The position numbers and the translations under genes are program-made. 61,534 nt of DNA. It comes from a bacterium HR34. Lineage in GTDB: Bacteria > Patescibacteriota > Minisyncoccia > Minisyncoccales > HRBIN34. Positions 1 through 61,534 of the stretch are shown here, one piece after another. Location of the stretch: assembly GCA_002923395.1 (NCBI GenBank), contig BEIK01000004.1, forward strand, positions 1 through 61,534. Reading direction: 5' to 3'. Every line of letters starts with the position of its first letter. Positions within the stretch are counted from its first letter, which is position 1. The notes below the pieces were generated by a model that worked only from the letters and a program-made list of their open reading frames with translations, made no database searches and had not been told where the DNA came from.

Positions 1-2
1 CT

Positions 3-1721
3 GATTTAACAGTGAAAGTTTTATCCCCTAGAAGTAAGTCAGAAGATGCGAGAAACGGCGATGGGTTTTGGGAGAAAAGCGAGTTGCAAGAAAAAGACCG
101 GGAAGTTACAGAAGCACGTTATTGGAACGAAAATTCTTTAGCTTTTTTGATTTCTTATGGTGATTTTGACGCACTTTTTACCGGTGACATACCAAAGTAT
201 ACAAGCCAGCCTTATATAATAAGTAGATACAAGGATCTATTAGTTAAGACGGAGATCGTTGGTATTCCTCATCATGGTAAGAATGGTAATTATTTCAACT
301 CAGAGTTCGCTAAAACTATTGGTAAAGACGCAGCTGTTGTGATAGGTATAGCAACTAGAGATTATGAGGACGTAATTCTTAACGGTTACAAAAATAATAA
401 TAATAAAATAATTATTTTAGATGGAAAAAACAATGGCAGGATTACTGTATCAATAGAAGGAGGCTCTAATCAGTTTACAGTTTGCCAAAGTGTAGGAAAT
501 ATTTGTAAAACATATAGTTTAACTTCTAGTTTAACTTCCGGTGGAGCGTCTTTGTCTGAATCTTTATCAGAGTCAGTTGAAAAATGCGGAGAAAGCGCAT
601 ATTTTGGTCCGAATGGCATTTTCCAAAAAGCGTACATTTCTTATAGGGGAAAACAATATGATACTTCAACGCCTTTTCTTGGTATTTATCATGGTGAAGG
701 CTTTGAATTTGTTATTGAAGCTAAAGTAGATACAGATGATAAAAAGAAATGTATGATTTTATTACACCCAAGTTCCTACGCTTTAGGTTATATTGAGGCT
801 AACGGAGCGTCGGATAAACAAACTTTTATTAAGTTTTCAGAGGATACAGAAGGCAGTACAATAACTTACAGAATACCATATAGGTTTGATTTATATGATA
901 ACAGTGGCAATCCTTTGGTTGATAATTTTAAAGGTAAAGTTAATATTTATCTTTTTGAAATAGTACAATTTCACCCTGAAGTTAAGACAACCCTTCATTA
1001 TAGAATACCTTTTGCGACTTTTAATATTAATATAAGAAAACCTGAAATTTATAATTTTTACCAATCAAACTCTGTTATCAATATTTATGATACTAATAGC
1101 AATAATGACAGTTTTGAAATAAAGTTCTCTTTCACAGGTCTTAAAGAAGGTGATGAGTATAGTATTTATTATGATGTAGATGGTGATGGAAGTTTCGAAC
1201 TTTATGACAATAAAAAATATACTTTTTCTCATACTGGCAGTTCTTCAAGTCAGGAGGTTTTTATTCTATGCAATAATTTTACGAAAAGCGGCGCTAATTT
1301 TGTGTATAAGTGTGCTGTTGATGGCGATGAACCAAGTACGTTTTTCATTAAACCAAGCGCTTATTCAGGAAAATTATTCGTTGTTTTAACTGACTACAAA
1401 ATAGATGGGAATTATTATTTGGCTACTGATCATTTTACTGTACCAGTTACAGTTTGTGATGAGAAGTCTTGTTTTTTTGGTGTTTTTCCAAAGAGTAATA
1501 TTGAGGAGTTTATAAATTCTCTTTCTAATTTTGTTTTTGTTTTAATATCAATAGGAGCAATTTTAATGATTATTATAGGTGGTTTTGTTCTTTTAACTTC
1601 AGGAGGTAATTATGAAAGAATACAAAAAGGCAAAAAGATTCTAACTTATGCAATTTTAGGTTTTGTAGTGGCTTTATTTGCTAATATAATATACGCTTTA
1701 ATTAAAACGATAATAATTTAG
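3..1721 (+). CDS. 5'-partial fusion protein: ComEC/Rec2-type metallo-beta-lactamase C-terminal part + large beta-rich domain + C-terminal CPR-type (TrbC/VirB2-like) pilin
   Basis: Frame is open to the window edge (DLTVKVLSP). MBL motifs NENSL..LFTGD and PHHG; C-terminal two-TM pilin pattern (IIIGGFVLLTSGGNYERIQKGKKILTYAILGFVVAL). Confidence 0.7.
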   Translation, partial: DLTVKVLSPRSKSEDARNGDGFWEKSELQEKDREVTEARYWNENSLAFLISYGDFDALFTGDIPKYTSQPYIISRYKDLLVKTEIVGIPHHGKNGNYFNSEFAKTIGKDAAVVIGIATRDYEDVILNGYKNNNNKIIILDGKNNGRITVSIEGGSNQFTVCQSVGNICKTYSLTSSLTSGGASLSESLSESVEKCGESAYFGPNGIFQKAYISYRGKQYDTSTPFLGIYHGEGFEFVIEAKVDTDDKKKCMILLHPSSYALGYIEANGASDKQTFIKFSEDTEGSTITYRIPYRFDLYDNSGNPLVDNFKGKVNIYLFEIVQFHPEVKTTLHYRIPFATFNINIRKPEIYNFYQSNSVINIYDTNSNNDSFEIKFSFTGLKEGDEYSIYYDVDGDGSFELYDNKKYTFSHTGSSSSQEVFILCNNFTKSGANFVYKCAVDGDEPSTFFIKPSAYSGKLFVVLTDYKIDGNYYLATDHFTVPVTVCDEKSCFFGVFPKSNIEEFINSLSNFVFVLISIGAILMIIIGGFVLLTSGGNYERIQKGKKILTYAILGFVVALFANIIYALIKTIII

Positions 1722-1944
1722 GTATTAAGTATTTTATAATTATAAATTTTTCATAATTTCTTCAGCCCTATTTTCTCGTTTTGTTTTATGTTTTTTAATT
1801 TTTATTTTTTTATTTCATCTTTTGTTGTCTACACCTTACCACTTTTGAAGGTTTATGCAACACCTTTTCATAAAAATAATTGAAAATTGGTGGATTTTCT
1901 GTTATTCTTATTATATAAAAGCTTTTAAGCTTTATTTTTAATTT

Positions 1945-3414
1945 ATGGAAAATAAGAATTTTAAAAAACCTCCTGTTGTGGTGGTGATGGGTCATGTTGA
2001 CGCTGGCAAGACCTCTATTTTAGATTACATAAGAAGAACTAAAGTTGCAGAGAAAGAAGCAGGTGGAATAACTCAACATATAGGAGCATATCAAATTGAT
2101 TATAAAGGCAATAAAATAACATTTTTAGATACGCCGGGACATGAAGCTTTTAATGCTATGAGAAGTAGGGGAGCAAAAGTTGCTGATATTGCTGTTTTGG
2201 TTGTTGGTGCAGATGAAGGCGTAAAACCCCAAACAAAAGAAGCAATTGAAATAATTAAAAAAGAAGGCTTGCCAATGATAGTTGCCATAAACAAAATAGA
2301 CAAACCAGGCGCTGATATTGAAAAAGTAAAAAGTGATTTAGCGCAACACGGAGTTTTACTTGAAGGATATGGAGGCGATGTTTCTTTTGCGGCAACAAGC
2401 GCCAAAACAGGCCACGGAATAGACGAACTATTAGAACTTATCATATTGGCTTATGAACTATCTCCTGTTAATGTTAGTTTAGAAGGCGAATTAGAAGGTG
2501 TTATAATAGAAGCAACAAAAGACAGCAAAAAAGGAAACGTAGCAACGGTTTTAATAAGAAATGGAGTTTTAAGAATTGGTGATATAATAGGAACAAAATC
2601 GGCCTATGCTAAAGTTAAAATGATGGAAGATTTTACAGGAATGAAAGTAAAAGAGGTTTTACCCGGAATGCCTGTTTTAATTTTCGGGTTTAAAAATCTT
2701 CCTGTTGTAGGTGATAAAGTTAAAAGATTTAATTCTCAACAAGAGGCTGAAAGTTATATTAAGAAAAAAGAAAGAAAAGAAAAAGAAATTAATGTTTTGC
2801 CAAACCATGAAGGCAAAAAAGTAATAAATATTGTTTTAAAAGCAGACGTAGAAGGAAGCTTGGATGCTTTAGAATATGTGTTAAAAGGAATAAAAGACGA
2901 AGAAGTTTTATTAAGAATTATTAAAAAAGGGGTGGGAGAAGCGACTGATAAAGACGCCAAAATAGCAGATGCTGGGAATGCTATTATATTTGCCTTTAGA
3001 ACTAAAATTTCAAAGCCAGCGTTAAATTTAATTGATGCTAAAAAGATTAAAGTATACACAGCAGATGTTATATATGATTTTGTGGAAGTTGCGAGAAAAA
3101 TGATAGATGATATTAAAAAACCAAAAGAGCAAAGAATTGATTTGGGAAAATTAAAAGTTTTAGTTGTTTTTATGACTAAAAAACAAAGGCAAATAATTGG
3201 TTGTAGGGTTTTAGATGGAGAGGTTAGGAAAGGAGTAAGATTAGAGATTTTAAGAGATGGAGAGGTTATAGGAGAGGGTAAACTTATAAGTTTGGAGAAA
3301 AACAAACAAGATATAGGTCAAGCAAAGAAAGGAGATGAAGTTGGCATATTATATGAGGGCAATGTGAAAATAGAAGTTGGCGACGAGATAAACGTTTATT
3401 ACATTGAGAAATAA
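1945..3414 (+). CDS. infB: Translation initiation factor IF-2 (short N-terminus)
   Basis: GHVDAGKT, GGITQHIGAY, DTPGHEAF, NKID, KADVEGS motifs. Confidence 0.97.
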   Translation: MENKNFKKPPVVVVMGHVDAGKTSILDYIRRTKVAEKEAGGITQHIGAYQIDYKGNKITFLDTPGHEAFNAMRSRGAKVADIAVLVVGADEGVKPQTKEAIEIIKKEGLPMIVAINKIDKPGADIEKVKSDLAQHGVLLEGYGGDVSFAATSAKTGHGIDELLELIILAYELSPVNVSLEGELEGVIIEATKDSKKGNVATVLIRNGVLRIGDIIGTKSAYAKVKMMEDFTGMKVKEVLPGMPVLIFGFKNLPVVGDKVKRFNSQQEAESYIKKKERKEKEINVLPNHEGKKVINIVLKADVEGSLDALEYVLKGIKDEEVLLRIIKKGVGEATDKDAKIADAGNAIIFAFRTKISKPALNLIDAKKIKVYTADVIYDFVEVARKMIDDIKKPKEQRIDLGKLKVLVVFMTKKQRQIIGCRVLDGEVRKGVRLEILRDGEVIGEGKLISLEKNKQDIGQAKKGDEVGILYEGNVKIEVGDEINVYYIEK

Positions 3415-3419
3415 ATTTT

Positions 3420-3719
3420 ATGACAGAAAGAAGATTGCAAAGAATAAAGAAAAGAATAGGGGAATCAGTTAGCGGAGTATTAATGGGCTATGATATTTTT
3501 GAAACAGATGAGATTATAAATGTTATAGATATTAATGTTTCCAAAAATATTAGTAAGGTTCAGATTTTTGTTGAGATAATATCTTCTAATGGAAATAGTT
3601 TTGACGTTTTAAATAAACTAAATAAAATTTCTTGGATGTTTGATAGAGAAATAGCAAATGCTTTGCATTTAAGAAAAAAAATAAAAGTAGAATTTTTGTT
3701 GGGTGTAGTTAGAGTTTAA
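3420..3719 (+). CDS. rbfA: Ribosome-binding factor A (divergent)
   Basis: About 100 aa directly after infB; RRLQRI N-terminus and KH-like pattern ending in EF. Confidence 0.75.
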   Translation: MTERRLQRIKKRIGESVSGVLMGYDIFETDEIINVIDINVSKNISKVQIFVEIISSNGNSFDVLNKLNKISWMFDREIANALHLRKKIKVEFLLGVVRV

Positions 3720-3742
3720 AATAGGTTATAATAAAATATGAA

Positions 3743-3817
3743 GGCCTGGTAGCCAAGTGGTAAGGCGGCAGTCTGCAAAACTGCTATACGTGGGTTCAAT
3801 TCCCACCCAGGCCTCCA
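3743..3817 (+). tRNA. tRNA-Cys(GCA), CCA encoded
   Basis: GGCCTGG/CCAGGCC acceptor stem, GCAGT-CTGCAAA-ACTGC anticodon arm, GGTTCAATTCC T-loop. Confidence 0.96.
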
Positions 3818-3837
3818 GATGATTAATTGAAATGTAT

Positions 3838-3921
3838 GCCCGGGTGGCGGAATTGGCAGACGCGTATGACTCAAAATCATATGGGAGCAATCCCGTGTGG
3901 GTTCAAATCCCACCCCGGGCA
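3838..3921 (+). tRNA. tRNA-Leu(CAA)
   Basis: GCCCGGG/CCCGGGC acceptor stem, TATGA-CTCAAAA-TCATA anticodon arm, long variable arm GGGAGCAATCCC; no encoded CCA. Confidence 0.96.
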
Positions 3922-4066
3922 CAAAGAAATTTATTTTTTTTACTCCGGCTAAATCAGGAATAGGGAGTAAGTAAAGACAGAGGGCAACCTCTGTATAAAC
4001 TCTGTCGAATCTTAATAGAAAAAAACAACATTCTTTGATATAATTTTATATTAGAAGTTATGTTTT

Positions 4067-4519
4067 ATGATTCAAGAACTAATTAATAAGATAAAAGACG
4101 ATTTTGGTGGTATTCCTGAGTTGAAGTTTACAATATTTATAGGAGGTATTATTTGGATGGCCGTCACAATGATTTTTTATACCCTTAATTTTTTCAATCC
4201 CTCTATCCAAGTTCCTGTTGGCGTTTCTGTTTATATAGTAATTGTTGCGGGTTATTCTTTTGTAAAAGAAATTTTAAGATGGGCAGGATTTCAACAAAAA
4301 ACATACATAGGGGAATATCTCGTGCTTTTATGGGGACTTTACTTGATAATTTTAATGTTCCTTGAAATTTTTGGAGAATTTAAAGGTTATAATTGGAAAG
4401 TTTCACCTGATTTAGTTGGAATAGTTATAGAGATTACTATTATTTACTTTTTGTCTATAGTATCTAAATATTTACATCGCAAGAAGGCGATTGGGCAAAA
4501 TAAATCCCTCTTTTTTTAA
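4067..4519 (+). CDS. Hypothetical membrane protein (about 4 TM)
   Basis: Four hydrophobic segments; no recognised family. Confidence 0.7.
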   Translation: MIQELINKIKDDFGGIPELKFTIFIGGIIWMAVTMIFYTLNFFNPSIQVPVGVSVYIVIVAGYSFVKEILRWAGFQQKTYIGEYLVLLWGLYLIILMFLEIFGEFKGYNWKVSPDLVGIVIEITIIYFLSIVSKYLHRKKAIGQNKSLFF

Positions 4520-4542
4520 TCACGAAGAAAAATAATATATTT

Positions 4543-4860
4543 TTATATTATACCAAGCATCTCTTTTGCTTTTTGAGATAATCTATCTTTTGTCCAAGGG
4601 GGTTTAAAGGTTAGCTTTAATTCCACCTCTTTTACTCCTTTTATTTGAGATATTGCTGATTTTATTTCCCTTTCTATTAATTCAAAAAGAGGGCAGCCTA
4701 TTGTTGTAAGAGTCATTGTAATTTTTACTTTTCCGTTTTTTACATCAATTTTGTAAATTAAACCAAGATCCATTAAAGAAATTCTTATTTCAGGATCATA
4801 AACTTCATAAAGTTTTTTTTCTACTTCTTTTTTTATTTTTACGTCTGTTATTTTTTTCAT
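4543..4860 (-). CDS. sufT: SufT/DUF59 (MIP18-like) Fe-S maturation protein
   Basis: DPEI..DLGLIY..MTLTT.GCP..PPWT; last gene of the suf operon. Confidence 0.9.
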   Translation of the reverse strand: MKKITDVKIKKEVEKKLYEVYDPEIRISLMDLGLIYKIDVKNGKVKITMTLTTIGCPLFELIEREIKSAISQIKGVKEVELKLTFKPPWTKDRLSQKAKEMLGII

Positions 4861-4861
4861 T

Positions 4862-5443
4862 TTATAATAATTTTAAAACATTCCACCAATTTTGTATGTA
4901 TTCTGCTCTTCTATTTTGGTATTGTAAGTAATAAGCGTGTTCCCAAACATCAAGCCCTATTATGGGTATATGCCCGAGTAAATAGGGAGAGTCTTGATTT
5001 GGCAAAGAATAAACTTTTAATTTACCATTTTCATCTTTTACAAGCCAGGCCCATCCAGAACCAAAATGATTTAAAGCAGTTTCTGAAAATATTTTTTTGA
5101 ACTCTTCCACGCCGCCAAAAGTTTCTTCAACTTCTTTTTTTAGGTTTTCATCTACTTCTTTTTGAGGACCCATTATTTGCCAGAATAGATTGTGATTTAT
5201 TGTTCCACCTCCATGATTTCTTATTATTATTTTGTCTTTTTCGTCGATGTTTAGATTATTTAAATCTCTCAATATTTCTTCTAAAGTTTTATTTTCAAAT
5301 TCCGGATATTTTGTCAAAATAGGATTTACTTTATCGATATATGCTTGATGGTGTTTTGTATGGTGTATTTCCATCGTTGTCGCGTCAATGTAAGGTTCTA
5401 AAGCGTCGTAAGAGTAGGGTAGTTGTGGTAAGGTGTATTTCAT
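4862..5443 (-). CDS. sodA: Fe/Mn superoxide dismutase
   Basis: HHTKHH, NH..FW, FGSGWAWL, DVWEHAYY. Confidence 0.96.
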   Translation of the reverse strand: MKYTLPQLPYSYDALEPYIDATTMEIHHTKHHQAYIDKVNPILTKYPEFENKTLEEILRDLNNLNIDEKDKIIIRNHGGGTINHNLFWQIMGPQKEVDENLKKEVEETFGGVEEFKKIFSETALNHFGSGWAWLVKDENGKLKVYSLPNQDSPYLLGHIPIIGLDVWEHAYYLQYQNRRAEYIQNWWNVLKLL

Positions 5444-5480
5444 AATTTTTATCTTTTATTTAATTTTAATAATGCGACCT

Positions 5481-5852
5481 TTATTTTTTATTTTTTAAAG
5501 CGCCTTTCAAAGCATTTAAAGATATCATCATGCATTTTTCTCTTATAGGACTTATTTCTTTTAAGTTCAACATTTTCAACATATCTTCTTTGTCTAATTT
5601 TTTAGCGTAACTTATACTTTTATTTTTAACCTTTTCTGTTAAAAGCGATGCTCCTGCCTGCGATATTGCGCAGCCTTTTCCTTCAAACTTAACGTCTTTT
5701 ATTATATTTTTGTTTGCTTTAATATATATTTTAATTTTATCACCACAAAACGGATTGTAAATTTCATAAGTAAAATCAGGATTTTTTATTTTTCCTTTGT
5801 TTTTTGGATTTTTCCAGTGTTCAAGGATTACTTCGTGGTAAATATCTGCCAT
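5481..5852 (-). CDS. sufU: SufU/IscU-family protein
   Basis: NPFCGD, GCAISQA, REKC. Confidence 0.9.
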   Translation of the reverse strand: MADIYHEVILEHWKNPKNKGKIKNPDFTYEIYNPFCGDKIKIYIKANKNIIKDVKFEGKGCAISQAGASLLTEKVKNKSISYAKKLDKEDMLKMLNLKEISPIREKCMMISLNALKGALKNKK

Positions 5853-5856
5853 AATT

Positions 5857-7074
5857 TTAATAAAAAGTTTTTATTGCTTTTTCTAAAGAGTTTATAAATT
5901 CATCTACATCTTCTTTGGTATTGTATAGATAAAAACTTGCCCTAATTGAGGCCTCTAAATTTAGATAATTATGTAGTGGTTGGCAGCAGTGATGGCCTGC
6001 TCTCACACATATATTATCTTTCGCTAAAATATCTGCTATATCATGAGGGTGCAAGCCTTTTATTGAAAAAGATATGAGAGAATGCCTGTTTTTTGCGTTT
6101 TGCGGTCCTATTATTTCTATTTTATTTTTAAACCTTTCTTTTAATTTATGGAAGCAATAACTTACCAAACTTTTTTCAATTTTCTGAATTTTATTAAATC
6201 CAAATTTTTCTAAAAACAACAAAGCTTCTTTGAAAGCTATTACTCCTGCAATATTCGGCGTTCCTGCCTCAAACTTGTGGGGAGAATCCTTGAACTGCGT
6301 GTTTTTTATTTTTACAAAGGATATCATTTCACCTCCATAATTTTGAGGTTCTAATTTTTCTAAAAGTTTATATTTCCCCCATAAAATTCCAATTCCTGTG
6401 GGACCTAACATTTTATGGGCAGAAAAAACAAAAAAGTCGCATCCTAATTTTTTAACATCTATCTTTTTGTGGGGAGCGCTTTGGGCGCCATCAACAACAA
6501 ACACACACTCTTTATTTTTCTTTTTTATTATTTTTGCTATTTTCGAAATATTATTTTCAGCGCCTGTTACATTAGATATATGAAATAAACTTATAACCTT
6601 TGTTTTTTTGGTAATTGATTTTTCAAGGTTTTTAATATCTATTTTTCCATCGCTTGTTATATTTAAAACCTTAAATTTTATTCCTTTTTCTTTTGCAAGA
6701 ACTTGCCATGGAACAAAATTCGAATGATGTTCTGCCACAGAAACAATTATTTCATCACCTTTTTTTAAAAATTTTTTAATGCCGTTTGCTATTGTATTTA
6801 ATCCCTGAGTTGTTCCGCTTGTAAAAACAATTTCATTTTCTTTTGCGCCCAAAAACTTAGCAACTATTTTTCTTGTTGCCTCATACTCTTCAGTTGCCTT
6901 TATTGATAAACCATACAAACCTCTAAAAACATTTGCAGGATATTTTTCGTAATATTCTTTTTCTTTTTCAATGACTTTGTTTAGAGTTAAAGCCTTTGCG
7001 GCAGAATCAAGATAAACAAGGTTTTTGTTGTTTTTTAGGGCAGGGAAGAAGTTTTTTATATTGTTGGCAGCCAT
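5857..7074 (-). CDS. sufS: Cysteine desulfurase SufS
   Basis: YLDSAA, EHHSN, SAHKMLGPTG, RAGHHC. Confidence 0.95.
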   Translation of the reverse strand: MAANNIKNFFPALKNNKNLVYLDSAAKALTLNKVIEKEKEYYEKYPANVFRGLYGLSIKATEEYEATRKIVAKFLGAKENEIVFTSGTTQGLNTIANGIKKFLKKGDEIIVSVAEHHSNFVPWQVLAKEKGIKFKVLNITSDGKIDIKNLEKSITKKTKVISLFHISNVTGAENNISKIAKIIKKKNKECVFVVDGAQSAPHKKIDVKKLGCDFFVFSAHKMLGPTGIGILWGKYKLLEKLEPQNYGGEMISFVKIKNTQFKDSPHKFEAGTPNIAGVIAFKEALLFLEKFGFNKIQKIEKSLVSYCFHKLKERFKNKIEIIGPQNAKNRHSLISFSIKGLHPHDIADILAKDNICVRAGHHCCQPLHNYLNLEASIRASFYLYNTKEDVDEFINSLEKAIKTFY

Positions 7075-7078
7075 TTTT

Positions 7079-7693
7079 TTATTTTAGCAATTCTAATTTT
7101 TTGTTTATTTCTTTTTCTAATTCTGAATATAATTTTTTGTCTTCTATGTTTTTAATTTTCTTTAAAATATCCAAACAAAATCCTTCCAATAAAAGTTTTT
7201 CTGCTTTTTTTTCTGGTATGCCTCTTGTTTTCAAGTAAAGGACTTTTTCTTTATCAAGTTGGCCTGTGGTGGAACCATGCGTGCAGTAAACATCGTTTGC
7301 CATAATTTCCAAAAACGGCTCTGAAAAAACATAAGCGTTTTTAGAAAGAATAATGTTTTCGTTTTTTTGATAAGCAAATGATTTTTGGGCACCTTTTCCT
7401 ATTCTTATTAGGCCTTCATATAAAAATTTTGCTTTGTCTTTTAAAACGCTTTTTATTAAAAGATCTGACGTGCAGTTTCTTTTTTTGTGAATTTGCGTTG
7501 TTTTAACTTCAAAATTGTCTGAGTTTTTACCAATAAACAAGCCAATTATTTTCAGGCCACAACCTTCTTTTTCAAGCGAAAATTCATACCTGCCGGGGCT
7601 ATTCAAAATAAAAACAACATAACTCCCCCTTTCTTTAAAACTCATTTTATAATTGTTGTATTTTTTGTCTATAATCTTTATAATCTTTTCCAT
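7079..7693 (-). CDS. sufD: SufD-like protein, short (C-terminal beta-helix only)
   Basis: P.LEI.ANDV.CTHG.T.G.LD.E...YL.TRGI; lies between sufB and sufS. Confidence 0.85.
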   Translation of the reverse strand: MEKIIKIIDKKYNNYKMSFKERGSYVVFILNSPGRYEFSLEKEGCGLKIIGLFIGKNSDNFEVKTTQIHKKRNCTSDLLIKSVLKDKAKFLYEGLIRIGKGAQKSFAYQKNENIILSKNAYVFSEPFLEIMANDVYCTHGSTTGQLDKEKVLYLKTRGIPEKKAEKLLLEGFCLDILKKIKNIEDKKLYSELEKEINKKLELLK

Positions 7694-7697
7694 ATTT

Positions 7698-10178
7698 TTA
7701 TCCTACGCTTCCTGACATTTCAAGCGCTATAAGCCTGTTAAGTTCAACCGCGTATTCAAGTGGCAGTTCTTTTGCAACAGGTTCTATGAAACCATTAACC
7801 AGCATGTTTTCTGCGTCTTCTTTTTTAATTCCGCGGGAAGCAAGATAAAACAATTTTTCTTCTCCTATTTTTTCAACAGTCGCTTCATGTTCTATTTGCG
7901 CTGTTTTGTTTAAAATTTTCATATAAGGGTAGGTATCGGATCTTGATTTTTCGTCTAAAATTAGGGCATCGCAAGAAACATAAGATTTAACGTTGTTCGC
8001 TTTTGGTCCAACAAAAACTAAGCCTCTGTATGAACACCTTCCGCCATCTTTTGATATTGATTTTGATATTATTCTTGAACTTGTGTTTGGCGCCAAGTGT
8101 ATCATTTTAGCGCCTGTGTCTTGGTGTTGTTTGCCGGCGGCATAAGCAATTGAAAGCACCTCCCCTTTTGCTCCTTTTCCTTTCAAAACCACCCCAGGGT
8201 ACTTCATGGTAACACAAGATCCCAAATTGCAATCGACCCACTCCACAATTGCGTTTTTTTCCGCTTGGGCCCTTTTGGTTACTAAGTTATAAACATTTTT
8301 ACTCCAATTTTGCACAGTTGTATATCTAACCCTTGCGCCCTCCAGAGCAAAAATTTCAACAACAGCAGCGTGTAAAGAATGTGTGCTGTAAATTGGGGCG
8401 GTGCAGTTGTGAACCGCAAACCCATTTGCCAAATATGAATTTGTTTTTTCTACCTCTATATTAAACACAAAACCTTCATAATTTCCTTTTTTAATTTCTC
8501 TTATTGGCACTATAAAATAATCTTTTGTTTCTCTTATCATTGACCACTTTTTATTTGTTGTAAAGTAAATTACATACTGATTTTTTCTCTCAATCTTTCT
8601 GCCTTTAATAAAATCTTCCCCTCCTTTTCTTATCATTATGCCGGCAAATATTCCAATTCTTGTAAAAAGTTGTTGAATTTGTAAGGCAAGTCTTTCTGAC
8701 GCTGTTGATATTCTATTTAATTCGCTTGCTTTATTTTTGGATTTTTTAAAACATAAGTTTCCATCTCCTTTAAAATAGGCGTTTAAAAATATTTTTATTT
8801 TATCAGTTGGCAGTTCCATTATTTCTTTACTTAGTTCTTTAAGATGCGCATATTTGCCGCAGTGGTAATCACAAAGATCATATAACTTTTTAGAATATAC
8901 AGATAAACTAACCGCATGTTTATATTTTTCATCGTGCATATAAACTCTTTTCCTGCTTATTTTTTCCATAAGGGAGCCAACCCTTTTGATTAAATTATTT
9001 TCTTTTTCTCCGAAAGTGAGTCTAACCACGAATTGTTTTATTTTTTTATTATAATTAATATTTCCTTCGGCAAGATAATAACCTAAAAATTCTATTTCTT
9101 CATCGCTCAAATGCACGTTTTTTTTGTTAATTTTAACTTTAGGGAATACTATAAAATCTCCTTTTTTAAGTTCTTTTGCTGGTATGAATTCTGGTTTCGC
9201 TTTGATTAATTTTTTAGACGATGCTTCATAAAGCCAATTATTTTTTCTTTTACTTCTTGCTTTAACTGTTTCTCTTTTTATCGCTAAAACAGGATGTTCT
9301 GGAGTTAAAGAAAAATTATTATATGGAGATACGGGAACTATGGTGTAAAGCGGACCTTTATATTTCCTTGTCATTACCTTAGAAACTTTTGATAGCTCTC
9401 CTTTATGGTTTACAACATAATCTCCCGGTTTTATTGCTTCTATATTTGCGAATCCATCTTCTTTTAAAATTTGAGAGCCTGCTGGCATACAACCCTCTGT
9501 GTAATGGACAAAACTTCCCTTATCTGCGATTATTAATGTTCTTTCAAATTGGCCAAAGTTTTTGGCATTAATTCTAAAGTAAGCCTGTAAGGGTAGGGGA
9601 ACTTTAACATTTTTTGGCACATAAACAAAAGATCCTCCAGACCAAACAGCAGAATTTAAAGCAGCAAATTTATTGTCGTTGTAAGGAATTAGTTTTCCAA
9701 AGTATTTTTTAACAAGGTCAGGATATTTTTTTAGGGCAGTATCCATGTCGCAGAAAATAACTCCAAGTTTCTTTAACTCTTTCCTTATATTTTCATAAAC
9801 GCTTTCAGATTCATATTGAGAGACCACGCCTGCCAAAAATTTTCTTTCTGCTTCTGGCACGCCAATTTTTTCATAAGTTTCCCTTATTTCAGGCGGAAGT
9901 TCTTCCCAGCTTTTTGCAGTTTTTTCAGTTGGTTTTATATAGTAAGTTATTTTATCAAAGTTTATTTTAGATAAGTCAGCACCCCAAGTTGGCATTGGCC
10001 TTTGCACAAAGTGTTCGTAAGATTTTAATCTAAAATCGGTCATCCAAGATGGCTCTTGTTTTATTTTTGAAATTTGCAAAACAATATCTCGCGACAATCC
10101 CGGCTCCACCTTAAAAACAGATCTTTCTGGCATTACAAACCCGTATTTGTATTCATCGTTTATTATTTTCTTTGGCAT
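7698..10178 (-). CDS. sufB: Fe-S assembly protein SufB with an in-frame intein
   Basis: NSAVWSGGSF, GQFERTLI, HYTEG|intein|CTAP, LHAAVVE. Confidence 0.95.
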   Translation of the reverse strand: MPKKIINDEYKYGFVMPERSVFKVEPGLSRDIVLQISKIKQEPSWMTDFRLKSYEHFVQRPMPTWGADLSKINFDKITYYIKPTEKTAKSWEELPPEIRETYEKIGVPEAERKFLAGVVSQYESESVYENIRKELKKLGVIFCDMDTALKKYPDLVKKYFGKLIPYNDNKFAALNSAVWSGGSFVYVPKNVKVPLPLQAYFRINAKNFGQFERTLIIADKGSFVHYTEGCMPAGSQILKEDGFANIEAIKPGDYVVNHKGELSKVSKVMTRKYKGPLYTIVPVSPYNNFSLTPEHPVLAIKRETVKARSKRKNNWLYEASSKKLIKAKPEFIPAKELKKGDFIVFPKVKINKKNVHLSDEEIEFLGYYLAEGNINYNKKIKQFVVRLTFGEKENNLIKRVGSLMEKISRKRVYMHDEKYKHAVSLSVYSKKLYDLCDYHCGKYAHLKELSKEIMELPTDKIKIFLNAYFKGDGNLCFKKSKNKASELNRISTASERLALQIQQLFTRIGIFAGIMIRKGGEDFIKGRKIERKNQYVIYFTTNKKWSMIRETKDYFIVPIREIKKGNYEGFVFNIEVEKTNSYLANGFAVHNCTAPIYSTHSLHAAVVEIFALEGARVRYTTVQNWSKNVYNLVTKRAQAEKNAIVEWVDCNLGSCVTMKYPGVVLKGKGAKGEVLSIAYAAGKQHQDTGAKMIHLAPNTSSRIISKSISKDGGRCSYRGLVFVGPKANNVKSYVSCDALILDEKSRSDTYPYMKILNKTAQIEHEATVEKIGEEKLFYLASRGIKKEDAENMLVNGFIEPVAKELPLEYAVELNRLIALEMSGSVG
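8406..9491 (-). mobile_element. Intein (362 aa) with LAGLIDADG-type homing endonuclease
   Basis: Starts at Cys (CMPAG), block B TPEHP, endonuclease motifs LGYYLAEG and AYFKGDG, ends HN before +1 Cys. Confidence 0.95.
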
Positions 10179-10187
10179 ATTTTTGGT

Positions 10188-10913
10188 TTATATAATATCG
10201 TAACCTTTTCTTTCTATTAATGTTGCTAATGTTTTATCTCCTATTTTTGCAACTTCCCCTTGTTTTATAACAATTACTTTATCTGGCTTTAAGTACTTTA
10301 AAATTCTGTTGTAGTGGGTTATAACAATATAAATTTTATCTTTTTGAAACTCCTTTAAAAATTTAGATATTAGTTTTAAGGCGTCAACATCAACTCCTGT
10401 ATCTATTTCGTCAAATATGGCAACTTTTGGGTTTAGAATAATTGCCTGCAAAGCTTCCATTTTCTTTTTTTCGCCTCCTGAGAATCCTTCGTTCAAAGAC
10501 CTTTCTAAAAGTTCTTCTTGTATTTTTAATTTTTTTGCGTATTTATCAACCAATTCCTTTATTTCTATAATACTAACTTTTTTGTCTGAGAGCGCGTATT
10601 TTAGCATTTGGTAAATATTTACTCCAGATAGCGATAGGGGATTCTGAAAAGCCATAAAAATTCCAAGCTTTGCTCTTTTTTCAGGAGGAAGGTTTTTTAT
10701 GCTCTTTCCGTTAAATATTATTTTTGAGTTGCTGTTCAAAGAATATGCAGGGTGTCCCATTATAACATTTGCCAATGTAGATTTTCCAGAGCCATTAGGG
10801 CCCATTACAGCATAGACTTTTCCGTTTTCAAATTCAATATTTACGTTTTTAAGAATGGTTTTTTCTTTTTTCTCTTCTTGTATTTTGGCTGTTAGATTTT
10901 CAATTTTTAGCAT
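10188..10913 (-). CDS. sufC: Fe-S assembly ATPase SufC
   Basis: GPNGSGKST, NEGFSGGEKK, DEIDTG.DVD. Confidence 0.96.
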   Translation of the reverse strand: MLKIENLTAKIQEEKKEKTILKNVNIEFENGKVYAVMGPNGSGKSTLANVIMGHPAYSLNSNSKIIFNGKSIKNLPPEKRAKLGIFMAFQNPLSLSGVNIYQMLKYALSDKKVSIIEIKELVDKYAKKLKIQEELLERSLNEGFSGGEKKKMEALQAIILNPKVAIFDEIDTGVDVDALKLISKFLKEFQKDKIYIVITHYNRILKYLKPDKVIVIKQGEVAKIGDKTLATLIERKGYDII

Positions 10914-11307
10914 ATTTTTTAGATAGTTTATTTAATGTTATGTTTTTTAAAGTTTTTTCTATTGCTTTTTTAACTTCCCGCCATAAATATTCAGAAGAGC
11001 AGCTTTTTGATTTCGGGCACAAAAAACTATTTTCAAGGCACGCAACTAAGTTTATATTTTCTCCAAGTGCTTTTGCAATATCTAACATTGTTATTGATTT
11101 TTTATTTTTTGCCAATTCATAACCTTTGCCGCGTCCTCTGGAAGATTTTAACATGCCGCTTTTTCTTAACTGCTTCATTAGTTTTTCAACATACGCTTTT
11201 GGCAACCTTTCAATTTCTGCTATTTCTTTTGCTGTCATTGGCCTTTTACTTTGCGCCAATCTCGTTAAAATAATGACTCCATAATGGAGCTTGGAAGATA
11301 TTTTCAT
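10900..11307 (-). CDS. Rrf2/IscR-like transcriptional regulator
   Basis: wHTH with S.RGRG.GY.LA and three Cys (ACLE..LCP...C); heads the suf operon. Confidence 0.9.
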   Translation of the reverse strand: MKISSKLHYGVIILTRLAQSKRPMTAKEIAEIERLPKAYVEKLMKQLRKSGMLKSSRGRGKGYELAKNKKSITMLDIAKALGENINLVACLENSFLCPKSKSCSSEYLWREVKKAIEKTLKNITLNKLSKKYAKN

Positions 11308-11418
11308 ATTTTAGTACTATATTAGTCCTATTTTAACACAGACAAATACAAAAATCAAAAGCAGGTAAGATAAAATAAAACTTATTCAAAAACAAAAATT
11401 TATACTAATTATATTGCT

Positions 11419-11446
11419 CCAAACGTTCACGATCGTGAACGTTTGG
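11419..11446. repeat. 28-bp perfect palindrome, copy 1
   Basis: CCAAACGTTCACGATCGTGAACGTTTGG, flanked by tgct/ggca. Confidence 0.95.
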
Positions 11447-11518
11447 GGCAGGTGAAACTTCTAATTGTTTATAGGCATAGGTAATGGTATAATAAAAGTG
11501 AAAATGAATGAATAACAT

Positions 11519-12457
11519 ATGTACAAACGTCTAAAAATAATATCGTTAATAATATCAATAATTACAACATTTTTTTAATTACGTATTGGTTTTTGCAAGT
11601 AAATATTGCGAATAATAATAGCAATTATATAAATAATACTCAAGAAATAAGTGGAAAGAATGGTAGTGAGAAAAGTGAGGGTGATGAAAATTATAACAAT
11701 GAGGGAGAAAATAATGATTTTCAAGAGTTTGAGGAAGAATATGCTACTATAATCAAAAAATATAATATAAGTTTTGGTGAACGCATTAAGAAATATTTTA
11801 AATCATACTTTAAAAATACATATATCTCCCTTTCTTGAGGCTTTGGAGGAATCAAGTTACACGGATTGGAATACATATAATATTCCAGAAAATCCTCCAG
11901 AAGGATCCACTCTTCCAAAACTCTCTTTAAAAGTTCCTAAAGATTATATATTTAGTTATGGTGGCATTCAAGAACAAAGATATGGACCTTTCTACAGTAA
12001 ATATATTTTGTATTCTATATGCGAACCTAATTTCTGTAATGATAAATATTATTATTCCGAGAAATTATATATTAGATTTATATTAGAACTAAAAAGCGAC
12101 AATAATATTTGTGATAAAAATATCTATAAAACCCAAGAGTATTTTTCATTTACTAATAAAAATGGAGTAAGATTGTTTTCGGTAATTTTAGAGACAATAA
12201 AAGGCACTTCATATGATATTCTTCTTTGTAACAATGAAGGATATGAAGGTATTGTTCAAATAAATATGCCAGCGGTTGACGCAGGAGTAAGCCTAGATGT
12301 AGTAAAAACATATTTCAAAATACTAAAGGTACAATAGTTATACCGGTGCGCGCCTAAAAGTAAGAAATTAGACGCTGAAAAAATAAAAGAGTTTATAAAC
12401 GCAGTAGAAGAGGCGCAGGAAAACCTTGAAAAATTCTTTAATAACGATTCTCAATAA
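11519..12457 (+). pseudogene. Frameshifted gene for a membrane-anchored/secreted protein
   Basis: ATG 11519 encodes MYKRLKIISLIISIITTFF, then stops in a T7 run (11570-11576). One extra T joins ORF 11593-11838; removing one C at 11828-11830 joins ORF 11774-12337; the frame stays open past TAG 12337 to 12457. Confidence 0.6.
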
Positions 12458-12902
12458 AAATATATTATTGCGCTGACAATTATAATAGGGATGTAAAAAT
12501 AAATATGTAAGGTTTCATAAAGAGCCTGATGGTTTTTCTGTACATATGTTTTGGGAAAGACGGAGATATAAAGTTTGCCGGGATTTGCCCTGTTTTAAAA
12601 TACGAATTCAAAACTTTTGTGATTTCTGTTCTTCTTTTTTTATAGTTTTCTCTAAAAATTTTATTTGTTGAATCTAAAAACCAAAACAATACTATAACAG
12701 CCATTGCCAAAGTCATAAAGTTTTCTTCACCTGTTTAAAAACTCCAACCAATAAGTGCAACCCATAAAGTGATAGACCAACTTTTTATTTGATTTTCTAT
12801 TTTATCATATTTATCTATTTGAGACTGGACATTTGAAAACTCAAGTTTTATTAGGTTTAATTTTTCTTTTATTATTTCTTCACTATTTTTGTTATCTGCC
12901 AT
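12451..12902 (-). pseudogene. Small 3-TM protein gene with a premature stop and a homopolymer frameshift
   Basis: MADNKNSEE...KSWSITLWVALIGWSF*TGEENFMTLA...LFWFLDS; TAA at 12735-12737 is in frame; one extra T near 12495 restores a hydrophobic C-terminus ending at TGA 12451-12453. Confidence 0.65.
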
Positions 12903-12917
12903 ATTTTTATATTAAAT

Positions 12918-13412
12918 TTATTCTAAAACAAAAACAGTTGCTTTTTTGATACCAAAATTTATGGCTTCTTGCGTGGAAGGAAACCATATATCTACAAAAC
13001 TTTTGCCAAAGCGCTTATTCATCCTATCTTCAACAACAAAAACCTTCTCGCCGAAAAGCTCTGGAATTTTAATTTTTGTACCAAATGGCAGATAATTGTT
13101 GGCAACTATGCCGTCTCTTACTTTTTTGCCAGATGCTGTTGTGAATGGCGTGTTGTCTGTTTGATGCACGGTTGAAGAATAGCCTGTTATGAATCCTTCA
13201 AATGAATATTTTACATTCTTATCTACTAGAGGAAGTTCAACAGGTCCTTTAAGGTGGTTATCTTCTATTATAACATCTATTCCTTGATTGTATTTTATTG
13301 TTTCTGGTTTGTTATCCCTGTCTTGTACCATTCCAACACCAAAAATAGAGCCTTCTGTCAATAGGCCTATTGTTACGGTTAATAAAATTGTTATTAATTG
13401 AATTTTCCGCAT
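12918..13412 (-). CDS. 3D-domain (MltA-like double-psi barrel) exported protein
   Basis: N-terminal TM; YSST..QTD.TPF.TASG, LPFGTKI, VEDRM, VDIWF. Confidence 0.85.
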   Translation of the reverse strand: MRKIQLITILLTVTIGLLTEGSIFGVGMVQDRDNKPETIKYNQGIDVIIEDNHLKGPVELPLVDKNVKYSFEGFITGYSSTVHQTDNTPFTTASGKKVRDGIVANNYLPFGTKIKIPELFGEKVFVVEDRMNKRFGKSFVDIWFPSTQEAINFGIKKATVFVLE

Positions 13413-13495
13413 ATTAATGTAAAACTATATAATAACCACTAAAAGTCAATAAATTTTGGTAATTTTTTAAGTCTCCAATTTTTTTTCTTACTCTT

Positions 13496-14023
13496 ATGAT
13501 TTTAGCAACGCACATTATTTTTGTTTTGGTTTTAATTAAGGTTTTTAATGGCAATTTTTTGTTTGTTCTGCCGCTGGCCTTGCTGTCCCATTATTTTTTA
13601 GACGTTTTTTGCCATTGGGAGTATGATTTAAAATCAATGGAAAATAGGTATGAGAGGGAAAAACGCAGATTTTCAAAAAACATTTTGTTTGGTTTTGAGT
13701 TTTTATCAGATAAAGATTTTATGAAAGACTTGTTTAAGGTTGGTAGCGATTTTTTCTTTGGTTGGGGAATTTTCGTTTTTGTGGTGCACTATTTTTCTGA
13801 TTATAATTTGACTTTATCTGTTTTTTCTGCTTTTTTGGCTGTTTTGCCAGATTTGTTGCAGGCGTTATTTTATACATTTAAATTGAAATTTTTGCAGATT
13901 CACCAAAATTTTCATAATATTTTCCATTCAAGATGCGACGAGAAAACCCAAAGAAAATTAAGCCTTTTTGTCTTACAGATTGCCCTTAATGTTGTTTTTA
14001 TAATAATTTTTGTTAAAATATAA
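13496..14023 (+). CDS. Membrane protein, possible membrane-bound metal-dependent hydrolase
   Basis: Hydrophobic; TH near the start, SHYFLD..CH, LPD and H-rich C-terminal motifs. Confidence 0.55.
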   Translation: MILATHIIFVLVLIKVFNGNFLFVLPLALLSHYFLDVFCHWEYDLKSMENRYEREKRRFSKNILFGFEFLSDKDFMKDLFKVGSDFFFGWGIFVFVVHYFSDYNLTLSVFSAFLAVLPDLLQALFYTFKLKFLQIHQNFHNIFHSRCDEKTQRKLSLFVLQIALNVVFIIIFVKI

Positions 14024-14051
14024 CCTGATATTATTAAATAATTTAAAAAAC

Positions 14052-14639
14052 ATGGACGCAAAAAAAGAAAGGTGTTTGGTTTTAATAAAGCCAGATGGTG
14101 TTTTAAGAAGTTTAATAGGAGAGATAATAGCAAGATTTGAAAAGTGCGGATTAAAAGTTGTTGGGCTTGGTATGGTTTGGCCCAAAAGAGAGGATATAGA
14201 CAACCATTATCCGAAAGAAGAAGCATGGCTTAGAAAAATAGGCGAGAAAACTCTTAAAAATTATGAAAAATACGGCATAGATCCACAACAAGAACTTGGA
14301 ACCTCAGATACTCTTGAAATAGGAAAAATGGTAAGAGAATGGCTTTTAGATTATATGACAAAAGCGCCAATAGTAAAAGTTGCTTTGGAAGGGAACCATG
14401 CCGCTGACGTTGTTAGAAAAATAGTAGGTGATACTTTGCCATTAAATTCATCTCCAGGAACTTTGAGGGGAGATTTCTCAGTAGAAGATGCTGGCTTGGC
14501 AAACAGAGAAAAAAGAGCAATATATAATTTGATACATGCCTCAGAAAACAGTGAGGAAGCAGAAAGGGAAATTAAGGTTTGGTTTAAAGAAGAAGAGCTT
14601 TTTGATTACAAAAATTTATTAGATAAGCTTTATGAATAA
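14052..14639 (+). CDS. ndk: Nucleoside diphosphate kinase
   Basis: LIKPDGV.R, PGTLRGDF, N.IHAS; ATG 14052 preferred over the track start at 14010. Confidence 0.95.
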   Translation: MDAKKERCLVLIKPDGVLRSLIGEIIARFEKCGLKVVGLGMVWPKREDIDNHYPKEEAWLRKIGEKTLKNYEKYGIDPQQELGTSDTLEIGKMVREWLLDYMTKAPIVKVALEGNHAADVVRKIVGDTLPLNSSPGTLRGDFSVEDAGLANREKRAIYNLIHASENSEEAEREIKVWFKEEELFDYKNLLDKLYE

Positions 14640-15339
14640 GCAAATTGTTATTTCTTTGGGTGGAAGTTTGGTTTTTCCTTCTAATAAGGAAGAACCGGAT
14701 ATAAAGTTCGTTTCAGAGTTTGCCGAGTTTGTTAAAAAAGAGATGCTAAAGGTGTATGATAGAATTTTTATTGTAGTGGGTGGTGGAAAGCCGGCGAGAA
14801 TATATCAGCAATCTTTGAAAAAAGCCCTGCCTCATATTAGTGATAGAGAGTTAGATATAGTTGGAATTTATGCAACCTATGTTAACGCCTTCTTTGTGAA
14901 GGCGTTTTTTAGTGATTATGAATTTATTTATGAAGATATTATAAAAGGAAAAGATTATAGGAATTTGCCAGAACTAACTAATGAAAAAATTATTGTTGGC
15001 GCTGGAGGAGAACCGGGTTATTCTACTGACTTAGATTCTGTTTTGCTGTGCGAAAGATATGGTTGCAAAGAATTATTAAATTTATCTAATACAAAGGGTG
15101 TTTACGATAAAGACCCAAATAGATTTAGCGACGCACGATTTTACCCAAAAATTTCTTGGGAAGAATATTTAGGTATTATTCCAAATGAGTGGAAGCCTGG
15201 TTTGAGTACCCCTTTTGATCCGAAAGCATCAAAATTGGCGCAGAAGTTGAGAATAAAAGTTTATATAGTTAAAGGGGATTTAATTAACCTTGAAAAAATT
15301 ACGAAAGAAGAAAACTTTGAAGGAACTATTATAAGTTGA
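14632..15339 (+). CDS. pyrH: UMP kinase (archaeal-like)
   Basis: SLGGS, VVGGG..AR.Y, PGYSTD, GVYDKDP, PFDP.A. Confidence 0.92.
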   Translation: MNKQIVISLGGSLVFPSNKEEPDIKFVSEFAEFVKKEMLKVYDRIFIVVGGGKPARIYQQSLKKALPHISDRELDIVGIYATYVNAFFVKAFFSDYEFIYEDIIKGKDYRNLPELTNEKIIVGAGGEPGYSTDLDSVLLCERYGCKELLNLSNTKGVYDKDPNRFSDARFYPKISWEEYLGIIPNEWKPGLSTPFDPKASKLAQKLRIKVYIVKGDLINLEKITKEENFEGTIIS

Positions 15340-15405
15340 AATAAATTTATGGAAAAAATAAAAAATATTTCATAGTATTAAGATTAATAGAACTTAACAA
15401 AAAAA

Positions 15406-16200
15406 ATGTTTGAGAAGATCAGAAATTTTTTTGGAGAAATTTCAAAAGAGAGAATAAGTAAAGATAAAGAGATAGAAAAACTTATTTCTATTGGAAAGAT
15501 AGAAGAGGCAATAAATTTTACCATAGAAAACAGAAGCTTTAAGGATTTTTATGATATTATAGATAAGATAATAAATAGAGACAAAAAGATTATAGAATTT
15601 ATAAATGATAATTATGGTTTTAAAAAACTTCAAGAAATTCAAGCAAGTAGAAATGTTCGCAATTCAATCTTTAGATCGTTAGATGAACTTATAAATTATA
15701 TAAAAGAAAATCAAAAACTGATAATAGGAAATATTGATAACAAAAATATTTATGATGAGAAATTGAAATTTGTTATTAGTGTGATAGAAAATCTGTGGTA
15801 CAATTTTGATTCATTCAAAATATACAAGTTTTTAGCTAAAAAGATTATCCCAGAAAAGGAACTCTCTCGTTTATATGAAGATAGGGATTATGAGTGGATA
15901 AAAGTATTTTTAACATTATTTAATTATTTAAATGGATATGAATTACAATCTTCAAATAAAACATTGGGGTATGGAAATGAGGATAAAGATAAAATATCAA
16001 TATATATTCTAGAAAAATTAAGTTCAGAAATAGAAAATAGGTTGGACGACAACATTAATATAGCTATTAGCAGGGCCTATGAATTGGACGAACAAAAGCT
16101 ATTCAATGAAAGGCAATATAAAATAAAGCCTTTAGCACCAGTTAATGCTTTAAAATATTTTATCGAAGAATTTAAAAAAAGTGGGATTTTAAAAATATAA
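15406..16200 (+). CDS. Hypothetical protein
   Basis: 264-aa ORF, helical and E/K-rich, no motif recognised. Confidence 0.7.
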   Translation: MFEKIRNFFGEISKERISKDKEIEKLISIGKIEEAINFTIENRSFKDFYDIIDKIINRDKKIIEFINDNYGFKKLQEIQASRNVRNSIFRSLDELINYIKENQKLIIGNIDNKNIYDEKLKFVISVIENLWYNFDSFKIYKFLAKKIIPEKELSRLYEDRDYEWIKVFLTLFNYLNGYELQSSNKTLGYGNEDKDKISIYILEKLSSEIENRLDDNINIAISRAYELDEQKLFNERQYKIKPLAPVNALKYFIEEFKKSGILKI

Positions 16201-16250
16201 AAAAGTGACTAAGTAGAGGTTGTTCGATCTATAAAATTTATTTAAAGTTG

Positions 16251-16280
16251 TTGCTTAAAGTGTGTAAAAATTGGTAAAAT
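16251..16280 (+). promoter_or_regulatory. Sigma70-type promoter of the 6S-like RNA
   Basis: TTGCTT (16251) - 18 bp - TAAAAT (16275) with an upstream TG; predicted +1 near 16287-16288. Confidence 0.6.
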
Positions 16281-16287
16281 ATAATAT

Positions 16288-16415
16288 GCCCCGGTGTAGA
16301 AGTTCTGGACCATACAGGATTTTTAGGGATGCCTTATACCTTATCGCCTCCCATGGTGGATAAGGTGCGGCAACCCACCTGTAACTGTTTTCCAAGAACT
16401 TTCTTATGCCGGGGC
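16288..16415 (+). ncRNA. ssrS: Compact 6S (SsrS)-like RNA
   Basis: Long irregular hairpin: GCCCCGG/CCGGGGC, AGTTCT/AGAACT, TACAGG/CCTGTA, GGGATGCC/GGCAACCC, ACCTTATC/GATAAGGT; GGCAACCCACCTG resembles the Firmicutes 6S motif; followed by TTTT. Confidence 0.65.
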
Positions 16416-16421
16416 TTTTGG

Positions 16422-17357
16422 TTAAAAGATAGTTTTTTGTGTTTTTGTTAGAATAAACAAAATAATGATTGCAAATAATGTAATGTGCGAGAATACATTT
16501 TCTTTGAAAATAAGTAAAGACATTGAAAGCACAAGCAAGGTAGGAATTGAAATTGCCTTTCTTGTGTGAGGAATTATTAAAAGCAACCCTATTAAAGTTT
16601 CTATTATTGCGCTTGTTAGTATCCAAAGTTCTGTGGTCATTGGTATGTAATTTTGAAGATTGTACTGTTCAACCACAAGCGCTGATAGGTGAGGTTTGAA
16701 TATTTTTTCATAAAAAGCAAGGAACATTAAAGAAAAACCTATTCCAAAAGCAAGAACGTGTTCCTTTATAATTTTTGTTTTAATAACATCGCAAGCGAGC
16801 AGTAAATATACGAAAATTGAAAGCACTTCTGCGTTTCCAAAAATATATATGTTTTTTGAGATAATTATAGATGCTACGTATCCAATAATTCCTAAAATTG
16901 AGCCAGCAAAAGTTATATAGTTTTTCTTTAGGATAAAGCCCAATATTATTAAAATTGCAATTATATATTGGAGTGTAATTAAAATTTCTATGGTATGAAC
17001 AAAAGGAGATATAAATTCTTTTGAAATTGCGAGATTTATTAAGTATATTAATACAGCAACGCTAACTATGTAAGTGTTATATTTAGAGAATGCGTGGAGT
17101 TTGTCGGATATTTTTTGGTAGGTTTTTGTTTTTGAAATATAAAGAGCAAGAAGATATCCTATTGTAATTGAAACAAAAATAATAATTATTAAAAAAATTC
17201 CGTTAGAAGAAAAAGCGTTCCAAATTTTTTCTAGCCACAAGTTTTTCAATAATATGTCGTTTGCGCTTGTATTTACCACATATCCAACATGGGAAAATGA
17301 AGAAAAGGGGAATAGCAAAAAAGGCAAAAGTAATAAATTAACAATTTTCCATTTCAT
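16422..17357 (-). CDS. Polytopic membrane protein (DoxX-like)
   Basis: Signal-like N-terminus, about 8 TM; F...GIG.S......EK, IETLIGLLLI. Confidence 0.6.
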   Translation of the reverse strand: MKWKIVNLLLLPFLLFPFSSFSHVGYVVNTSANDILLKNLWLEKIWNAFSSNGIFLIIIIFVSITIGYLLALYISKTKTYQKISDKLHAFSKYNTYIVSVAVLIYLINLAISKEFISPFVHTIEILITLQYIIAILIILGFILKKNYITFAGSILGIIGYVASIIISKNIYIFGNAEVLSIFVYLLLACDVIKTKIIKEHVLAFGIGFSLMFLAFYEKIFKPHLSALVVEQYNLQNYIPMTTELWILTSAIIETLIGLLLIIPHTRKAISIPTLLVLSMSLLIFKENVFSHITLFAIIILFILTKTQKTIF

Positions 17358-17595
17358 AAATATAATACCCTTTATTTTTTATCTTTTCTTCTATGTCTTT
17401 GGAGGCTTTTTCTATGTGGCAAAATTTACATTCATTTGACGACAATTCTTGCCCTTCTTCACCTTTAGTTTTTAGGTATTCATTTCCATATGCGATAACT
17501 TTTTCATAAGGAGTATTTTTCTCTACTATTATATCAAAGTGCATTATCCTGCCGTCTTTTCTTTTTACATAAGTATCGTAAACTGCTATTTCCAT
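17338..17595 (-). CDS. DUF2024-family protein
   Basis: VYDTYV.RKDG.IMHFDI, ECKFCH.E.A. Confidence 0.8.
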   Translation of the reverse strand: MEIAVYDTYVKRKDGRIMHFDIIVEKNTPYEKVIAYGNEYLKTKGEEGQELSSNECKFCHIEKASKDIEEKIKNKGYYIYEMENC

Positions 17596-17671
17596 ATTTT
17601 TGTTGATTTAATTTAAATTTATAATTAATATTTAATATTACAAATTTAATATTACAAAAAATTACAAAAAT

Positions 17672-18949
17672 ATGGAAGGGGAGAATAGTAGGTTTTACGA
17701 ATTACCATCAAAAGAAAGGGTTTCTGCGAAAAATGTAGAGGAGAAAATTAGGAATATAGAAGATGAGAGAGAATTGAGTAGGCTTTATAACGCTATTTCT
17801 TATTTTTTGCGTTATGGAATAGAATCTTTTTCAAGGGCTGTTGATTTATCTATTGTGGGGATTGAAAAACGGAAAGAATTTGAAAATTATAGAAGTTTAG
17901 ATGAATATTGTGCATCTTTTGGGTTAGATGATAAGCAAATTACTCGTTTGAAAAATGATTTAGCAGAAGAAGCAAAATTTATAATACCTCAATTTAAAAA
18001 TTTAGCCTATTTATATTTAAAAGGGGATTTAGAGGATTATTTAAAAAAAATTTTAAGTGTGTTATCACCTTATAAAAGTGAAAATGATGAAAAAATAGAG
18101 AAAAGGAGAATAGATGAGATTATATATTTAATAGAAAATTTTATTGAAGAAACGTTGCAAGATAAAAGTATAGATGAATTTGTAGGAAAGATCGATGATT
18201 TAGAATTTTATAAAAATGAAATCATCTTTTTGATATATACTACTTTTTTACGCATAAAAAGAGGTGAATTTGTATCTACCATCGCCGAAGATATGAGAAA
18301 TAAATTAATACAATTATCTATAGAAATAGTATCTTCAGAAAATCTACCGAATTATTTTTATACAAATAATTATTTTAATCTAAACAAAAAAGAAGTTAAA
18401 AGTTTTAAAAATTTTGTTTTGGAAACTGGAGTTATATCAGAAGATGAATGGGATGTTTTTTTAGAATTTTTTAATACCATATCTTTAGAGTATTGCAAGT
18501 ATATATATGAAAAGATTATATATAAAATTACCAAAAATTTGATTAATAAAGATATAGCATCCGCAATTTATTCATTCGATGAGAGTAAGATAGAAGAGTT
18601 GAAAGATGAGTTTGAAAAAATTTTTAATATTAATTTGAGAATTGAAAAATTTAATAAAAAAATTCCCGACAAGAAAGTAGACAATAGAGATGTTGTTTTA
18701 TTAAAACTAATATTGGAGCGTATTGTTGATGTTCTTATAATAAATTCTGTAAAATCTATAGTGGTGAAATATTTCCCAGAGGCGATAAATAAAGAATATG
18801 AAATTATACAAAATATAGAGGGAATACTTGCATCGCTTGAGCTTCCAAAAGATAAAGAACAAAATAAAAACGCATTTGAATATGGGTTATCTATATTAAA
18901 GGAAATTCAAAAACTTTACTTTGAAAATTATAATGAAGAAAAGTCATAA
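17672..18949 (+). CDS. Hypothetical protein
   Basis: 425-aa helical E/K-rich ORF. Confidence 0.7.
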   Translation: MEGENSRFYELPSKERVSAKNVEEKIRNIEDERELSRLYNAISYFLRYGIESFSRAVDLSIVGIEKRKEFENYRSLDEYCASFGLDDKQITRLKNDLAEEAKFIIPQFKNLAYLYLKGDLEDYLKKILSVLSPYKSENDEKIEKRRIDEIIYLIENFIEETLQDKSIDEFVGKIDDLEFYKNEIIFLIYTTFLRIKRGEFVSTIAEDMRNKLIQLSIEIVSSENLPNYFYTNNYFNLNKKEVKSFKNFVLETGVISEDEWDVFLEFFNTISLEYCKYIYEKIIYKITKNLINKDIASAIYSFDESKIEELKDEFEKIFNINLRIEKFNKKIPDKKVDNRDVVLLKLILERIVDVLIINSVKSIVVKYFPEAINKEYEIIQNIEGILASLELPKDKEQNKNAFEYGLSILKEIQKLYFENYNEEKS

Positions 18950-19866
18950 TATGGATTTTGGGGCTTCATAAAGCAAGCACTAGTTTTTTCAACCTTACTT
19001 AAGCGTGGGCCTTGTTTTATTTTTTCTAAGAGTTGTTCTAATTCTTTAATTTTCCCTTGCGCTACAACTTCAACAGAGCCGTTTTCCAAATTTTTTGCGT
19101 ATCCTTTTATGCCGTAAAAATCAGCCCATTTTTTTGTAAAAGCACGAAATCCAACACCTTGCACTCTTCCATATACATTAACCTTCATTTCTATTATACT
19201 TTCTTTAATATCTTCTATTTTTAAACTTCTTTCGATTGTAAAATTACCAACTGCAGTTCTTGTGAGTTCTTTTAAGTATCCGCCTGTTTTTAGTTTTTTA
19301 CCAATATCTCTCGCTAAACTTCTTATATAAGTTCCAGCAGAACACCAAACTTTTATTTTTAATATCGGAAAGTTATACTCTAAAATTTCTATTTTCTTTA
19401 TTTCAACTATCCTTTCTTTTTCTTTTAGCATTTTTTCAAGTTCTTCTTTGTTCTTTATTTTTCTCGCTAATTCATAAAGACGCTTGCCTTTTATTTTTAG
19501 CGCCGAAAATATTGGAGGGATTTGCCTTATTTTGCCTGTAAAATTATCTTGCAAAATCTCTTCTATTTCTTTTGAATATGGCTGTTTTTCAAAATTAACT
19601 TTTTCTTTTTTGCCTTCAATATCGTCTGTATCTGAAAACTCTCCAAGTTTGATAGTTGCCAGGTATTCTTTATCAGCATTTTTTAATATATTTTCTAAAA
19701 GTTTTGTGTATTGTCTTCCGACGCCAACAATCAGCAGACCATCTGCAAAAGGATCAAGCGTGCCACCATGCCCGACCTTTTCTTTTGGTAACATTCCTTT
19801 GATAAAATCTATTGCTTTTGCGCTTGATATGCCTTTTGGTTTATATAGCAAAATTATTCCCTCCAT
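18928..19866 (-). CDS. truB: tRNA pseudouridine-55 synthase fused to a C-terminal acylphosphatase
   Basis: KVGHGGTLDPFADG, PP.FSALKI.GKRLY, SAGTYIRSLARDIG, then GRVQGVGFR...G.A.N..NGSVE. Confidence 0.92.
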   Translation of the reverse strand: MEGIILLYKPKGISSAKAIDFIKGMLPKEKVGHGGTLDPFADGLLIVGVGRQYTKLLENILKNADKEYLATIKLGEFSDTDDIEGKKEKVNFEKQPYSKEIEEILQDNFTGKIRQIPPIFSALKIKGKRLYELARKIKNKEELEKMLKEKERIVEIKKIEILEYNFPILKIKVWCSAGTYIRSLARDIGKKLKTGGYLKELTRTAVGNFTIERSLKIEDIKESIIEMKVNVYGRVQGVGFRAFTKKWADFYGIKGYAKNLENGSVEVVAQGKIKELEQLLEKIKQGPRLSKVEKTSACFMKPQNPYYDFSSL

Positions 19867-19869
19867 ATT

Positions 19870-20835
19870 TTACTTTTTTATAAGTTTTTTAAAGTTTTCT
19901 ATTAAATCTACTTTTTCAGGATCTTTTTTATTTTTTACAGCCACTTTATAAGACAGCCAATCTGCTTTTATTATTAGTTCAAAGATATTTTTTATTCTGT
20001 TTTGTCCTATTTTTTCTTCTATTACAGGGAAGTTTTTATTTTTTAATATGCTTTTTAGAATTGACATTCTTTTTTGTATTCTTGGATGGTCTTTTTTATC
20101 TTTTATAAACACAAAGGCAAAATTTTCTGAAAGGTGTTTGTCGTATTTATTATAATTAAATCCTTCTATTTCATTGTGATTTAATTCTGGAAAATAGTTG
20201 CAAAAGGCAGGTATTTTGCCAGTTTCATTAAACTTTATTTTCCATACATAAGCCAACGGGAAATTTATTTTTGAAGCGTAGATGATGGGAATTTTATCTT
20301 TAATAATATTAAATTCTTTTCTGGTTTGCTTTTCTATTGAAATTGGATTTAATGATTTTGCAAGTTTTTTTAACTTTTGTTTTATTTTTGTTTGCCTTGT
20401 AAAAGAAAGAATGGCGATCAAAGACAGGCCTATTGCTACTCTTGGTTGCGTATCAACATCTGGCAGTTTTACAAACGGCACTTTGTTTTTTTGCGCGAGC
20501 TCTAGTAGTTTTCCACCCTTTGTAACTACAGCAAAATTAAGTTTTAATTTTTTACAGGTTTCAAACGACGATATTGTTTCTTCTGTATTACCAGAAAACG
20601 AACTTAATATTATCAACTTTTTTTTAAGTTCTGATATTTGCAGTTTTGGTAGTTTATAGTCTCGGTGAATTATTATCTGTGTTTCAGGGTCTATCATTTT
20701 TAAAAGCCATCCCGAAAGAGCCGATCCTCCCATGCCGCATAATATAAATTGATTCGCTTTTCTTAATTTATTTTTATTTTCTATTTCCGGTTCAAACAAA
20801 AATTGTTTTGGAAAATTTAAAAAAGATTGTTTCAT
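19870..20835 (-). CDS. Bifunctional phosphoglucose/phosphomannose isomerase (SIS)
   Basis: GMGGSA, SFSGNTEET, QPR, WK..FNETGK, PELNHN. Confidence 0.9.
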   Translation of the reverse strand: MKQSFLNFPKQFLFEPEIENKNKLRKANQFILCGMGGSALSGWLLKMIDPETQIIIHRDYKLPKLQISELKKKLIILSSFSGNTEETISSFETCKKLKLNFAVVTKGGKLLELAQKNKVPFVKLPDVDTQPRVAIGLSLIAILSFTRQTKIKQKLKKLAKSLNPISIEKQTRKEFNIIKDKIPIIYASKINFPLAYVWKIKFNETGKIPAFCNYFPELNHNEIEGFNYNKYDKHLSENFAFVFIKDKKDHPRIQKRMSILKSILKNKNFPVIEEKIGQNRIKNIFELIIKADWLSYKVAVKNKKDPEKVDLIENFKKLIKK

Positions 20836-20879
20836 AAGTTATAATTATTTATATCTCAATTATAGCACTTGTAAAACTT

Positions 20880-21311
20880 ATGAGAAAAGTTCTGAAACTG
20901 TTTAAAAAATACCTTGGTAAAAATAAATTAATGAGCGTTTGTACGCAAGGTGAAAAAGAGCCGTGGTGCGCTATTGTATTTTTCGCTTTTGATGATAATT
21001 TTAATTTTATTTTCGCTTCAAAAAAAGATACAATTCATGCTAAGAATATAATAAAAAATAAAAATGTTTCTCTTTCTATATACCAAGATTGGGGAAGACC
21101 TTGGAAGTTAAAGGGCGCACAAATAAAAGGCGTTGCAAAAGTATTAAGAGAAGAAAGTAAGGAGTATTTAAAATTTTATAATATCTTCAAAAAAAGATAC
21201 AAATGGATAGAAAAGTTTCCGGATCATAAAATTTTTATTGTAAAGCCAAAAGAAATATGGTGGACAAATCACGCTCTATTTAAAACAATTGAGAGGCAGA
21301 GAATTTTATGA
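20880..21311 (+). CDS. Pyridoxamine 5'-phosphate oxidase-like FMN-binding protein
   Basis: PWCA.VFF, S...T.H..NI..N..VS, G.QI.G.A split-barrel pattern. Confidence 0.8.
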   Translation: MRKVLKLFKKYLGKNKLMSVCTQGEKEPWCAIVFFAFDDNFNFIFASKKDTIHAKNIIKNKNVSLSIYQDWGRPWKLKGAQIKGVAKVLREESKEYLKFYNIFKKRYKWIEKFPDHKIFIVKPKEIWWTNHALFKTIERQRIL

Positions 21312-22175
21312 TCCTATAAGACTGTTCCAATCGTTGGCAAATTTTTCAAGACCTATATCTGTTAGTTCGTGATATATGTTAAATTCCTCCCAATTTTTGT
21401 GTAAATCAAGTTCTTGATATGGAAGAGGAGATAGCTCCTTTTCTTTATGATATTTATAATTTTCGTCTGGCAAAATTAAATTTAGTTGAGCCCATTCTTT
21501 TAATACTTTAAATGGAGATGTTAAAATAGGACATTCAAGATGAATTGAGTATAAAAGATGATCTATATTTCTAATACTAGCTGCTAACACCTTTACTTTA
21601 GAGTCGTTATCTTTATACATTTTTAAGATGTTCTTAATTAAGTCCATCCCGTTTACTCCCCGGTCGTCTAATCTACCTATAAAAGGGGATATAAGAACTT
21701 GCCATTCTTTTTGCACAATGTTATTTAAGGCACAATGTACTGCTGCTGCTTGTTCTTGAGAAAAACAAAGAGTCATATTCACATTTACACCTCTTTTTAC
21801 CAACTCAATTGCCGTTTTTATTCCTTCTTTTGTTGTTGGCAATTTTATGTATGAATTTTTTGCCCAATCTTTCATTTGTATTGCCTGATTTATCATTTCT
21901 TTTGCTGGAGTATTTTTGTCAGCGTAAACTTCTATTGATATTAAACCATCTGGAATTATTTTAGTTATTTGTTCTATTACTGATTTATAAAAATTATAAA
22001 CTTCTTCTTTTTTAAGTTTTTCTCCTTTTTGCAATCTTTTTTGTATTTCAGGGTTTTTTGATATAAGAGTTGGGTTTGTTGTCTGACCATCTAAAAAGCC
22101 AAGCAGATTAAAAACTTCAAATGTTTCCTGTGGATCGGCGCTGTCTAAAAATATTTTTGTTTTTAAGTCTTGCAT
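21306..22175 (-). CDS. tal: Transaldolase
   Basis: FLDSAD, GQTTNPTL, IKLP, NMTL.FS, SPFIGRLDD, LAASIR. Confidence 0.93.
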   Translation of the reverse strand: MQDLKTKIFLDSADPQETFEVFNLLGFLDGQTTNPTLISKNPEIQKRLQKGEKLKKEEVYNFYKSVIEQITKIIPDGLISIEVYADKNTPAKEMINQAIQMKDWAKNSYIKLPTTKEGIKTAIELVKRGVNVNMTLCFSQEQAAAVHCALNNIVQKEWQVLISPFIGRLDDRGVNGMDLIKNILKMYKDNDSKVKVLAASIRNIDHLLYSIHLECPILTSPFKVLKEWAQLNLILPDENYKYHKEKELSPLPYQELDLHKNWEEFNIYHELTDIGLEKFANDWNSLIGS

Positions 22176-22209
22176 AAATTTTGCTTTTGAATTTTATGAA
22201 ACAAATTTT

Positions 22210-22947
22210 TTACTCGATATTTTTAATTTCTTGATCTGTAAAAACTTTTACATCTTTCATTTCATGAATAATTAAGGCAGGATATTTATTTTTGTCGGTT
22301 TCTTTGAACAAAACTTTTTCTAGAATATCTTTTTTGTTTTTTCCGCAAGCAAAAACCAGACTTTTATCAATTTTTTTAAGAAAAGTAAAATTAACCGTTA
22401 TTCTTCCGTCTAAATTAACATGATCTTTTTTTGGTTTATAATTTACAACAAATTTTTTTTCATCATAAAACATTTGCTGAATTACTTTTGGCATATCTGA
22501 TATATTTATTATTCCTGCTGTGTGCCCGTCTTCTCCTATTCCTTGCGTTGCTACTATTTTTCCGTTTGGATGAAGATTTAACCATTTTAAAAGTTCTAAA
22601 TTAAACCTTTCTGATGTTCGTTGTATGGATTCGTTTTGTTTTAGCACTGGATTTATAAAAGTGCAAGAGTTCATTATAGCTTCACTAAAAAAATCAGTTT
22701 TTGTTAATTGGTAATAATTAGATAGATTCCTATCAAAAGTATATCTTTCGTCCAACACTGTAATTGTTATTTTAGGAGATAGATTTTTTGGTTTGAAGTT
22801 TGATATGGCTTCAAGCGCTGACCCTCCAGATAACATTAATAAAACTCCTTCATTTCCTTTTAAAAATTCTTCCAATGTTTTATCTAAAACTTCTTGATAT
22901 TTTTTAATTACAACTTCTTTTTGCGGATGCCAAAGTACTTCAACCAT
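22210..22947 (-). CDS. pgl: 6-phosphogluconolactonase-family protein
   Basis: LSGGS, DER, GIGEDGHTA, RITV, G..K, YPA. Confidence 0.8.
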   Translation of the reverse strand: MVEVLWHPQKEVVIKKYQEVLDKTLEEFLKGNEGVLLMLSGGSALEAISNFKPKNLSPKITITVLDERYTFDRNLSNYYQLTKTDFFSEAIMNSCTFINPVLKQNESIQRTSERFNLELLKWLNLHPNGKIVATQGIGEDGHTAGIINISDMPKVIQQMFYDEKKFVVNYKPKKDHVNLDGRITVNFTFLKKIDKSLVFACGKNKKDILEKVLFKETDKNKYPALIIHEMKDVKVFTDQEIKNIE

Positions 22948-22950
22948 ATT

Positions 22951-24822
22951 TTATTTATTTAATATTTGCCTTACTTTTTCTATTATAGCGTTTTTGTCAA
23001 TTTTTTCATAGCGCAAAAGTTCTTCTGGCATTCCTGACATTGGCGTTTTGCCGACATATAAAGAATAAATTTTGTTATCTTTTTCTGAAACTTCTGATTT
23101 TACTGCCTCTCCCAAACCTCCTTCTTTTCTGTGATCTTCTACTGTGATTATTGGCAGGTTGCCGACTGCTTTTTCAAGTTCTTTTTTATTTATTGGTTTT
23201 ATACAGTATAAATCAATTACTTTGCAGTTTACTCCAATTTGTTTTAATTCCTTGTGCGCTTTTAACGCCTCAAAAACAGTTATACCTGCTGTTATTATAA
23301 CTATGTCGTCATTATTTGAACTTCTTAAAACTTTGAATCCGCCTATTTCAAATTTTTCTTTTTCAGAGTAAATTATTGACGTGTCGCTTCTTGTTGTTCT
23401 TATGTAAGATATGCCTTTGTGTCTTAACATTAATTCTACAAGTTTTTCAGTGCTCGTTGCATCACAAGGGTAAAAAACAACGCTGTTTTCTATTGTTCTA
23501 AACATTGCTATATCTTCCAAACCCATTTGCGATGGACCATCTTGCCCTATTGAAACTCCTCCATGCGATCCGCAGAATTTTAAGTTAACTTTTGAATACT
23601 GCGCCATTCTTATTTGATCGAACGCTCTTGTTAAGAAAGCAGCGAAAGAAGAAATAAAAGGTATTTTGCCTAATTTTGCCAGTCCCACCCCAGCGCCAAC
23701 CATATTTTGCTCTGCTATAAACATTTCAAAAAACCTCTCTGGAAAAACTTTTTTGAAAAGTTCAGAATAAGTTGAGTTTGAAACTTCAGCGTCTAGGACA
23801 ACAACTTTTGAATTTTTAGAGCCAATCTTCAATAGCGCGTTGCCGTATGCTTTTCTTGTTGCAAGATAGAGTTGGCCTTCTTTTTCTTTTGGTTTAATTA
23901 AAAATTCTTCTATTCTCTTATTATTTACTTTTATTTTAATTTCTTTTGACTCTGTTGTTTTCGGCGCTTGTATTTTGCCTTTTATGTTAAAATCAATTTT
24001 TTCAAGCTCTTTTACCGCTTTTTCAAAATCTTCTTGCGAGAGGACTTTGCCATGCCACCCATCTTTTCCTTCTACAAAAGACACGCCCTTTCCCTTAATT
24101 GTTTTTGCTATTATCATCACAGGTTTTTCTTGCTTTTTCTGTAAGTTTATTGCTTTTTTATATGCCTCATAAACTTCTTGTATGTTATGCCCGTCTTTTA
24201 CCAAAATAGTATTCCAGCCAAAAGAAGAAATTCTTTTTTCATACTCTGCCATTTTGTAATCAAGCATTGTCTCTCCACATTGGCCTAAATTGTTAACATC
24301 TATTATTCCTATTAAGTTATTTAATTTATAATAGTTTGCAAGTTCAATTGCTTCCCAATTTGATCCTTCTGCCATTTCGCTGTCTCCCAATAAAACATAA
24401 ACTTTATAAGGAATTTTATCTAAATATTTTCCGTTCAAAGCCATACCAAAACCAATAGATAAACCTTGTCCCAAGGATCCTGTTGCCGCTTCAGCCCACT
24501 TAAACCTAAAAGTTGGATGACCTTCTAAAGGTGAACTGAATTTCCTTAATGTTAAAAGCTGTTTTTCAGATATTGCTCCTGCTACAGCGAAAATAGAGTA
24601 CAAAAGTGGAGAAGCATGACCTTTTGAGAAAATAACTCTATCGTTGTTTGGATTTTGAGGATTTTTAATATCATATTTTAATATGCCGCTAAAATAAAGA
24701 ACCGCCATTAACTCTACTGCCGATAAAGAAGATGTAGGATGTCCAGAACCTGCTTTCGTTGTTGAGATTAAAATATAATATCTAATAAGTTTTGACAATT
24801 TGTTTATTTTTTTGATACTCAT
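22951..24822 (-). CDS. tkt: Transketolase
   Basis: SGHPTS, SKGHA, GSLGQG, GDSE..EG, GQDGPSQ. Confidence 0.96.
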   Translation of the reverse strand: MSIKKINKLSKLIRYYILISTTKAGSGHPTSSLSAVELMAVLYFSGILKYDIKNPQNPNNDRVIFSKGHASPLLYSIFAVAGAISEKQLLTLRKFSSPLEGHPTFRFKWAEAATGSLGQGLSIGFGMALNGKYLDKIPYKVYVLLGDSEMAEGSNWEAIELANYYKLNNLIGIIDVNNLGQCGETMLDYKMAEYEKRISSFGWNTILVKDGHNIQEVYEAYKKAINLQKKQEKPVMIIAKTIKGKGVSFVEGKDGWHGKVLSQEDFEKAVKELEKIDFNIKGKIQAPKTTESKEIKIKVNNKRIEEFLIKPKEKEGQLYLATRKAYGNALLKIGSKNSKVVVLDAEVSNSTYSELFKKVFPERFFEMFIAEQNMVGAGVGLAKLGKIPFISSFAAFLTRAFDQIRMAQYSKVNLKFCGSHGGVSIGQDGPSQMGLEDIAMFRTIENSVVFYPCDATSTEKLVELMLRHKGISYIRTTRSDTSIIYSEKEKFEIGGFKVLRSSNNDDIVIITAGITVFEALKAHKELKQIGVNCKVIDLYCIKPINKKELEKAVGNLPIITVEDHRKEGGLGEAVKSEVSEKDNKIYSLYVGKTPMSGMPEELLRYEKIDKNAIIEKVRQILNK

Positions 24823-24918
24823 AAATTTTTTAACATAAATTTTTACTATTTATTTTAATTATAATAAAAAATAAAAAAATGATATAATAAAAACAGAATT
24901 TAAAATTAAATAAAAACT

Positions 24919-26121
24919 ATGAACTACGAGAGAGGCGTAGATACAATTAATGAAAAGAAAGAATTCTATTTCAAAGAAAGGCATTTTGAGGGGATGGAGT
25001 TTATATTAAATTATTACGATAAATTGAGGCGAGAGCTATCTGAAGCTAATATTAATGTAGATGAAATAGTAGATGAAAATGGAATTATTGTGAGCAAGCC
25101 TTTTAATGAGTTGGAGATACGAGAAGAAGCTCAAGAAAAAGTAAAATCAAACTTACAATCAGCGCAAAAAATACATAATTACAAAGAAATTGTTGAAAAG
25201 AAACCTCAAAGTATAAAAGGCACCTTTCCAATTATGGAAGTTATTGGACTGCATTATTTAATAGAAGAATTAGGAGATAAATTTTATATTTTTAGAACTT
25301 CTTTAGAAGATAAAGTTGTTAACAAATACAAGAAAAAAGTATTAAATTATGCTCCAGGATCAGATTTTATACTTATATCAAAAGACAATCCCCAAATCAT
25401 AATTTCTTTAGATTTAGTATCAGCGGGGGTGATTGGCGATCCAATAAGGATGGTAGACAAAAAACGATATGGAGGATCTCGTTATTTCGAGAGAGTACCT
25501 CTGTTAACGGTAGATAAAGACGGTAAAATAAAGGGAGTGGAACTAAGTTCTAAAAAAATTCCTCATATCGTGGTGGTTGTAAGAACACCATCAACGATAA
25601 TTGAGAGTTATAGATTGCGATCTCCATCAGACCAGAAAAAAAGTAAAGAAATGTTTTTCGAAGAATTGGAAAAAAATTTAGAAACGTATAATTCAGAAGA
25701 GGTAAAAGCAAAGGTAGAAACTTTATTATCTGCAGTAAGAGAAAAAAAAGGGGGAAAAATAGAGGCAAAAACTAGGAAAGATGACATAGAAAACAAGTTT
25801 ACAGAAAAGTTAGTAGACCATCTTAAAGTTCTAACAGAAAAAAAGGTGGGTAATTTTGGATTAAGAATAGAAGGACAAAATCAGTATTTAGAAGACAAAG
25901 AAAATAAAATAAAAATATATTTAATTCCTGCTAAATTTAAAAGACAATTTCCTAACAGATATAATAAAGGGGAGCTTATTTTATACATCTCCGATTCCGA
26001 TATTAACCCAGATTTTATAGAGAAATTAAGGGAGTATTGTAAGCCAGATAATAAATCTAAAAGAAAAGAAATTGCCCAAGAATATTTCAATATTAAGGAA
26101 GAGAAAAAAGAAGAAAAATAA
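24919..26121 (+). CDS. Hypothetical protein, weak PD-(D/E)xK-like motif spacing
   Basis: 400-aa ORF; TSLED..GSDFIL..SLD..KK. Confidence 0.6.
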   Translation: MNYERGVDTINEKKEFYFKERHFEGMEFILNYYDKLRRELSEANINVDEIVDENGIIVSKPFNELEIREEAQEKVKSNLQSAQKIHNYKEIVEKKPQSIKGTFPIMEVIGLHYLIEELGDKFYIFRTSLEDKVVNKYKKKVLNYAPGSDFILISKDNPQIIISLDLVSAGVIGDPIRMVDKKRYGGSRYFERVPLLTVDKDGKIKGVELSSKKIPHIVVVVRTPSTIIESYRLRSPSDQKKSKEMFFEELEKNLETYNSEEVKAKVETLLSAVREKKGGKIEAKTRKDDIENKFTEKLVDHLKVLTEKKVGNFGLRIEGQNQYLEDKENKIKIYLIPAKFKRQFPNRYNKGELILYISDSDINPDFIEKLREYCKPDNKSKRKEIAQEYFNIKEEKKEEK

Positions 26122-26134
26122 GTAAAAAAATAAT

Positions 26135-27175
26135 CTACTTCCCAAAATTCTTCTTCCAAAAATAAGAGTTAGCTATCGCGCGGGTGGCACCACCTGCTTT
26201 CACTATTTCAATTGTTGTCTCTTGCATACCGCCGTCAACTGCTACTTCTTTTTGCGGAAATTTATCTTTTATATCTGTTATTTTGTTTAAACAAGAAAAA
26301 TTAAACTTTTGCCCTGATTTTCCAATTTTAACTCCCATTACAATTATATAATCTGCTTTTTTAATAATTTCATAATTTATTTTTTTGGTTGGCAGATCAA
26401 TTACTATGCCAGTTTTGAATCCTAATTTTTTGCCATCCCTTAAAAATTTCTCTACTTCTTCTACTTCTATATGGCAGGCGCAGAGAGAAAAGTTTTCTTT
26501 TTTAAGATAGGGAAGATAGGCTGTTGGTTTTTCCACCATTAAATGCGCTTCTAATTTTGATTCCATTTTTTGTTTTTTGAAAAAATTGGTTGGAAAATCT
26601 ATCTTGCTTTCTATTAGTTTTCCGTCTCCAAAATCAATGTGGATTATAGGTGTGTTTGCATTTGCTAATTTTAATTTTCTTTCTGCTTCTTTTAGATCGT
26701 TTTCCATTATTGCGGCAGATATTTCAATTTGGTTTTTTTCAAAATTTTCTATTTCTTTTATTCTTCTTTTATGTCTTTTAGCGCCGGAAAACTTGGTTTT
26801 TAAAAATAATTCAACAAGTTTTAATATGTTTTTTTCTTTTATAAAATCAGCGCCAAAAACTCCAATGTTAGCGTTGTTATGTTTCCTTGCGTGTATTGTT
26901 GATTTTTCATCGAAACATTCAACTGCCCTTACTTCTTTTATTTTGTTTGCCATAACAGCCATGCCACCTCCTGATCTACAAAGCAAAATGCCAAAAGAAT
27001 TTTTATTTTTAGCAACTTGCATAGCTGTGTTTATCGCAAAAAAAGGGTAATCATCTTTTTCGTCGTATTCAAAAGCCCCACAATCTTCAACTTCAAACCC
27101 TTTTTCTTTTAGGACTTTTTTTATTTTTTCTTTTGTAAAAAATCCTCCGTGGTCAGAACCTATAAAAATTTTCAT
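26135..27175 (-). CDS. rpiB-rpe: Fused ribose-5-phosphate isomerase B / ribulose-phosphate 3-epimerase
   Basis: GSDHGG, CRSGGG, ARKHNNAN, RHKRRI, then HIDF.DG, EAHLMV, VMGV..G.SGQ, AVDGG. Confidence 0.93.
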   Translation of the reverse strand: MKIFIGSDHGGFFTKEKIKKVLKEKGFEVEDCGAFEYDEKDDYPFFAINTAMQVAKNKNSFGILLCRSGGGMAVMANKIKEVRAVECFDEKSTIHARKHNNANIGVFGADFIKEKNILKLVELFLKTKFSGAKRHKRRIKEIENFEKNQIEISAAIMENDLKEAERKLKLANANTPIIHIDFGDGKLIESKIDFPTNFFKKQKMESKLEAHLMVEKPTAYLPYLKKENFSLCACHIEVEEVEKFLRDGKKLGFKTGIVIDLPTKKINYEIIKKADYIIVMGVKIGKSGQKFNFSCLNKITDIKDKFPQKEVAVDGGMQETTIEIVKAGGATRAIANSYFWKKNFGK

Positions 27176-27507
27176 AGTTTTGTTTTATGTCTTTATAAAA
27201 TCATTTATTTGCATAATTTTTTTTAGCGTTCATAATACCACCATAAAGATTTTTAGAAGAAAAAAAGGTAACTAATTTGCTTAAATATTCCATCTCCTAC
27301 TAAATTTTTAAAGTCGTCGTTGTTCCCGGTAAAGTACCATTTTTCAAGAGTTTTGTATATTTCATTTTTATCAACCTTTAATATTTCCTATAATTTTATT
27401 AAACCCCTCTATTATTATACCATACCCCTTTTATAAATATAATTAAAATTCGCATTTGTTTTTGAATGTTATTTAGAATAGTTGGGGGCAGTGGTTTAGT
27501 TTTGGGT

Positions 27508-28704
27508 TTATCCATGCTCTGTAATTATATTTTTGATTTCGTTTGCGTTTGTGCTGGTGGCAAGTTTGATTGCGTTTTCTTTTCCATAGGTATGATCGAT
27601 TAGGGTGAATAAAAGTACAAAATTACTATTTAAATAACTTTCTATTAGTATAGTTTTTGTTTTTTCTGTATCGCCATCAAATTGGTTTTGTGCGACATCA
27701 TTTATGAATTTATTAAATACTTGCATATCATTTTTACCTATTTTTGAGTCTAAAATATTTTTATAATAAAATTCTTGTTTAATATTTCTATTGTTAAATA
27801 TTTTTTTTGCGGCAACTTGGAATAAGTTTCTTTTTATTCCTTCTGCAAATAATTCTTCGAACAATAAAAATAAATTTTTGATATTTCTAAAATTTACATA
27901 AAAGCCGCTTTTATATATAAAATCGCTTGATATTACTCCTTTTAATATTTCTTTTGAATCTACCAATATATTTTTAATTTCTTTCATGAGTTCTTCTGTT
28001 TCTTCTATATTTTCTGTATTTTTTGAATTTTCTTTGATATCTTCTTCATTTTTATTTTCGCTTTCTAGTATTTTATTTAAGGTTTTTTCAGTAAGAGAAT
28101 CTAATTGGTTTATTTTTGGTTTTTTTGATAAACGAGATACTAAATCATTTTTAAAAAATTCTATAAATTTTTTGACATAAGATTCATCTGTTTTATTTGT
28201 CAATTGTATTATTTGTCCTTTGGGGAGGCAGTGTATAAGTTCATGGAGTAAGACAGATAGAAAAGCTTCCTTAGATTTTTGTTTTTTTATAAAAATTGCG
28301 CGCCTCTCTCCTTTTATTAAAATAGAAATTCCCTCGCTTTCTTCTAATCCTTTTGGCAATTTTTCTAAATTGAAATCTTTTAATATACACACATTGCTTA
28401 ATAATTCTTTTAATTTCTCAATTTTTCGTTTATTTATTTGCGCAAATGGATTTTCTTTTATACCAAAAGAATATATTATATGTTGGTTTTTTGGGTTTGC
28501 TAATTCTTCAAGAAAATTCTTTAACCCTTCTATAATTTTTTCCTCATATTCTTCTTTTTCTAAAGAATATTCTTTTTTAATTTTTTCTATAAACTTATTG
28601 CATTCTTCTTCTGTGGAGAAATGAACTGTAGGATGTTCCAAAAAATTTTTCCGATCTTTTTCATTTCCATTATTATTTGGTGGTTTATAAGTTTCAAAAT
28701 TCAT
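27508..28704 (-). CDS. Hypothetical protein with a zincin-like HExxH motif
   Basis: LLHELIH and a distal EELFAE. Confidence 0.6.
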   Translation of the reverse strand: MNFETYKPPNNNGNEKDRKNFLEHPTVHFSTEEECNKFIEKIKKEYSLEKEEYEEKIIEGLKNFLEELANPKNQHIIYSFGIKENPFAQINKRKIEKLKELLSNVCILKDFNLEKLPKGLEESEGISILIKGERRAIFIKKQKSKEAFLSVLLHELIHCLPKGQIIQLTNKTDESYVKKFIEFFKNDLVSRLSKKPKINQLDSLTEKTLNKILESENKNEEDIKENSKNTENIEETEELMKEIKNILVDSKEILKGVISSDFIYKSGFYVNFRNIKNLFLLFEELFAEGIKRNLFQVAAKKIFNNRNIKQEFYYKNILDSKIGKNDMQVFNKFINDVAQNQFDGDTEKTKTILIESYLNSNFVLLFTLIDHTYGKENAIKLATSTNANEIKNIITEHG

Positions 28705-28765
28705 AATACCATTTTAATTTTTTGATTATTAAGATATAATTAATTCTATAATATAACTTTTTCCT

Positions 28766-29632
28766 ATGGACACCAAGAAATATTGCGAAGATGAATATTT
28801 AGACAGCCTTATTTACAAAATTTTCGCCGAAAAAGAAAAAGATCCTAAAAATAGGCAAATCCTTTTACAACTTTCAGACCAAGAGAAAGCGCACTATGAA
28901 TTTTGGAGAAAGTTTTTGCCGGATAATTATCAAGTAAAAAATCCTAGCCGTTTTAAGCTTGCTTGGATTTCTTTAATGAGGGTTATTTTTGGCTTAACTT
29001 TTACAATAAAATTTTTAGAGCTTCACGAAGAAAAAGTTATTAAAGAATACGAAAAAGATTTGCAGGAACTTGAAGGTGAAGATAAAAAGAAGTTAGAGGT
29101 AATTTTAGCCGAAGAAAAAGAGCACGAAAGATTTTTCATGGGGCAATTGCAGGAAAATAGGATAAAGTATCTTGGGTTTATTGTTTTGGGGTTGGCAGAT
29201 GCTATTGTGGAAATTACAGGTGTGCATGCTGGCTTTTTAGGAGTAACAGGAAGGACAGTTGTTGCTGGTGTTGCTGGCATTATAGTTGGGGTTTCCGCTG
29301 CTATATCTATGGCTTCGGCCGCTTTCCTTCAGGCAAAACAGGATAAAGAAAGATCTCCTTTAATTTCTGCTGGCCTAACTGGCGTTTCTTATATTTTAGC
29401 GGTTTTGATACTTGCTGTCCCTTATTTTTTAACAAGCAATATGGTGCTGGCTTTTATTGTTTCTGTATGGCTTGGCATTTTACTTATATTTTTCTTTAGT
29501 TTTTATGGCGCTATTGTCTTTGAAAGAAATTTTTTGAAAGAGTTTTTGGTGAGCGCCGGGCTAATGCTTGGAACAGCCTTTGCGACATATTTAATAGGTG
29601 AATATTTAGGCCATATGTTTAACTTAAGATAA
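28766..29632 (+). CDS. Ferritin/rubrerythrin-like domain + VIT1/CCC1 transporter
   Basis: E..D..IY, E..H, E..HE di-iron-type motifs, then VLGL.DA.VE..G and SMA. Confidence 0.85.
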   Translation: MDTKKYCEDEYLDSLIYKIFAEKEKDPKNRQILLQLSDQEKAHYEFWRKFLPDNYQVKNPSRFKLAWISLMRVIFGLTFTIKFLELHEEKVIKEYEKDLQELEGEDKKKLEVILAEEKEHERFFMGQLQENRIKYLGFIVLGLADAIVEITGVHAGFLGVTGRTVVAGVAGIIVGVSAAISMASAAFLQAKQDKERSPLISAGLTGVSYILAVLILAVPYFLTSNMVLAFIVSVWLGILLIFFFSFYGAIVFERNFLKEFLVSAGLMLGTAFATYLIGEYLGHMFNLR

Positions 29633-29637
29633 ATTTT

Positions 29638-29708
29638 CGGGCTGTAGGATAACGGTAGTCCGCTACCTTGGGGTGGTAGTAGACCGGGTTCAACTCCCGG
29701 CAGCCCGA
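29638..29708 (+). tRNA. tRNA-Pro(GGG)
   Basis: CGGGCTG/CAGCCCG acceptor stem, CTACC-TTGGGGT-GGTAG anticodon arm, CCGGG-TTCAACT-CCCGG T arm. Confidence 0.92.
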
Positions 29709-29761
29709 CAAAATTAGTTATGATTGATATTTTTCAATAAATATTAATATTAGATCAGCTT

Positions 29762-32320
29762 ATGGATATTTTTAGGTATTCAGTTAAAAATGTAGAGGAT
29801 GTGGCATTTGAATTTGGAGTTGATATCAAAAGTGGTTTGAGTAAAAAGGAATTTTTACAAAGGTATAAAAAGTTTGGCCCTAACAAATTGGATTTGAAGG
29901 GGGTCAGTCCCATTAATATTTTTTTGCGTCAGTTTAAATCTCCTTTTATCTATTTGTTATTTGGCGCAATGGTAGTTGCTATTAGTGTGGGAGAGTTGAT
30001 TGATAGTCTTATGATTTTTATTTTTTTGATGTTTAATACTTTGCTTGGTTTTTTCCAAGAATATACGTCAGAAAAAACGGCGCAGATGTTAAATAAATAT
30101 ATTTTGCCAAAAATAAAGGTATTGAGAGAAGGTAAAATTGAATGGGTTAGGGCTTATAAGTTGGTTCCTGGTGATATTATTATTTTGAAAGCAGGCGATA
30201 AGGTACCAGCCGACGTAAGACTAATAGAACAAGAAGATTTAAGCGTTGACGAATCTATTCTTACAGGAGAATCAGTGCCGGTACTCAAGACCACGAAACC
30301 CTTGAAAAGTATACCATCGTCTTACCATGAAGCTTCTAACTTGGTTTTTTCAGGAACATATGTTTTGAAAGGTAATGCTAAAGCAATTGTATTATTCACT
30401 GGTAGAAATACTGTTTTTGGCAGAATAGCTAAGCTTACAGTTGAATCTAAAAAAATAAGTGAATTTGAAAGAGATATATCACAATTTTCTAAATTTATTC
30501 TTAAGTTGGTTGGATTTGTAATATTAATAGTGTTTTTTGCTAATCTATTTATTAATCGAAGCGACGTAAACGTTTTTGATTTACTTATTTTTTCAATTGC
30601 TTTAACGGTAAGCGTAGTCCCAGAAGCGCTGCCACTAGTTATAACCTTTTCGCTTTCTCAAGGTGCTAGGCGTTTATCAAAGAAAAAAATTATTGTTAAA
30701 AGATTGTCAGCTGTCGAGGATTTAGGTTCTATAGAAGTTTTATGTAGCGATAAAACAGGAACTTTAACAGAGAATAAAATGAAAATTAAAAATATATTTT
30801 CCAATAACCCAGAAGAGACAATATGGTTAGCTAATCTCGCCTCATCATTTGAAGTAGAAAAGAAAATTGAACCCTTTGACATTGCTTTGGAAAATGCGCT
30901 TAGTCAAGAGCAAAAGATAAAAATTAAAAATTTCAAAAAAATAAAAGAAGAACCATTTGACCCAAAAACAAGAGAAAATATTGTGTTAGTTGATGATGGA
31001 GTAAACAAAATCTTTATTGAGAGAGGCGCGCCCGAAGTTATTCTTCCTAAATGCCACAACCTTAACGAAGATAATAAAGAAAAAATTTATAGGTGGATAA
31101 AACAAGAAGGGGAAAGGGGTTATCGTGTTTTGGCAGTTGGTTATAAAAAAATTTACAATAACAAAAAAGAATTTGATTTAATAGCCCTATCAAAAGCGGG
31201 GGGCCTTAATTTTTCAGGTATTATCTCGTTTACTGATTCAATTAAAAAAAGCGCTTTTGAGGTGGTTAAAAACGCAAGACAACTTGGTGTTAAGATAATA
31301 ATTCTAACCGGTGATAGACCAGAGGTTGCAGGAGCGGTGGCAAAAGAGATTGGGTTAATTGATTCGCCAGATAAAGTTATAAGCGGTGAACAATGGAAGG
31401 CTAGTTCTGAAAAACAGAAAGAGAAATATTTAGAAGAATATTCTGTTTTCGCTAGGGTTTCTCCTGAAGAAAAGTTTGATATTATTCAGATGTTGCGCAA
31501 AAGATATACAGTCGGCTTTTTGGGAGAAGGTATTAATGATGCTCCTGCTTTGAAAATTGCCGGCGTGTCTTTAGTTGTTGACAGTGCTGCTGATATTGCC
31601 AGGGAAGCAGCTGATATTATTTTGTTAAGAAATAATCTGCAGGTAGTTATCGATGGAATTAAGGAAGGACGTAAGGTCTTTGCTAATACAACAAAATATA
31701 TAAAAGCGACCCTATCTTCTAATTTTGGTAATTTTTTTGCGATTGCGACGGCTTCTCTTGTAGTTAATTTTTTACCTATGCTTCCAATTCAGATACTGTT
31801 GGTAAACTTATTAACGGATATGCCTCTAGTAGCCATTTCTACAGATAATGTTGATAAATCTGAGCTTAGGTCTCCAAAAAGATACGATGTTAAAGAAATA
31901 ATTATTGTTTCTATAATGTTAGGTGTGGTGAGCACGATTTTTGATTTTATGTTCTTTGGCCTTTTTCACCATATATCGCCAGAAGTTTTACAAACAAACT
32001 GGTTTATTGGGAGCGTTCTTACAGAACTGATTTTGATTTTTTCAATTAGAAGTAGGATGTTGTTTTTTAAATCATCTTTGCCGTCAAAATTTATAATTAT
32101 TTTAAGTATTATTATCTTTATTTTAACCCTTACAATTCCGTTTACTTCTATGGGGCAAGAAGTGTTTAGGTTTGTACCACCAACTATGGAGCACTTAGGT
32201 TTAATAATTTTATTGGTAGTCGCTTACTTTTTTTCATCGGAATTTGTAAAGTTCATGTATTATGATAGGATATATTATAGTGATAAAAAAATGTTAAATG
32301 GTAAAAATAGAAATAATTAA
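29762..32320 (+). CDS. P-type cation-transporting ATPase, MgtA-like
   Basis: TGES, PEALP, DKTGTLT, TGD, GEGINDAP, SNFGN. Confidence 0.9.
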   Translation: MDIFRYSVKNVEDVAFEFGVDIKSGLSKKEFLQRYKKFGPNKLDLKGVSPINIFLRQFKSPFIYLLFGAMVVAISVGELIDSLMIFIFLMFNTLLGFFQEYTSEKTAQMLNKYILPKIKVLREGKIEWVRAYKLVPGDIIILKAGDKVPADVRLIEQEDLSVDESILTGESVPVLKTTKPLKSIPSSYHEASNLVFSGTYVLKGNAKAIVLFTGRNTVFGRIAKLTVESKKISEFERDISQFSKFILKLVGFVILIVFFANLFINRSDVNVFDLLIFSIALTVSVVPEALPLVITFSLSQGARRLSKKKIIVKRLSAVEDLGSIEVLCSDKTGTLTENKMKIKNIFSNNPEETIWLANLASSFEVEKKIEPFDIALENALSQEQKIKIKNFKKIKEEPFDPKTRENIVLVDDGVNKIFIERGAPEVILPKCHNLNEDNKEKIYRWIKQEGERGYRVLAVGYKKIYNNKKEFDLIALSKAGGLNFSGIISFTDSIKKSAFEVVKNARQLGVKIIILTGDRPEVAGAVAKEIGLIDSPDKVISGEQWKASSEKQKEKYLEEYSVFARVSPEEKFDIIQMLRKRYTVGFLGEGINDAPALKIAGVSLVVDSAADIAREAADIILLRNNLQVVIDGIKEGRKVFANTTKYIKATLSSNFGNFFAIATASLVVNFLPMLPIQILLVNLLTDMPLVAISTDNVDKSELRSPKRYDVKEIIIVSIMLGVVSTIFDFMFFGLFHHISPEVLQTNWFIGSVLTELILIFSIRSRMLFFKSSLPSKFIIILSIIIFILTLTIPFTSMGQEVFRFVPPTMEHLGLIILLVVAYFFSSEFVKFMYYDRIYYSDKKMLNGKNRNN

Positions 32321-32339
32321 AGTTAGTGAATATTAAGCC

Positions 32340-33590
32340 ATGCAAAATAATTTTGAAAAATCATCTGCAGAGTATAAACAAGAAGAATCGGCGAGGAAGG
32401 AAGAAAGAGAAAAAATTGTTAATGAGATAGTTGAAAACCTTAAAAAAGCTCAAAAGGATGAAGCGAGTGTGGAGGATGTTATTTTGGGTTTGTCTGGTAT
32501 TGGAAGTCATGAATCAATTACATTAAGAAGAGAATTGCTGAGAGAATATAAAGGGGAATACAATGGACTTATTGCTAGAAGTTTAATTAATGTTGGGAAC
32601 GCCGAGTCTATGGAGTTAAGAAAGGAATTGCAAGATAAAGGAGTAGGGAGTAAGGAGATAGCTTTAAGTCTGACAGGGGTTATGACCTCTGAAGCAATGC
32701 TCTGGAGGCGTAAATTAATTCAAGAAGCGGTTGGCGAAAATAATTATAATTTATTGAAAAATATTGCCGAGAGTTTAGCAGGAATTGATACTACTGAAGC
32801 AAGGGAGTTGAGAGAGTTATTAAAAAGTAGTGGTTTAAAAAATGAAGACCTTATTTTAAGTTTCACAGGAATTAGTAACGAAGAGGCGATGGAATTTAGG
32901 TGGAAATTATTCAACGAAGCAGTAAAAGATAATAGAAGTTTTGATCTACTAAGAAACATTGCTTACAGTTTGGCTGGAGTAGATAATGATGATTCATTTG
33001 AGTTAAGAGAAAAATTGTTAGAAAAAATATCTCAAAATTATAGTAGTTACGAATACGACGCGTTAATGTCAATTGCTATGAGCTTGACTGGCGTTAAGTC
33101 TCAAAAATCAATAGATTTTAGAAAGAAATTGTTGAAGAAGTTTGGAGAAAGAGAGGTGAAACAGGAATTTCTTATTTTTTCTCTTTTAACTAGTTTAGCT
33201 GGAGTTGACAGCGATGAATCAATGAAATTAAGAGAAGAGTTATATGAACAATTTAAGACAACTGAATTTGAGTCTTCAGAGAGGTTTTTAGATAGTAGAG
33301 GATTTGATAGCTATACAGCTGATGAGAAAATAAAAGAAGGTTTACGCAAAGAAGGCATTAAATATCTGCTTTTTAATTTTGCAGCAAGCTTTGCTGGAGT
33401 AAATAACTCAAAAGCAGAAGAGTTAAAGAAAAAGTATTTTATTGATAATCCAGACATTTTCGACATTTTCACTAAAAGTAGTTTCACTGAGAGTATATCG
33501 TTTAAAGCAACTCTTATGGCTAAGAGTTATTTTACTGATCATTGGCCAATCTTCGACGCCATTGTTTGCCGTTATGGATACGAAAAATAG
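32340..33590 (+). CDS. Hypothetical helical-repeat protein (about 9 repeats)
   Basis: Repeated SL.G[VI]...E[AS]..[LF]R..L. Confidence 0.75.
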   Translation: MQNNFEKSSAEYKQEESARKEEREKIVNEIVENLKKAQKDEASVEDVILGLSGIGSHESITLRRELLREYKGEYNGLIARSLINVGNAESMELRKELQDKGVGSKEIALSLTGVMTSEAMLWRRKLIQEAVGENNYNLLKNIAESLAGIDTTEARELRELLKSSGLKNEDLILSFTGISNEEAMEFRWKLFNEAVKDNRSFDLLRNIAYSLAGVDNDDSFELREKLLEKISQNYSSYEYDALMSIAMSLTGVKSQKSIDFRKKLLKKFGEREVKQEFLIFSLLTSLAGVDSDESMKLREELYEQFKTTEFESSERFLDSRGFDSYTADEKIKEGLRKEGIKYLLFNFAASFAGVNNSKAEELKKKYFIDNPDIFDIFTKSSFTESISFKATLMAKSYFTDHWPIFDAIVCRYGYEK

Positions 33591-33729
33591 TTTCGGAGTT
33601 TGTTAATTTTAAAAGAATTATTTAAAATAGAGGTGTTTTCAGAGAGCCTCTTCTTTGGTAAGTTAAGACTTAATTTTGCGGACCGATTATTTTATAATAA
33701 TATAATTAATTATCAAAATTTTTTTATTT

Positions 33730-34761
33730 ATGGATATAGAAGAAATAAAAAGTTTAAAGCAAAAAGTCCAAGACGATATTAACAACGCATACGACTTTCA
33801 AAAATTAAATGAGGTTTTTGAATTTTATTTATTGAAAATAAAAGATTTTATAAAAAACTTAAAAGATTTACCTAAAGAGAAAAAGGCAGAATATGGAAGG
33901 GCTTTAAATGATTTAAATAAATTTTTAAGAGAGAAATATGAATTAAAAAAAGAACATCTTAAAGAGGCTTTAGCAACGAAAGAAGATTTTGATATAACAG
34001 CTAGTTTTTCAGAGTATAGTTTAGAAAAGACAGAGTTTTCTTTAGGTAAATATCATCCTCTTTATATTTTAGAAAAAGAAATAGAAAAAATATTTTTAAG
34101 TTTGGGATTTCAAGTTGCTCAAGGGCCTCATATTGAAACAGAATGGTACAATTTTGATGCTTTAAACTTGCCAGAGTATCATCCTGCAAGAGATTTATGG
34201 GACACATTTTGGCTCAAAAAAACAATAAATAAAGAAAGATTTTTAATGAGAACTCACACAAGTTCAGTTCAAATAAGGTTTATGGAAAACAACAAGCCTC
34301 CAATAAGGATAATTTCTCCAGGAAGAGTTTTTAGGTACGAGGCAACAGATTCTTCCCATGAGGTTAATTTTTATCAAGTGGAAGGTTTGATGGTGGACAA
34401 GAAAGTTTCAATAGCAGACTTTAAGTATATAATAAACGAATTTTTCAATGCTTTTTTTGGAGAAAAAATAAATATAAGATTGAGACCAAGTTATTTTCCT
34501 TTTGTTGAACCCGGGTTTGAAATAGATATAAAAAAGAAAAACGGCGATTGGCTAGAAGTTATGGGTGCTGGTTTGGTGCATCCCAATGTCTTTAAGGCAG
34601 TTGGCATAGATCCTGAAGAGTGGCAGGGTTTTGCTTTTGGAACAGGTTTGGATAGACTCGCTGTTATAAAATATGAAGTTGACGATGTTAGGTTGTTTTA
34701 TAATTCACACCCATATTTCAGAGGTTCAAATTTAGTATTTTTAGATAAGTTTAAAATATGA
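33730..34761 (+). CDS. pheS: Phenylalanine-tRNA ligase alpha subunit
   Basis: NFDALN.P..HPAR, RTHTS, F.QVEG, FPF.EP, GFAFG.G.DR. Confidence 0.97.
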   Translation: MDIEEIKSLKQKVQDDINNAYDFQKLNEVFEFYLLKIKDFIKNLKDLPKEKKAEYGRALNDLNKFLREKYELKKEHLKEALATKEDFDITASFSEYSLEKTEFSLGKYHPLYILEKEIEKIFLSLGFQVAQGPHIETEWYNFDALNLPEYHPARDLWDTFWLKKTINKERFLMRTHTSSVQIRFMENNKPPIRIISPGRVFRYEATDSSHEVNFYQVEGLMVDKKVSIADFKYIINEFFNAFFGEKINIRLRPSYFPFVEPGFEIDIKKKNGDWLEVMGAGLVHPNVFKAVGIDPEEWQGFAFGTGLDRLAVIKYEVDDVRLFYNSHPYFRGSNLVFLDKFKI

Positions 34762-36761
34762 TAGTTTCTTATAATTTTTTAAAAGAACTTATAATAGGAA
34801 AACTTCCACCCCCTGAGAAAGTTGCAGAGTCTTTAACAATGAAATCTTTTGAAGTCGAAGAGGTTATAAAAAAAGATGGCGATTATATTTTTAATATAGA
34901 TGTTTTGCCAAACAGGGCGCCAGATTGTTTGTCTCATATTGGTGTTGCGAGAGAAGTTTGCGCAATTTTCGGCTTAAAACTTAAAAGAGGTTTTGAAAAA
35001 GTAGAACTTCCGAAACCAAAAATTAAAAATAATTTTGTTGTTGAGGTTTTAGATAAAAATAAATGCAAAAAATATTGTTATGCTTTGATTGAAAATATAA
35101 AAGTTGGCGAGTCGCCAAAGTGGTTGAGGCAAAGAATTGAGAGTTTGGGGATGAACTCAATAAACAATGTTGTAGATGCTTTAAATTATGTTATGGTGAA
35201 AATTGGCCAGCCATTGCATGCTTTTGACGCTGATAAACTTTTTTCTAATAAAATTATTGTAAGAAACAGCAAAAAAGGAGATAAGATTATAACTTTGGAT
35301 AACAAAGAAATTATTTTACCAGAAGATGTTCTTTTAATATGCGATGAAAAAGATATATTGGCAATAGCAGGAATAAAAGGAGGTAAAAAAGCAGAGGTTG
35401 ACAAGAGTACAAAAAGAATAGTGATTGAAAGCGCCAACTTTGACTTTATATCAATTCACAGGGCCTCAAAAAAAATAAACTTGCACACAGACGCTTCCTT
35501 AAGGTTCAAAAACAATGTTCCAGATGAGTTTGCCGAATTTGGAATAAAAGAGGCCATTAAAATAATTTTGGAATTAGCAGGAGGCGAGAATTCTGATGTT
35601 AAAGTTTTGAATTATATTAAGAAGAAAAAAAGTAAGGAAATAAAAGTTAGCAAAACATATATAGATACAAGAATAGGTGAAAGTTTACCAAAAAATAAAA
35701 TTATCTCTATTTTAAAGTCGCTTGAGTTTTTTGTAAAAACTAAAAAGGATTATTTTGTTGTAAGACCGCCTTATTTTAGAAAAGATATTGAAATAAAAGA
35801 AGATGTTGTGGAAGAAATTGCGAGAATTTATGGTTTTGAAAATATAAAACCTTCATCTCCAACTGTTAAAGTGAGAACTATTTTAGAAGACGAAAAAGAA
35901 AAGTTAAAAAACAAACTTTGTGAATTCTTTGTTAAAAATGGGTTTTACCAAACAAGGTTATATTCTTTTATTGGAGAAAAAGAAGTCGAAAAGTTTGGCT
36001 TAAATAAAAATGATTTAGTTGAACTAGAAAACCCAATGTCAGAGAACATAAAATACTTGAGAAATAGTTTGTTGTGGAATTTGTATAATTTTTACAAAGA
36101 AAACAATAATCCCGCCTCATACTTAGAAAGAAAGTTAAAGTCAATCAAAATTTTTGAAATAGATAAAGTTTACTTTTTAGACAAAGGAAAGTTTGTTGAG
36201 AAAGATAATTTTGCCGGAATATTTTATGTAAAAGATTTTGGAGTAGAGAAGATGTCGCGTGTGTTTAGCAGATTTTTGTTTGATATGTTTTTTGACTTTT
36301 TTAAGATTAATAGAAATGACTTAAGTTTTGAAAAAATTAAAAATAACTTTTTAGAAGGATGCGATGTTTATATAAAAGGTAAAAAGGTTGGTTTGGTTGG
36401 GTTGTTAAAAGGTGAGTGTTTTTGTTTTGAGTTTGACTTTGCGAGTTTTGTTAATTTAAATTATGAGAAAGTGGAGCCTGTTTTGAGCAAATACCCGATT
36501 GCTACAAGAGACATCTGCGTTGTTGCGCCAAAAGATGAATTGTCGTTTAATATAGAGAAAGAAATTTTCAACTGCGATAAATTAATAGAAGATATTTTTG
36601 TAAAAGATGTTTATTACTCAGAGAATGGCGAAGTGAAACACGTTACTTTTACGCTTATTTTGAGAGACAGAAACAAAACTTTAGAAGATAAAGAATTAGA
36701 TTTGGTGCAGGAGAAAATAGAAAAATATTTGCTGGAGAAAGCATATAAGATTAAAAAATAA
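34758..36761 (+). CDS. pheT: Phenylalanine-tRNA ligase beta subunit, lacking the OB-fold insert
   Basis: PNRAPDCLSH.G.ARE, QP.HAFD, EEIARIYG, C-terminal anticodon-binding domain (RDI). Confidence 0.95.
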   Translation: MIVSYNFLKELIIGKLPPPEKVAESLTMKSFEVEEVIKKDGDYIFNIDVLPNRAPDCLSHIGVAREVCAIFGLKLKRGFEKVELPKPKIKNNFVVEVLDKNKCKKYCYALIENIKVGESPKWLRQRIESLGMNSINNVVDALNYVMVKIGQPLHAFDADKLFSNKIIVRNSKKGDKIITLDNKEIILPEDVLLICDEKDILAIAGIKGGKKAEVDKSTKRIVIESANFDFISIHRASKKINLHTDASLRFKNNVPDEFAEFGIKEAIKIILELAGGENSDVKVLNYIKKKKSKEIKVSKTYIDTRIGESLPKNKIISILKSLEFFVKTKKDYFVVRPPYFRKDIEIKEDVVEEIARIYGFENIKPSSPTVKVRTILEDEKEKLKNKLCEFFVKNGFYQTRLYSFIGEKEVEKFGLNKNDLVELENPMSENIKYLRNSLLWNLYNFYKENNNPASYLERKLKSIKIFEIDKVYFLDKGKFVEKDNFAGIFYVKDFGVEKMSRVFSRFLFDMFFDFFKINRNDLSFEKIKNNFLEGCDVYIKGKKVGLVGLLKGECFCFEFDFASFVNLNYEKVEPVLSKYPIATRDICVVAPKDELSFNIEKEIFNCDKLIEDIFVKDVYYSENGEVKHVTFTLILRDRNKTLEDKELDLVQEKIEKYLLEKAYKIKK

Positions 36762-36857
36762 TTAGTTTAGAACAGTTATAAGCATTTTTGTTCTATAAGC
36801 ATTTTATTTTGTCTGTTTTGCTTTAAGAAGATGAATCTTTTCATCTTTTCTAATATT

Positions 36858-36899
36858 GGCCATTCCAAACGTTCACGATCGTGAACGTTTGGAATGGCC
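36858..36899. repeat. Palindrome copy 2, extended to a perfect 42 bp
   Basis: GGCCATT + 28-bp core (36865-36892) + AATGGCC. Confidence 0.95.
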
Positions 36900-37041
36900 T
36901 TACTTTTTTACTATTTTTTATATTTTTAATTTATTACTAATATTAAAACTATTTGTTGTTGGTTTATTGAGATTATTTGTGAATTTTAAAATTGGAAATT
37001 TTAGTGATTGTGTTGTATAATTAAAATATAAGTTAAAAACT

Positions 37042-37422
37042 ATGGAGTTTTTTGAACGTTTTTTTCCTAATAATAAAAAACAGGAATACAAAATATTAAA
37101 TATATTAAACCTTTATACAGAAAAAGAAAAAAGTGGATTACGCAATAAAACAGAGAACATAATAAGAGAAATCTTTCCTGGTGATGAAGGCTCTCAAGTT
37201 GCTGCTTTAAATATTATTGATTTAATATTTAAAAATAATGGAGGAATTAGCGAAACAGACATTGAAAATTATAATAAGGAGATTGTAGACAAATTAATTA
37301 AAAATTTTATAATATTTGAAGGTTTAGGTGAAAATGGTAGGAAGCAATATTTTTTAGATATAGACAACATCCAAAAATATAAACTTGAAAACGAACAAGA
37401 TGAGCAAAGAAATAGAGAGTAA
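37042..37422 (+). CDS. Hypothetical protein
   Basis: 126-aa ORF overlapping the gyrB start. Confidence 0.6.
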   Translation: MEFFERFFPNNKKQEYKILNILNLYTEKEKSGLRNKTENIIREIFPGDEGSQVAALNIIDLIFKNNGGISETDIENYNKEIVDKLIKNFIIFEGLGENGRKQYFLDIDNIQKYKLENEQDEQRNRE

Positions 37423-39364
37423 AGAACAACGATCAAAAAGTAAAGGATATACAGCTGATGATATTTATGTTTTGCAAGGGTTGGAGCCTGTGAGAATGAG
37501 GCCCGGGATGTATATTGGTTCAACAGGACCAGAGGGTTTACACCATTTAATATGGGAGGTTGTTAGCAATTCAATTGATGAAGCAATTATGGGTTATTGT
37601 AACAAAATAGAAGTTGAGTTATTGCCAAACAATAGAGTGGTGGTAAGAGATAACGGCCGTGGCATTCCAGTTGAGATACACAAGCAAACTAAAAAATCCG
37701 CCTTGGAAACTGTTATGACAACCTTGCATGCTGGTGGTAAATTTGGGAGCAAGGCATATGTGACAAGTGGAGGTTTGCACGGTGTTGGTGTTTCTGTCGT
37801 TTGCGCTTTATCTGTTTTTACGAGGGCTGAAGTTTGCAGGGATGGTTATCTTTATTCTCAAGAGTATTCAAGAGGGAAAGTAAAAACAAAACTTAAAAAA
37901 GAAGGCAAGTGTTCTCAAACTGGGACTACAATTATTTTTGAGCCAGATCCTGAAATTTTTGAAGAAATAAAGTTTGACAGAAAAAAGATTTTAAATTATT
38001 TAAGGAGACAGGCTTATTTAACAAAAGGTGTTCATATAATTTTTAGAGACTTAAGAGATAAAGAAGATGAGTTTATTTATGGGTTATATTTTGAAGGCGG
38101 GATAAAATCTTATATTTCCTATCTTACAAAAGGCGTGCAAAAAGTTCATGAAAATATTTTTTATTGCAAAGATAAAAAAGATGGAGTAGAGGTAGAAGTT
38201 GCTTTTCAATATACACAGGAAAATGAAACATATGAAGAAAGTTTTGCCAATAACATTTTTACGTCAGATGGCGGAAGTCATTTAACAGGTTTTAGGTCTT
38301 CTTTAACAAGATCGTTGAATGATTACGCAAGGAAAAACGGATTCTTAAAAGAAAAAGATGATAATCTCACAGGAGAAGATGTAAGAGAGGGATTAACTGC
38401 TGTTGTTTCTGTGAAGGTACCAAATCCTCAATTCGAAGGGCAAACAAAAGCAAAACTTGGCAACCCAGAGGTTAAAACAATAGTTGAATCAATTGCTTCA
38501 TATTATTTGGACGATTATTTAGAAAGATATCCTCAAGATGCAAGGGCAATAATTGAAAAATGTATATTAGCGCAAAAAGCAAGAAAAGCAGCAAAAGCAG
38601 CAAGGCAAACAGTTTTAAGAAAAGGAGTTTTGGAAGGTTTGAGTTTGCCGGGAAAACTTGCTGATTGTTCAAGCAGAGATCCTGAAGAATGTGAGTTGTA
38701 TATAGTAGAGGGAATGTCAGCAGGAGGCTCGTCAAAGCAGGCAAGGGATAGAAGGTTTCAGGCAATTTTGCCTTTGAAAGGGAAAATTTTAAATGTTGAA
38801 AAAGCGCGCTTGGATAAAATGTTAGCCTCAAAAGAGATAAAAGCATTAATAATAGCCTTAGGAACTGCAGTAGCAGAAGAGTTTGATTTATCAAAACTTA
38901 GATATCACAAAATAATTTTGATGCAAGATGCTGATGTTGACGGTTCTCACATCAGAACTCTTCTTTTAACTTTGTTTTACAGATACTTTAGGCCGATTAT
39001 TGAAAATGGTTATTTATATATTGCCCAGCCACCGCTTTATAGAATTCAATACGGAAAAGAAGTAAGGTATGCTTTTACAGATGAGCAAAAAAATAAAATA
39101 GTTGAAGAGTTAAAGAAAAAATATGGAAAAGGAAAAGAACTAACAGGAATAAATATCCAAAGGTATAAAGGGCTTGGCGAAATGAATCCAGAACAGCTTT
39201 GGGAGACAACTATGGATCCTAAAAATAGAGTATTAATTAAAGTAACTTTAGAGGATGCAAAAGAAGCAGATAAAATATTTGATATTTTAATGGGAGATGA
39301 GGTTTTGCCAAGAAAAAAGTTTATTCAATCTCACGCAAAATCAGTAAAGAATCTTGATATTTAA
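37400..39364 (+). CDS. gyrB: DNA gyrase subunit B
   Basis: RPGMYIG, DNGRGIP, GLHGVG, EG.SAGG, PL.GK.LN, YKGLGEMN; alternative start at 37385. Confidence 0.97.
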   Translation: MSKEIESKEQRSKSKGYTADDIYVLQGLEPVRMRPGMYIGSTGPEGLHHLIWEVVSNSIDEAIMGYCNKIEVELLPNNRVVVRDNGRGIPVEIHKQTKKSALETVMTTLHAGGKFGSKAYVTSGGLHGVGVSVVCALSVFTRAEVCRDGYLYSQEYSRGKVKTKLKKEGKCSQTGTTIIFEPDPEIFEEIKFDRKKILNYLRRQAYLTKGVHIIFRDLRDKEDEFIYGLYFEGGIKSYISYLTKGVQKVHENIFYCKDKKDGVEVEVAFQYTQENETYEESFANNIFTSDGGSHLTGFRSSLTRSLNDYARKNGFLKEKDDNLTGEDVREGLTAVVSVKVPNPQFEGQTKAKLGNPEVKTIVESIASYYLDDYLERYPQDARAIIEKCILAQKARKAAKAARQTVLRKGVLEGLSLPGKLADCSSRDPEECELYIVEGMSAGGSSKQARDRRFQAILPLKGKILNVEKARLDKMLASKEIKALIIALGTAVAEEFDLSKLRYHKIILMQDADVDGSHIRTLLLTLFYRYFRPIIENGYLYIAQPPLYRIQYGKEVRYAFTDEQKNKIVEELKKKYGKGKELTGINIQRYKGLGEMNPEQLWETTMDPKNRVLIKVTLEDAKEADKIFDILMGDEVLPRKKFIQSHAKSVKNLDI

Positions 39365-39366
39365 TT

Positions 39367-39395
39367 TTGACTTTTTTATTTTAATTTGATATTTT
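39367..39395 (+). promoter_or_regulatory. Sigma70 promoter of secE-nusG-rplK
   Basis: TTGACT - 17 bp - TATTTT with a TG extension. Confidence 0.55.
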
Positions 39396-39419
39396 AGAAA
39401 ATATATTAATTTTGTGATT

Positions 39420-39605
39420 ATGCTAAGCAAGATAATAGATTATTTTAAAGGAGTAAAATCTGAATTTTTAAAAATAACCTGGCCAACAAAAAAAGAGGCC
39501 TTTAAGTATGTTGCGATTGTTATAGTTGTTTCAATATTGTCTGCTGCTTATATGGGAGTTATAGATTTTGTTTTTGTTAACCTTTTCTTACAAAAAATAA
39601 TATAA
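39420..39605 (+). CDS. secE: Preprotein translocase SecE
   Basis: E..KITWP.K.E followed by one TM; upstream of nusG. Confidence 0.93.
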   Translation: MLSKIIDYFKGVKSEFLKITWPTKKEAFKYVAIVIVVSILSAAYMGVIDFVFVNLFLQKII

Positions 39606-39608
39606 CCT

Positions 39609-40157
39609 ATGCCAAAACAACAACTTCCAAAAGAAAGAAGATGGTATGTAATACACACTTATACAGGATATGAAGATGTAGTTGCTCAAAATATAATGGA
39701 AAGAGCAGAGGCCTTTGGTATGAAGGATAATAAGATTTTTAATGCCATAGTTCCAAGAGAGAAGAAAATAAAGATAAGAGGAGGTAAAAGAAAGGTTATT
39801 GAAGAAAAAATTTATCCGGGGTATGTTTTAGTTGATATGATAGTTGATGACGATTCTTGGTATGTTGTAAGAAATACGCCGAATGTAACAGGTTTTGTCG
39901 GAGCAGGAGTCACACCTTTACCAATATCCGAGGAAGAGTTCAAAGAGTTTGAAAAAAGGATGAAGTCAGAAGAGCCAGAATATAATGTTGATTTTAAAGT
40001 TGGAGATCACGTAAGAGTAGTGCAAGGTCCTTTCAAAGGTTTTGATGGCAAGGTATCTGAAATAGACAAAGAAAAAGGCAAAGTTAAGGTTTTAGTTAAT
40101 ATGTTTGGTAGAGACACGCCCGTTGAACTTGATTCTTTACAAATTAAAAAAGTTTAA
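39609..40157 (+). CDS. nusG: Transcription factor NusG
   Basis: WYVIHTY.G.E, PGYVLV, VRNTP.VTGFVG, KOW domain. Confidence 0.97.
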
Positions 40158-40165
40158 AAAAATTT

Positions 40166-40591
40166 ATGGCAAAAGCAATAAAAGCAAAAGTTAAATTAGC
40201 AATACCAGCAGGTCAGGCAACGCCAGCGCCTCCAGTTGGTCCTGCGTTAGCACCACACGGAATGAACATCTCTGAGTTCTGTAAAGCTTTTAATGACAAA
40301 ACAAGAGATAAACAAGGATGGACAATTCCAGTAGAAATAACGATCTATGAAGACAGAACTTTTGATTTTGTTTTAAAAGAACCTCCTGCTTCAGAACTTA
40401 TTAAAAAAGCAGCAGGAGTAGAAAAGGGTTCTGGGAAACCTAATTTAGAAAAAGTTGGTAAAATAACAAGAGAACAGTTAAGAGAAATAGCAAAAAGGAA
40501 AATGCGAGACTTGAACACTGATGATGAAGAAGCTGCAATGAAAATAATTGAGGGAACGGCAAGGAATATGGGAGTCGAGATTGTTGATTAA
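40166..40591 (+). CDS. rplK: 50S ribosomal protein L11
   Basis: [18 protein letters not shown]. Confidence 0.98.
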
Positions 40592-40601
40592 AAAGAAAAT
40601 T

Positions 40602-41174
40602 ATGGTTTTGTCAGATAAAGATATCAAAGAATACATAAAAAAAGGAATAATAAAAATTTCTCCAGAACCGAATTTTGACGTTCAATTAGGTCCTTGTTCT
40701 TTAGATTTAAGACTTGGCAACAGAATTAAAATTTTCAAACACTCACCTTATCCTTATTTAGATTTAAAATCTCCTGTTGATTTTGAAAAACTTATGGATG
40801 AAATTGTGGTGAAAGAAGGTTGTCCTTTTATTTTACAGCCAGGAGCGTTTGCTTTAGCAATCACTAAAGAAACATTTTCTTTGCCACATAACTTAATGGC
40901 AAGATTAGACGGCAGAAGTTCTCTTGGAAGGTTGGGGATTGTTGTTCATTCTACGGCAGCAAGATTTGATCCTGGATGGTCAGGGCAGGCTGTTATGGAA
41001 CTTGGAAATTTAGGACCTATGCCAGTTATTTTATATGAAGGTATGAGAATATGCGCTTTGACTTTTGAGGTTTTGTCTTCGCCCTGTGAAAAACCATACA
41101 GCCAACAAAAAGATAGAAAATATACAAACCAAAACTCTCCTTTAGCAAGTAGAATAAACAAAGAAATTTTTTAA
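40602..41174 (+). CDS. dcd: dCTP deaminase
   Basis: LSD..I, P.SLDLRLG, GRSSLGRLG, DPGW.G; ATG 40602 preferred. Confidence 0.95.
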   Translation: MVLSDKDIKEYIKKGIIKISPEPNFDVQLGPCSLDLRLGNRIKIFKHSPYPYLDLKSPVDFEKLMDEIVVKEGCPFILQPGAFALAITKETFSLPHNLMARLDGRSSLGRLGIVVHSTAARFDPGWSGQAVMELGNLGPMPVILYEGMRICALTFEVLSSPCEKPYSQQKDRKYTNQNSPLASRINKEIF

Positions 41175-41201
41175 AAATTTAATACAATAATTGTGTTATT
41201 T

Positions 41202-42680
41202 ATGTACAAGCCAACTATAGGTTTAGAGATACACGTTGAGTTAAATACAAAATCTAAAATGTTTTGCTCTTGCAAAAATGAACCCGATTGTCAGGAACCT
41301 AATTTAAATATCTGTCCTATATGTACAGGCCAGCCAGGTACATTGCCAGTTCCTAATTTAGAGGCAATAAAAAAAGTTATTAAAGTTGGCCTGGCTTTAA
41401 ATTGTGAAATAGCAAAAAAATCTCAACTTCACAGAAAAAACTATTTTTATCCAGATCTACCAAAAGGTTATCAAATATCTCAATACGATTTACCGTTATG
41501 CTCTAATGGTTTTTTAGAGTTGCGTAATGGAAAAAAAATTAGAATAAGAAGAATCCACATAGAAGAGGATGCTGGAAAACTTTTACGTTCGCAAGATGGT
41601 CAATACACATTAATTGATTACAATAGAGCAGGAGTTCCATTGATGGAATTAGTAACAGAGCCTGATATTGGAAGTTCAGAGGAGGCAAAAGAATTTGCAA
41701 AGCAGTTATATTTAATTTTGAAATATCTTGATGTTTCAGATGCTGATATGGAAAAAGGCCATATGAGGTTAGAGGCAAATGTGTCTTTATCTAAAAACGG
41801 AGAACTTGGCACAAAAGTTGAAGTTAAAAATATAAATTCTTTTAAGTTTTTAAAAGATGCTATAGATTATGAAATTGAACGCCAAAAATCTTTATTGGAA
41901 GCAGGCGAAAAGATTGTGCAAGAAACAAGAGGATGGAATGAAAACAAAAAACAAACCGTGCCTCAAAGAACAAAAGAGGAAGCGCATGATTACAGATATT
42001 TTCCAGAACCCGACATTCCTCCATTCGAGTTTTCAGATGATTTTATAAAAGAGGTAAAGCAAGAAATAGGCGAGTTGCCTTTAAATAAATTTAAGAGATT
42101 TAAGAAAGAATATGGTTTGAAAGATGAGGATATAGAAGTTTTAGTTGGCAATGTTGATTTAGGAAATTTTTTTGAGCAGTGCTCAAGTGAAATTTTCAAT
42201 TGGGCAAAGGAAAAAGAACTTCAAAATAATATCCCGCCTGACAAACAAAAACAATTATTTCAACTTTGCTGTAATTATATTTTATCTGACTTGCAGGGAT
42301 TCTTGAGGGAAAAAGGAATATCTATAAAAGATACAAAACTTAGAGCCGAAGATTTTGCCGAACTCATATTGTTAATAGAGAAAGGTAAAATATCAAGCAA
42401 GTTGGCGAAAAGTATTCTTTTAGAAATGATACAAACAGGAACAGATCCCCATCATATTATCGAAGAAAAAGGGTTGGAGCAGATTTCAGATGAAAATAAA
42501 TTAAAAGAAGTTATATCAAAAGTTATCTCTGCGAATTCAAAAGCAGTTGAAGATTATAAAGCAGGTAAACAAAATGCATTTCAATTTTTAATAGGTCAAA
42601 TTATGAAAGAAACAAAAGGTAAAGCAGATCCTCAAAAAATAAGAGAATTATTAGAAAAAGAACTGAGAGATTACAAATAG
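41202..42680 (+). CDS. gatB: Asp/Glu-tRNA amidotransferase subunit B
   Basis: IGLEIHVEL, RKNYFYPDLPKGYQISQ, NRAGVPLMELVTEP, YRYFPEPD. Confidence 0.97.
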   Translation: MYKPTIGLEIHVELNTKSKMFCSCKNEPDCQEPNLNICPICTGQPGTLPVPNLEAIKKVIKVGLALNCEIAKKSQLHRKNYFYPDLPKGYQISQYDLPLCSNGFLELRNGKKIRIRRIHIEEDAGKLLRSQDGQYTLIDYNRAGVPLMELVTEPDIGSSEEAKEFAKQLYLILKYLDVSDADMEKGHMRLEANVSLSKNGELGTKVEVKNINSFKFLKDAIDYEIERQKSLLEAGEKIVQETRGWNENKKQTVPQRTKEEAHDYRYFPEPDIPPFEFSDDFIKEVKQEIGELPLNKFKRFKKEYGLKDEDIEVLVGNVDLGNFFEQCSSEIFNWAKEKELQNNIPPDKQKQLFQLCCNYILSDLQGFLREKGISIKDTKLRAEDFAELILLIEKGKISSKLAKSILLEMIQTGTDPHHIIEEKGLEQISDENKLKEVISKVISANSKAVEDYKAGKQNAFQFLIGQIMKETKGKADPQKIRELLEKELRDYK

Positions 42681-43342
42681 TTAGTAATTTTTTCTTGTTT
42701 ATAACGAATATTATTTACTAGACGTAGAATTTTTAAAAATTGCTTTTCTTTAGCGTCGATTTTTTTTAAATTTTTATGCAACTTCTCTTCTATTTCTTCT
42801 GGTGAGTTAATGTTAAAAATTTGTTTTAATAGTTCCTTTTTACTTTCATATATCTTATTATATACTTCTTTTCTTCCAAAATCATACAAAGGAATACCCC
42901 TTAAATCCATTTTTACACTTACTAGTTCTTTTATATTGTTTATTAAATAAGATTCTAACTTTTTAACTAATTCATCGCTGTTTACAACAAATTTATATAA
43001 ATATTCTTGAAATTCATCTCTATCAGAGAATACTTTATTTTTGAAATATTTTTTTATTATTTTATGGTTTTTGAGTTTATTGAACTCTTTAATTCGGGTT
43101 ATTGTGTAAAATAGTTTGTATAATTCCTTTAATTCTTCTATTTCCTTTTTTTGTGTATATTTTTCTTTGCTTTCTACTATTTCTGACGACTTAAATGTTC
43201 TTGAATCTTCACCGTAAATTTTTGCTAAACCTTCCCAATAGTCTGGTGGAATATGATATGGTGGTTGTTGTTTCTTTTTTCTTCTAACCTTTTTTGTATC
43301 GGGTGTTCTATCTTTCCAATTTTCAAAACTAAAATTTTCCAT
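42671..43342 (-). CDS. Hypothetical protein
   Basis: 223-aa K/E-rich ORF. Confidence 0.65.
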   Translation of the reverse strand: MENFSFENWKDRTPDTKKVRRKKKQQPPYHIPPDYWEGLAKIYGEDSRTFKSSEIVESKEKYTQKKEIEELKELYKLFYTITRIKEFNKLKNHKIIKKYFKNKVFSDRDEFQEYLYKFVVNSDELVKKLESYLINNIKELVSVKMDLRGIPLYDFGRKEVYNKIYESKKELLKQIFNINSPEEIEEKLHKNLKKIDAKEKQFLKILRLVNNIRYKQEKITNYL

Positions 43343-43357
43343 TATTTTAGGTTTACT

Positions 43358-44683
43358 TTATTTGATAACAACTTCTGCTTTTAGACCCCAAGGCAGGGCT
43401 TCTGTTATTCTAACCTTCACAAACTCTCCTATCATTCTTTGCCAGTTAACTCCTGCTTTAAATTTAACAGTCTTCCAGTTGTGTAGTTTTCCTACTAAAT
43501 AGCCATCTTTATATTCATCTGGAATTGCTTCCATCACCTTTCCAACATATTTTTTATTTCTGTAAAGAGCAGTTTTTTCAAGGATTTTATTTAATATTTT
43601 TTTTCTCCTTTCTTTTTCTCTGTGAGAGACGTTGTCTTTGTATATTTTAGCAGCAACTGTTCCTTTTCTTTCAGAATATTCTGATATGTAAGCCATATCA
43701 TATTTTATTAATTCAAACATCTTTTTGGTGTCTTCAAATTCTTTTCTTGTTTCACCACAAAATCCAACAATTACATCAGTAGACAAGCATAACTCTGGGA
43801 CTTTTTTTCTCAAAGTTTTTGCTATGTAAATGTATTTTTTAATATCATATCTTCTCCTCATTCTTTTGAGGACTTCTGGATTTCCTGATTGCAAAGGTAG
43901 GTTTACATATTTTCCTATTTTTTTGCATTTTGCTATTGTATCGATTTGTTCATCTGTGAAATCTTTTGGGTTTGGAGAAACAAAATGTATCCAAAATTTG
44001 CCTTTTAATCTATTTATTTTTCTTAACAATTTTGCGAAGTTTACATTCTTATATTGATAACTATTCACATTCTCTCCCAAAAGCCATATGTCTTTATAAC
44101 CGTTTTTAACAAGTTCTTCTACTTCTGACATTATTTCATCAACTGGTCTTACTTTTTCAAGTCCTCTAGTGTACGGTATAACACAATAAGTGCAAAAATA
44201 ATTACAACCAGTGCTTATTGGTACATATGCCCTAAAATTATTTCCGTATTTTGGTTTTACATTTAAATATGAGTATTGAGATATTTGATCTTGAAAAAGT
44301 TTTATTTTATCTTCTTCTCCTAAAATTTCAGGAAGTTTTGGGATATCTGTTATTTTCATAATTACGTCGAACCTTTCTTTAAATTTTGTTTTATCTTGCT
44401 CTAAAACACATCCTGTTAGTATCGCTTTTACATTCTTTTTCTTTTTTAGTTCTAATATTTTTTTTGTTTGTCCCCAAACTCTGTCTACTGCAGATTGCCT
44501 CACAGAACAGGCGTTTATAACTATTAAATCTGCATCTTCTAAAGATGATGCTTTTTCGTAATTTAAACATTCTAAGGCACCCGCAAACCTTTCAGAATCA
44601 GACCAGTTCATCTGGCAACCATAAGTTATTATGTGATATTTTTTATTTTTTGTTTTGGTTTTTTGTGTAGTTATTTGCGCCAT
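43358..44683 (-). CDS. miaB: tRNA methylthiotransferase MiaB
   Basis: TYGCQMN..DSE, NACSVR, CNYFCTYC radical-SAM motif, C-terminal TRAM domain. Confidence 0.95.
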   Translation of the reverse strand: MAQITTQKTKTKNKKYHIITYGCQMNWSDSERFAGALECLNYEKASSLEDADLIVINACSVRQSAVDRVWGQTKKILELKKKKNVKAILTGCVLEQDKTKFKERFDVIMKITDIPKLPEILGEEDKIKLFQDQISQYSYLNVKPKYGNNFRAYVPISTGCNYFCTYCVIPYTRGLEKVRPVDEIMSEVEELVKNGYKDIWLLGENVNSYQYKNVNFAKLLRKINRLKGKFWIHFVSPNPKDFTDEQIDTIAKCKKIGKYVNLPLQSGNPEVLKRMRRRYDIKKYIYIAKTLRKKVPELCLSTDVIVGFCGETRKEFEDTKKMFELIKYDMAYISEYSERKGTVAAKIYKDNVSHREKERRKKILNKILEKTALYRNKKYVGKVMEAIPDEYKDGYLVGKLHNWKTVKFKAGVNWQRMIGEFVKVRITEALPWGLKAEVVIK

Positions 44684-44746
44684 ATTTTAATGCGTTTTTA
44701 TCTATACTTATAACCTCTATTATAACACATAATTTTTAATTTTAAA

Positions 44747-44854
44747 GGTCAAGGGTAGACTTCTGCCAAGTTTGGTCAAGGGCTGCCCTCGACCCAGTTG
44801 TACCGAGGTCTGACCCTGGTATAACTGTACCGAGGTCTGACCCTGGTATCGATT
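44747..44854. repeat. Four units at 27-bp spacing, including an exact 24-bp direct repeat
   Basis: GGTCAAGGG at 44747 and 44774; TGTACCGAGGTCTGACCCTGGTAT at 44799-44822 and 44826-44849. Confidence 0.85.
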
Positions 44855-44894
44855 AAAGTTTAATAATTCAAAAAAATTGAAAAACCGATTTGTT

Positions 44895-44922
44895 CCAAAT
44901 GTTCACGATCGTCAACATTTGG
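44895..44922. repeat. Palindrome copy 3 (variant)
   Basis: CCAAATGTTCACGATCGTCAACATTTGG: one compensatory pair plus one mismatch. Confidence 0.9.
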
Positions 44923-44992
44923 GGCGAGCTCTCTATTATCTTATCTTTCTTTTTTTGGATCTCCTCTTTTCTTTATCTCTCGTCCACTTCAT

Positions 44993-45018
44993 CCTGCTCC
45001 GGCGTAAGCCGGAGCAGG
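44993..45018. other. GC-rich hairpin, 11-bp stem, GTAA loop
   Basis: CCTGCTCCGGC-GTAA-GCCGGAGCAGG. Confidence 0.85.
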
Positions 45019-45122
45019 GGGAAGTTAGAAAAAATAGATGGCATTGGTCTTATGTTTTATATATAACTTTGCATTATTTGGGGATTTTAATTATAATAAA
45101 ATATTCTTAACTTAGTTTATTT

Positions 45123-46511
45123 ATGCCAGATCAAATAAAAAAAGAGCTTCCGGATAAACTTCCACCTCAAGATATAGAGGCAGAAAAATCTTTATTGGGT
45201 TGCCTTTTAATAGACAAAAACGCCATTTTAAAAGTGGTGGATTTTTTGCTTCCAAGAGATTTTTACAAACCCAACCATCAAATTATTTATCAGGCTATGC
45301 AAGAACTTTTTGCTAAAAATGAACCAATAGACATTCTTTCCGTATCAAGCAAACTTAAAGAAAAAGATCAACTTGATAAAATCGGAGGTTATGCTTATTT
45401 AACAGAACTTGTTAATTCAGTGCCAACAGCAGCGCACACTTTAACTTATGCCAAGATAGTTCAAAAGAAAAGAATTTTAAGAGATTTAATTGAAACGTCT
45501 TATGATATAGGTTTAATGGGTTATTCTGAAGCAGAGGATGTTGATAAGCTTTTAGATGAAGCAGAAAAAAGAATTTTTATGATAGCTCAAAGAAGTTTAA
45601 CTCAGCAATTCTCCCATATAAAACCTGTTTTAGAAGAAGCGTTTGAAAGAATAGATAGATTGTCAAAAGAAGAGGGAAGGGGAATAAGAGGGGTGCCAAC
45701 TGGATTTTATCAATTAGATAATCTTATATCTGGACTACAAAGGTCTGATCTAATTTTATTGGCAGCACGTCCCTCAATAGGTAAGAGCGCTCTGGCTTTA
45801 GATATAGCAAGGCATGTTGCAACAAAAGAAAATTTGCCAGTTGGAATATTTTCTTTAGAAATGTCAAAAGATCAAATAATAGATAGAATGATAGCTGCTG
45901 AAGCAATGGTTGACCTGTGGAGATTGAGAACAGGAAAATTACAAGAAGAAGATTTTCAAAAAATACAAAAAGCATTTGGAGTGTTATCGGAGGCGCCAAT
46001 TTATATTTATGACTCTCCTTTATCCACCGTTTTGCAAATAAGAGCAATGGCAAGAAGGTTACAGGCAGAGAAAGGGCTTGGATTGATAATAATTGATTAC
46101 CTACAGCTTATAGAATCAGAAAATAAAAATTTAAGCCCTGTGCAGCAAGTAAGCGAAATTTCAAGATCATTGAAAGGTTTGGCACGAGAATTAAATATTC
46201 CTGTTTTGGCAGTGTCGCAGTTATCAAGGGCTGTTGAGCAGAGAGTTCCGCAAATTCCAAGGTTGGCAGATTTGAGAGAAAGCGGTAGTTTAGAGCAGGA
46301 TGCGGATGTTGTGCTTTTTATATATAGGGAAGACAGATACAGGGAAAACACAGATAGAAAAAACATTGCTGACATAATTGTAGCAAAACACAGAAACGGA
46401 CCTGTTGGTAAAGTTGAGCTTTATTTTGAAGAAAGAATGGCAACATTTTTAAACATTGAAAGAAATTTTGATGAAAACGCGCCATTAGAGCAGGAATCAG
46501 AAAATTTTTAA
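45123..46511 (+). CDS. dnaB: Replicative DNA helicase
   Basis: PPQ..EAE, AARPSIGKS, IIDYLQL, LRESGSLEQDAD, KHRNGP; no intein. Confidence 0.98.
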   Translation: MPDQIKKELPDKLPPQDIEAEKSLLGCLLIDKNAILKVVDFLLPRDFYKPNHQIIYQAMQELFAKNEPIDILSVSSKLKEKDQLDKIGGYAYLTELVNSVPTAAHTLTYAKIVQKKRILRDLIETSYDIGLMGYSEAEDVDKLLDEAEKRIFMIAQRSLTQQFSHIKPVLEEAFERIDRLSKEEGRGIRGVPTGFYQLDNLISGLQRSDLILLAARPSIGKSALALDIARHVATKENLPVGIFSLEMSKDQIIDRMIAAEAMVDLWRLRTGKLQEEDFQKIQKAFGVLSEAPIYIYDSPLSTVLQIRAMARRLQAEKGLGLIIIDYLQLIESENKNLSPVQQVSEISRSLKGLARELNIPVLAVSQLSRAVEQRVPQIPRLADLRESGSLEQDADVVLFIYREDRYRENTDRKNIADIIVAKHRNGPVGKVELYFEERMATFLNIERNFDENAPLEQESENF

Positions 46512-46524
46512 GTTAATTTAAAAT

Positions 46525-47145
46525 ATGAACTCAAAGATTATACAAGATTTAATATCTGAATTTGCAAAGTTTCCAACAATTGGCCCAAAAACAGCAGCCC
46601 GCTTTGTTTTTTACTTGATAAAACAGAAAAAAGAAGATGTAGATAAACTTGTTGATTTAATAATGAAATTAAAAAATTCTATTAGGCTTTGCAGATTTTG
46701 TTTTGCTCCTTTTGAAAAAGAAGGTGATAATGAGTTTTGTAATATATGCTTAAGCGATAAAAGGAATAAAAAAATATTATGTATAGTTGAGAGAGAGCAG
46801 GATATGGAGGCAATAGAGAATACAGGTGAGTATAAGGGTGTGTATTTTATTTTGGGAGGCGATATGAATTTGTTGGCAAAAGATGGTGAAGAAAGACTAA
46901 AAAGAGAGAAAGATTTAGTTGATAGATTAAAAAATCCTGAAAAATACGGCTTTGAAAAATTTTCTGAAGTTATAATAGCTTTAAATCCTACGGTTGAAGG
47001 AGAGGTTACGAGCGATTATTTGAAAAACTTAATTTTAAATTTAGGGTATAAAGTAACGCAGATAGCAAAAGGGATTCCAAAAGGCGGCGAGTTAGAGTAT
47101 GCAGATAAAGACACAATAAAAGAAGCATTAAACAGAAGGCAATAA
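46525..47145 (+). CDS. recR: Recombination mediator RecR
   Basis: P.IGPKTA.R, C4 zinc finger, EGE.T..Y, GGELEYAD. Confidence 0.95.
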   Translation: MNSKIIQDLISEFAKFPTIGPKTAARFVFYLIKQKKEDVDKLVDLIMKLKNSIRLCRFCFAPFEKEGDNEFCNICLSDKRNKKILCIVEREQDMEAIENTGEYKGVYFILGGDMNLLAKDGEERLKREKDLVDRLKNPEKYGFEKFSEVIIALNPTVEGEVTSDYLKNLILNLGYKVTQIAKGIPKGGELEYADKDTIKEALNRRQ

Positions 47146-47146
47146 A

Positions 47147-48520
47147 ATGAAAATTTACAACACCCAAACAAAAACAAAAGAAGAATTCAAGCCATTGGAT
47201 TATCCTAATGTAAAAATTTTTGTTTGCGGCCCAACGGTTTATGACAAACCTCACATTGGGCATGCGAGGGTTTATGTTGTTTTTGACTCTTTTGTTAAAT
47301 TTTTAAAACATCTCGGTTACAAAGTTTTTTATATTCAAAACATAACAGATATTGACGACAAAATAATTAATAAAGCCAACAAAGAGGGCGTTAGTTTTAA
47401 AGAGATAGCAATAAGATATGAAAAAGAGTATTTTGAAGCAGTAAAAAAACTTAGAATCGACAGTGTTGATAAGTATTGCAGAGCAACAGAACATATGCAG
47501 GAAATAATTTCGCAAGTGAAACGTCTTTTAGAAAAAGGTTTTGCTTATGAGACAGATGATGGAATTTATTTTGATATTTCAAAATTTAAGGAATACGGAA
47601 AATTGTCTGGAAGGAAGGAAGTTAAAGAAGAGGATGCTGTTTCAAGAATAGATGAATCTGTTAAAAAAAGAAACAAAGGAGACTTTGCTTTATGGAAATT
47701 TTCAAAAGAAGGTGAGCCTTTTTGGGAGAGCGAGTTTGGAAAAGGCAGACCTGGTTGGCATATAGAAGATACAGCAATAACAGAAAAATACTTTGGACCT
47801 CAGTATGATATTCACGGAGGAGGAATTGATTTAATTTTCCCGCACCATGAGGCAGAGTTAACGCAAATGGAGGCCTTGTCTGGAAAAAGTCCTTTTGTTA
47901 AGTATTGGATGCATCTTGGTTTTTTGAAAATTAGAGGAGAGAAAATGTCGAAAAGTTTGGGCAATTTTATAACTATTGAAGATTTCATTGAAAAGCATGG
48001 CGCCAGAGTCTTAAGATATTTTATGTTAAAAAGCCATTATAGAAGCCCTATTGATTTTACAGAAGATTTGGTTTTTCAGGCAAAAAAAGAAATTGAAAAG
48101 TTGGACGATTTTAGGGCAAGATTAGAAAAAGTTGATGGTAATGTTGGTGGGGTAAGTTTAAATGTAAAAGAGGTAGAGAATAATTTTGTGCAATCTTTAG
48201 AAGACGATTTCAACACACCAAAAGCATTTGGGGTTTTGTTTGATTTTGTAAATGAAGTAAATTCTTTAATGGATAAAGGGTTATTATCAAAGGAATTATC
48301 TGATAAAGTTTTAGATTTTCTTAATAATATAGATACTTTTTTAGGGTTTATTTATTGGGAAGAAGAAATACCACAAGAAATTATTGAGTTGGTGCAAAAG
48401 AGAGAAGAATTAAGAAGGAAAGGCGAGTGGGGCGAGGCTGATAAAATAAGAGAGGAAATACAAAGAAGAGGCTACACGATAAAAGACACAGAAAAAGGCC
48501 CAATAGTAAGGAAAAATTAA
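47147..48520 (+). CDS. cysS: Cysteine-tRNA ligase
   Basis: CGPTVY..PHIGHAR, PGWHIED, FPHHE, KMSKS. Confidence 0.96.
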   Translation: MKIYNTQTKTKEEFKPLDYPNVKIFVCGPTVYDKPHIGHARVYVVFDSFVKFLKHLGYKVFYIQNITDIDDKIINKANKEGVSFKEIAIRYEKEYFEAVKKLRIDSVDKYCRATEHMQEIISQVKRLLEKGFAYETDDGIYFDISKFKEYGKLSGRKEVKEEDAVSRIDESVKKRNKGDFALWKFSKEGEPFWESEFGKGRPGWHIEDTAITEKYFGPQYDIHGGGIDLIFPHHEAELTQMEALSGKSPFVKYWMHLGFLKIRGEKMSKSLGNFITIEDFIEKHGARVLRYFMLKSHYRSPIDFTEDLVFQAKKEIEKLDDFRARLEKVDGNVGGVSLNVKEVENNFVQSLEDDFNTPKAFGVLFDFVNEVNSLMDKGLLSKELSDKVLDFLNNIDTFLGFIYWEEEIPQEIIELVQKREELRRKGEWGEADKIREEIQRRGYTIKDTEKGPIVRKN

Positions 48521-48535
48521 ATTTATTTATTAATT

Positions 48536-49657
48536 ATGGTTATATCGATATATACGAAATACAGACCTCAAAAGTTTTCAGATTTAATAGGGCAAGAAAT
48601 AGTGGCTAACACTTTAAGGAATACTGTTAAAATGGGTTTGGTTTCTCACGCTTATTTATTTGCAGGGCCTCGGGGTTCTGGTAAAACAAGTACAGCGAGG
48701 ATTCTTGCTAAAGCAGTAAACTGCGAAAACCCAAAAGATGGAGAACCTTGCAACAAGTGTAAGTTTTGCGAAGAAATAAAAAGTGGCAAAGCAATAGATA
48801 TTATCGAAATAGATGCTGCTTCAAATAGAGGAATAGAAGAAATAAGAGAGTTGAAAGAAAACGCAAGATATGCTCCGTCTTTTTTAAAGTATAAAGTTTT
48901 TATAATAGACGAGTCCCACCAACTTACAAAGGAAGCAGTAAACGCCCTACTTAAAATTGTTGAAGAGCCGCCAAGCCATGTTATTTTTATTTTTGCTACA
49001 ACAGACCCACAAAAAATGATTGAAACAATTATTTCAAGATGCCAAAGATTTGATTTTAAAAAACTATCAATAAGTGACATCGTCAAAAAATTAGAATACA
49101 TTCTTAAAAATGAAAATATTCCTTATGAAAAAGATGCTTTAGAGTATATTGCTGTTTTTGCGCAAGGAGCGATGAGAGACGCCGAAGTTTTATTAGAGCA
49201 AATTATTTATTCTTTGCACGAGGGCGAAAAAATAACAAAAGATTTAGTTTTAAATATATTAGGTGGCGTAGACCCGCTTTTTATAAAAGAACTTTTCAGG
49301 ACAATAGTTAATAAAAAGTTTCCAAAAGCAATAGAAATTTTAAATTCTTTGGTTACTAAAGGTTATTCTGCAGAAGATATTGCAAAAAACTTAATAAACT
49401 TTTTAAGAGTTGGGTTGATGTTAAAAGTAGATGGAAGTTTATCGTTAGAAGATATTCCAATATCTGTTACCAGCGATGATATAGAATTCATAAAAAGCGA
49501 GATAAAAAATGTAAACTTGAGATATTTATATAATGTTTTAGATTTGTTTTTGGAAGCGTTGCCAAAAATTAAATACGCGCCAGTTCAGCAACTTCCCTTA
49601 GAACTTGCCATTTTAAGTATTTTTGATAAAGAAGGAGAGAACAGTGGCAAGCAATAA
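48536..49657 (+). CDS. dnaX: DNA polymerase III subunit gamma/tau (short)
   Basis: KYRP..F, GPRGSGKT, PC..C..C, EIDAASN, SRCQRF. Confidence 0.95.
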   Translation: MVISIYTKYRPQKFSDLIGQEIVANTLRNTVKMGLVSHAYLFAGPRGSGKTSTARILAKAVNCENPKDGEPCNKCKFCEEIKSGKAIDIIEIDAASNRGIEEIRELKENARYAPSFLKYKVFIIDESHQLTKEAVNALLKIVEEPPSHVIFIFATTDPQKMIETIISRCQRFDFKKLSISDIVKKLEYILKNENIPYEKDALEYIAVFAQGAMRDAEVLLEQIIYSLHEGEKITKDLVLNILGGVDPLFIKELFRTIVNKKFPKAIEILNSLVTKGYSAEDIAKNLINFLRVGLMLKVDGSLSLEDIPISVTSDDIEFIKSEIKNVNLRYLYNVLDLFLEALPKIKYAPVQQLPLELAILSIFDKEGENSGKQ

Positions 49658-49711
49658 TTGAATAATTTTAATTTTTTGGTAAATTATAAGTATATCGCCA
49701 ATTTTTTTTAT

Positions 49712-49782
49712 TGCGGGGTCGTCTAATGGTAGGACAGCGGCCTTTGGAGCCGTTAATCCTGGTTCGAGTCCAGGCCCCGCAG
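49712..49782 (+). tRNA. tRNA-Gln(TTG)
   Basis: TGCGGGG/CCCCGCA acceptor stem, GCGGC-CTTTGGA-GCCGT anticodon arm, GGTTCGAGTCC T-loop. Confidence 0.95.
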
Positions 49783-49840
49783 CAAAGATTTTGCTTTTTT
49801 AAGTAGTTTCCTTATTTTATAAAAAACGGCTTATAAAATA

Positions 49841-50627
49841 ATTACAAAACTAATAGAATTTAAAAATAAAAGAGGCGATATTTTAAGAGGCTTTTTGGTG
49901 AGTGGGAAAAAGAGTAGGAGAGAGCATGGTGTTATTTGTTTGCATGGTTTTGAAAGGACTTCTATAACAGAGAAGAAGTTTAAAACTATTTCAGATAGAT
50001 TGGCTTGCAATAATATTTCTTCATTCAGATTTGATTATGCTGGCTGCGGGATTTCAGACGGTGATTTTAGATATACCACAATTAACTCAATGAAAAATGA
50101 TTTTGAAAGAGCAGTAGAGTGTTCCAAAAAATTTCAAAGGTCAAGTATATTTAGGTTATTGCGCATAGTGTATCGGCATGCGTTGTTGCAAGTTGTGATA
50201 TCAGCGTTTTAATAAAATTGTGCTTATAGCGCCAGCCTTAAATCAAAAAGAACTTTTGAGATATTGATTTGTTAAATCTCAAAATAGCGATGTTGATATT
50301 AATTGGGATAATTATAAAAAGTTTGTAGTGGAAAAAGAATTTGAAAAGTTTTGCAAAATAAAACAAAGAATGACAAAATTAAATTATATAAACAACGATT
50401 ATTTTTTAGAAAATAAAGACAAAGGTTATTCTTTTAGTTTCAAAGATAAAGATTTTGAAAATAAAATTTTGCATATTCATGGAAATGCAGATGGTATTGT
50501 TAGCTTGAAAGTTTAAATATAGGTTTTAAAAATAAAATTATTGTAAAGAGCGGAGACCATGATCTTGAAAAGCCAAGATATGCTAAAACAGTGGATTTTG
50601 AAATGTACGCGGTTTGTAATAAAATAG
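49841..50627 (+). pseudogene. Alpha/beta hydrolase pseudogene
   Basis: LHGF and RFDYAGCG.SDGDF, then AHSVS, IAPA, HGNAD and GDHD spread over different frames with internal stops. Confidence 0.8.
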
Positions 50628-50648
50628 AAGATTAAAAAAGTTTCAGAA

Positions 50649-50855
50649 ATGTTTTTAAAAGTGAAAATTTTTCCTTCGTCAAAGAGAGCAGAGGTTATTA
50701 AAAAGGATAATTTTTGAAAGGTTAAAGTTTAATCTAAGCCAGAGAGGAGAGAGGCGAATAGAGAATTGGTGAAGGTTTTGTCTCAGTATTTTTGCATTCC
50801 CGAAGGTAAAATAAAAATTGTAAAGGGATTGAGAAGCAGAAATAAAATAGTCTAA
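50649..50855 (+). pseudogene. YggU/DUF167 (UPF0235)-like pseudogene
   Basis: MFLKVKIFPSSKRAEVIKKDNF*KVKV*SKPERREANRELVKVLSQYF...IVKGLRSRNKIV: two in-frame stops. Confidence 0.75.
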
Positions 50856-50879
50856 ATTAAATATTAAAAAATTTAATTT

Positions 50880-51470
50880 ATGGCTAAGAAAAATAATTTT
50901 GAAAATATAGTTGATTTTTTCTTTGAGCTCGGTACTCTAAGAAAAGTAATAAGGGCACACCAGCAGGCGTTGTTTGGAAACGACGCTTCTGACAATATAG
51001 CGTCTCATACATTTAGAGTGTGTTTTATAGGATATTTTTTGGCGCAGATAGAAAAAGCAGATGCTTTTAAAGTTGTGATGATGTGTTTAGTGCATGATAT
51101 TCCAGAAATAAGGACAGGCGATCAAAATAATATTCATAAAAAATATGTGAAAGCATTTGAAGATGAGGTTATAAATGATCAATTAAACGGACTTCCTTTT
51201 TCAGAATTTCTTAAAAATTTGTTCTTTGAATATGAAGAAAGAAAAACAAAAGAAGCAAAAATAGCAAAAGACGCTGATATTTTAGATGAAATTTTTCTGT
51301 TAAAAGAGTATTCTGCTACTGGCAACAAAGAAGCCGAAAGATGGCTTAAAAATCATTCTCATAGTAAATTTTTAAACACGAAAACAGCAAAAGAGATTTA
51401 TAAGGTTATTATAAAAAAGAATATCTCTGATTGGTGGAAAACCTTCGCAACCTTCAACAAGAGAAGGTGA
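50880..51470 (+). CDS. HD-domain phosphohydrolase (YfbR/HDDC2-like)
   Basis: R.H, ASHTFR, HDIPE.RTGD, KDAD..D. Confidence 0.88.
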   Translation: MAKKNNFENIVDFFFELGTLRKVIRAHQQALFGNDASDNIASHTFRVCFIGYFLAQIEKADAFKVVMMCLVHDIPEIRTGDQNNIHKKYVKAFEDEVINDQLNGLPFSEFLKNLFFEYEERKTKEAKIAKDADILDEIFLLKEYSATGNKEAERWLKNHSHSKFLNTKTAKEIYKVIIKKNISDWWKTFATFNKRR

Positions 51471-51473
51471 TAA

Positions 51474-52643
51474 TTACTTTTTAAACTTTTTCTCAGCTTC
51501 TTTTCTTATTTTTTCTTTAAGTTGCGTTAGATCTCTTTTATAATTGCGCGTAGTGATTTTGGCGAATATTTCATCTCCTGAGAAGAACCTTATAGAGCAG
51601 GACATTTCAAAAAACTGAGCCCTTCCAGCAGCGTTTCTGTCTTTTACTATTCTTAAAAATATATCTTTTACAGAATTCATTTTGTTTAGTGATTTTGCAA
51701 TTGCTTGGAGTTTGTTAAAAACGAAATCAATATCTTGTTCTGGTATTTCGGCTTGATTTCTTATATCTATTTTAATAACTTCTTCTGGCTTTAATTGAGT
51801 TAAAGCTTCTATTACATTTCTAATTGAAATTATCCCTGTTGGTTTTTCTTGTTCGTCCGTTAGAACTATGCTTTTGTAATCTGATGTTAAAAGTCTTTCT
51901 ATTATTTTTTCTATTGGCTCTTTTTCGTGAATATGGAGAGGAGTTTTTGCTATAGCACTTATTGGAAATTCTAATCTTCCTGTTAGTTCAAAGCTAAACA
52001 TAGAACTTTTAGCATTCCTAGCGTTGGGTGATTTTGATGTACCGCCTGTTTTTACTCTTTGTTTTGTTGTTGGTTTTGTTAAGTATGGGAATATGTCTTT
52101 TCTTGTTACAATTCCTTTTAATGTTCCGTATTTGTTAACAAGCAGAACTCTTGAAGCGTTTTCATTTTTCATAATTTGATAAACTTTTTTCGCAGTGGTG
52201 GTAGTTTGCACAATAACAGGTTTCTGGATTTTTATATATTTGCCTATAACACCAATTAAGTCGCTGTCTAAAATAAACTTCATAATACCATCTGCTGTTA
52301 TTAGATAATTTGCATTTTCTCCTTCAAAAATAGGGAAAGATATTGTTCTATGGGCTAACATGAGTTCTGCAACTTTTGTTAGAAGAGTATTTGGAGTGAT
52401 GTTTGGAGGCTTTATCATTGCTGATTTTACTTGCGCTGTGAAAGGCAGCCTTGATTTAAATAGCGCCAGATATGGTGATACTATCCCGATTATGTTTTTA
52501 TTTTCATCTAAAACTAAAACCGATTCATGCGAACTTGTTGTTCTTGATAGAGCCCTGTCTAAACTATCTTCAGGATAGCACGTTGGAGTTTTTTTAGTTA
52601 TCGGCTCCAAATAATTTTTGATATCTCTTATTTTTATGTCCAT
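51474..52643 (-). CDS. Four CBS domains + C-terminal HPF/RaiA-like domain
   Basis: CBS motifs (GIVS, GIVTRKDI, GIISIRNV); the last ~100 aa show a beta-alpha-beta-beta-beta-alpha pattern ending in a basic helix. Confidence 0.7.
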   Translation of the reverse strand: MDIKIRDIKNYLEPITKKTPTCYPEDSLDRALSRTTSSHESVLVLDENKNIIGIVSPYLALFKSRLPFTAQVKSAMIKPPNITPNTLLTKVAELMLAHRTISFPIFEGENANYLITADGIMKFILDSDLIGVIGKYIKIQKPVIVQTTTTAKKVYQIMKNENASRVLLVNKYGTLKGIVTRKDIFPYLTKPTTKQRVKTGGTSKSPNARNAKSSMFSFELTGRLEFPISAIAKTPLHIHEKEPIEKIIERLLTSDYKSIVLTDEQEKPTGIISIRNVIEALTQLKPEEVIKIDIRNQAEIPEQDIDFVFNKLQAIAKSLNKMNSVKDIFLRIVKDRNAAGRAQFFEMSCSIRFFSGDEIFAKITTRNYKRDLTQLKEKIRKEAEKKFKK

Positions 52644-52931
52644 ATTTTTGATTGATTAAATTAGATTGTAATTTGGTTTTAATAATAGATATTTTATCAA
52701 ATAAATTCAATTTAGCAAAATTAAATTACAAGTTGTGTTAAAAGCAGTATTTTAGCAAATATTTGAGTAGGACAGCCCTACCGACGTCATGTCGGCTAGG
52801 GCAGGTTCCTGACAATATATAAGTAACAAGCCAATAATACAGAAGTCTGCCTTCTGTACAAACTTTTTTAAGTTTAAAAATTGATATTTAATAAAATAAT
52901 CAAGATTAATTGCTCAAACATAGAGCCCGTT

Positions 52932-52959
52932 CCAAACGTTCACGATCGTGAACGTTTGG
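52932..52959. repeat. 28-bp perfect palindrome, copy 4
   Basis: Identical core followed by GGCAATAT. Confidence 0.95.
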
Positions 52960-53186
52960 GGCAATATGTTTTCTAATCTTTCTTGAAAAATTTAGTTTTA
53001 TTTTATTTCCAACTCTGTTTATGTTGTTATGTTCGCAAATAAAGTGCTATAGCATTTTATTTCTAAAGTGTAGTTTGGCGAAAAATTTTATTAATTTTTT
53101 TGCTTACCTTTTTAATTATTTAATTAATACTTTTTAAACCGCGTTTAAAACCTCAAAACAATTCTTGCCTTAGTTTTTTGTTTTTG

Positions 53187-53226
53187 TTAAAATTGGTTTA
53201 ATCGGTTTAAAATTGGTTTAATCGGT
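53187..53226. repeat. Exact 20-bp tandem duplication
   Basis: TTAAAATTGGTTTAATCGGT twice, 28 bp upstream of ppa. Confidence 0.9.
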
Positions 53227-53254
53227 AAAGTATTACAATTAAAAGCAAAAATTT

Positions 53255-53761
53255 ATGAATATTTCAAAATTGCCAGCAGGAGAACTGCCAGATAAAATAA
53301 ATGTTTTTATAGAAATACCGCAAGGGTCTTTTGTAAAATATGAGAGAGATGAAGAATCAGGTTTTATTTTCGTTGACAGATTTATGTTTACTTCTATGAG
53401 TTATCCTTTTAATTATGGTTTTGTGCCGAACACCAAAGCAAAAGACGGCGATCCAGTGGATGTTTTGGTTATAAGTTCTTATAGCGTGGTGCCAGGGACT
53501 GTTATAAAAAGCAGAGTTATTGGAATGTTAGAAATGGAAGACGAAGAGGGAATAGATAATAAAATTATAGCTCTGCCAATAGAAAAGGTTGATCCTTTTT
53601 ACGCCCACATAAAAGATGTTGACGATTTACCACAAGCAATAAAAGATAAAATAAAGCATTTTTTTGAAAGATATAAAGAGCTTGAAAAAGGCAAATGGGT
53701 GAGAGTTAATAAATTTCTTGGTAAAGATGAGGCTGTAAAGGAAATAGAGCAGGCTTTTTAA
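53255..53761 (+). CDS. ppa: Inorganic pyrophosphatase (family I)
   Basis: [10 protein letters not shown]...DGDPVDV, D..G.D.K, HFFE.YK. Confidence 0.96.
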
Positions 53762-53818
53762 TTTTTTTATTAAGCTTTTGTTGAGATAAAATTCATTAAA
53801 TTAAAATTAAACAAAAAT

Positions 53819-54034
53819 ATGGGATTTTTTGACCAAGCAAAATTGTTATCAAATTTAATTAAAAATATGGATCCTTCGCAGATGAAAGAGTTGATGGAGC
53901 AGGCAAAACAAAGTCAGAAAATGATGGAGGAGATAGTAAGAAGAATAGTAAAAGAAGAGTTAGATAAAGTACTTTCTGTGTACGCGAAAAAAGATTGGGT
54001 AGAAGAAAATTTTAAAAAGAAAAATGAAAGCTAG
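53819..54034 (+). CDS. Small hypothetical protein
   Basis: 71-aa helical ORF overlapping the start of the ftsZ-like gene. Confidence 0.6.
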   Translation: MGFFDQAKLLSNLIKNMDPSQMKELMEQAKQSQKMMEEIVRRIVKEELDKVLSVYAKKDWVEENFKKKNES

Positions 54035-55556
54035 AAGAAAAATAAAAACAAAAAAGGTTAAAGTTTTACCTAAGAAAGGTAAAAAAGTAAAATTAAAAGA
54101 TTCTTCAGAATTGGAATTTGTAAGACTACCTTATATTAGGTTTATTGGTGTTGGCGGTGGGGCAGGTTCTATTTTAGATGAAGTGTCAAAATATATAAGC
54201 AAAAATCCTAAAATAAAATCAAAGGTTGAGTTTTATTGCATAAATTCAGACAGGCAAGCCTTGAAATCTTTATCTTCAAGGGTAAGAAAGGTTTTGATTG
54301 GTGAGAAAATCACAGGGGGTTTTGGAACCGGAGGAGATACAAAACTTGCAGAACAAATTGCAAATCAAGATATTAAAAAGATAGAACAGGTAATTGATAA
54401 TAGAGATTTTTTTGTGGTTGTTAGTTGTTTGGGAGGTGGTTTCAGTAGCGGCGCTTTACCAGTTTTGTTAAAGAATATAAAAGAAAAAAAGAAAAAATCA
54501 ATTGGTATTTTTACTATGCCATTTGCTTTTGAGGGCCAAAAAAGAATGACAGTTGCAAAAAAGGCGTTAAATGAGGCAAAGGATTTCGTGAATGCCTTCA
54601 CGCCTATATACAACGAGAAAATATTCGATTTTATAGACAAAAATACTCCTTTAACAATGGCTTTTTCAATGATTAACAGAAAATTGGCAGAAAATCTAGA
54701 AGGATTTTTGGAGATGATTTATTTGCCTGGGTTAATAAACATAGACTTTGCAGATTTAAACACAACAGTTAGCGGAACTGGGCAATTGTTTTATTTATAC
54801 TCAATAGTTTTTGATGATATGGCGAGTTTAGAAAAGTTTTCTGAATCTTCTTTTTTTGTAAAAATTAACAAATATTCTTTACAGTCTCACGAAAAATTTG
54901 TTCCCGAAAAGATTCTTTTTAATATTACTGCCGACGAATCTTTAAAACTTTATGATGTAAGTAGTATAAGTAACATAATAATCAGAGAAAACCCAAGGGC
55001 AAAAGTTATCTTTGGGATTTCTTATAATAAAAAAATGAAAAGTAAAGTTAGATTAACAATTATTTTAGTTGGCAGGTTAAAAGAAGTACTCAATCAGGCT
55101 GAAAAGAAAAAAGTTGAGATTATTTCTCAAAATAGTGGTGAAAATTTAGATACAGCGAAAAACAAAAAGGAATCCAACGGTGCTTCAAAAATAGAAAAGG
55201 TTGAAAAAACAAAAAGTAAAAAGCAAGTAGACCAAAAAGTGAAAAGGAAAAAAGCGAAAAACAAAAAAAACCAAGACAAAAAAACAGCGAAAAAAGTAAA
55301 GGTTAAAAAAAACAAGGTTGGTGACAAAAAGGAAATAAAAAATAAAACAGCGTCTATTAAAAGAACGTCTAAGAAAGATTTATTTCAAAAACCAGAAGCT
55401 AAAATAAATAAATCTATAATACAGAAGAAAAGGAGAACACCTTTAGATGTAAAAGAAATAAGAGAATTAGAAAACAAAACAATAGAAGAGCAGGAAAACA
55501 AATGGGACATACCCGCTTTTTTATTAAATAACGAAGTTAAAAAAGATGATAAATAA
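54024..55556 (+). CDS. ftsZ: Divergent FtsZ-family protein with a Lys-rich tail
   Basis: GVGGG, NSD.Q.L, G.GTGGD, GGGFSSG (degenerate signature), GLINIDFAD, C-terminal DIPAFL. Confidence 0.85.
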   Translation: MKARRKIKTKKVKVLPKKGKKVKLKDSSELEFVRLPYIRFIGVGGGAGSILDEVSKYISKNPKIKSKVEFYCINSDRQALKSLSSRVRKVLIGEKITGGFGTGGDTKLAEQIANQDIKKIEQVIDNRDFFVVVSCLGGGFSSGALPVLLKNIKEKKKKSIGIFTMPFAFEGQKRMTVAKKALNEAKDFVNAFTPIYNEKIFDFIDKNTPLTMAFSMINRKLAENLEGFLEMIYLPGLINIDFADLNTTVSGTGQLFYLYSIVFDDMASLEKFSESSFFVKINKYSLQSHEKFVPEKILFNITADESLKLYDVSSISNIIIRENPRAKVIFGISYNKKMKSKVRLTIILVGRLKEVLNQAEKKKVEIISQNSGENLDTAKNKKESNGASKIEKVEKTKSKKQVDQKVKRKKAKNKKNQDKKTAKKVKVKKNKVGDKKEIKNKTASIKRTSKKDLFQKPEAKINKSIIQKKRRTPLDVKEIRELENKTIEEQENKWDIPAFLLNNEVKKDDK

Positions 55557-56436
55557 AATTGTTGTGCCAGTTGCAGGAAGTGGAACAAGGTTTTTGCCTT
55601 TATCAAAAGCAGTAACAAAAGAATTTTTGCCTTTGGGAGAGGAGAGTTTAATAAGTTTGTTGTTTAAAGAAATTTTGGATTCTGGTATTCAAGAGACGTT
55701 TGTAGTTGGATCTAGCAGGAATAAGGATTTATTTAAAAAGTTAATGTCAGAAGATACTCAGTTAAAATCAAAACTTGAAAAGGAAAGCAAAAAAGACGTT
55801 TTGGATAAATTAAATAAATTTAACAATGTTATTGAAAAAATTTCTTTAAAGTTTTTTTTACAAAGAAGACAAACAGGCGACGGTGGCGCTGTTTTATTTT
55901 TACAAAAATATTTAAAAGATAATAATTTTGCCGTTGCTTTTCCAGATGATGTTATAATTTATCAAGAACCTCCATTTGTGCAAATGATGAAAGTTTTCAA
56001 AAATATGCAAAGGCCTGTTATTGGTGTTTTTAAGGTACCGGCGGAGAAATCAAGTAATTATGGAGTGGTAAAGGTGGAGAAAATAGCGAACAGGTTTTAT
56101 AAAATTTTAGATATAGAAGAAAAACCGAAAGAAGGTTATGAAAAAGAAAAAGAAGTTTTTGTGATTGTTGGAAGGTATATTTTTACTTCTGATATTTTTG
56201 AGTACATAAAATCGTCTAAAGCAAAGCATGGAGAATTAAAACTCGCCTTTGCCTTAAAAAATATGATAAAAAATGGTAAAATGGTATATGGTTATGAAAT
56301 AAAAGGTGATTGGCTTGAGTGTGGCAGTAAGGAAGAGTATATTCGCTCTTTTGTGAGATATGCTTTGAAATATTATGAGTTTAAAGATTCTATTTTGAAA
56401 ATGATTAAAAATTTAAATGTTAAAAATGGAAATTAA
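55546..56436 (+). CDS. galU: UTP-glucose-1-phosphate uridylyltransferase-like nucleotidyltransferase
   Basis: AG.GTRFLP.SKA..KE.LP, G.GGA, YGVV, EKP, GRY. Confidence 0.8.
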   Translation: MINKIVVPVAGSGTRFLPLSKAVTKEFLPLGEESLISLLFKEILDSGIQETFVVGSSRNKDLFKKLMSEDTQLKSKLEKESKKDVLDKLNKFNNVIEKISLKFFLQRRQTGDGGAVLFLQKYLKDNNFAVAFPDDVIIYQEPPFVQMMKVFKNMQRPVIGVFKVPAEKSSNYGVVKVEKIANRFYKILDIEEKPKEGYEKEKEVFVIVGRYIFTSDIFEYIKSSKAKHGELKLAFALKNMIKNGKMVYGYEIKGDWLECGSKEEYIRSFVRYALKYYEFKDSILKMIKNLNVKNGN

Positions 56437-57304
56437 AAAAGTTGACGAAAGTATAATAAAGGAAGTTTTTCAACCGCGAAAAAGAGAGTCAAGAAAATAT
56501 GATTTCGGGCTTTTAAATGTTGTTGGTGGTTCTTATCTATATACGGGGTCACCTGCGCTAAACGCTTTGGCTGCTTTGAGAAGTGGCGTAGATTTAGTGA
56601 GAGTTATAGCTCCAAAAAGAGCGGCTGATGTAATAGCAAGTTTTAAACCTGATTTAATTTCTTATCCATTAGACTGTGATTACATTTCCAAAAAACAAGT
56701 TTCAGAAATTGTCGCTTTGTTGCTTTCTTCAAGGGAAGTTGCCAATAATAAAACTGCGCTAAATATTGGTGGAGGTTTGGGTAGAAATCCAAAGACAAAA
56801 GAAGCGGTTTTAGAAATAATTGAGAAAACAGATGATGTTCCATTTATAATAGATGCTGACGCCATACACGCTATCGCCGAAGACAAAAAAGTTTTGGAAG
56901 GCAAAAAATTTATTTTAACACCGCATGCTTATGAGTTTTATGTTTTAACAGGAAAAAGTATTTTTAATGCTCCTTTGGAAGAAAAAGCGAAGGCTGTTTT
57001 GGAAGTAGCACGGGAAATTAAAGGAGTGATAGTATTAAAAGGTTATGAAGATATAATTTCAGACGGAAACGAGGTTTTTGTTAACACAACAGGAACTCCT
57101 TTCATGACAAAAGGAGGAACAGGTGATGTTTTAGCTGGTATTGTGGGCGCTTTGGTTGCAAGGGGTTGTGATTTATTAAAGAGTGCTTTGGCAGGCACCT
57201 ATATTTCAGGTAAAGCAGGAGAAGTGGCTTCGAGTGTGAAAGGTGAGAGTTTGTTAGCAACTGATGTAATAGATAGTATTGAAAAAGTTATAAATATAAA
57301 TTAA
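56426..57304 (+). CDS. nnrD: ADP-dependent NAD(P)H-hydrate dehydratase
   Basis: K.DFG...VVGGS..YTG.P, IDADA, LTPH..EF, KG..D, GGTGDVLAG. Confidence 0.93.
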   Translation: MEIKKVDESIIKEVFQPRKRESRKYDFGLLNVVGGSYLYTGSPALNALAALRSGVDLVRVIAPKRAADVIASFKPDLISYPLDCDYISKKQVSEIVALLLSSREVANNKTALNIGGGLGRNPKTKEAVLEIIEKTDDVPFIIDADAIHAIAEDKKVLEGKKFILTPHAYEFYVLTGKSIFNAPLEEKAKAVLEVAREIKGVIVLKGYEDIISDGNEVFVNTTGTPFMTKGGTGDVLAGIVGALVARGCDLLKSALAGTYISGKAGEVASSVKGESLLATDVIDSIEKVININ

Positions 57305-57309
57305 ACTCA

Positions 57310-58539
57310 ATGACTAAAATAAAAAAAGTTTTTGCAAGAGAAATTTTGAATTCAAGAGGTGTTCCTACCATTGAAGTTTTTGTTGAAACAAAAGATGGAG
57401 TTTTTAATTCTGGAGTTCCTTCTGGATCTTCGAAGGGAAAGTTTGAAGCAATAGAAATAGAAGATGGTGGCAAAAGGTATATGGGGAAAGGAAAATTGAA
57501 GGCAGTTAAAATTGTAAATGAAACAATAAATAAAATTTTGCGAGGTAAAAGCGTTTTGGATCAAAAAGAAATAGATGAACTTTTAATACAAAAAGATGGG
57601 ACTCAAAATAAAAGTAGATTAGGGGGAAATGTTATAACAGGGGTTTCTATTGCTGTTTGCAAGGCAGGAGCGTTTTATTCTAAAACAAATTTGTTTGAAT
57701 ATATTAAAAAATTGAGCGGTAATAAAGAAAAATTATTTATTCCAAGGCCATTTTTTAATGTTATTAATGGCGGAGCGCATGTGTTATCAGGGTTGGATTT
57801 CCAAGAATTTATAATTTCTCCCAAATTAAAAAGTTTTCCAGATAATTTAGCAGCAGGGTGTGAGATTTTTTATAAGTTAAAAGATGTTATTAAGAAAAAC
57901 AAAATATTCGCTGGCTTTGGAGATGAAGGAGGTTTTGTACCAAATATAAAATATCCAGAGCAGGCTTTAGATTTAATAAATAAAGCGATTGACTTGACAG
58001 GATATAAAGGCAAGGTTGACATCGTTCTAGATATTGCAGCATCTCAATTTTATAGCAATGGAAAATATAAAACTTCGTTTAAAGTTTTTTCACCACTTTC
58101 TTTAAAAAAATATTACTTAAAATTTATTTCAAAATATAATATTATAGGCCTGGAAGATCCTTTTTCAGAAGATGACCATGGTTCTTGGAAGGAGATTGTA
58201 AAAAATGTGTCAAATAATAGTTTTATGATAATAGGAGACGATTTATTGGTTACAAATCCAAGAATGATAGAAAAAGCGAAAAAAGAAAATTTATGCAATT
58301 CTGCTATAATTAAAATAAATCAGGTTGGAAGTGTGAGCGAGGCGATAGAAGCTGTGAATTTATGCAAACAAAATAATTGGAAAGTTATTGTTTCGCACAG
58401 ATCAGGGGAAACAAACGATGACTTTATAGCAGATTTTGCAGTTGGAGTTGGCGCTGACTTTATAAAAACAGGCGCACCAAACAGAGGGGAAAGAGTTGCC
58501 AAATACAACCGCTTATTAGAAATAGAAAAATTAATATGA
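57310..58539 (+). CDS. eno: Enolase
   Basis: REILNSRG.PT.E, GDEGG, GDDL.VTN, SHRSGET, R.AKYN.L. Confidence 0.97.
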   Translation: MTKIKKVFAREILNSRGVPTIEVFVETKDGVFNSGVPSGSSKGKFEAIEIEDGGKRYMGKGKLKAVKIVNETINKILRGKSVLDQKEIDELLIQKDGTQNKSRLGGNVITGVSIAVCKAGAFYSKTNLFEYIKKLSGNKEKLFIPRPFFNVINGGAHVLSGLDFQEFIISPKLKSFPDNLAAGCEIFYKLKDVIKKNKIFAGFGDEGGFVPNIKYPEQALDLINKAIDLTGYKGKVDIVLDIAASQFYSNGKYKTSFKVFSPLSLKKYYLKFISKYNIIGLEDPFSEDDHGSWKEIVKNVSNNSFMIIGDDLLVTNPRMIEKAKKENLCNSAIIKINQVGSVSEAIEAVNLCKQNNWKVIVSHRSGETNDDFIADFAVGVGADFIKTGAPNRGERVAKYNRLLEIEKLI

Positions 58540-59618
58540 CAACCAATATTATGAAAAACTTATCAAAAGAAGAGTTTTTTAATGCTTCCTTAAAAGATAA
58601 AGACTTTAAAGAACTAAATGATTTTCTAGCTTACACAAAAAAAGTTGTTTACCCAAAAATAAAAGTTCTTTTAAATAGAAATATCGATAAAAAATTAAAA
58701 GATTGTATTGAGTACCAAATTGCTAAACCAGGAAAAATGTTAAGACCTGCCTTAATGCTTCTTTTTTATAAAGCTTATGGCGGTAAATCTATAGATAAAG
58801 TTAGTTATTTAGCGGCGGCTGTTGAAATAATGCATAACTCTTTGCTTATAACAGATGATATAATAGACGATACTAAAATTAGGAGAGGTAGATTATCTAC
58901 TTGGCAAAAATTTTCTTCTAGTATTGCTCAATGTATTCCGTTTATTTATACTGCTTCTGTATACGAAGCAGTGTTAAATGTAGATAAAATATTTTACAGG
59001 GATATTATTAATTATTTTTCCAATGCCTTAAAAGAAGTTACTATAGGAGAAATGTACGATATATTTTGTTCTTTAAATAAAAAAGATGGTAGGTATCTAG
59101 AAAAAAACAAAATAAAGAATATAACAATAAAAGATTATTATAAAATTGCAAAATTAAAGACGGGATCGTTGTTTGCTTTGCCTTGTGGTATTGGTACCTT
59201 GCTTGCTAAAGCTTCTAAAAAAGAAGTGAATAACGCATTTAAATGGGGATATGATTTTGGTGTGTTGTTTCAGATTACAGATGACATTTTAGATATGCAA
59301 CCCAACAAAAAAGGCGAACTAGAAGATGTTAAGGATGGCAAAGTGAACAACTTTTTAATAATAAATTGCTTACAATATTATGATAATAATATCAAAAATA
59401 AAATAATTACTACGCTTAGCGGTAGAAATATCAATAAAAATGATTTTAATTTTGTAAGGAAACTTATTCAAGATGATAAAGTTAAAAGATTAGTGGTGAA
59501 TTATTTAAGTAAAGTTGTAAATAATATATCTTCATTGAGTAGTCTTTCTAATAAACATAAAAAATATATTTTAATATTAGATTCATTTCCTGCTTATATT
59601 TTAAGTAGAGTTTTCTAA
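58536..59618 (+). CDS. Polyprenyl diphosphate synthase
   Basis: GK.LRP, DDIID...RRG, KTG.LF, FQITDDILD. Confidence 0.92.
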   Translation: MTTNIMKNLSKEEFFNASLKDKDFKELNDFLAYTKKVVYPKIKVLLNRNIDKKLKDCIEYQIAKPGKMLRPALMLLFYKAYGGKSIDKVSYLAAAVEIMHNSLLITDDIIDDTKIRRGRLSTWQKFSSSIAQCIPFIYTASVYEAVLNVDKIFYRDIINYFSNALKEVTIGEMYDIFCSLNKKDGRYLEKNKIKNITIKDYYKIAKLKTGSLFALPCGIGTLLAKASKKEVNNAFKWGYDFGVLFQITDDILDMQPNKKGELEDVKDGKVNNFLIINCLQYYDNNIKNKIITTLSGRNINKNDFNFVRKLIQDDKVKRLVVNYLSKVVNNISSLSSLSNKHKKYILILDSFPAYILSRVF

Positions 59619-59620
59619 GC

Positions 59621-60499
59621 ATGAATAGATATTTGAGATTTATAAAAAATGAGTTTATTTATGGAAGTCATCTAATATCTTTTTCTGGGGTAATGGCTAT
59701 GTTGTTGGGGTTAAATATATTAGGTGTAGAATTAAAATCACTTTTGTATCTTGTATTGACGTACATAATATTTGCGATAGGTTTTCTTTACAATAGATAT
59801 GTAGAAATAGATCAAGATACTTCTTCAAACTCTAAAAGAGTTTTACACATTAAAAGTTATTTTAATTATATTCCTTATATCTTAATTGCATACTCAATAT
59901 TGTTTTTTACGATTTTATATCTTTCTTTGCAAATTACATATGGATATATTTCATATATAAAATTTTTATTGGCAACATTAGTTTTTGTGTTGCCATTTCT
60001 TTATACATATACAAAAGGTCTTACAAAGATAATACCTTGTTTTAAAGAAATTAAGTTCGCTTTAAATTGGGTAATATTATTTTTTGTGTTTTCTTTTCTA
60101 AATGATTATTATAACTTAGACATACCACTTATATTGTTTTTTATATTTTTATTTTTGAGGATTTTTTTAGCAACTTCTTTGTTCGATGTAAAAGATATTT
60201 TACAAGATAAACAAGAGGGTTTAAAAACGACAGCAGTATTGTTAGGGGAGAAAAATATTTTTAAATTTTTAATTGGTTTATCTATAACTGCGGTTATTCC
60301 TATTTTGATAGGCTATTATTTACACGTTTACGATTTAGTTGCAGTATCACTTTTATTTACTACTTTTTATACAATATTATATATTAAACTTTTCACCATC
60401 AAAAAGAGTAATATGGACGTTATTTACTATATAATAATAGGTGGAGAATTTACTTTATATTTTATTGTATATAAAATTGTAGAAATGGCAATTTATTAG
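59621..60499 (+). CDS. UbiA-family prenyltransferase
   Basis: Multi-TM; NRYVEIDQD..N..R and FDVKD..QD..EG..T. Confidence 0.85.
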   Translation: MNRYLRFIKNEFIYGSHLISFSGVMAMLLGLNILGVELKSLLYLVLTYIIFAIGFLYNRYVEIDQDTSSNSKRVLHIKSYFNYIPYILIAYSILFFTILYLSLQITYGYISYIKFLLATLVFVLPFLYTYTKGLTKIIPCFKEIKFALNWVILFFVFSFLNDYYNLDIPLILFFIFLFLRIFLATSLFDVKDILQDKQEGLKTTAVLLGEKNIFKFLIGLSITAVIPILIGYYLHVYDLVAVSLLFTTFYTILYIKLFTIKKSNMDVIYYIIIGGEFTLYFIVYKIVEMAIY

Positions 60500-60515
60500 T
60501 AGTGCATGCTTTTAT

Positions 60516-61534
60516 ATGGTATCTTTACCTATTCTTGATAGCATTTTTATAAAAAACTTTAATATTTTTGGTACGATATTTGTTTTGGTGGTCGGAATTT
60601 TATTAGGATTGTTGGTATATTTGGCCAGTAGTGAAAATATTAGGTTTAAAAGGAGATTTTTTATTTTAATTCTTTTTAATACACTTTGGGCATTGTCTAG
60701 TTTCCTTACTAACATAGGAGTATTTCAGAATGAGACTTTTACATTGTACTCTCTTAAGATAACATTTTTTTTAGGAATTTTATTTAGTATTTATTATTAT
60801 TTGTTTATTAATGAGATAAATCATGCCTTTAAATTTTATGTTGTTGATAAGGTTATAGTGTTTTTCGGTATTATAATAGCTTATCTCACTCTTTTTTCAG
60901 ATTATATTATAAGCGATTTTAATAAGAATAATATTATAAATCCTATTTTTGGCGATTTAAGAAATTTCTTTTTCTTTTTCGTGTTTATAGTAATACTAAT
61001 TTCAATATATAAATTAATTTATATTTACATTAAGAAAAAATCATTAAGGGATAAAATTAAGTATTTTATTATAGGGACCTTATTATTCGTAGTAGCCAAT
61101 TTAATATTTAATGGTGTTATACCGTTTTTATATGACACTTACGAATATTATTATTTTGGCGTATATTCTTCTATTTTCTTAATTATTTTAATCACTAATG
61201 GCGTTGTTAAAAAAAATCTATTTGCAATCCAAAATGCATATTCTTTTTTAATGCTGGTTTTATTATACGGCGTATTTATATTCGATTTAGCTTCTTTTAC
61301 AAATTCTTCTAAAATGTTTGAATTTAAGGTAGTATCTTTATTAATTATTTTTTTATTAAGCGTGATATTAATAAAGGCAATCGCCAACAATATAAATTAT
61401 TTAAAAGAACTCGAAGAAAAATCCAAACTTCAATTAGAAGTCAACAAAAAGCTCACCCAATCCTACAAAAAGCTAAAAGAAGTAGACAAAGCAAAATCAG
61501 AGTTTGTTTCAATAACATCTCATCAATTAAGAAC
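60516..61534 (+). CDS. Membrane sensor histidine kinase, multi-TM N-terminus, 3'-partial (not in the ORF track)
   Basis: My translation from ATG 60516 is open to the window end and finishes KKLKEVDKAKSEFVSITSHQLR (HisKA H-box). Confidence 0.88.
   Translation, partial: MVSLPILDSIFIKNFNIFGTIFVLVVGILLGLLVYLASSENIRFKRRFFILILFNTLWALSSFLTNIGVFQNETFTLYSLKITFFLGILFSIYYYLFINEINHAFKFYVVDKVIVFFGIIIAYLTLFSDYIISDFNKNNIINPIFGDLRNFFFFFVFIVILISIYKLIYIYIKKKSLRDKIKYFIIGTLLFVVANLIFNGVIPFLYDTYEYYYFGVYSSIFLIILITNGVVKKNLFAIQNAYSFLMLVLLYGVFIFDLASFTNSSKMFEFKVVSLLIIFLLSVILIKAIANNINYLKELEEKSKLQLEVNKKLTQSYKKLKEVDKAKSEFVSITSHQLR

What the first reader, a model, noticed from the sequence alone, without database searches (positions are those of the whole stretch)
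3..1721. ComEC-type MBL nuclease-like domain fused to a CPR pilin
Seen: the C-terminal half of a ComEC/Rec2 metallo-beta-lactamase domain, about 300 aa of Cys-containing beta-rich sequence, and a terminal two-helix pilin. Established: ComEC MBL domains are linked to DNA processing during uptake, and CPR genomes encode many VirB2-like pilins. Inference: an enzyme-bearing pilin or membrane-anchored surface nuclease for scavenging DNA or nucleotides from the host or environment. The N-terminus, including HxHxDH and any signal peptide, lies outside the window.
Basis: partly seen in the sequence, partly recalled or inferred. Interest (0 to 1): 0.62.

Follow-up and report, generated by a model that had tools for sequence, protein, structure and literature searches.

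The report
Secretion pilin carrying a nuclease-like enzyme
An ultra-small (Patescibacteria) bacterium encodes a 729-residue surface protein that joins a ComEC-type DNA-cutting-like enzyme domain, through antibody-like spacer domains, to a type IV secretion pilin; the fusion was found only in this lineage and links that poorly understood secretion system to nucleic-acid processing.

Summary
The ORF at window 3..1721 is the 3' part of a 729-aa gene cut by the contig start. A unique 99-base overlap with contig C16, and an independent public contig (L023), give the whole gene.

Its parts, in order:
- A Sec-type signal peptide.
- A divergent ComEC-type metallo-beta-lactamase (MBL) domain with motif II intact (H84-P-H86-C-D88-H89). 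It also has the ComEC-typical Asn in motif III, then D219 and H247.
- A Ser-rich linker.
- About 290 aa of tandem Ig-like beta-sandwiches.
- A VirB2-like hairpin (Pfam T4SS_pilin, E 2.7e-12, above the curated cut-off).

The closest solved relative by sequence and by fold is the ComEC nuclease domain, PDB 9IC4.

It is the third gene of a tandem pilin array; the two upstream paralogues have the same head and hairpin but no MBL. The genome also has an ordinary split ComEC (channel plus its own MBL) and a T4SS-like cluster (VirB4, VirB6, PrgI, pilin) beside dnaA.

No other MBL-pilin fusion appeared in searches of 1.84 and 5.8 billion proteins or in about 460 Patescibacteria genomes.

Most likely it is a surface-displayed phosphodiesterase, probably a nuclease. 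Enzyme activity and incorporation into a pilus are inferred, not shown.

The parts
3..521 (+). C-terminal 173 residues (158-330) of the ComEC-type MBL domain. Residues 1-157, with the signal peptide and H84-x-H86-x-D88-H89, lie on contig C16 (and on L023:4252-4722).
   Evidence: Contains motif III (Asn), motif IV (Asp) and the HHG motif.
126..137 (+). NENS (residues 199-202): Asn at the motif III position, the ComEC hallmark in place of the usual His.
   Evidence: Alignment A1 and the phmmer alignment to 9ic4; the rule is stated in PMC8579336.
186..188 (+). D219, the motif IV metal-bridging Asp, equivalent to D700 of the Moorella glycerini ComEC domain.
270..281 (+). H247-H248-G249-K250. H247 is equivalent to H725 of the Moorella glycerini ComEC MBL domain (called BLACTMg in PMC12455585; PDB 9IC4). 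K250 replaces the substrate-contacting S728.
522..596 (+). Low-complexity Ser-rich linker (residues 331-355), very low model confidence, differing by indels between L023 and L024.
597..1466 (+). Head of tandem Ig-like beta-sandwich domains (residues 356-645). It is shared at about 40% identity with the two upstream paralogues (420 and 462 aa).
   Evidence: In the searches run it matched only this lineage's proteins: the three paralogous genes here and their counterparts on L024.
1497..1694 (+). T4SS_pilin (PF18895) VirB2-like helical hairpin (residues 656-721). Two hydrophobic helices flank the basic loop GGNYERIQKGKK.
   Evidence: helices 654-688 and 694-728, pLDDT about 80.
1719..1721 (+). 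Stop codon of the 729-aa gene. A 223-base spacer follows before infB (1945..3414).
   Evidence: no terminator-like site found.

Best explanation
The gene encodes a Sec-exported cell-surface protein. Its C-terminal VirB2-like hairpin (T4SS_pilin family) holds it in the cytoplasmic membrane. The hairpin may also allow the genome's T4SS-like machine to incorporate the protein into a pilus-like fibre.

Its extracellular part is a stalk of Ig-like beta-sandwich domains tipped by a binuclear-metal phosphodiesterase of the ComEC type. That enzyme most probably cuts extracellular or host-derived nucleic acid at the cell surface or at the contact with the host. This would feed nucleotide scavenging or DNA processing.

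It arose when an MBL module with its own signal peptide was joined in frame to the third member of a lineage-specific tandem array of head-bearing pilins.

Shown here: the domain order, the conserved metal ligands, the fold, the paralogue array, and the presence of the T4SS genes and of a separate regular ComEC. Inferred: export and topology, catalytic activity, the substrate, and pilus incorporation.
For: Architecture
- The 729-aa ORF is confirmed on three assemblies.
- PF18895 matches at E 2.7e-12, above the cut-off.
- The AlphaFold2 model shows an MBL domain (29-330), beta-sandwiches (356-645) and a two-helix hairpin (654-728).

Enzyme type
- PDB sequence hits are the ComEC MBL domains 9ic4 and 30bt.
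- Foldseek gives 9IC4 at E 1.3e-13, probability 1.0, TM 0.76.
- The only hits in the big collection are full-length ComECs.
- All five metal-coordinating residues that were mutated in the Moorella glycerini ComEC MBL domain (BLACTMg) are present as H84, H86, D88, H89 and D219. Their BLACTMg equivalents are H598, D600, D602, H603 and D700.
- H725 is present as H247, and motif III is Asn as in ComEC.
- That domain is an experimentally shown Mn-dependent endonuclease and 5'-exonuclease (PMC8579336, PMC12455585).
- All motifs are kept in the 92%-identical relative.

Context
- The two upstream paralogues have the same head and hairpin without the MBL, and gene starts and stops overlap, as in an operon.
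- The genome has 8 PF18895 genes.
- A cluster with VirB6/TrbL, PrgI, a VirB4-like ATPase and a pilin lies beside dnaA/dnaN. This matches the published Patescibacteria T4SS (PMC12102498).
- G+C content is like the rest of the window.
Against: - The MBL domain is very divergent. Pfam Lactamase_B scores 17.5 bits, below the 22.7 cut-off.
- The family-typical DVGQGD and GHPH motifs are absent, and S728 is replaced by Lys.
- dN/dS against the close relative is 0.66 for the MBL domain but 0.07 for the head. The counts are small (12 synonymous, 31 non-synonymous changes), so this is only compatible with relaxed constraint.
- The isolated ComEC MBL domain binds DNA poorly and relies on an OB fold (PMC12455585). 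No OB, HhH or other DNA-binding domain was detected here.
- The gene is not next to the T4SS cluster.
- A 729-aa subunit is far larger than any characterised VirB2 pilin.
- Model confidence is moderate (mean pLDDT 67.5).
Confidence: 0.6

Rival explanations
1. The MBL domain is a surface phosphodiesterase that acts on a non-nucleic-acid substrate, for example phosphodiester-linked wall polymers of the host. This would resemble the pneumococcal teichoic-acid phosphorylcholine esterase Pce/CbpE. The enzyme would then remodel or breach the host envelope.
For: - Pce (1wra, 2bib) is the second-best fold match (E 2.3e-10).
- Pce is the known closest structural relative of ComEC MBL domains (PMC8579336, PMC12455585).
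- Motif II here is HxHxDH as in Pce, not the HxDxDH of Bacillus and Moorella ComEC.
- No DNA-binding module was found.
- Earlier notes of this scan describe pilin hairpins that carry wall-cutting enzymes (unchecked leads).
Against: - Sequence searches hit only ComEC domains, never Pce.
- Motif III is Asn as in ComEC, where Pce has His.
- Several true ComECs and split ComEC MBLs also have HxHxDH.
- No choline-binding repeats are present.
Confidence: 0.18
2. The MBL domain is catalytically dead and serves as a binding or adhesion module on a head-bearing pilin.
For: - The conserved DVGQGD and GHPH motifs are lost, and Ser is replaced by Lys after HHG.
- The domain sits on a long branch of 2.47 substitutions per site.
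- dN/dS is 0.66.
- Head-bearing pilins of same-order relatives carry only Ig/TIG/InlB-type adhesin-like modules.
- S. pneumoniae ComEC is discussed as a possibly inactive MBL that is nevertheless retained (PMC8579336).
Against: - Every metal ligand shown to be needed for activity in the Moorella ComEC domain is retained.
- These ligands are also conserved between the two available orthologues.
- Two other Patescibacteria MBLs that also lack GHPH keep the same ligands. This suggests an active subfamily.
Confidence: 0.12
3. The protein replaces a missing nuclease domain of ComEC. Under this reading the channel ORF lacks an MBL and this pilin-anchored MBL is its partner in DNA uptake.
For: The genome's ComEC channel ORF is only 493 aa and has no MBL domain.
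Against: - The genome has the ordinary separate ComEC MBL: 276 aa at C18:3281-4111, TM-anchored, with DVGQGD, HPEYDH, HHGS and NHPH.
- That gene groups with the split MBLs of same-order relatives.
- The same split is the rule in 60 same-order genomes and across most of 400 phylum genomes.
- The target is only 26% identical to the C18 protein.
Confidence: 0.04
4. The fusion is an assembly chimera or a mis-joined ORF.
For: The window's contig breaks inside the gene.
Against: - The junction between MBL, linker and head lies inside contig C4 itself.
- The C16/C4 join is a unique 99-base overlap.
- Two independent Logan assemblies from different runs carry the same continuous ORF.
Confidence: 0.01

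Closest known systems
C-terminal beta-lactamase-like nuclease domain of ComEC (Moorella glycerini BLACT, PDB 9IC4; B. subtilis and M. thermoacetica ComEC CTD)
   Same: - It has the MBL fold and is the best sequence and fold match.
- It shares motif II, Asn at motif III, the bridging Asp and the HHG motif.
- It faces the outside of the cytoplasmic membrane.
   Different: - The target is not attached to, or encoded with, a ComEC channel.
- It lacks DVGQGD and GHPH, and has Lys in place of the substrate Ser.
- It carries a 20-25 residue insertion (about 169-192).
- It is exported by its own signal peptide and is followed by Ig-like domains and a pilin hairpin.
Split ComEC MBL subunit of Patescibacteria (here C18:3281-4111, 276 aa; about 290-aa ORFs in nearly all relatives)
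   Same: It is a stand-alone, membrane-tethered extracellular ComEC-type MBL in the same genome and phylum.
   Different: - The canonical subunit is anchored by one N-terminal helix and keeps all ComEC motifs.
- The target is only 26% identical to it.
- The target is anchored at the C-terminus by a pilin hairpin and is an additional, lineage-restricted gene.
VirB2-like T4SS pilins and pilin arrays of Patescibacteria (Pfam PF18895; Quinonero-Coronel et al. 2025, PMC12102498)
   Same: - The same hairpin family, with the conserved GG...T(S/A)GG...K(G)K loop.
- A tandem array of divergent paralogues.
- A genome with an MPF-FATA-like T4SS beside dnaA.
   Different: - Typical members are 100-200 aa.
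- This one has about 630 aa of ectodomain, including an enzyme.
- The paper describes no enzyme-bearing pilins.
Teichoic-acid phosphorylcholine esterase Pce/CbpE of S. pneumoniae (PDB 1WRA, 2BIB)
   Same: It is a surface-attached MBL phosphodiesterase, the second-best fold match, with HxHxDH in motif II.
   Different: - Pce has His at motif III and is attached by choline-binding repeats.
- No sequence-level hit was found.
Membrane-anchored competence nucleases NucA (B. subtilis) and EndA (S. pneumoniae)
   Same: They work alike under the main reading: a nuclease tethered on the outer face of the membrane that processes incoming DNA (roles as described in PMC8262900 and PMC8579336).
   Different: The folds are unrelated (they are not MBLs), they have a single-helix anchor, and they have no pilin module.
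TM-anchored Ig-Ig-MBL proteins of other Patescibacteria (G135:C103, 582 aa; G180:C64, 524+ aa)
   Same: - An extracellular ComEC-like MBL combined with beta-sandwich domains and a membrane anchor.
- The same HHG-x-(N/D)-G variant.
- The same absence of GHPH.
   Different: - The domain order is reversed (anchor, sandwiches, MBL).
- The anchor is an N-terminal helix and there is no pilin.
- The two do not group with the target in the tree.

Membership tests
Metallo-beta-lactamase superfamily, ComEC-type nuclease domain | alpha-beta/beta-alpha MBL fold | tested here: met
   Foldseek of the AlphaFold2 model: 9IC4 at E 1.3e-13, probability 1.0, target-normalised TM 0.76. Model pLDDT is 70-88 over most of residues 29-165 and lower in 250-300.
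Metallo-beta-lactamase superfamily, ComEC-type nuclease domain | Motif II H-x-(H/D)-x-D-H | tested here: met
   H84-P-H86-C-D88-H89, aligned to H598-x-D600-x-D602-H603 of the Moorella glycerini ComEC MBL domain.
Metallo-beta-lactamase superfamily, ComEC-type nuclease domain | Asn in place of the motif III His (the ComEC hallmark stated in PMC8579336) | tested here: met
   N199-E-N201-S aligns with the NNNS/NENS of ComEC domains.
Metallo-beta-lactamase superfamily, ComEC-type nuclease domain | Motif IV bridging Asp and the HHG histidine | tested here: met
   D219 is equivalent to D700 and H247 to H725.
Metallo-beta-lactamase superfamily, ComEC-type nuclease domain | Family-typical DVGQGD, HHGS and GHPH motifs | tested here: not met
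   The target has ETHIGMA in place of DVGQGD and HHGK in place of HHGS. GHPH falls in a 3-column gap (alignment A1).
Metallo-beta-lactamase superfamily, ComEC-type nuclease domain | Curated profile thresholds (Pfam Lactamase_B; NCBIfam ComEC_Rec2) | tested here: not met
   PF00753 scores 17.5 bits against 22.7. TIGR00361 scores 28.2 bits against 190, but that model spans the whole three-domain ComEC.
Metallo-beta-lactamase superfamily, ComEC-type nuclease domain | Part of, or the partner subunit of, the ComEC channel | tested here: not met
   A separate canonical split pair exists: C1:73846-75327 and C18:3281-4111.
Metallo-beta-lactamase superfamily, ComEC-type nuclease domain | Metal-dependent nuclease activity | not testable with these tools
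   Needs a biochemical assay.
T4SS_pilin (PF18895) / VirB2-like pilins | Profile match above the gathering score | tested here: met
   E 2.7e-12, 47.0 bits against 26.6, residues 656-721. TrbC/VirB2 (PF04956) is only sub-threshold, at E 0.034.
T4SS_pilin (PF18895) / VirB2-like pilins | Signal peptide plus two hydrophobic helices joined by a short basic loop | tested here: met
   The sequence shows MRKYF...AHA|E and the loop GGNYERIQKGKK. The model shows helices 654-688 and 694-728. Cleavage and topology are inferred.
T4SS_pilin (PF18895) / VirB2-like pilins | T4SS assembly genes in the same genome | tested here: met
   On contig C7: TrbL/VirB6 (6.4e-8), PrgI (8.8e-7), a VirB4-like ATPase (P-loop_TraG 2e-28) and a pilin.
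T4SS_pilin (PF18895) / VirB2-like pilins | Small size (about 100-200 aa) and position next to virB4 | tested here: not met
   The protein is 729 aa and lies on another contig, between metG and infB. Arrays away from virB4 are, however, reported (PMC12102498).
T4SS_pilin (PF18895) / VirB2-like pilins | Polymerises into a pilus | not testable with these tools
   No experiment for any PF18895 protein was found in the papers read.
Pce/CbpE-type phosphorylcholine esterase | His at motif III and choline-binding repeats | tested here: not met
   Motif III is Asn and there is no CW_binding hit. Only the fold is similar.

The most novel reading that the evidence does not exclude
The Patescibacteria T4SS-like machine builds, or is capped by, a VirB2-type fibre into which this protein is incorporated. 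The filament would then carry an active ComEC-type nuclease to the host cell or to environmental DNA: an 'armed pilus' that harvests nucleic acid. This would give physical support to the published suggestion that the T4SS, rather than the dispensable competence system, is the route of nucleotide acquisition in these bacteria (PMC11665869).
Probability: 0.18. Interest if true: 0.85.

Novelty: new variant of a known kind. Interest (0 to 1): 0.56.

Why it matters
In Patescibacteria the T4SS and its pilin arrays are widespread, and in the one species tested genetically (Southlakia epibionticum) they are essential. What the system moves is unknown (PMC12102498, PMC11665869).

Competence genes are dispensable for growth in that species. 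Reviewers have therefore proposed the T4SS as an alternative route to nucleotides.

A pilin-family protein that carries the same kind of nuclease domain that ComEC uses is a concrete, testable genetic link between the two systems. It also shows that the pilin hairpin can act as a chassis for a phosphodiesterase cargo.

Its weakness is rarity. I found it in only three assemblies of one lineage, so it is a clue and not a general rule.

Tried and rejected
2. My hypothesis that the protein replaces a missing ComEC nuclease was rejected. A canonical split ComEC MBL exists on C18.
3. A PF03135 (CagE/VirB4) search of the genome was negative. A tblastn with a relative's ATPase and a Pfam scan then found the VirB4-like gene through P-loop_TraG/AAA_10.
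4. The search for homologous proteins on the pilin region alone returned only the query itself, because the domain is too short for that database size.
5. The search for related loci gave nothing in genome contigs. In metagenome contigs it gave one weak hit, a secreted stand-alone MBL from soil that is cut by the contig end.
6. The ten largest pilin-family hits of the global search carried no enzyme domains. The big-headed pilins of same-order relatives carried only Ig/TIG/InlB-type domains.
7. I fetched four of the long 'open frames' around MBL hits in the phylum survey. One was a stand-alone MBL in a long stop-free stretch; the other three loci showed only ComEC channel ORFs, so none gave evidence of a fusion.
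8. A maximum-likelihood tree could not place the target. It sits on a long, unresolved branch.
9. Foldseek of the head alone gave only generic Ig-like matches.
Full report
**Observation**

The window begins at the first base of contig C4 of a 579-kb, 22-contig, roughly 30% G+C genome. An ORF open at its 5' end runs from base 3 to 1721 on the + strand (572 aa). Its last 70 residues match Pfam T4SS_pilin (PF18895) at E 2.2e-12, above the gathering score. The TrbC/VirB2 family matches only below threshold.

The reverse complement of contig C16 ends with the same 99 bases that begin C4. This is the only link of that end in the assembly. The join gives a 729-aa ORF.

The join is independently confirmed. 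A Logan contig from run DRR101367 (L023, 8631 bp) carries, uninterrupted, metG, a 420-aa pilin, a 462-aa pilin, the identical 729-aa gene, infB and rbfA. A contig from run DRR163687 (L024) has the same gene order and a 92%-identical copy, cut by the contig end. The fusion is therefore not an assembly artefact.

**Anatomy**

- Residues 1-25: a typical Sec signal peptide (MRKYFLFLLTLFVAVFFFNSGYAHA|EGG). Cleavage is inferred from the sequence.
- Residues about 29-330: the MBL domain.
- Residues 331-355: a Ser-rich, low-confidence linker that differs by indels between the two orthologues.
- Residues 356-645: tandem beta-sandwiches with conserved Cys pairs.
- Residues 654-728: two long hydrophobic helices joined by the basic loop GGNYERIQKGKK.

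This layout comes from the AlphaFold2 model (mean pLDDT 67.5) and from alignments A1 and A2.

By the positive-inside rule, and by analogy with VirB2/TraA pilins (established knowledge), the loop faces the cytoplasm or the pilus lumen. Everything N-terminal of the hairpin is then outside the cell.

**The enzyme domain**

Several independent searches point to the ComEC-type MBL:

- By sequence, the best solved relatives are 9ic4 (E 8.6e-8) and 30bt, a full-length ComEC (E 4e-5). Class B beta-lactamases score far weaker.
- NCBIfam's best hits are ComEC_Rec2 and the ComEC family model. Both are far below their whole-protein cut-offs, as expected for one divergent domain.
- In the 5.8-billion-protein collection, the MBL region retrieves only full-length ComECs, at 25-33% identity.
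- Foldseek of the model ranks 9IC4 first (E 1.3e-13, TM 0.76). The pneumococcal phosphorylcholine esterase Pce comes next (E 2.3e-10). Pce is also the reported nearest structural neighbour of ComEC domains.

9IC4 is the ComEC domain of Moorella glycerini, a Mn2+-dependent endonuclease and 5'-exonuclease. Its H598, D600, D602, H603 and D700 are needed for metal binding, and H725 and S728 contact the substrate (PMC12455585). Using the phmmer alignment, these map onto the target as follows:

| Moorella glycerini domain | Target |
|---|---|
| H598 | H84 |
| D600 | H86 |
| D602 | D88 |
| H603 | H89 |
| D700 | D219 |
| H725 | H247 |
| S728 | K250 |

Motif III is Asn (N199/N201), the feature that distinguishes ComEC domains from Pce and other MBLs (PMC8579336).

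Against full membership:

- The DVGQGD and GHPH motifs are absent. They are present in every ComEC and split-ComEC MBL I aligned.
- Pfam Lactamase_B is sub-threshold.
- The domain sits on a very long, unplaced branch.
- dN/dS between the two orthologues is 0.66 for the MBL domain against 0.07 for the head, though the counts are small.

**It is not the cell's ComEC nuclease**

The genome's ComEC channel ORF is 493 aa and lacks an MBL. I therefore suspected that the pilin-borne MBL replaces it. That idea is wrong.

A TIGR00361 scan shows that in all but two of 60 same-order genomes ComEC matches only as separate pieces. One is a channel ORF of about 500 aa and the other is a TM-anchored MBL ORF of about 290 aa. 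This genome has that canonical MBL at C18:3281-4111, with all ComEC motifs. The same split dominates a 400-genome sample of the phylum.

The C18 protein clusters with the split MBLs of same-order relatives. The target does not, and is only 26% identical to it. The pilin-borne MBL is thus an extra, divergent paralogue.

**The pilin side**

- The genome has eight PF18895 genes.
- The two genes immediately upstream of the target share its head and hairpin (about 40% identity) but start the head directly after their signal peptides. The target therefore looks like a head-bearing pilin that acquired an N-terminal MBL module.
- Gene boundaries overlap (metG/pilin A and pilin B/MBL-pilin), as in an operon.
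- On contig C7, beside dnaA and dnaN, lie a TrbL/VirB6 protein, a PrgI (VirB3-like) protein, a VirB4-like ATPase and a small pilin. The ATPase matches P-loop_TraG at 2e-28 and is 68% identical to a relative's.
- That cluster matches the monoderm-type T4SS described for Patescibacteria. The description includes the location near the replication origin and pilin arrays of 2-11 genes (PMC12102498).
- Same-order relatives have 600-800-aa PF18895 proteins whose heads are TIG, HYDIN-like Ig or InlB-repeat domains. A big adhesin-like head on this hairpin is therefore common, whereas an enzyme at its tip is not.

**Rarity**

- A full HMMER scan of 1.84 billion representative proteins with the window fragment found the head only in the two paralogues. 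Everything else matched the hairpin alone.
- The word-indexed search found, in addition, only the DRR163687 relative.
- No MBL hit in 60 same-order or 400 phylum-wide genomes lay in a frame with a pilin.
- The nearest analogues are two proteins of another family (G135, G180). They have an N-terminal helix, two beta-sandwich domains and a C-terminal ComEC-like MBL that shares the target's HHG-x-(N/D)-G variant and its lack of GHPH.
- These searches would miss very divergent fusions, so 'unique' means 'not found at this sensitivity'.

**Mechanism**

The most likely reading (about 0.6) is a surface-displayed metal-dependent phosphodiesterase, probably a nuclease. It would be held on an Ig-like stalk by a pilin-family hairpin, and it would process extracellular or host nucleic acid.

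- Shown: the architecture, the ligand conservation, the fold and the genomic context.
- Inferred: export, activity, substrate, and whether the T4SS moves the hairpin into a fibre.

Rivals are a Pce-like esterase acting on wall polymers (0.18) and an inactive binding module (0.12). The ComEC-replacement and chimera ideas are effectively excluded.

**Relation to earlier notes of this scan**

Several follow-up reports describe PF18895 hairpins fused to peptidoglycan hydrolases in other Patescibacteria. None mentions an MBL or nuclease cargo. I treat these as leads. In the relatives I inspected I saw Ig-like heads but no enzymes. A note on lineage-wide split ComEC agrees.

**Verdict**

It is a new variant (a phosphodiesterase cargo) of the head-bearing T4SS pilins of Patescibacteria. 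It is restricted to one lineage and its function is untested. Interest is moderate to high, because it ties a ComEC-type nuclease domain to a secretion system whose role is an open question.

Noticed in passing
L023:2909-2992 (= contig C16, complement 1828-1911), upstream of the window: The genome's only tRNA-Ser(CGA) gene lies inside the 5' end of the called 462-aa pilin ORF (codons 15-42). Between the tRNA and the signal-peptide core there is no ATG, GTG or TTG, only ATA, ATC and ATT. The relative L024 has the same arrangement. Either the pilin has a long leader translated through the tRNA sequence, or it starts at a rare codon after tRNA processing.
   Followed up: partly
G000 C1:73846-75327 and C18:3281-4111; 60 same-order and 400 phylum genomes: ComEC is split into a channel ORF of about 500 aa and a separate TM-anchored MBL ORF of about 290 aa, usually at unlinked loci. 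This holds in nearly all same-order relatives and in most of the phylum sample. A minority of lineages keep a fused ComEC of 700-870 aa.
   Followed up: partly
G000 C7:20996-28227 (minus strand), next to dnaA (17517-18911) and dnaN: A compact T4SS-like cluster: VirB6/TrbL (804 aa), a 130-aa ORF, PrgI (136 aa), a 221-aa ORF, a VirB4-like ATPase (600 aa), a 323-aa coiled-coil membrane protein and a 178-aa pilin. I did not look for a relaxase or a coupling protein.
   Followed up: partly
G000 C7:29432-32731 (minus strand): A 1099-aa protein with no Pfam hit lies just upstream of the T4SS cluster. It ends in two hydrophobic helices that resemble a pilin-like hairpin, so it may be another cargo-bearing member.
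   Followed up: no
Proteins P0006-P0010 and P0015: Some proteins of 500-820 aa match the pilin hairpin in 6-8 separate stretches. They appear to be concatenated pilin hairpins in a single polypeptide.
   Followed up: no
L034:1734-3482 (G135) and L035:31-1605 (G180): Patescibacteria proteins with an N-terminal helix, two beta-sandwich domains and a C-terminal ComEC-like MBL that lacks GHPH. They may represent a distinct surface MBL subfamily, and they sit beside prfB.
   Followed up: partly
Own genome C1:44937-46472; relatives L017-L021: A pilin array lies directly downstream of gyrA in the own genome, where recG follows it. In several same-order relatives the pilin genes lie near gyrA after a small methyltransferase gene, and in L017 they are followed by recG. 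The neighbourhood therefore looks conserved.
   Followed up: no
Window 1945-3414: infB encodes only 489 aa. It has the GTPase and C-terminal domains but not the long N-terminal region of typical bacterial IF-2.
   Followed up: no

Follow-up and report, generated by a model that had tools for sequence, protein, structure and literature searches.

What reads, or spreads, a 28-bp palindrome that recurs between genes in a patescibacterial genome? The window, the whole stretch of 61,534 nucleotides analysed here, carries CCAAACGTTCACGATCGTGAACGTTTGG at three places and a variant, CCAAATGTTCACGATCGTCAACATTTGG, at a fourth. An earlier note had found no cognate transposase in the window; the lack of a cognate gene there holds and extends to the whole assembly (579 kb, 30% GC, 22 contigs). 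CPR/Patescibacteria are not culturable alone, and to our knowledge their gene regulation and genome dynamics are almost wholly uncharacterised.

Copies and sequence of the palindrome family

The 28-mer is exact at all three places (0 matches in 100 shuffles). The variant had been described as one C-G pair swapped for T-A on both arms. That pair (C6T with G23A) is indeed compensatory, but there are three changes rather than two, and G19C faces C10 as a C.C mismatch that breaks the symmetry. The reported flank extensions of copies 1 and 2 were found as described; those of copy 3 pair only via T.G. Counted genome-wide, the family (hereafter, family A) has nine copies, all intergenic, so it is not confined to these four, and the genome has no RAYT/TnpA gene for them to adjoin. 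The window contig, with 10.6% of the assembly, holds four of the nine (binomial p ~0.01, our own calculation).

Family-A members are loop-less dyads of 28-42 bp centred on CGATCG, with a consensus unit of ~36 bp, TGCC-CCAAACGTTCACGATCGTGAACGTTTGG-GGCA. Perfect symmetry runs on into locus-specific outer arms at copy 2 and C3:51021. Copies 1, 3 and 4 have an asymmetric flank in common (YGYT...GGGGC), which, together with the identity of three copies across 28 bp, resembles the copying of one unit more than the separate evolution of sites. CGATCG occurs 11 times in the genome against 13 expected from a dinucleotide model; restriction avoidance was rejected, since with the palindromes set aside the ratio falls in the range of other palindromic hexamers. 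Exact-pattern scans of public genomes and metagenomes found the family in just one other organism, and a scan of viral contigs gave zero matches.

Table 1 Positions of the palindromes and associated features (C numbers designate contigs of the assembly; other coordinates are those of the window).
Feature	Position	Strand	Description
Family-A copy 1	11415..11450 (core 11419-11446)	.	TGCT-core-GGCA, one T.G mismatch
Strain-variable segment	11457..12389	+	promoter-like site and 187-aa ORF without family match
Family-A copy 2	36858..36899 (core 36865-36892)	.	perfect 42-bp palindrome
Family-A copy 3 (variant)	44895..44922	.	T6-A23 compensatory pair, C10.C19 mismatch
Family-A copy 4	52929..52962 (core 52932-52959)	.	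between CBS-domain gene and ppa
Family-B palindrome, third copy	53037..53062	.	AAATAAAGTGCTATAGCATTTTATTT; 77 nt right of copy 4
Family-A copy outside window	C1:57252
Family-A copy outside window	C3:22705
Family-A copy outside window	C3:38056		centre shorter by one base
Family-A copy outside window	C3:51021		outer arms differ yet remain self-complementary
Family-A copy outside window	C5:19654		CGATTG centre
Mini-PaaX gene	C9:22406-23029		only one in this genome
Family-B palindromes	C9:22248-22291, C9:23143-23174		bracket the mini-PaaX gene

Mini-PaaX genes and their palindromes

In relatives, the same core, GTTCACGATCGTGAAC, lies at both ends of a small gene encoding a winged helix and a Cas2 fold (mini-PaaX, PF20803). 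Genome G235 has two identical 42-bp palindromes with the exact 16-bp core, 17 nt past the stop of its PaaX_M gene and 20 nt before its start. In G061, two copies matching 23/26 and 21/26 of the 26-bp core bracket a homologous gene, and the only copy in G232 abuts one. By our own count, ~5 of 13 non-self core sites adjoin this gene family, which has 0-8 members per ~600 genes. Matches in miaA of G093 and G213 and in the GC-rich G066 probably reflect coding by chance, since TTCACGATCGTGAAC encodes FTIVN.

PF20803 genes occur patchily, in 23 of 61 relatives, and can be multicopy. Among 60 order-level relatives, ~19 of 29 mini-PaaX loci are flanked on at least one side by a perfect palindrome of 26-60 bp that is private to the locus; 13 of these 19 have the CGATCG centre, and the downstream palindrome lies 0-50 nt past the stop codon. 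Family A falls within a class, found across Patescibacteria, of perfect palindromes that are long, loop-less and mostly CGATCG-centred, sharing its length range and conserved 6-bp centre. The bracketing of a gene is absent from family A in this genome; it is present for the core in G235, G061 and G232 and for a second palindrome family here (family B). The published literature searched contained no description of this class, nor any report of PaaX-like proteins or palindromes of this sort in Patescibacteria.

The single mini-PaaX gene of this genome is bracketed by family B, whose centre, GCTATAGC (CTATAG), is unlike that of family A; a CAAAY block 9-14 bp from the axis is common to both families. 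The protein matches PaaX_M (4.5e-20) and CRISPR_Cas2 (1.4e-5) and retains the Cas2 signature residues FDIP and QKSVF, and its AlphaFold model has E. coli PaaX (8a39) as best structural match, with Cas2 structures next. Searches of this genome by tblastn and HMM found no second mini-PaaX gene or remnants, and none adjoins a family-A copy. The 126-aa ORF beside copy 2, considered as a truncated partner, has no similarity to the mini-PaaX profile.

From these sequence comparisons, we consider the nine copies most likely, with somewhat better than even confidence, to be candidate protein-recognised dyads of the mini-PaaX class. The earlier suggestion of a cruciform, protein site or operator gains support in kind, as the same core brackets a PaaX_M gene in relatives. 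The putative partner resembles PaaX, the repressor of phenylacetate catabolism in E. coli W, in having a winged helix followed by a Cas2-like middle domain, and the simplest mechanism would have a dimeric regulator sit on the dyad, as for the palindromic PaaX operators. A mini-PaaX dimer joined through its Cas2-like domain would set a winged helix against either arm, with the conserved centre between them, and in spacers that bear promoters the bound dyad may serve as operator, roadblock or boundary element. Unlike PaaX, the mini-PaaX protein is ~200 aa long and lacks the C-terminal PaaX domain. The class palindromes differ from PaaX operators in being loop-less, 26-60 bp long and mostly CGATCG-centred; each gene copy has its own, on both flanks, and family A has no adjacent partner gene at all and no ligand pathway nearby.

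Family A appears orphaned, the sole mini-PaaX gene here having another palindrome at its ends, and this counts against the assignment to mini-PaaX. The protein might cross-recognise both families; a cognate cassette (~0.7 kb between two repeats) might have been lost in assembly or binning; or the sites might have outlived their partner gene. The outer-arm symmetry also extends further than a dimeric winged-helix protein should need. In favour of the assignment, the 28-bp site is identical at 26 of 28 bases between this genome and G061, although the proteins are only 33-48% identical. A further point against it is that the proteins paired with the core in G235 and G061 come from distant clades of the protein tree.

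Gene context, strain variation and symmetry

As the earlier note had stated, all four window copies are intergenic and three (1, 3 and 4) lie between divergent genes. Copy 1 is between the gene for Rrf2 (then SufC and SufB) and that for the 187-aa protein. It precedes rrf2 (minus strand) by 112 nt, and ~30 nt downstream of it is a -35/-10-like pair (TTGTTT-17-TATAAT with TG, ~11475-11505), which was read by eye and is absent from the promoter-scan listing. Copy 2 lies 97 nt past the pheT stop, with the 126-aa ORF and then gyrB on its other side, whose best promoter-like site is ~100 nt beyond the palindrome. Copy 3 has miaB (minus) and dnaB (plus) on its two sides, at least 100 nt from the best promoter-like site of each, and copy 4 separates the CBS-domain gene (minus) from the pyrophosphatase gene ppa (plus). 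Across the family, the distance from a copy to the nearest promoter-like site or stable-RNA gene is 30-430 nt, with no overlap, and no shared flank motif or promoter element was found at a fixed distance from the palindromes; this arrangement is atypical for a simple repressor operator. A heat-shock (CIRCE) operator was considered after a G061 copy was seen upstream of grpE; it was rejected, as the hrcA-grpE-hsp20-dnaK genes of this genome are without the palindrome and the neighbours here are Rrf2, PheT, GyrB, MiaB, DnaB and PPase.

The neighbours also bear on whether these are parS-like centromere sites of ParB or, as the earlier note had proposed, targets of Rrf2. One copy is upstream of parA, others are near gyrB and dnaB, and the half-site TTCAC/GTGAA is parS-like. 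parS is a 16-bp consensus (TGTTNCACGTGAAACA) bound by ParB and clustered near the origin; four canonical sites do cluster on contig C8 (three exact TGTTCCACGTGGAACA, one with one mismatch), and family A differs from them by four extra central bases, GATC, between the half-sites. Despite the proximity of copy 1, just one of nine copies is near rrf2, and Rrf2 gains no support as the partner. Both identities are extremely improbable.

Could the palindromes instead function in RNA, as intrinsic terminators or 3'-end stabilisers of transcripts, as some REP elements do? Copy 2 has a 19-pair stem followed by a T-run, TTACTTTTTT, and is the sole family-A copy that looks like a convincing terminator, with a GC-rich stem-loop and T-run after a gene; it may double as the pheT terminator. 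Copies C3:38056, C3:51021 and C5:19654 lie between co-directional genes, and the position of the downstream palindrome after mini-PaaX stops in relatives would suit such a role. However, four or five copies are between divergent genes, with nothing upstream to terminate. Copy 4 has only a weak terminator shape, with no upstream gene, and copies 1 and 3 have none. The clear terminators of this genome have A-run/T-run flanks that family A lacks. Covariance models of Rfam 15, run on the window at gathering score, matched four tRNAs only, and a search for RNA sequencing runs that contain this organism gave none. Selection on the RNA strand was also rejected: mismatches within 18 bp in this genome lean toward G.U (14 vs 6), which is not significant and is explicable by C-to-T decay of the left arm. 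We therefore regard an RNA role for the family as a whole as improbable.

Copies 1-4 recur in a strain ~1% divergent that was assembled independently, in Logan contigs from hot-spring metagenome run X1, so they are not assembly artefacts, a possibility that the earlier note had raised. The T.G mismatch of copy 1 is T-A in the dominant X1 strain. The dominant haplotype (43x) has a perfect 38-bp palindrome, TTGCT-core-AGCAA, then GTGA joined directly to position 12390, and the intervening 934-bp segment, which begins 10 nt right of copy 1 and has only this one palindrome border, is covered at 6-8x only. As all four copies occur in both strains, the palindromes themselves showed no filled-versus-empty polymorphism. 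The Logan contigs break within the palindrome and overlaps of ≤30 nt are unresolved, so a missing cassette is not recoverable from them.

This strain-variable accessory DNA would fit Xer/dif-like recombination sites bordering exchangeable cassettes, as in pdif modules. dif is an 11-6-11 site, present in a single copy at the terminus, on which Xer recombinases act. The 28-bp core reads directly as 11-6-11, the genome has one tyrosine recombinase gene (C3:46448-46972), and genes in relatives are bracketed by identical sites. Yet class members reach 26-60 bp with symmetry conserved far past 11-bp arms, the family has many copies, the indel begins outside the palindrome at a single border, and no palindrome adjoins the recombinase gene. 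Nine recombination-proficient sites in a 0.58-Mb chromosome would also be hazardous. Such a function is very unlikely.

A related palindrome lies inside an RluD gene, at the same codons in 11 orthologues, and rejects a recent in-frame insertion of the kind known from Rickettsia palindromic elements. Five of its pairs have compensatory changes, 85.9% of cells are paired, and the covariation score was reached by 0 of 500 shuffles. The compensatory changes alter amino acids, indicating long-term constraint on the dyad symmetry of the DNA, and the coding strand has 9 G.U vs 17 A.C, with no G.U bias. The selection or conversion for symmetry that had been proposed from one variant is supported by compensatory changes within the genome, between strains and across the RluD orthologues.

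Possible copying of the palindromes and implications

Among its three readings, the earlier note had offered a REP/MITE-like element mobilised by an HUH enzyme (RAYT/IS200), which is not supported. No Y1/HUH transposase (RAYT, PF01797; Y1_Tnp) matched at E≤10 in the 579-kb assembly, where controls matched. A REP is an imperfect palindrome with a conserved 5' tetranucleotide head, found in tens to hundreds of copies and often in doublets (REPINs). Like REP/REPIN elements of Proteobacteria, family A has dispersed intergenic palindromes, solo copies and a species-specific consensus, and in relatives the cognate gene is flanked by two copies. It differs in its perfect loop-less dyads, the lack of a GTAG-type head and of inverted doublets, its nine single copies rather than hundreds, and an associated protein of another fold. 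A MITE has terminal inverted repeats around an internal segment and a target-site duplication, whereas the element here is palindrome throughout and its flanks show no common duplication.

A selfish repeat copied by a non-HUH enzyme acting on a hairpin or cruciform is unlikely but deserves consideration. A candidate enzyme is the Cas2-fold protein encoded in a palindrome-gene-palindrome cassette, analogous to a REPtron, and solo copies would be its products or footprints. The layout in relatives mirrors REP-flanked RAYT genes, and the patchy, multicopy PF20803 genes and the retained Cas2 residues also fit. So do the identical copies, the common flank, the onset of strain-variable DNA next to copy 1, and outer arms that are locus-specific yet self-complementary, as expected of fold-back copying. 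Against it stand the lack of an HUH gene, the low copy number without doublets or target duplication, and the presence of copies 1-4 in both strains. The RluD-internal copy, fixed at one site across 11 species, argues for function and not parasitism, and we know of no nuclease activity in PaaX-type Cas2-like domains.

The palindromes also resemble CRISPR repeats, being 28-40 bp long and beside a gene for a Cas2-fold protein, but there is no array, spacer, Cas1 or leader, and the protein joins a winged helix to its Cas2-fold domain; the likeness does not go beyond structure. A more speculative reading, which we consider rather improbable, makes the winged-helix/Cas2-fold proteins of Patescibacteria more than repressors. 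Acting at the centre of their private dyads, on hairpins or cruciforms that extrude there, they would maintain arm symmetry through fold-back or conversion repair, lengthen the arms into the local flanks and now and then give rise to solo copies. Protein and repeat would then form a system akin to a REPtron, and perhaps to CRISPR repeats, with a new enzyme class, and the nine orphans would be its scattered products next to strain-variable DNA. A Cas2-fold domain shown to be catalytic would make the cassettes a new kind of repeat-propagating element.

Under the preferred reading, of dyads recognised by mini-PaaX proteins, this genome indicates that there can be more sites than partner genes and that the two can come apart. 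Between strains its sites retain their symmetry, one copy borders strain-variable DNA, and a relative of the site has survived within a coding gene across species via compensatory changes. If this reading is true, a widespread family of small DNA-binding proteins, whose private palindromes are easy to recognise, would provide a first readable map of regulators and their sites in Patescibacteria.

Copies of a CGATCG-centred palindrome in the HR34 genome

The bacterium HR34 assembly comprises 579 kb in 22 contigs with 30% GC, the window being its contig C4. The closest relatives in the species collection are of the same order at best and have genomes of 0.3-1.5 Mb, a size typical of CPR/Patescibacteria. 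A palindrome with a 28-bp core and mostly a CGATCG centre (hereafter, family A) occurs nine times in the assembly, including five copies outside the window. As the earlier note had described, three of the four window copies share an identical 28-mer, which was matched in none of 100 shuffles. The variant copy 3 does carry the compensatory change C6T and G23A, but it has three differences in all, and the overlooked G19C faces C10 and breaks the symmetry. The reported flank extensions were confirmed, copy 2 being a perfect 42-bp palindrome and copy 1 continuing into tgct/ggca, where one T.G mismatch occurs. Pfam likewise agreed on the neighboring genes (Rrf2, PheT, GyrB, MiaB, DnaB, a CBS protein, and pyrophosphatase), with divergent genes on both sides of copies 1, 3, and 4. 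Near copy 1, Rrf2 is followed by SufC and then by a SufB that contains an intein with a homing-endonuclease domain of the LAGLIDADG type; Pfam places Intein_splicing and LAGLIDADG_3 within SUFBD.

Coordinates of the palindromes and other features ("window" is contig C4; C-numbers are HR34 contigs, L-numbers are loci in other genomes)
Feature	Location	Sequence or form	Context
Family A, copies 1, 2, 4	window 11419, 36865, 52932	CCAAACGTTCACGATCGTGAACGTTTGG	
Family A, copy 3	window 44895	variant	
Family A	C1:57252	one-base bulge	150 nt upstream of three-tRNA cluster, 370 nt upstream of parA
Family A	C3:22705		427 nt upstream of 23S-5S operon
Family A	C5:19654	CGATTG centre	downstream of 16S-tRNA unit, upstream of idi
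Family A	C3:51021 (palindrome 51011-51046)	ctgccccattGTTCACGATCGTGGACaatggggcag; different outer arms, still self-complementary	between ABC pseudogene and ctpA
Family A	C3:38056	centre one base shorter	between ftsQ-like gene and murD
RluD-embedded CGATCG palindrome	L006 3567-3592; orthologues L057-L060, L064-L069		kept in at least 11 species
Mini-PaaX gene	C9:22406-23029		
Family B, third copy	window 53037-53062		77 nt from copy 4
SufB with intein	window 7698-10178 (minus)		
Strain-variable segment	window 11457-12389		
GC-rich isolated hairpins	window 44985-45016 and 52770-52858	catcctgctccggcgtaagccggagcaggggg; ggacagccctaccgacgtcatgtcggctagggc; tacagaagtctgccttctgta	within the spacers of copies 3 and 4
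20-nt tandem repeat, two copies	window 53187-53228	aaaattggtttaatcggttt	upstream of ppa
Second repeat family	window 44747-44850; C2:860-936; C3:1-77; C16:4787-4836; C17:6611-6687; C7:1242	GGTCAGGGTCAGACCTCGGTACA	in window, 45 nt left of copy 3
parS cluster	C8:12276-14135	TGTTCCACGTGGAACA	
Four GC-rich palindromes	C10:4447-10412	GGCAGGCGGGGC...GCCCCGCCTGCC; AGCCCCGCCCGC...GCGGGCGGGGCT	
D12-class methyltransferase match	C11:6762-6980		within 444-aa ORF

Alignment of the arms gave a consensus unit TGCC-core-GGCA, with C-to-T changes in the left arm of several copies. These changes explain why G.T mismatches seem to outnumber A.C ones (14 versus 6 within 18 bp, not significant), a difference that need not reflect RNA. 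The right flank GGGGC is common to copies 1, 3, and 4 and the copy upstream of ctpA, and the flank comparison revealed no sequence common to the loci past about 45 bp.

Several readings of family A retain only small shares of the probability, among them terminators, Xer sites, and parS or Rrf2 sites. A terminator scan of the window flagged copy 2 and, weakly, copy 4, and no other copy; the obvious intrinsic terminators of the genome have A-run and T-run flanks that are absent from family A. The best promoter-like sites lie 30-170 nt from the window palindromes. The canonical parS sites cluster instead on contig C8, where four (three exact 16-mers and one with a single mismatch) fall within 1.9 kb, likely an origin-proximal centromere cluster. 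An Rfam search of the window returned tRNAs only and left the palindromes unmatched, and hexamer counts showed that CGATCG is not specially avoided in the genome. The suggestion of a REP/MITE-like element mobilized by an HUH enzyme was abandoned, as the assembly encodes no Y1/HUH transposase.

Other structured repeats were observed. The long spacers of copies 3 and 4, which also hold GC-rich hairpins, seem to be places where structured inserts accumulate. Units of about 27 nt in a second, GC-rich family form 48-50-bp palindromes through direct and inverted arrangements; this family probably breaks the assembly, since it is found at two contig ends. Contig C10 (14 kb) carries four palindromes of 27-30 bp with 73-85% GC.

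The same core beside mini-PaaX genes in relatives

When public genomes and metagenomes were scanned for exact 22-mer matches, only one other organism appeared, G061, which is distant (RluD, GrpE, and CysS share 33-48% identity with their HR34 counterparts), yet has 26 of the 28 palindrome bases. Scanning 400 order-level genomes with a 16-mer gave matches in nine other genomes (zero for the reversed control), in which the core was kept and the outer arms were genome-specific but still self-complementary. In genome G235, two identical 42-bp palindromes flank a 184-aa gene, 20 nt before its start and 17 nt after its stop. The G061 homologue, located upstream of grpE-dnaK, is likewise bracketed, and the only copy of the core in genome G232 adjoins another homologue. 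In the encoded protein (hereafter, mini-PaaX), a winged helix precedes Pfam PaaX_M, which is the Cas2-like domain in the middle of PaaX. The AlphaFold model of the HR34 protein (mean pLDDT 76, >90 in the Cas2-like half) best matched E. coli PaaX, followed by Cas2 structures.

A survey across 60 relatives placed mini-PaaX genes in 23 of 61 genomes, the highest count in one genome being eight. Of 29 loci, about 19 have at least one end marked by a private perfect palindrome that lacks a loop and measures 26-60 bp, centred on CGATCG in the majority and on CCATGG, CTATAG, or ACGTACGT in the rest. Based on sequence and architecture, family A probably belongs to this class. The G235 and G061 proteins paired with this core fall in distant clades of the protein tree, indicating that the inner arm sequence does not simply track the protein. 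Neither PaaX-like proteins nor palindromes of this kind were described for Patescibacteria in the literature searched. In genome G339 (L023) and in HR34, which belong to separate families within the order, a palindrome containing this core is found 68-150 nt upstream of ctpA (S41 peptidase), a weak hint that ctpA is a common target gene.

Maintenance of symmetry across species and strains

The G061 palindrome within an RluD-type gene first appeared to be an in-frame insertion, which was countered by the finding that, of the 122 homologues retrieved as closest, 14 keep the peptide (ITNVHDRExLLY). Across 11 orthologues, the outer arms (ATAACAAA/TTTGTTAT) and the CGATCG centre are invariant, and the inner positions vary, changing in pairs. 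One orthologue (P0009) preserves a perfect 34-bp palindrome via three double substitutions that change the encoded protein. In this set, 85.9% of cells are paired, five pairs changed on both sides, and the observed covariation score was matched in 0 of 500 shuffles. The mismatches on the coding strand show no G.U preference (9 versus 17), which favors a dyad in duplex DNA, or symmetric binding, over an mRNA hairpin and points to symmetry maintained at the DNA level. On both strands, the arms of the RluD clade give an outward TTGTTATAYT that resembles an extended -10 box. With rplS about 250 nt downstream, the palindrome may serve as a regulated promoter of L19 inside the gene; the TTGTTATAYT motif is absent from HR34 family A (GTTTGGGGCA).

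Logan contigs from a hot-spring metagenome, representing a population about 1% divergent from HR34, contain copies 1-4, with no presence/absence polymorphism seen between the two. At copy 1, the dominant haplotype (43x) is a perfect 38-mer, TTGCT-core-AGCAA, in which the T.G mismatch of HR34 is a T-A pair, making compensation visible within the species. This 38-mer is joined via GTGA directly to window position 12390, so the palindrome borders a strain-variable accessory segment. The segment itself has only 6-8x coverage and includes a promoter-like site as well as a 187-aa ORF without a family match. The tandem repeat upstream of ppa is one unit shorter in this strain.

A REP-like copying or arm-conversion mechanism seems rather unlikely, though it is kept in contention by several features that exceed the needs of ordinary operators, namely the identical copies, the shared asymmetric flanks, the locus-specific yet perfectly symmetric outer arms, and the scattered, multicopy occurrence of the partner gene.

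Orphan copies and their putative function

The only mini-PaaX gene of HR34 has another palindrome, TTTACAAATAAAATGCTATAGCATTTTATTTGTAAA (family B), on both sides at distances of 112-115 nt. The assembly shows no detectable trace of a further homologue, leaving the nine family-A copies as orphans. The sole mini-PaaX may cross-recognize both families; a CAAAY block lies 9-14 bp from the axis in both, and similar A-rich blocks occur in many class members. Alternatively, a cognate cassette may have dropped from the assembly, as contigs do break at these palindromes and none below 4.1 kb was retained, or the sites may have outlived their partner. On contig C11, a weak match to D12-class adenine methyltransferases (E 3.7e-5) bears on possible methylation of the central GATC. 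On balance, we slightly favor the reading that family A functions as binding sites, that is, as putative protein-recognized DNA dyads of the mini-PaaX class.

What the first reader, a model, noticed from the sequence alone, without database searches (positions are those of the whole stretch)
16251..16419. Unannotated compact (~128 nt) 6S-like RNA with its own promoter
Seen: a GC-rich island in AT-rich DNA that folds end to end into an irregular hairpin (the + strand folds better through G-U pairs), with an extended -10 promoter 7 nt upstream and a T-run after it. GGGATGCC/GGCAACCC-ACCTG resembles the conserved Firmicutes 6S core as I recall it. It is much shorter than typical 6S RNAs (~180-200 nt), so it may be a minimal form. 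The ORF track miscalls it as antisense coding sequence.
Basis: partly seen in the sequence, partly recalled or inferred. Interest (0 to 1): 0.65.

Follow-up and report, generated by a model that had tools for sequence, protein, structure and literature searches.

The report
Compact 6S RNA gene, CPR bacterium
The flagged stretch is a real, separately transcribed small-RNA gene of about 128 nt. It is very probably a shortened 6S RNA, the RNA that restrains RNA polymerase by imitating an open promoter, in an ultra-small Patescibacteria (CPR) bacterium where the standard Rfam model scores it below threshold.

Summary
Window 16288-16415 (+) is a GC-rich island that folds end to end (-59.6 kcal/mol, z -6.9). 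It folds better on the + strand. A TGn-extended -10 box sits 7 nt upstream and a T-run follows.

The interpretation also holds. Rfam 6S (RF00013) is the only plausible family hit. It aligns over its full length but scores 25.9 bits, below the cut-off of 46.4.

A covariance model built from relatives finds one copy in 275 of 401 genomes of the same order. Covariation is very strong: 97.8% of cells are paired and 24 of 29 pairs show compensatory changes. Near-consensus sigma-70 promoters are conserved upstream.

A second model was trained only on this order. It also finds homologues across the phylum, and two of those pass Rfam's 6S cut-off (59.4 and 47.7 bits). This links the family to certified 6S RNAs.

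The architecture is the 6S design: closing stem, open central bubble with conserved flanks, apical arm. Both arms are trimmed, giving 129-145 nt against the usual 160-200.

Binding to RNA polymerase and pRNA synthesis are inferred, not shown. The window's own copy shows no above-chance potential for the known release hairpins.

Verdict: a divergent, compact member of a known family. Other windows of this scan have found the same kind of gene. The held literature does not describe it.

The parts
16251..16256 (+). -35-like hexamer TTGCTT (3 of 6 matches to TTGACA), 18 nt upstream of the -10
   Evidence: Read. It aligns with the nearly invariant TTGACA of relatives. 32 of 41 relatives have a -35 with at most 2 mismatches and a 16-18 nt spacer.
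16272..16280 (+). Extended -10 promoter element TGGTAAAAT (TGn + TAAAAT)
   Evidence: Read. 39 of 41 family members have a -10-like hexamer ending 5-12 nt before the RNA (36 at 5-7 nt, mode 6 nt from the model start), and 14 carry TGn.
16288..16415 (+). Compact 6S RNA gene, 128 nt from first to last paired base. The transcription start is inferred at about 16286-16288. The 3' end is inferred within the T-run.
   Evidence: MFE -59.6, z -6.9. RF00013 25.9 bits, full-length. Own models R1 88.9 bits and R2 68.3 bits, one hit in the genome.
16288..16308 (+). 5' strand of the closing arm (P1 GCCCCGG, P2, P3 UUCUGG). This is the presumed pRNA template region, corresponding to downstream DNA in the promoter mimic.
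   Evidence: It pairs with 16392-16415. P1 and P3 covary across 45 sequences: 8 of 8 and 4 of 6 pairs show changes on both sides.
16309..16325 (+). 5' strand of the central bubble (ACCAUACAGGAUUUUUA, 17 nt)
   Evidence: Aligned to the open 5' bubble of RF00013. Family bubble length is 13-17 nt, with conserved sequence and no covarying partner.
16326..16333 (+). Internal stem, 5' half: GGGAUGCC (GGG, bulged A, UGCC)
   Evidence: GGG/CCC is invariant in 45 of 45. The next four pairs covary (e.g. GU/AC, AU/AU, UG/CA, GC/GC).
16334..16368 (+). Apical arm: small internal loop plus a 12-bp hairpin with a 6-nt loop. It is the variable arm and corresponds to upstream DNA in the promoter mimic.
   Evidence: Fold. 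All 8 modelled apical pairs covary heavily and the loop sequence varies.
16369..16376 (+). Internal stem, 3' half: GGCAACCC
   Evidence: It pairs with 16326-16333 and aligns to the '...gcaCCC' columns of RF00013 with top posterior probability.
16377..16391 (+). 3' strand of the central bubble (ACCUGUAACUGUUUU). It begins with the family-wide ACYUG motif.
   Evidence: CCCAC(C/U)UG is nearly invariant in the family and matches the RF00013 consensus CCCACCUgg.
16392..16415 (+). 3' strand of the closing arm (CCAAGAA ... CCGGGGC)
   Evidence: It pairs with 16288-16308, with a 1-nt and a 2-nt bulge.
16416..16419 (+). T-run (UUUU) directly after the GC-rich closing stem. Inferred termination site.
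   Evidence: Read. 15 of 41 relatives have a T-run right after P1, and most others have a separate hairpin plus T-run 15-35 nt downstream. The scanner did not call a terminator.
16255..16626 (-). Spurious 123-aa antisense ORF overlapping the RNA gene
   Evidence: Listed. It has no Pfam match. It overlaps the 3' end of the 311-aa gene (16422-17357) in another frame.

Best explanation
Window 16288-16415 (+) encodes the 6S RNA (SsrS-type) of this Parcubacteria/Paceibacterota-like CPR bacterium, in a compact form.

The RNA is transcribed from its own sigma-70-type promoter (extended -10 at 16272-16280). Transcription ends at the U-run after its GC-rich closing stem.

It folds into a rod with three parts:
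- a closing arm of about 22 bp (P1-P3);
- a central bubble of 17 and 15 unpaired nt, whose flanks (UUCUGG...GGGA and CCCACCUG...CCAGAA) are the conserved part;
- an apical arm of about 19 bp.

Inferred by homology with E. coli 6S and B. subtilis 6S-1: the rod mimics an open promoter, occupies the active-site cleft of the housekeeping sigma-RNA polymerase holoenzyme and so damps transcription when growth slows. On nutrient upshift the polymerase would copy the 5' bubble/P3 strand (about 16296-16311) into a short pRNA. That unzips P3 and releases the enzyme.

Shown here: the gene is real, it has a conserved structure, it is single-copy and widespread, it has a promoter, and it is homologous to 6S. 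Inferred: polymerase binding, pRNA synthesis and the physiological role.
For: Fold significance and strand asymmetry.

RF00013 is the only plausible Rfam hit at the locus. It is full-length and on the correct strand: 25.9 bits, E 0.0016 against all 4227 families.

In the 61 family members scanned in small loci or the narrow window stretch, 6S is the recurrent family: 12 of 20 order members score 20-42 bits, and two more score 37.0 and 34.8 bits. Of 20 phylum members found with a model trained only on this order, 18 hit 6S and two exceed the gathering score (59.4 and 47.7 bits). This gives transitive homology to certified 6S RNAs.

The family is single-copy. It occurs in 275 of 401 genomes of the order and in 87 of 401 sampled genomes of the phylum.

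Covariation on 45 sequences: 97.8% of cells are paired, against 40-54% when partners are slid. 24 of 29 pairs have compensatory changes. 249 cells are compensatory, against 59 +/- 7 in shuffles.

A TTGACA / 16-18 nt / TAnAAT promoter is conserved at a fixed distance: 39 of 41 have a -10 and 32 of 41 a -35.

At family level, the release structures known from E. coli-type and B. subtilis-type 6S are favoured over shuffled controls. The 3'-bubble hairpin gives -3.13 vs -1.02 kcal/mol (32 of 45). The bubble-collapse helix gives -3.19 vs -1.75 (36 of 45). With the template strand blocked, 26 of 45 fold a 3'-bubble hairpin.

Truncated 6S-1 variants of only 78-82 nt still bind the polymerase, template pRNA and are released in vitro (PMC8876501). 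A 128-nt natural 6S is therefore mechanistically plausible.
Against: The window's copy scores well below Rfam's gathering score (25.9 vs 46.4 bits). The genome search with RF00013 did not report it.

At 128 nt it lies outside the 160-200 nt quoted for 6S RNAs (PMC8414754).

The order-trained model R2 does not detect E. coli ssrS (best 4.3 bits), so the link to model 6S RNAs is only transitive.

In the window's own RNA neither the 3'-bubble hairpin (-0.3 vs shuffled -1.2 kcal/mol) nor the collapse helix (-2.1 vs -1.8) beats chance. Thermodynamic folding also partly zips its bubble (ACAGG/CCUGU). The expected number of cross-bubble pairs is 8.3, rank 7 of 45.

The covariation counts come from an alignment fitted to the structure, and the sequences are related. 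The shuffle statistics therefore overstate significance.
Confidence: 0.85

Rival explanations
1. It is a CPR-specific rod-shaped housekeeping RNA that shares ancestry or shape with 6S but no longer works as a polymerase-sequestering promoter mimic. For example, it might bind another protein or act without pRNA-driven release.
For: It scores below the Rfam threshold. Both arms are shortened. The window's copy lacks above-chance release-hairpin potential and has a partly zipped bubble. R2 does not recognise E. coli 6S. No functional data exist.
Against: The most conserved columns are exactly those flanking the bubble in RF00013. Homologues form a continuous score range up to 59 bits. At family level the rearrangement potential is retained. 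Truncated 6S-1 still runs the full cycle in vitro (PMC8876501).
Confidence: 0.09
2. It is the genome's SRP (4.5S) RNA or another known housekeeping RNA that Rfam fails to recognise.
For: It is a single-copy, widely conserved hairpin-like RNA of about 130 nt. No SRP RNA was found elsewhere in the genome with RF00169 or RF01854, by a fuzzy domain-IV motif search, or in 20 non-coding GC-rich islands.
Against: No SRP family hit at E <= 10 at the locus, and none in the 60 relatives scanned in small loci (E <= 10, E <= 1) or in the ten 3-kb loci. In SRP RNA the apical GNAR loop and its adjacent loops are the conserved part. Here the apical hairpin is the most variable part (all 8 pairs covary, loops differ), and conservation sits around a large internal bubble. 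tmRNA is elsewhere in the genome (C1 30984-31335).
Confidence: 0.02
3. It is not a stand-alone RNA gene. Instead it is a cis element (leader, attenuator or bidirectional terminator), or part of the antisense 123-aa ORF.
For: It lies in a 221-bp gap between convergent genes and ends 3 nt before the stop codon of the - strand gene. An ORF spans it on the - strand.
Against: It has its own conserved -35/-10 promoter at a fixed distance. The next gene is convergent, so the RNA cannot be its leader. Neighbouring genes differ between relatives, while the RNA is conserved with compensatory changes that would scramble a protein. The ORF has no Pfam match. At 128 nt with a conserved open bubble it is far more than a terminator.
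Confidence: 0.02

Closest known systems
6S RNA / SsrS (Rfam RF00013), especially the RF00013-passing 6S RNAs of other Patescibacteria (e.g. loci L122 at 59.4 bits and L123 at 47.7 bits)
   Same: Rod architecture: closing stem, large central bubble, internal stem and apical hairpin. Conserved bubble flanks (GGGAg..cc / gg..cACCCACCUgg, CUGG/CCAG). Own sigma-70 promoter. Single copy. The same covariance model (R2) finds both.
   Different: The window's RNA is 128 nt, against about 155 nt for those Patescibacteria members and 160-200 nt in general. It scores only 25.9 bits, below the gathering score.
Bacillus subtilis 6S-1 RNA (bsrA) and Firmicutes-type 6S
   Same: Both family-level release options are present: a 3'-bubble hairpin, and a 'central bubble collapse helix' between the distal 5' bubble (UUCUUUU) and the 3' strand of the closing helix (AGAAGAA) (PMC8876501).
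   Different: 6S-1 is about 190 nt and has extended arms, including a '-35'-like region. The CPR RNA lacks roughly 25-30 nt of the apical arm and 15-20 nt of the closing arm.
Engineered truncated 6S-1 variants 6S78 and 6S82cp (PMC8876501)
   Same: They show that a bubble flanked by short arms is enough for binding, pRNA synthesis and release. The CPR family looks like a natural step in that direction.
   Different: Those are artificial and bind about 10-fold more weakly. The CPR RNA keeps about 20 bp on each side and is under purifying selection.
Escherichia coli 6S RNA (ssrS, 183 nt)
   Same: The same general design, and an extended 3'-bubble hairpin forms on pRNA synthesis.
   Different: No detectable sequence or profile similarity: R2 gives 4.3 bits and blastn finds no match. 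The synteny also differs (zapA-ssrS-fau vs ndk-linked).

Membership tests
6S RNA (SsrS; Rfam RF00013) | Operational criterion: RF00013 covariance-model score at or above the curated gathering score (46.4 bits) | tested here: not met
   The window scores 25.9 bits, full-length, E 0.0016. It is not listed at gathering threshold. This is a curated cut-off, not a biological property. Order members score 20-42 bits.
6S RNA (SsrS; Rfam RF00013) | Homology to certified 6S RNAs (transitive, profile-based) | tested here: met
   Model R2, trained only on the window's order, finds single-copy homologues across the phylum. 18 of 20 of these hit RF00013 as their top family, two of them above the gathering score at 59.4 and 47.7 bits.
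6S RNA (SsrS; Rfam RF00013) | Rod-shaped secondary structure: closing stem, large central bubble, internal stem with terminal hairpin | tested here: met
   Fold. All four helices are supported by covariation: 24 of 29 pairs with compensatory change and 97.8% of cells paired. The bubble strands are 13-17 and 12-16 nt, conserved in sequence and without covarying partners.
6S RNA (SsrS; Rfam RF00013) | Conserved sequence elements flanking the bubble (G-C-rich pairs; GGGA... and ...CCCACCUGG) | tested here: met
   GGGAUGCC and GGCAACCCACCUG align to the RF00013 consensus with the highest posterior probabilities. GGG/CCC is invariant in 45 of 45.
6S RNA (SsrS; Rfam RF00013) | Length of about 160-200 nt (PMC8414754; about 200 nt in PMC8876501) | tested here: not met
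   128 nt in the window. Family range is 129-145 nt, median 136, model hits including one flanking base. This is the sense in which the RNA is a compact variant.
6S RNA (SsrS; Rfam RF00013) | Stand-alone, usually single-copy gene with a housekeeping-sigma promoter, conserved across a lineage | tested here: met
   One hit per genome in 275 of 401 (order) and 87 of 401 (phylum) genomes.
6S RNA (SsrS; Rfam RF00013) | Potential for pRNA-induced rearrangement (3'-bubble hairpin or bubble-collapse helix) | tested here: inconclusive
   At family level it is favoured over shuffles. In the window's own RNA it is not better than shuffles.
6S RNA (SsrS; Rfam RF00013) | Binds the sigma-70/sigma-A RNA polymerase holoenzyme and templates pRNA synthesis | not testable with these tools
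Bacterial SRP RNA (RF00169 / RF01854) | Conserved domain IV: apical GNAR tetraloop with conserved symmetric and asymmetric loops | tested here: not met
   No SRP family hit at the locus or in any scanned relative. The apical loop and stem are the most variable part.

The most novel reading that the evidence does not exclude
Patescibacteria as a phylum carry a naturally miniaturised 6S lineage of about 110-160 nt, with the window's 128-nt copy near the lower end. These would be the smallest natural 6S RNAs. In copies such as this one, which lack an above-chance release hairpin and have a partly self-complementary bubble, release from the polymerase may work differently from both the E. coli and the B. 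subtilis schemes. These organisms have very few transcription factors, so such an RNA could be a main global switch between growth and dormancy.
Probability: 0.3. Interest if true: 0.6.

Novelty: new member of a known kind. Interest (0 to 1): 0.4.

Why it matters
6S RNA is a near-universal global regulator. However, no paper in the held library mentions 6S RNA together with Patescibacteria, CPR, Saccharibacteria or Parcubacteria. The standard Rfam threshold misses this order's genes.

Recognising the gene has three uses. First, it fixes a likely annotation error, the antisense ORF. Second, it shows that ultra-small, regulator-poor symbionts keep a polymerase-directed RNA. Third, it provides a natural series of shortened 6S RNAs that shows how much of each arm selection tolerates losing. 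That series complements the in-vitro truncation work on 6S-1 (PMC8876501).

A model such as R2 could be used to annotate the family across the phylum.

Tried and rejected
- The genome search with RF00013 on the own genome returned nothing. Its first-look filter missed the locus that cmscan finds, so this is not evidence of absence.

- BLAST of the RNA against 60 relatives gave only noise-level hits. The RNA is too divergent for sequence search.

- One pattern hit (G003:C5) was a chance match and was dropped. The real G003 copy was later found elsewhere by R1.

- MAFFT followed by RNAalifold on unaligned homologues gave a poor structure. I replaced it with a hand-made structural alignment fed in with N padding.

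- Search for the genome's SRP RNA, to exclude that identity: RF00169 and RF01854 found nothing. A fuzzy domain-IV motif search found nothing. A cmscan of 20 non-coding GC-rich islands gave only palindromes that hit miRNA models. The SRP RNA remains unlocated. The SRP reading was rejected on the RNA's own features.

- Reciprocal test on E. coli ssrS with R2 was negative. blastn against E. coli genomes found no match.

- Wehner 2014 (PMC4615782) and Barrick 2005 (PMC1370762) are not held.

Full report
**Observation**

The window around 16250-16420 was read directly.

- Position: a 221-bp gap lies between a + strand ORF ending at 16200 and a - strand ORF whose stop codon is at 16422-16424. This gap holds a GC-rich island: GC reaches 0.47 against 0.19-0.31 on either side. 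The genome is 30.7% GC.
- Fold: the island folds end to end as RNA. For 16289-16419 (+) the MFE is -59.6 kcal/mol, z = -6.9, and no shuffle of 200 does as well. The reverse strand gives -50.8, z = -4.3.
- Boundaries: the first and last paired bases are G16288 and C16415, a span of 128 nt.
- Promoter: TGGTAAAAT (16272-16280) is a TGn-extended -10 box, 7 nt upstream of G16288. TTGCTT (16251-16256) is a weak -35 with an 18-nt spacer.
- Terminator: TTTT (16416-16419) follows the GC-rich closing stem.
- The simple consensus scanner called neither promoter nor terminator. The -35 has only 3 of 6 matches, and the 'stem' is the whole rod.
- A 123-aa ORF on the - strand (16255-16626) overlaps the island. 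It has no Pfam match.

**Database comparison**

At Rfam's gathering thresholds the 61.5-kb window shows only four tRNAs. A permissive scan of 16150-16500 against all 4227 families gives one meaningful match. It is 6S/SsrS (RF00013) at 16285-16419 on the + strand, with model positions 1-187 of 187, 25.9 bits and E 0.0016. The gathering score is 46.4.

The alignment places GGGAUGCC and GCGGCAACCCACCUGUAAC on the model's best-conserved columns (GGGagccc ... gagggcaCCCACCUggaAc) with top posterior probabilities. It deletes parts of the model's closing stem and apical arm.

**Relatives**

The genome (G000) has 579 kb in 22 contigs and is rated 100% complete. NDK relatives are Parcubacteria/Paceibacterota-type MAGs, so the organism is a CPR bacterium.

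BLAST of the RNA against 60 relatives found nothing usable. A pattern taken from the core (GGGRNNCC, 25-70 nt, GGNNRCCCACCTG) hit 11 of 301 genomes of the order, against 1 control hit. The NN pairs visibly compensate: GU/AC, AU/AU, UG/CA, GC/GC.

Ten of the eleven hits share one architecture. G003 was a chance hit.

- P1: GGUCCUGC/GCAGGACC.
- P2: variable.
- P3: UUCUGG/CCAGAA.
- A bubble.
- GGGANNCC/GGNNACCC.
- An internal loop and an 8-bp apical hairpin.
- Total length 128-139 nt.

I built a hand-made structural alignment and from it covariance model R1.

- R1 found a match in 275 of 401 genomes of the order at E <= 0.01. There was nearly always exactly one match, most of 125-145 nt. The window scored 88.9 bits and had no second copy.
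- A second model, R2, was built from 45 diverse members.
- R2 found single-copy matches in 87 of 401 genomes sampled across the phylum. Full-length matches were mostly about 110-160 nt, with a few up to 200 nt.

**Structure support**

On the 45-sequence alignment, 97.8% of pair cells are standard pairs. The figure drops to 40-54% when the 3' partners are slid by 1-3 columns. 24 of 29 pairs show changes on both sides. 249 cells are compensatory, against 59 +/- 7 in column shuffles. Only the invariant GGG/CCC pairs never vary.

Two caveats apply. The alignment was fitted to the model, and the sequences are related.

G-U pairs are frequent in all helices. The antisense strand scores 30 bits or less against 62-96 bits for the sense strand. 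This fixes the coding strand as +.

**Transcription unit**

With 70-nt flanks aligned, relatives show a nearly invariant TTGACA, a spacer of 16-18 nt, and TAnAAT.

| Feature | Count (of 41) |
|---|---|
| -10 hexamer with at most 2 mismatches, ending 5-12 nt before the RNA (36 at 5-7 nt) | 39 (28 at the same distance) |
| TGn extension | 14 |
| -35 with at most 2 mismatches | 32 |
| T-run directly after P1, as in the window | 15 |

Most of the other relatives have a separate hairpin plus T-run 15-35 nt downstream.

The neighbours differ between relatives, and in the window the next gene is convergent. The RNA is therefore a stand-alone gene, not a leader.

**Is it 6S?**

Scanning small loci around family members against all of Rfam gave the following.

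- 12 of 20 order members hit RF00013 full-length on the right strand at 20-42.3 bits. No other family recurs at the RNA itself.
- Two more members score 37.0 and 34.8 bits.
- Of 20 phylum-level members found by R2, 18 hit RF00013. Two exceed the gathering score: 59.4 bits (156 nt) and 47.7 bits (158 nt).

A model trained only on the compact RNAs of this order thus retrieves RNAs that Rfam itself certifies as 6S. The scores form a continuum. This is transitive homology.

The direct reciprocal test on E. coli ssrS failed: R2 gave 4.3 bits. That is unsurprising given how far gammaproteobacterial 6S has diverged, but it means the link is indirect.

**Mechanism**

Known 6S RNAs are rod-shaped RNAs of 160-200 nt. 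Their central bubble mimics an open promoter. They bind the housekeeping holoenzyme, and the polymerase copies the 5' bubble strand into a pRNA. The pRNA-induced refolding then releases the enzyme. Refolding is by an extended 3'-bubble hairpin in E. coli and by a 'central bubble collapse helix' in B. subtilis and A. aeolicus (PMC8414754, PMC8876501).

The CPR family keeps the parts that matter for this cycle.

- The bubble has 13-17 and 12-16 nt.
- Its conserved flanks are retained.
- At family level both refolding options exist. When the presumed template strand is blocked, 26 of 45 members fold a hairpin between the 3' bubble (CUGGA) and the freed P3 strand (UCCAG).
- The hairpin energy is -3.13 vs -1.02 kcal/mol for shuffled bubbles (32 of 45).
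- The distal 5' bubble (UUCUUUU) can pair with AGAAGAA of the 3' strand at -3.19 vs -1.75 (36 of 45).

What is trimmed is the distal apical arm, the region of the '-35' mimic, and part of the closing arm. Engineered 6S-1 variants of 78-82 nt without those parts still bind, template pRNAs and are released, with about 10-fold lower affinity (PMC8876501).

For the window's own RNA the picture is weaker. Neither refolding helix beats shuffles. The MFE partly zips the bubble through ACAGG/CCUGU. This pairing is not conserved in the family. The window ranks 7th of 45 for predicted cross-bubble pairing.

Polymerase binding and pRNA synthesis remain inferences.

**Rivals**

- SRP RNA is the only other single-copy hairpin RNA of this size, and I could not find an SRP RNA elsewhere in the genome. 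But no family member gives any SRP hit. The apical hairpin, which is the invariant heart of SRP RNA, is here the most variable part.
- A cis element or a protein-coding reading is excluded by the promoter, the convergent neighbour, the variable neighbourhoods, and compensatory changes that ignore codon structure.
- A repurposed 6S-like RNA cannot be excluded without experiments.

**Context and prior notes**

Earlier notes of this scan report compact 6S genes in many other Patescibacteria, often right after ndk. I tested the synteny.

- In 7 of 28 ndk loci from public genomes, R2 finds the RNA 60-300 nt downstream of ndk on the same strand.
- In the window ndk (14010-14639) lies 1.65 kb upstream on the same strand. 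A UMP-kinase-like gene and a hypothetical gene lie in between.
- In three of four order relatives examined, the gene just upstream is an adenylate-kinase-like protein.

The held literature has no paper that mentions 6S RNA together with Patescibacteria, CPR, Saccharibacteria or Parcubacteria.

**Verdict**

This is a real, conserved, independently transcribed RNA gene. It is a divergent and shortened member of the 6S family, confidence about 0.85.

It is ordinary in kind. It is useful as an annotation correction and as a natural 'minimal 6S'. The finding recurs within this scan, which lowers its surprise value.

Noticed in passing
window 14010-16200; loci L153, L154, L167, L170, L175, L179, L180: The compact 6S gene lies directly downstream of ndk, on the same strand, in 7 of 28 public Patescibacteria ndk loci. 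In the window two genes (a UMP-kinase-like AA_kinase at 14632-15339 and a 264-aa hypothetical at 15406-16200) sit between ndk and the RNA. In three of four order relatives the upstream gene is a ~355-aa adenylate-kinase-like protein. The RNA thus recurs in a nucleotide-kinase neighbourhood.
   Followed up: partly
whole genome G000 (579 kb): No SRP RNA was detected. RF00169 and RF01854 via the genome search, a fuzzy domain-IV motif search and a cmscan of 20 non-coding GC-rich islands all found nothing. No RNase P RNA appeared in those islands either. A full-genome Rfam scan was not run.
   Followed up: partly
G000 C3:1-80 and C17:6640-6689 (loci L135, L149): GC-rich near-perfect palindromes at two contig ends hit plant and animal miRNA models on both strands. 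They may be assembly artefacts or terminal hairpin repeats.
   Followed up: no
loci L072, L078, L086, L090, L095, L107 (3' flanks): In several relatives a tRNA gene on the opposite strand begins within ~20-40 nt of the 3' end of the 6S gene (convergent). The sequence ...GGGAGTTGAACCCGG... recurs there.
   Followed up: no
genomes G024, G028, G172: Three genomes of the order show two R1 matches, not one. In G172 these are C5:19117-19258 and C2:9398-9536. They may be 6S paralogues, as in Bacillus 6S-1/6S-2, or a sign of contamination.
   Followed up: no
window 16422-17357 (-) and 17338-17595 (-): The convergent neighbour is a 311-aa multi-pass membrane protein with a weak MauE/DoxX-like match (20.5 bits, below the cut-off). 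It is followed by a DUF2024 protein.
   Followed up: no
G000 C1:30984-31335 (-): ARAGORN finds the genome's tmRNA here, and 45 tRNA/tmRNA genes in all.
   Followed up: no

Follow-up and report, generated by a model that had tools for sequence, protein, structure and literature searches.

Ribosome hibernation factors that combine CBS repeats with an HPF domain have been described in archaea (PMC13324472; PMC13728122; bioRxiv 10.1101/2025.10.11.676729). In 2025-26 they were put forward as the chief archaeal route to ribosome dormancy, and also as a possible link from bacterial HPF to eukaryotic AMPK energy sensing. HibA, from Pyrococcus abyssi (PAB0961) and Thermococcus, was first posted as Hib (bioRxiv 10.1101/2025.10.11.676729) and is represented by PDB entries 9SR9-9SRF and 9T7H (Nat Commun 2026, PMC13324472). 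AHA (AMPKgamma-HPF from Archaea) is HVO_2384 in Haloferax volcanii (EMBO J 2026, PMC13728122). AHA and HibA are the same family, whose characterised members are archaeal; earlier publications describe both the family and its occurrence in Patescibacteria (EMBO J 2026; bioRxiv 2025).

Here we analyse a bacterial member from bacterium HR34, whose gene lies in contig BEIK01000004.1, positions 1 to 61,534 (the window, meaning the whole 61,534-nucleotide stretch analysed). A first-pass annotation, made from the sequence alone, had read the protein as an archaeal-style ribosome hibernation factor in a CPR bacterium, and had pointed to an archaeal CBS+HPF factor named Hib, which is indeed described in the literature cited above.

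Domain architecture of the HR34 protein

The features of the locus are as follows.

51474..52643, minus strand: whole gene, stop codon included, encoding a 389-residue protein with four CBS repeats and an HPF/RaiA-like domain (HibA/AHA type); ORF list
52455..52634, minus strand: CBS1, about residues 4-63; Pfam and AlphaFold2 secondary structure
52266..52436, minus strand: CBS2, about residues 70-126; Pfam and AlphaFold2
52077..52241, minus strand: CBS3, about residues 135-189; best Pfam CBS stretch, 140-188
51966..52076, minus strand: long basic CBS3-CBS4 loop, residues 190-226; AlphaFold2 pLDDT 50-67
51795..51965, minus strand: CBS4, about residues 227-283; Pfam and AlphaFold2
51477..51782, minus strand: C-terminal HPF/RaiA-like domain, residues 288-389; AlphaFold2, Foldseek and profiles
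52682..52718, minus strand: weak candidates for sigma-70-type promoters, 40-75 nt before the ATG; consensus scan only

The ORF is intact and begins with ATG. The candidate promoter sequences are TTGCTA-16-TAAAAT, with a TG, and TTGAAT-17-TATTAT; the consensus scan gave 14 promoter-like sites in the scanned region against 8.4 +/- 2.8 in shuffles. Among the sequencing runs screened for the gene, one hot-spring DNA run was positive, and no RNA run.

The full-length AlphaFold2 model, built from a 133-sequence alignment, has a mean pLDDT of 93.0 and a pTM of 0.85. It consists of an N-terminal CBS tetrad, a low-confidence loop at residues 190-226, and a C-terminal domain of beta-alpha-beta-beta-beta-alpha topology. 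The four CBS repeats claimed in the first-pass annotation were recovered both by Pfam, which detected CBS (PF00571) in four stretches (E 2.4e-29), and as four beta-alpha-beta-beta-alpha units in the model.

The ligand motifs are unevenly conserved among the repeats. CBS3 bears the canonical G-h-h-T-R-x-D motif (G177, T180, R181 and D183), and within the family of 133 members these positions are kept as G177 in 118, S/T180 in 111, R181 in 111 and D183 in 125. The CBS4 motif reads P268-x-G270-I-I-S273-x-R275-N276, with P268 in 125, G270 in 101, S/T273 in 127 and D/N276 in 87 of the 133. The family motifs, G-h-h-S/T-R-x-D in CBS3 and G-h-h-S/T-x-R-D/N in CBS4, are both conserved. The CBS1 and CBS2 motifs are degenerate, including the ribose-phosphate motif in CBS2 of the HR34 protein; G53 of CBS1 is kept in 131/133 members. 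In AHA and HibA, AMP/ATP sit at the CBS3/CBS4 interface (PMC13728122, PMC13324472), and the combination of conserved CBS3/CBS4 and degenerate CBS1/CBS2 motifs matches this site. Judging by the motifs, adenine nucleotides would be the most likely ligands (AMP is preferred in archaea).

The basic insert that had been noticed between CBS3 and CBS4 is indeed there: it comprises TKPTTKQRVKTGGTSKSPNARNAKSSMFSFELTGRLEF, 38 residues with a net charge of +6 (counted as residues 189-226), and is of low pLDDT. The family medians are 31 residues and a charge of +2, and the residues most clearly kept are P191 (107/133), K/R194 (105/133) and R196 (103/133). By sequence and profile alignment the loop corresponds to the equivalent long loops of 9l96_a and HibA, and its position is that of the "PTC loop" of HibA and "loop 3" of AHA, whose role in archaea has been described (PMC13728122, PMC13324472).

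When the full-length model was used as a Foldseek query, only CBS tetrads were returned (SriA, MJ1225, AMPK gamma and Dri), and the C-terminal domain needed a separate model and search. Modelled alone, it has a pLDDT of 93.1 and a pTM of 0.82; in the full-length model its strands lie at residues 291-296, 325-336, 342-353 and 358-365, and its helices at 302-322 and 372-388. The 14 best PDB matches of this domain are all ribosome-bound HPF/RaiA/pY/YfiA chains, with a probability of 1.00, TM scores of 0.59-0.77 and rmsd of 2.2-4.0 A over about 100 columns. The domain is therefore predicted to have the HPF/RaiA fold. Its extent of about 100 residues, its coordinates and its basic final helix had all been given correctly in the first-pass annotation, which had named a C-terminal domain lacking the HPF fold as the outcome that would speak against it; the in silico outcome from AlphaFold2 and Foldseek was the HPF fold. 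An ACT/ferredoxin-like reading of the domain was rejected on the beta-alpha-beta-beta-beta-alpha topology and on the top matches, all of which are HPF. We note that 9SR9 and 9L96 were absent from the Foldseek matches, and the comparison with them was made by sequence profile instead.

At the level of sequence, PF02482 (Ribosomal_S30AE) is matched by 34/45 family C-terminal domains, with a best E of 1e-6, and the HR34 protein itself has no PF02482 match even at E<=10. It thus lies outside the canonical definition of a bacterial HPF/RaiA, a stand-alone or N-terminal domain reaching the PF02482 gathering score, and sits instead C-terminal to a CBS tetrad. The family C-terminal-domain profile found HPF/RaiA/pY chains in the PDB at E 1.7e-3 to 0.06. 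A fusion-domain HMM matched only 1/21 canonical HPFs of CPR, so that profile-profile comparison was needed. With hhalign, the family domain aligned almost without gaps to archaeal HibA C-terminal domains (probability 97.5, E 6e-12, 98 columns, score 58.5), and with indels to canonical HPFs of CPR (probability 95.7, E 9e-9, score 45.2). By these comparisons the domain is detectably homologous to bacterial HPF/RaiA. Its net charge of +7 equals the family median and its final helix is basic, reading IRKEAEKKFKK against I-E-K/R-Q-x-R-R in the family and in canonical HPFs; the Gln of this motif, lost here, is present in 12/13 close relatives.

Relationship to HibA/AHA and phylogeny

Besides the protein itself, a word-based homologue search recovered a single relative, at 36% identity; the family is too divergent for such a search, and an exhaustive profile search was needed. 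In that search 155 cluster representatives at 50% identity reached E<=1e-30; a search of genome contigs for related loci with one family alignment found none. The family profile aligned to P. abyssi HibA (PDB 9sr9_H) in one colinear stretch, profile 7-378 to chain 7-369 of 392, at E 2.7e-52, and to 9l96_a, a 406-residue acidic sequence that looks haloarchaeal, at E 6.5e-38. Of 121 genomes in the Thermococcus phylum, 93 also contain a full-length match to this profile. Sequence identity is low: with the single HR34 sequence, phmmer reached HibA at E 5e-6 at best, and the match to 9l96_a (E 1.5e-9) covered the CBS part only. The full-length colinear alignment with HibA supports the earlier reading of the protein as an archaeal-style hibernation factor, at the level of profile comparison.

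All 132 representatives that were placed in the tree lie on the same side as the known CPR sequences. In the FastTree phylogeny, which has no outgroup, 139 CPR-side (non-archaeal) sequences are split from 10 archaeal ones by a long branch with 100% support; these 10 come from the Thermococcus phylum, plus the one PDB sequence that looks haloarchaeal, a narrow sampling that gives no transfer direction. The HR34 protein groups with the copy from a genome of the same order in a 10-member clade (99% support), and its terminal branch is 1.11 against a median of 0.66. The earlier suggestion that the gene was possibly acquired from archaea accords with the EMBO J 2026 analysis, in which Patescibacteria sequences lie inside the archaeal AHA cluster (PMC13728122).

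Host genome and the missing stand-alone HPF

The HR34 genome is 579 kb and is rated 100% complete. The genes for DnaX and FtsZ adjoin that of the 389-residue protein, and uL30 is absent from the genome, having been detected in 14/14 control genomes. The sample of the phylum, spanning more than 120 families, consists of genomes that are all 0.5-2.1 Mb. The host is therefore a bacterium with CPR hallmarks, as the first-pass annotation had supposed. The GC content around the gene is 0.295-0.306, compared with 0.27-0.34 across the window, and a recent genomic island was rejected on this ordinary composition. Together with the same-order copy in the 99%-support clade, it makes the gene look resident rather than recently acquired. 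In G053, the genome of the same order, fmt-efp precedes the gene and is encoded on the same strand, a translation-related neighbourhood.

The CBS+HPF fusion occurs in 9/401 sampled genomes of the phylum (about 2%). Stand-alone HPF is absent from all nine, and their only PF02482 matches lie inside the fusion gene; canonical HPF is found in 213/294 other genomes (72%). For this mutual exclusion Fisher p = 1.5e-4 in the 301-genome subset screened for both, and the exclusion rests on about seven families and not on nine independent events; at least one of these roughly seven fusion-bearing families (f41) also has members with neither the fusion nor HPF. A six-frame search of the HR34 genome for PF02482 gave no match at E<=1, and RsfS was not found there, so that no HPF-type or RsfS-type factor other than the 389-residue protein is detectable in the genome. 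Relatives of the same order carry the arrangement murB-hpf-secA. In HR34 the hpf slot is empty: murB and secA are separated by 351 bp, and no hpf remnant was found in this spacer (best tblastn E 0.46). In the literature on HibA/AHA we found no description of the rarity of the fusion, of the absence of stand-alone HPF, or of the empty murB-hpf-secA slot. In HR34, and in the few CPR lineages that bear it, the fusion seems to substitute for the ordinary bacterial HPF, which would amount to a functional replacement.

Proposed function and comparison with known systems

We consider it probable that the HR34 protein is a CPR/Patescibacteria ribosome hibernation factor of the HibA/AHA type that binds ribosomes and nucleotides and stands in for the missing HPF. 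The mechanism we propose is drawn by homology from the archaeal cryo-EM structures. The HPF domain would bind the 30S subunit, presumably at the same site as bacterial HPF; the N-terminal CBS tetrad would fill the vacant tRNA sites of the 50S subunit, and the long, basic loop that joins CBS3 to CBS4 would extend into the peptidyl transferase centre. In this way an idle 70S ribosome would be locked, silenced and protected. The mutual exclusion with canonical HPF and the vacant hpf slot lend indirect support to such binding across both subunits and block of translation. Nucleotide binding at CBS3/CBS4 may tie the availability or affinity of the factor to the energy state. In vitro, the binding of P. 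abyssi HibA to ribosomes was not clearly altered by AMP/ATP (PMC13324472), and energy gating is therefore a hypothesis even in archaea. HibA also touches an extended uL16 loop and the C-terminal tail of uS19, both of which are missing from bacteria (PMC13324472), so identical binding to a bacterial ribosome cannot be assumed.

The protein might instead be a CBS-tetrad regulator acting off the ribosome, either a transcription regulator like HhpR or a nucleotide-dependent partner, with the HPF-like domain reused as an RNA- or protein-binding module. The best NCBIfam match is indeed HhpR, which regulates transcription, is built on a CBS tetrad and likewise has a long loop between CBS3 and CBS4, but the match covers the generic CBS repeats only, at 42.1 bits against a cut-off of 520 (NF053603), and HhpR has no HPF domain. 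Membership of the DS-11 anti-phage CBS proteins (NF053863) was rejected in the same way, at 41.3 bits against a cut-off of 260 and again on generic CBS repeats only. In Thermococcales, pull-downs have recovered HibA together with proteins of replication and recombination (PMC13324472), and the conserved Gln motif is lost from the final helix of the HR34 protein, both of which would fit a role away from the ribosome. However, the whole protein is colinear with HibA, and the fusion and canonical HPF are mutually exclusive, as expected of a functional substitute, and we regard such a regulator as quite unlikely. The HR34 orthologue might also be a decaying or neofunctionalised copy of the HibA type that has lost ribosome silencing; in favour of this, it lacks the I-E-K-Q-x-R-R helix motif. 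Its C-terminal domain is the one tested member that misses PF02482 altogether, and its terminal branch is long. Nevertheless, the ORF is intact and modelled confidently throughout, the helix is still strongly basic with the domain charge at the family median, the loop and the CBS3/CBS4 motifs are conserved, and HR34 has no other detectable HPF-type or RsfS-type factor; decay or neofunctionalisation is very unlikely.

Least probable, in our judgement, is a convergent fusion within CPR of a bacterial HPF with a bacterial CBS tetrad, resembling HibA/AHA in design and not by descent. Bacteria have repeatedly joined truncated HPF to stress domains including CBS (bioRxiv 10.1101/2025.11.04.686544), and all 139 non-archaeal sequences lie across a long branch from the 10 archaeal ones. 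However, derivatives of long HPF start with HPF (bioRxiv 10.1101/2025.11.04.686544), whereas here the order is that of HibA, with the CBS tetrad first and HPF last, and the loop occupies the same position between CBS3 and CBS4. The single-stretch alignment with HibA, the higher profile score of the C-terminal domain against archaeal HibA domains than against canonical CPR HPFs, and the placement of CPR sequences inside the AHA cluster (PMC13728122) also argue for common descent. As to the history of a HibA-type factor in CPR, we give about even chances to the view that the CPR proteins, far from being isolated transfers, form an old and diverse bacterial HibA/AHA clade, comprising some 140 or more clusters at 50% identity, which displaced the ancestral HPF in several Patescibacteria lineages and left the slot between murB and secA empty. 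If so, the factor would act on a bacterial ribosome that has neither the archaeal uL16 loop nor the uS19 tail, the combination of an HPF anchor with a CBS-tetrad plug for the PTC would be independent of the domain of life, and the fusion may have moved from CPR to Archaea and not the reverse.

The family as such is not new. A bacterial member that seemingly replaces HPF offers a natural experiment on whether the two-subunit clamp works on bacterial ribosomes, and the HR34 protein can be tested with ribosomes and mutants of E. coli or B. subtilis, which are much simpler to work with than their archaeal counterparts. In CPR biology it suggests a way in which episymbionts with genomes of about 600 kb, in this case from a hot-spring community, may put their ribosomes to rest while no energy comes from the host.

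Among known systems, the AMPK gamma subunit and MJ1225 share the CBS-tetrad fold (Foldseek E 1e-13 to 5e-15), and the conserved CBS3/CBS4 motifs are the counterparts of their nucleotide sites 3 and 4, but these proteins are kinase regulators or stand-alone sensors with neither a ribosome-binding domain nor a PTC loop. Dri (Pyrobaculum calidifontis, PDB 9E6Q/9E7F) and SriA-D (Methanosarcina acetivorans, PDB 9ZNF-9ZNI) are CBS-tetrad ribosome hibernation factors whose tetrads resemble the HR34 model (Foldseek E 1.7e-12 for Dri and 1e-16 for SriA). In Dri, too, a long loop between CBS3 and CBS4 enters the PTC; however, neither Dri nor SriA-D has an HPF domain, and Dri, which has two tetrads, binds the PTC the other way round. 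Bacterial HPF/RaiA (YfiA, pY) and long HPF share the beta-alpha-beta-beta-beta-alpha fold of the C-terminal domain, which differs in lying behind a 285-residue CBS tetrad, in lacking the dimerisation domain of long HPF, in showing indels relative to canonical CPR HPFs, and in falling below Pfam detection. The closest resemblance is to HibA: CBS tetrad, long CBS3-CBS4 loop and C-terminal HPF/RaiA domain occur in the same order in proteins of 389 (HR34) and 392 (HibA) residues, the C-terminal domains align almost without gaps, and the CBS3/CBS4 ligand motifs, which form the AMP/ATP site of HibA, are conserved. The HR34 protein differs in lacking the ERQ motif of the last helix and in having a host whose ribosome is bacterial, without the archaeal uL16 loop and uS19 tail. 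The family is found in about 2% of the phylum's sampled genomes, compared with 47% of archaeal genomes, and its CPR set, at 155 cluster representatives, appears larger than the "a small number" reported with AHA.

Domain structure and predicted fold

The protein considered here combines four CBS domains with an HPF/RaiA-like C-terminal domain (CTD, residues 288-389, 51477-51782), an arrangement that we refer to as the fusion.

51474..52643, minus strand: ORF of the fusion protein, ATG start, 389 aa

Four stretches of the protein match the Pfam CBS domain (E 2.4e-29), and Pfam gave no significant match beyond residue 285. Two NCBIfam candidates, HhpR (42 bits; cut-off 520) and the DS-11 anti-phage protein (41 bits; cut-off 260), were rejected as sub-threshold CBS matches only.

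A word-indexed homologue search returned the protein itself and one relative, P0002, at 36% identity. A profile of these two sequences was therefore compared exhaustively with 1.84 billion cluster representatives. Of the 2154 matches with E<=1e-3, 155 reach E<=1e-30; the top 150, with few exceptions, are proteins of 360-410 aa that align end to end, including the CTD. Alignments were made of 133 full-length members and of 45 CTDs. The ligand motif of CBS3 is kept in the family (G177 in 118/133, S/T180 in 111/133, R181 in 111/133, D183 in 125/133), as is that of CBS4 (P268 in 125/133, G270 in 101/133, S/T273 in 127/133, D/N276 in 87/133), while the motifs of CBS1 and CBS2 are degenerate. The loop between CBS3 and CBS4 has a conserved start (P191, K/R194, R196).

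The structure predicted by AlphaFold2 on the full-length alignment has a mean pLDDT of 93.0 and a pTM of 0.85, with four CBS units and a loop of low confidence at residues 190-226. In the CTD, a strand (291-296) and a helix (302-322) are followed by three strands (325-336, 342-353, 358-365) and a final helix (372-388); this predicted order, β-α-β-β-β-α, is that of HPF/RaiA. Using Foldseek, the whole model matches CBS tetrads, namely SriA on the M. acetivorans ribosome (E 1e-16), MJ1225, AMPK gamma and Dri. When the CTD was modelled separately (pLDDT 93.1), its 14 best PDB matches were all ribosome-bound HPF, RaiA/YfiA or plastid pY chains, with probability 1.00, TM 0.59-0.77 and rmsd 2.2-4.0 Å over ~100 columns; the next matches were unrelated folds with TM <0.3. 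Because all 14 are of this type, the in silico check favours the HPF/RaiA fold proposed in the first-pass annotation. The other features described there are also borne out: the four CBS repeats; a basic insert between CBS3 and CBS4, which has 38 residues and a charge of +6 compared with family medians of 31 and +2; and a strongly basic final helix, though one without the canonical motif, reading ...KEKIRKEAEKKFKK as against ...I-E-K/R-Q-x-R-R in relatives and canonical HPFs. The net charge of the CTD, +7, equals the family median.

Profile comparisons gave a similar assignment. PF02482 (Ribosomal_S30AE) is matched by 34 of the 45 family CTDs (best E 1e-6); the CTD of the HR34 protein itself falls short of it. 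The leading PDB matches of the CTD profile are HPF, protein Y and RaiA chains (E 1.7e-3 to 0.06), and the profile also matches the C-terminus of chain 9sr9_H, the archaeal factor HibA of P. abyssi.

The host and the surroundings of the gene

The assembly comprises 579 kb in 22 contigs, is rated complete and encodes bacterial DnaX and FtsZ; uL30 was not found in it, and was detected in 14/14 control genomes. Genomes of the phylum range from 0.5 to 2.1 Mb in a sample of >120 families. These observations fit a host from the CPR/Patescibacteria. The only public run with the gene is a hot-springs metagenome of 2018 (73% of sampled words), and no RNA run holding it was found among public runs. Thermophilic archaea with HibA would have the same habitat.

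The gene is surrounded by bacterial housekeeping genes, with dnaX and a tRNA upstream in window numbering and inorganic pyrophosphatase and ftsZ on the opposite side, and the local GC of 0.295-0.306 is ordinary within the window.

49895-50212 and 50328-50516, plus strand: two short ORFs (105 and 62 aa) after the tRNA at 49712-49782
50880-51470, plus strand: HD-domain gene (HD_3 / YfbR-like 5'-deoxynucleotidase), converging on the fusion gene
52929-52962 / 52838-52858 / ~52773-52806, upstream of the fusion gene: region of three palindromes
54024-55556, plus strand: FtsZ, 510 aa

The stop codons of the HD-domain gene and the fusion gene are 3 nt apart, too close for terminators to fit between them. 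An HD-domain gene also occurs two genes downstream on the contig of P0002 (L014 2656-3339), which could be chance or could reflect a link to nucleotide metabolism. The 105-aa ORF has a weak match to Hydrolase_4 (alpha/beta hydrolase), and the two short ORFs look like pieces of a broken hydrolase gene.

The three palindromes lie within the 610 bp upstream of the fusion gene. They are a 15-pair palindrome, GTTCCAAACGTTCACGATCGTGAACGTTTGGGGC, which is a copy of a dispersed 28-bp palindrome (11419, 36865, 44895); an 8-pair hairpin; and a GC-rich hairpin, CCCTAGCCGAC...GTCGGTAGGG, unusual for a genome of 30% GC. FtsZ carries an extremely Lys-rich extension of ~150 residues (KKxK repeats) after its FtsZ_C domain.

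Distribution of the fusion and of stand-alone HPF

Of 401 genomes sampled evenly from the phylum, 9 carry the fusion, over seven family codes; canonical PF02482 is present in 214 of 301. Within the class, PF02482 is found in every sampled genome except the two fusion carriers, HR34 and a genome of the same order (G053). Among carriers, PF02482 matches only G053 and G488, in both cases inside the fusion gene; the remaining seven have zero matches at E<=10. Stand-alone HPF is thus present in 0/9 carriers, compared with 213/294 non-carriers (Fisher p = 1.5e-4, 301 genomes screened for both), where the carriers are non-independent events, families f69 and f95 giving two each. Besides its carrier, family f41 includes some members with neither fusion nor HPF.

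Within the order itself, hpf without the fusion is found in three genomes, and the fusion without hpf in two. Two of the former three have hpf between murB and secA, genes which in HR34 are placed as follows.

C3:17424-18356: murB
C3:18708-21149: secA

The 351-bp spacer between them (C3:18357-18707) has no detectable hpf remnant, and RsfS is likewise absent from the genome. The spacer holds a tiny putative GTG-started ORF for a Lys/Thr-rich peptide of ~30 aa (VATKKKTTKKSTKKTAKKSTKKKTTRKKK), and after it a clean terminator hairpin, CCCCGAC-ATAAAA-GTCGGGG, and a T run. In G053 (C10, locus L004 1498-4099) fmt (methionyl-tRNA formyltransferase) and efp (elongation factor P) immediately precede the fusion and share its strand, forming a translation-related cluster.

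Relationship to archaeal HibA and AHA

The archaeal CBS and HPF hibernation factor mentioned in the first-pass annotation does exist. Papers of 2025-26 describe the design in Pyrococcus abyssi and Thermococcus under the name Hib/HibA (PMC13324472; preprint 10.1101/2025.10.11.676729) and in Haloferax volcanii under the name AHA (PMC13728122). In these factors the CBS tetrad takes the A/P tRNA sites of the large subunit, the long CBS3-CBS4 loop enters the peptidyl transferase centre, and the CBS3/CBS4 interface is the AMP/ATP site (PMC13324472, PMC13728122). The presence of the family in Patescibacteria occupies one sentence of PMC13728122, and a 2025 preprint (10.1101/2025.11.04.686544) mentions that bacteria have HPF isoforms with fused CBS domains. 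The family itself is already published; we did not find in those papers the mutual exclusion between fusion and canonical HPF, the empty slot of hpf between murB and secA, or how large the CPR clade is. The observation of four CBS domains with an HPF domain is confirmed and its interpretation as a hibernation factor is supported; we infer that the protein would act on the bacterial ribosome and be gated by nucleotides.

A FastTree phylogeny of 149 sequences (132 representatives, 7 from phylum genomes and 10 archaeal, with no outgroup and narrow archaeal sampling) separates the archaeal sequences from all others by one branch with 100% support. On the non-archaeal side, the deepest split has known CPR sequences on either branch, and the HR34 protein and its same-order copy fall in a 10-member clade (99% support). 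Two inspected contigs of family members have bacterial neighbours such as sortase. Together these suggest that the CPR members form a sizeable, old clade. On the acquisition from archaea raised as a possibility in the first-pass annotation, PMC13728122 reports that the sequences from Patescibacteria nest within the archaeal AHA cluster, and considers transfer into bacteria the likelier direction.

The full-length profile has matches along its whole length in 93 of the 121 Thermococcus-phylum genomes. It aligns in one stretch with P. abyssi HibA (profile 7-378 to residues 7-369 of 392 in 9sr9_H, E 2.7e-52), and with 9l96_a, a chain of 406 aa whose acidic sequence looks haloarchaeal (15-380 to 10-380, E 6.5e-38), whereas Dri and Sri score lower and align in their CBS parts only. 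In profile-profile comparison, the fusion CTD matches that of archaeal HibA almost without gaps (98 columns, probability 97.5, E 6e-12, score 58.5), as against a match with indels to 21 canonical HPFs of its own phylum (probability 95.7, E 9e-9, score 45.2). The one-stretch alignment and the CTD comparison therefore indicate that the whole gene, and not only the idea, is common to the HR34 protein and HibA/AHA, and on this homology the protein is predicted to be a member of the HibA/AHA family.
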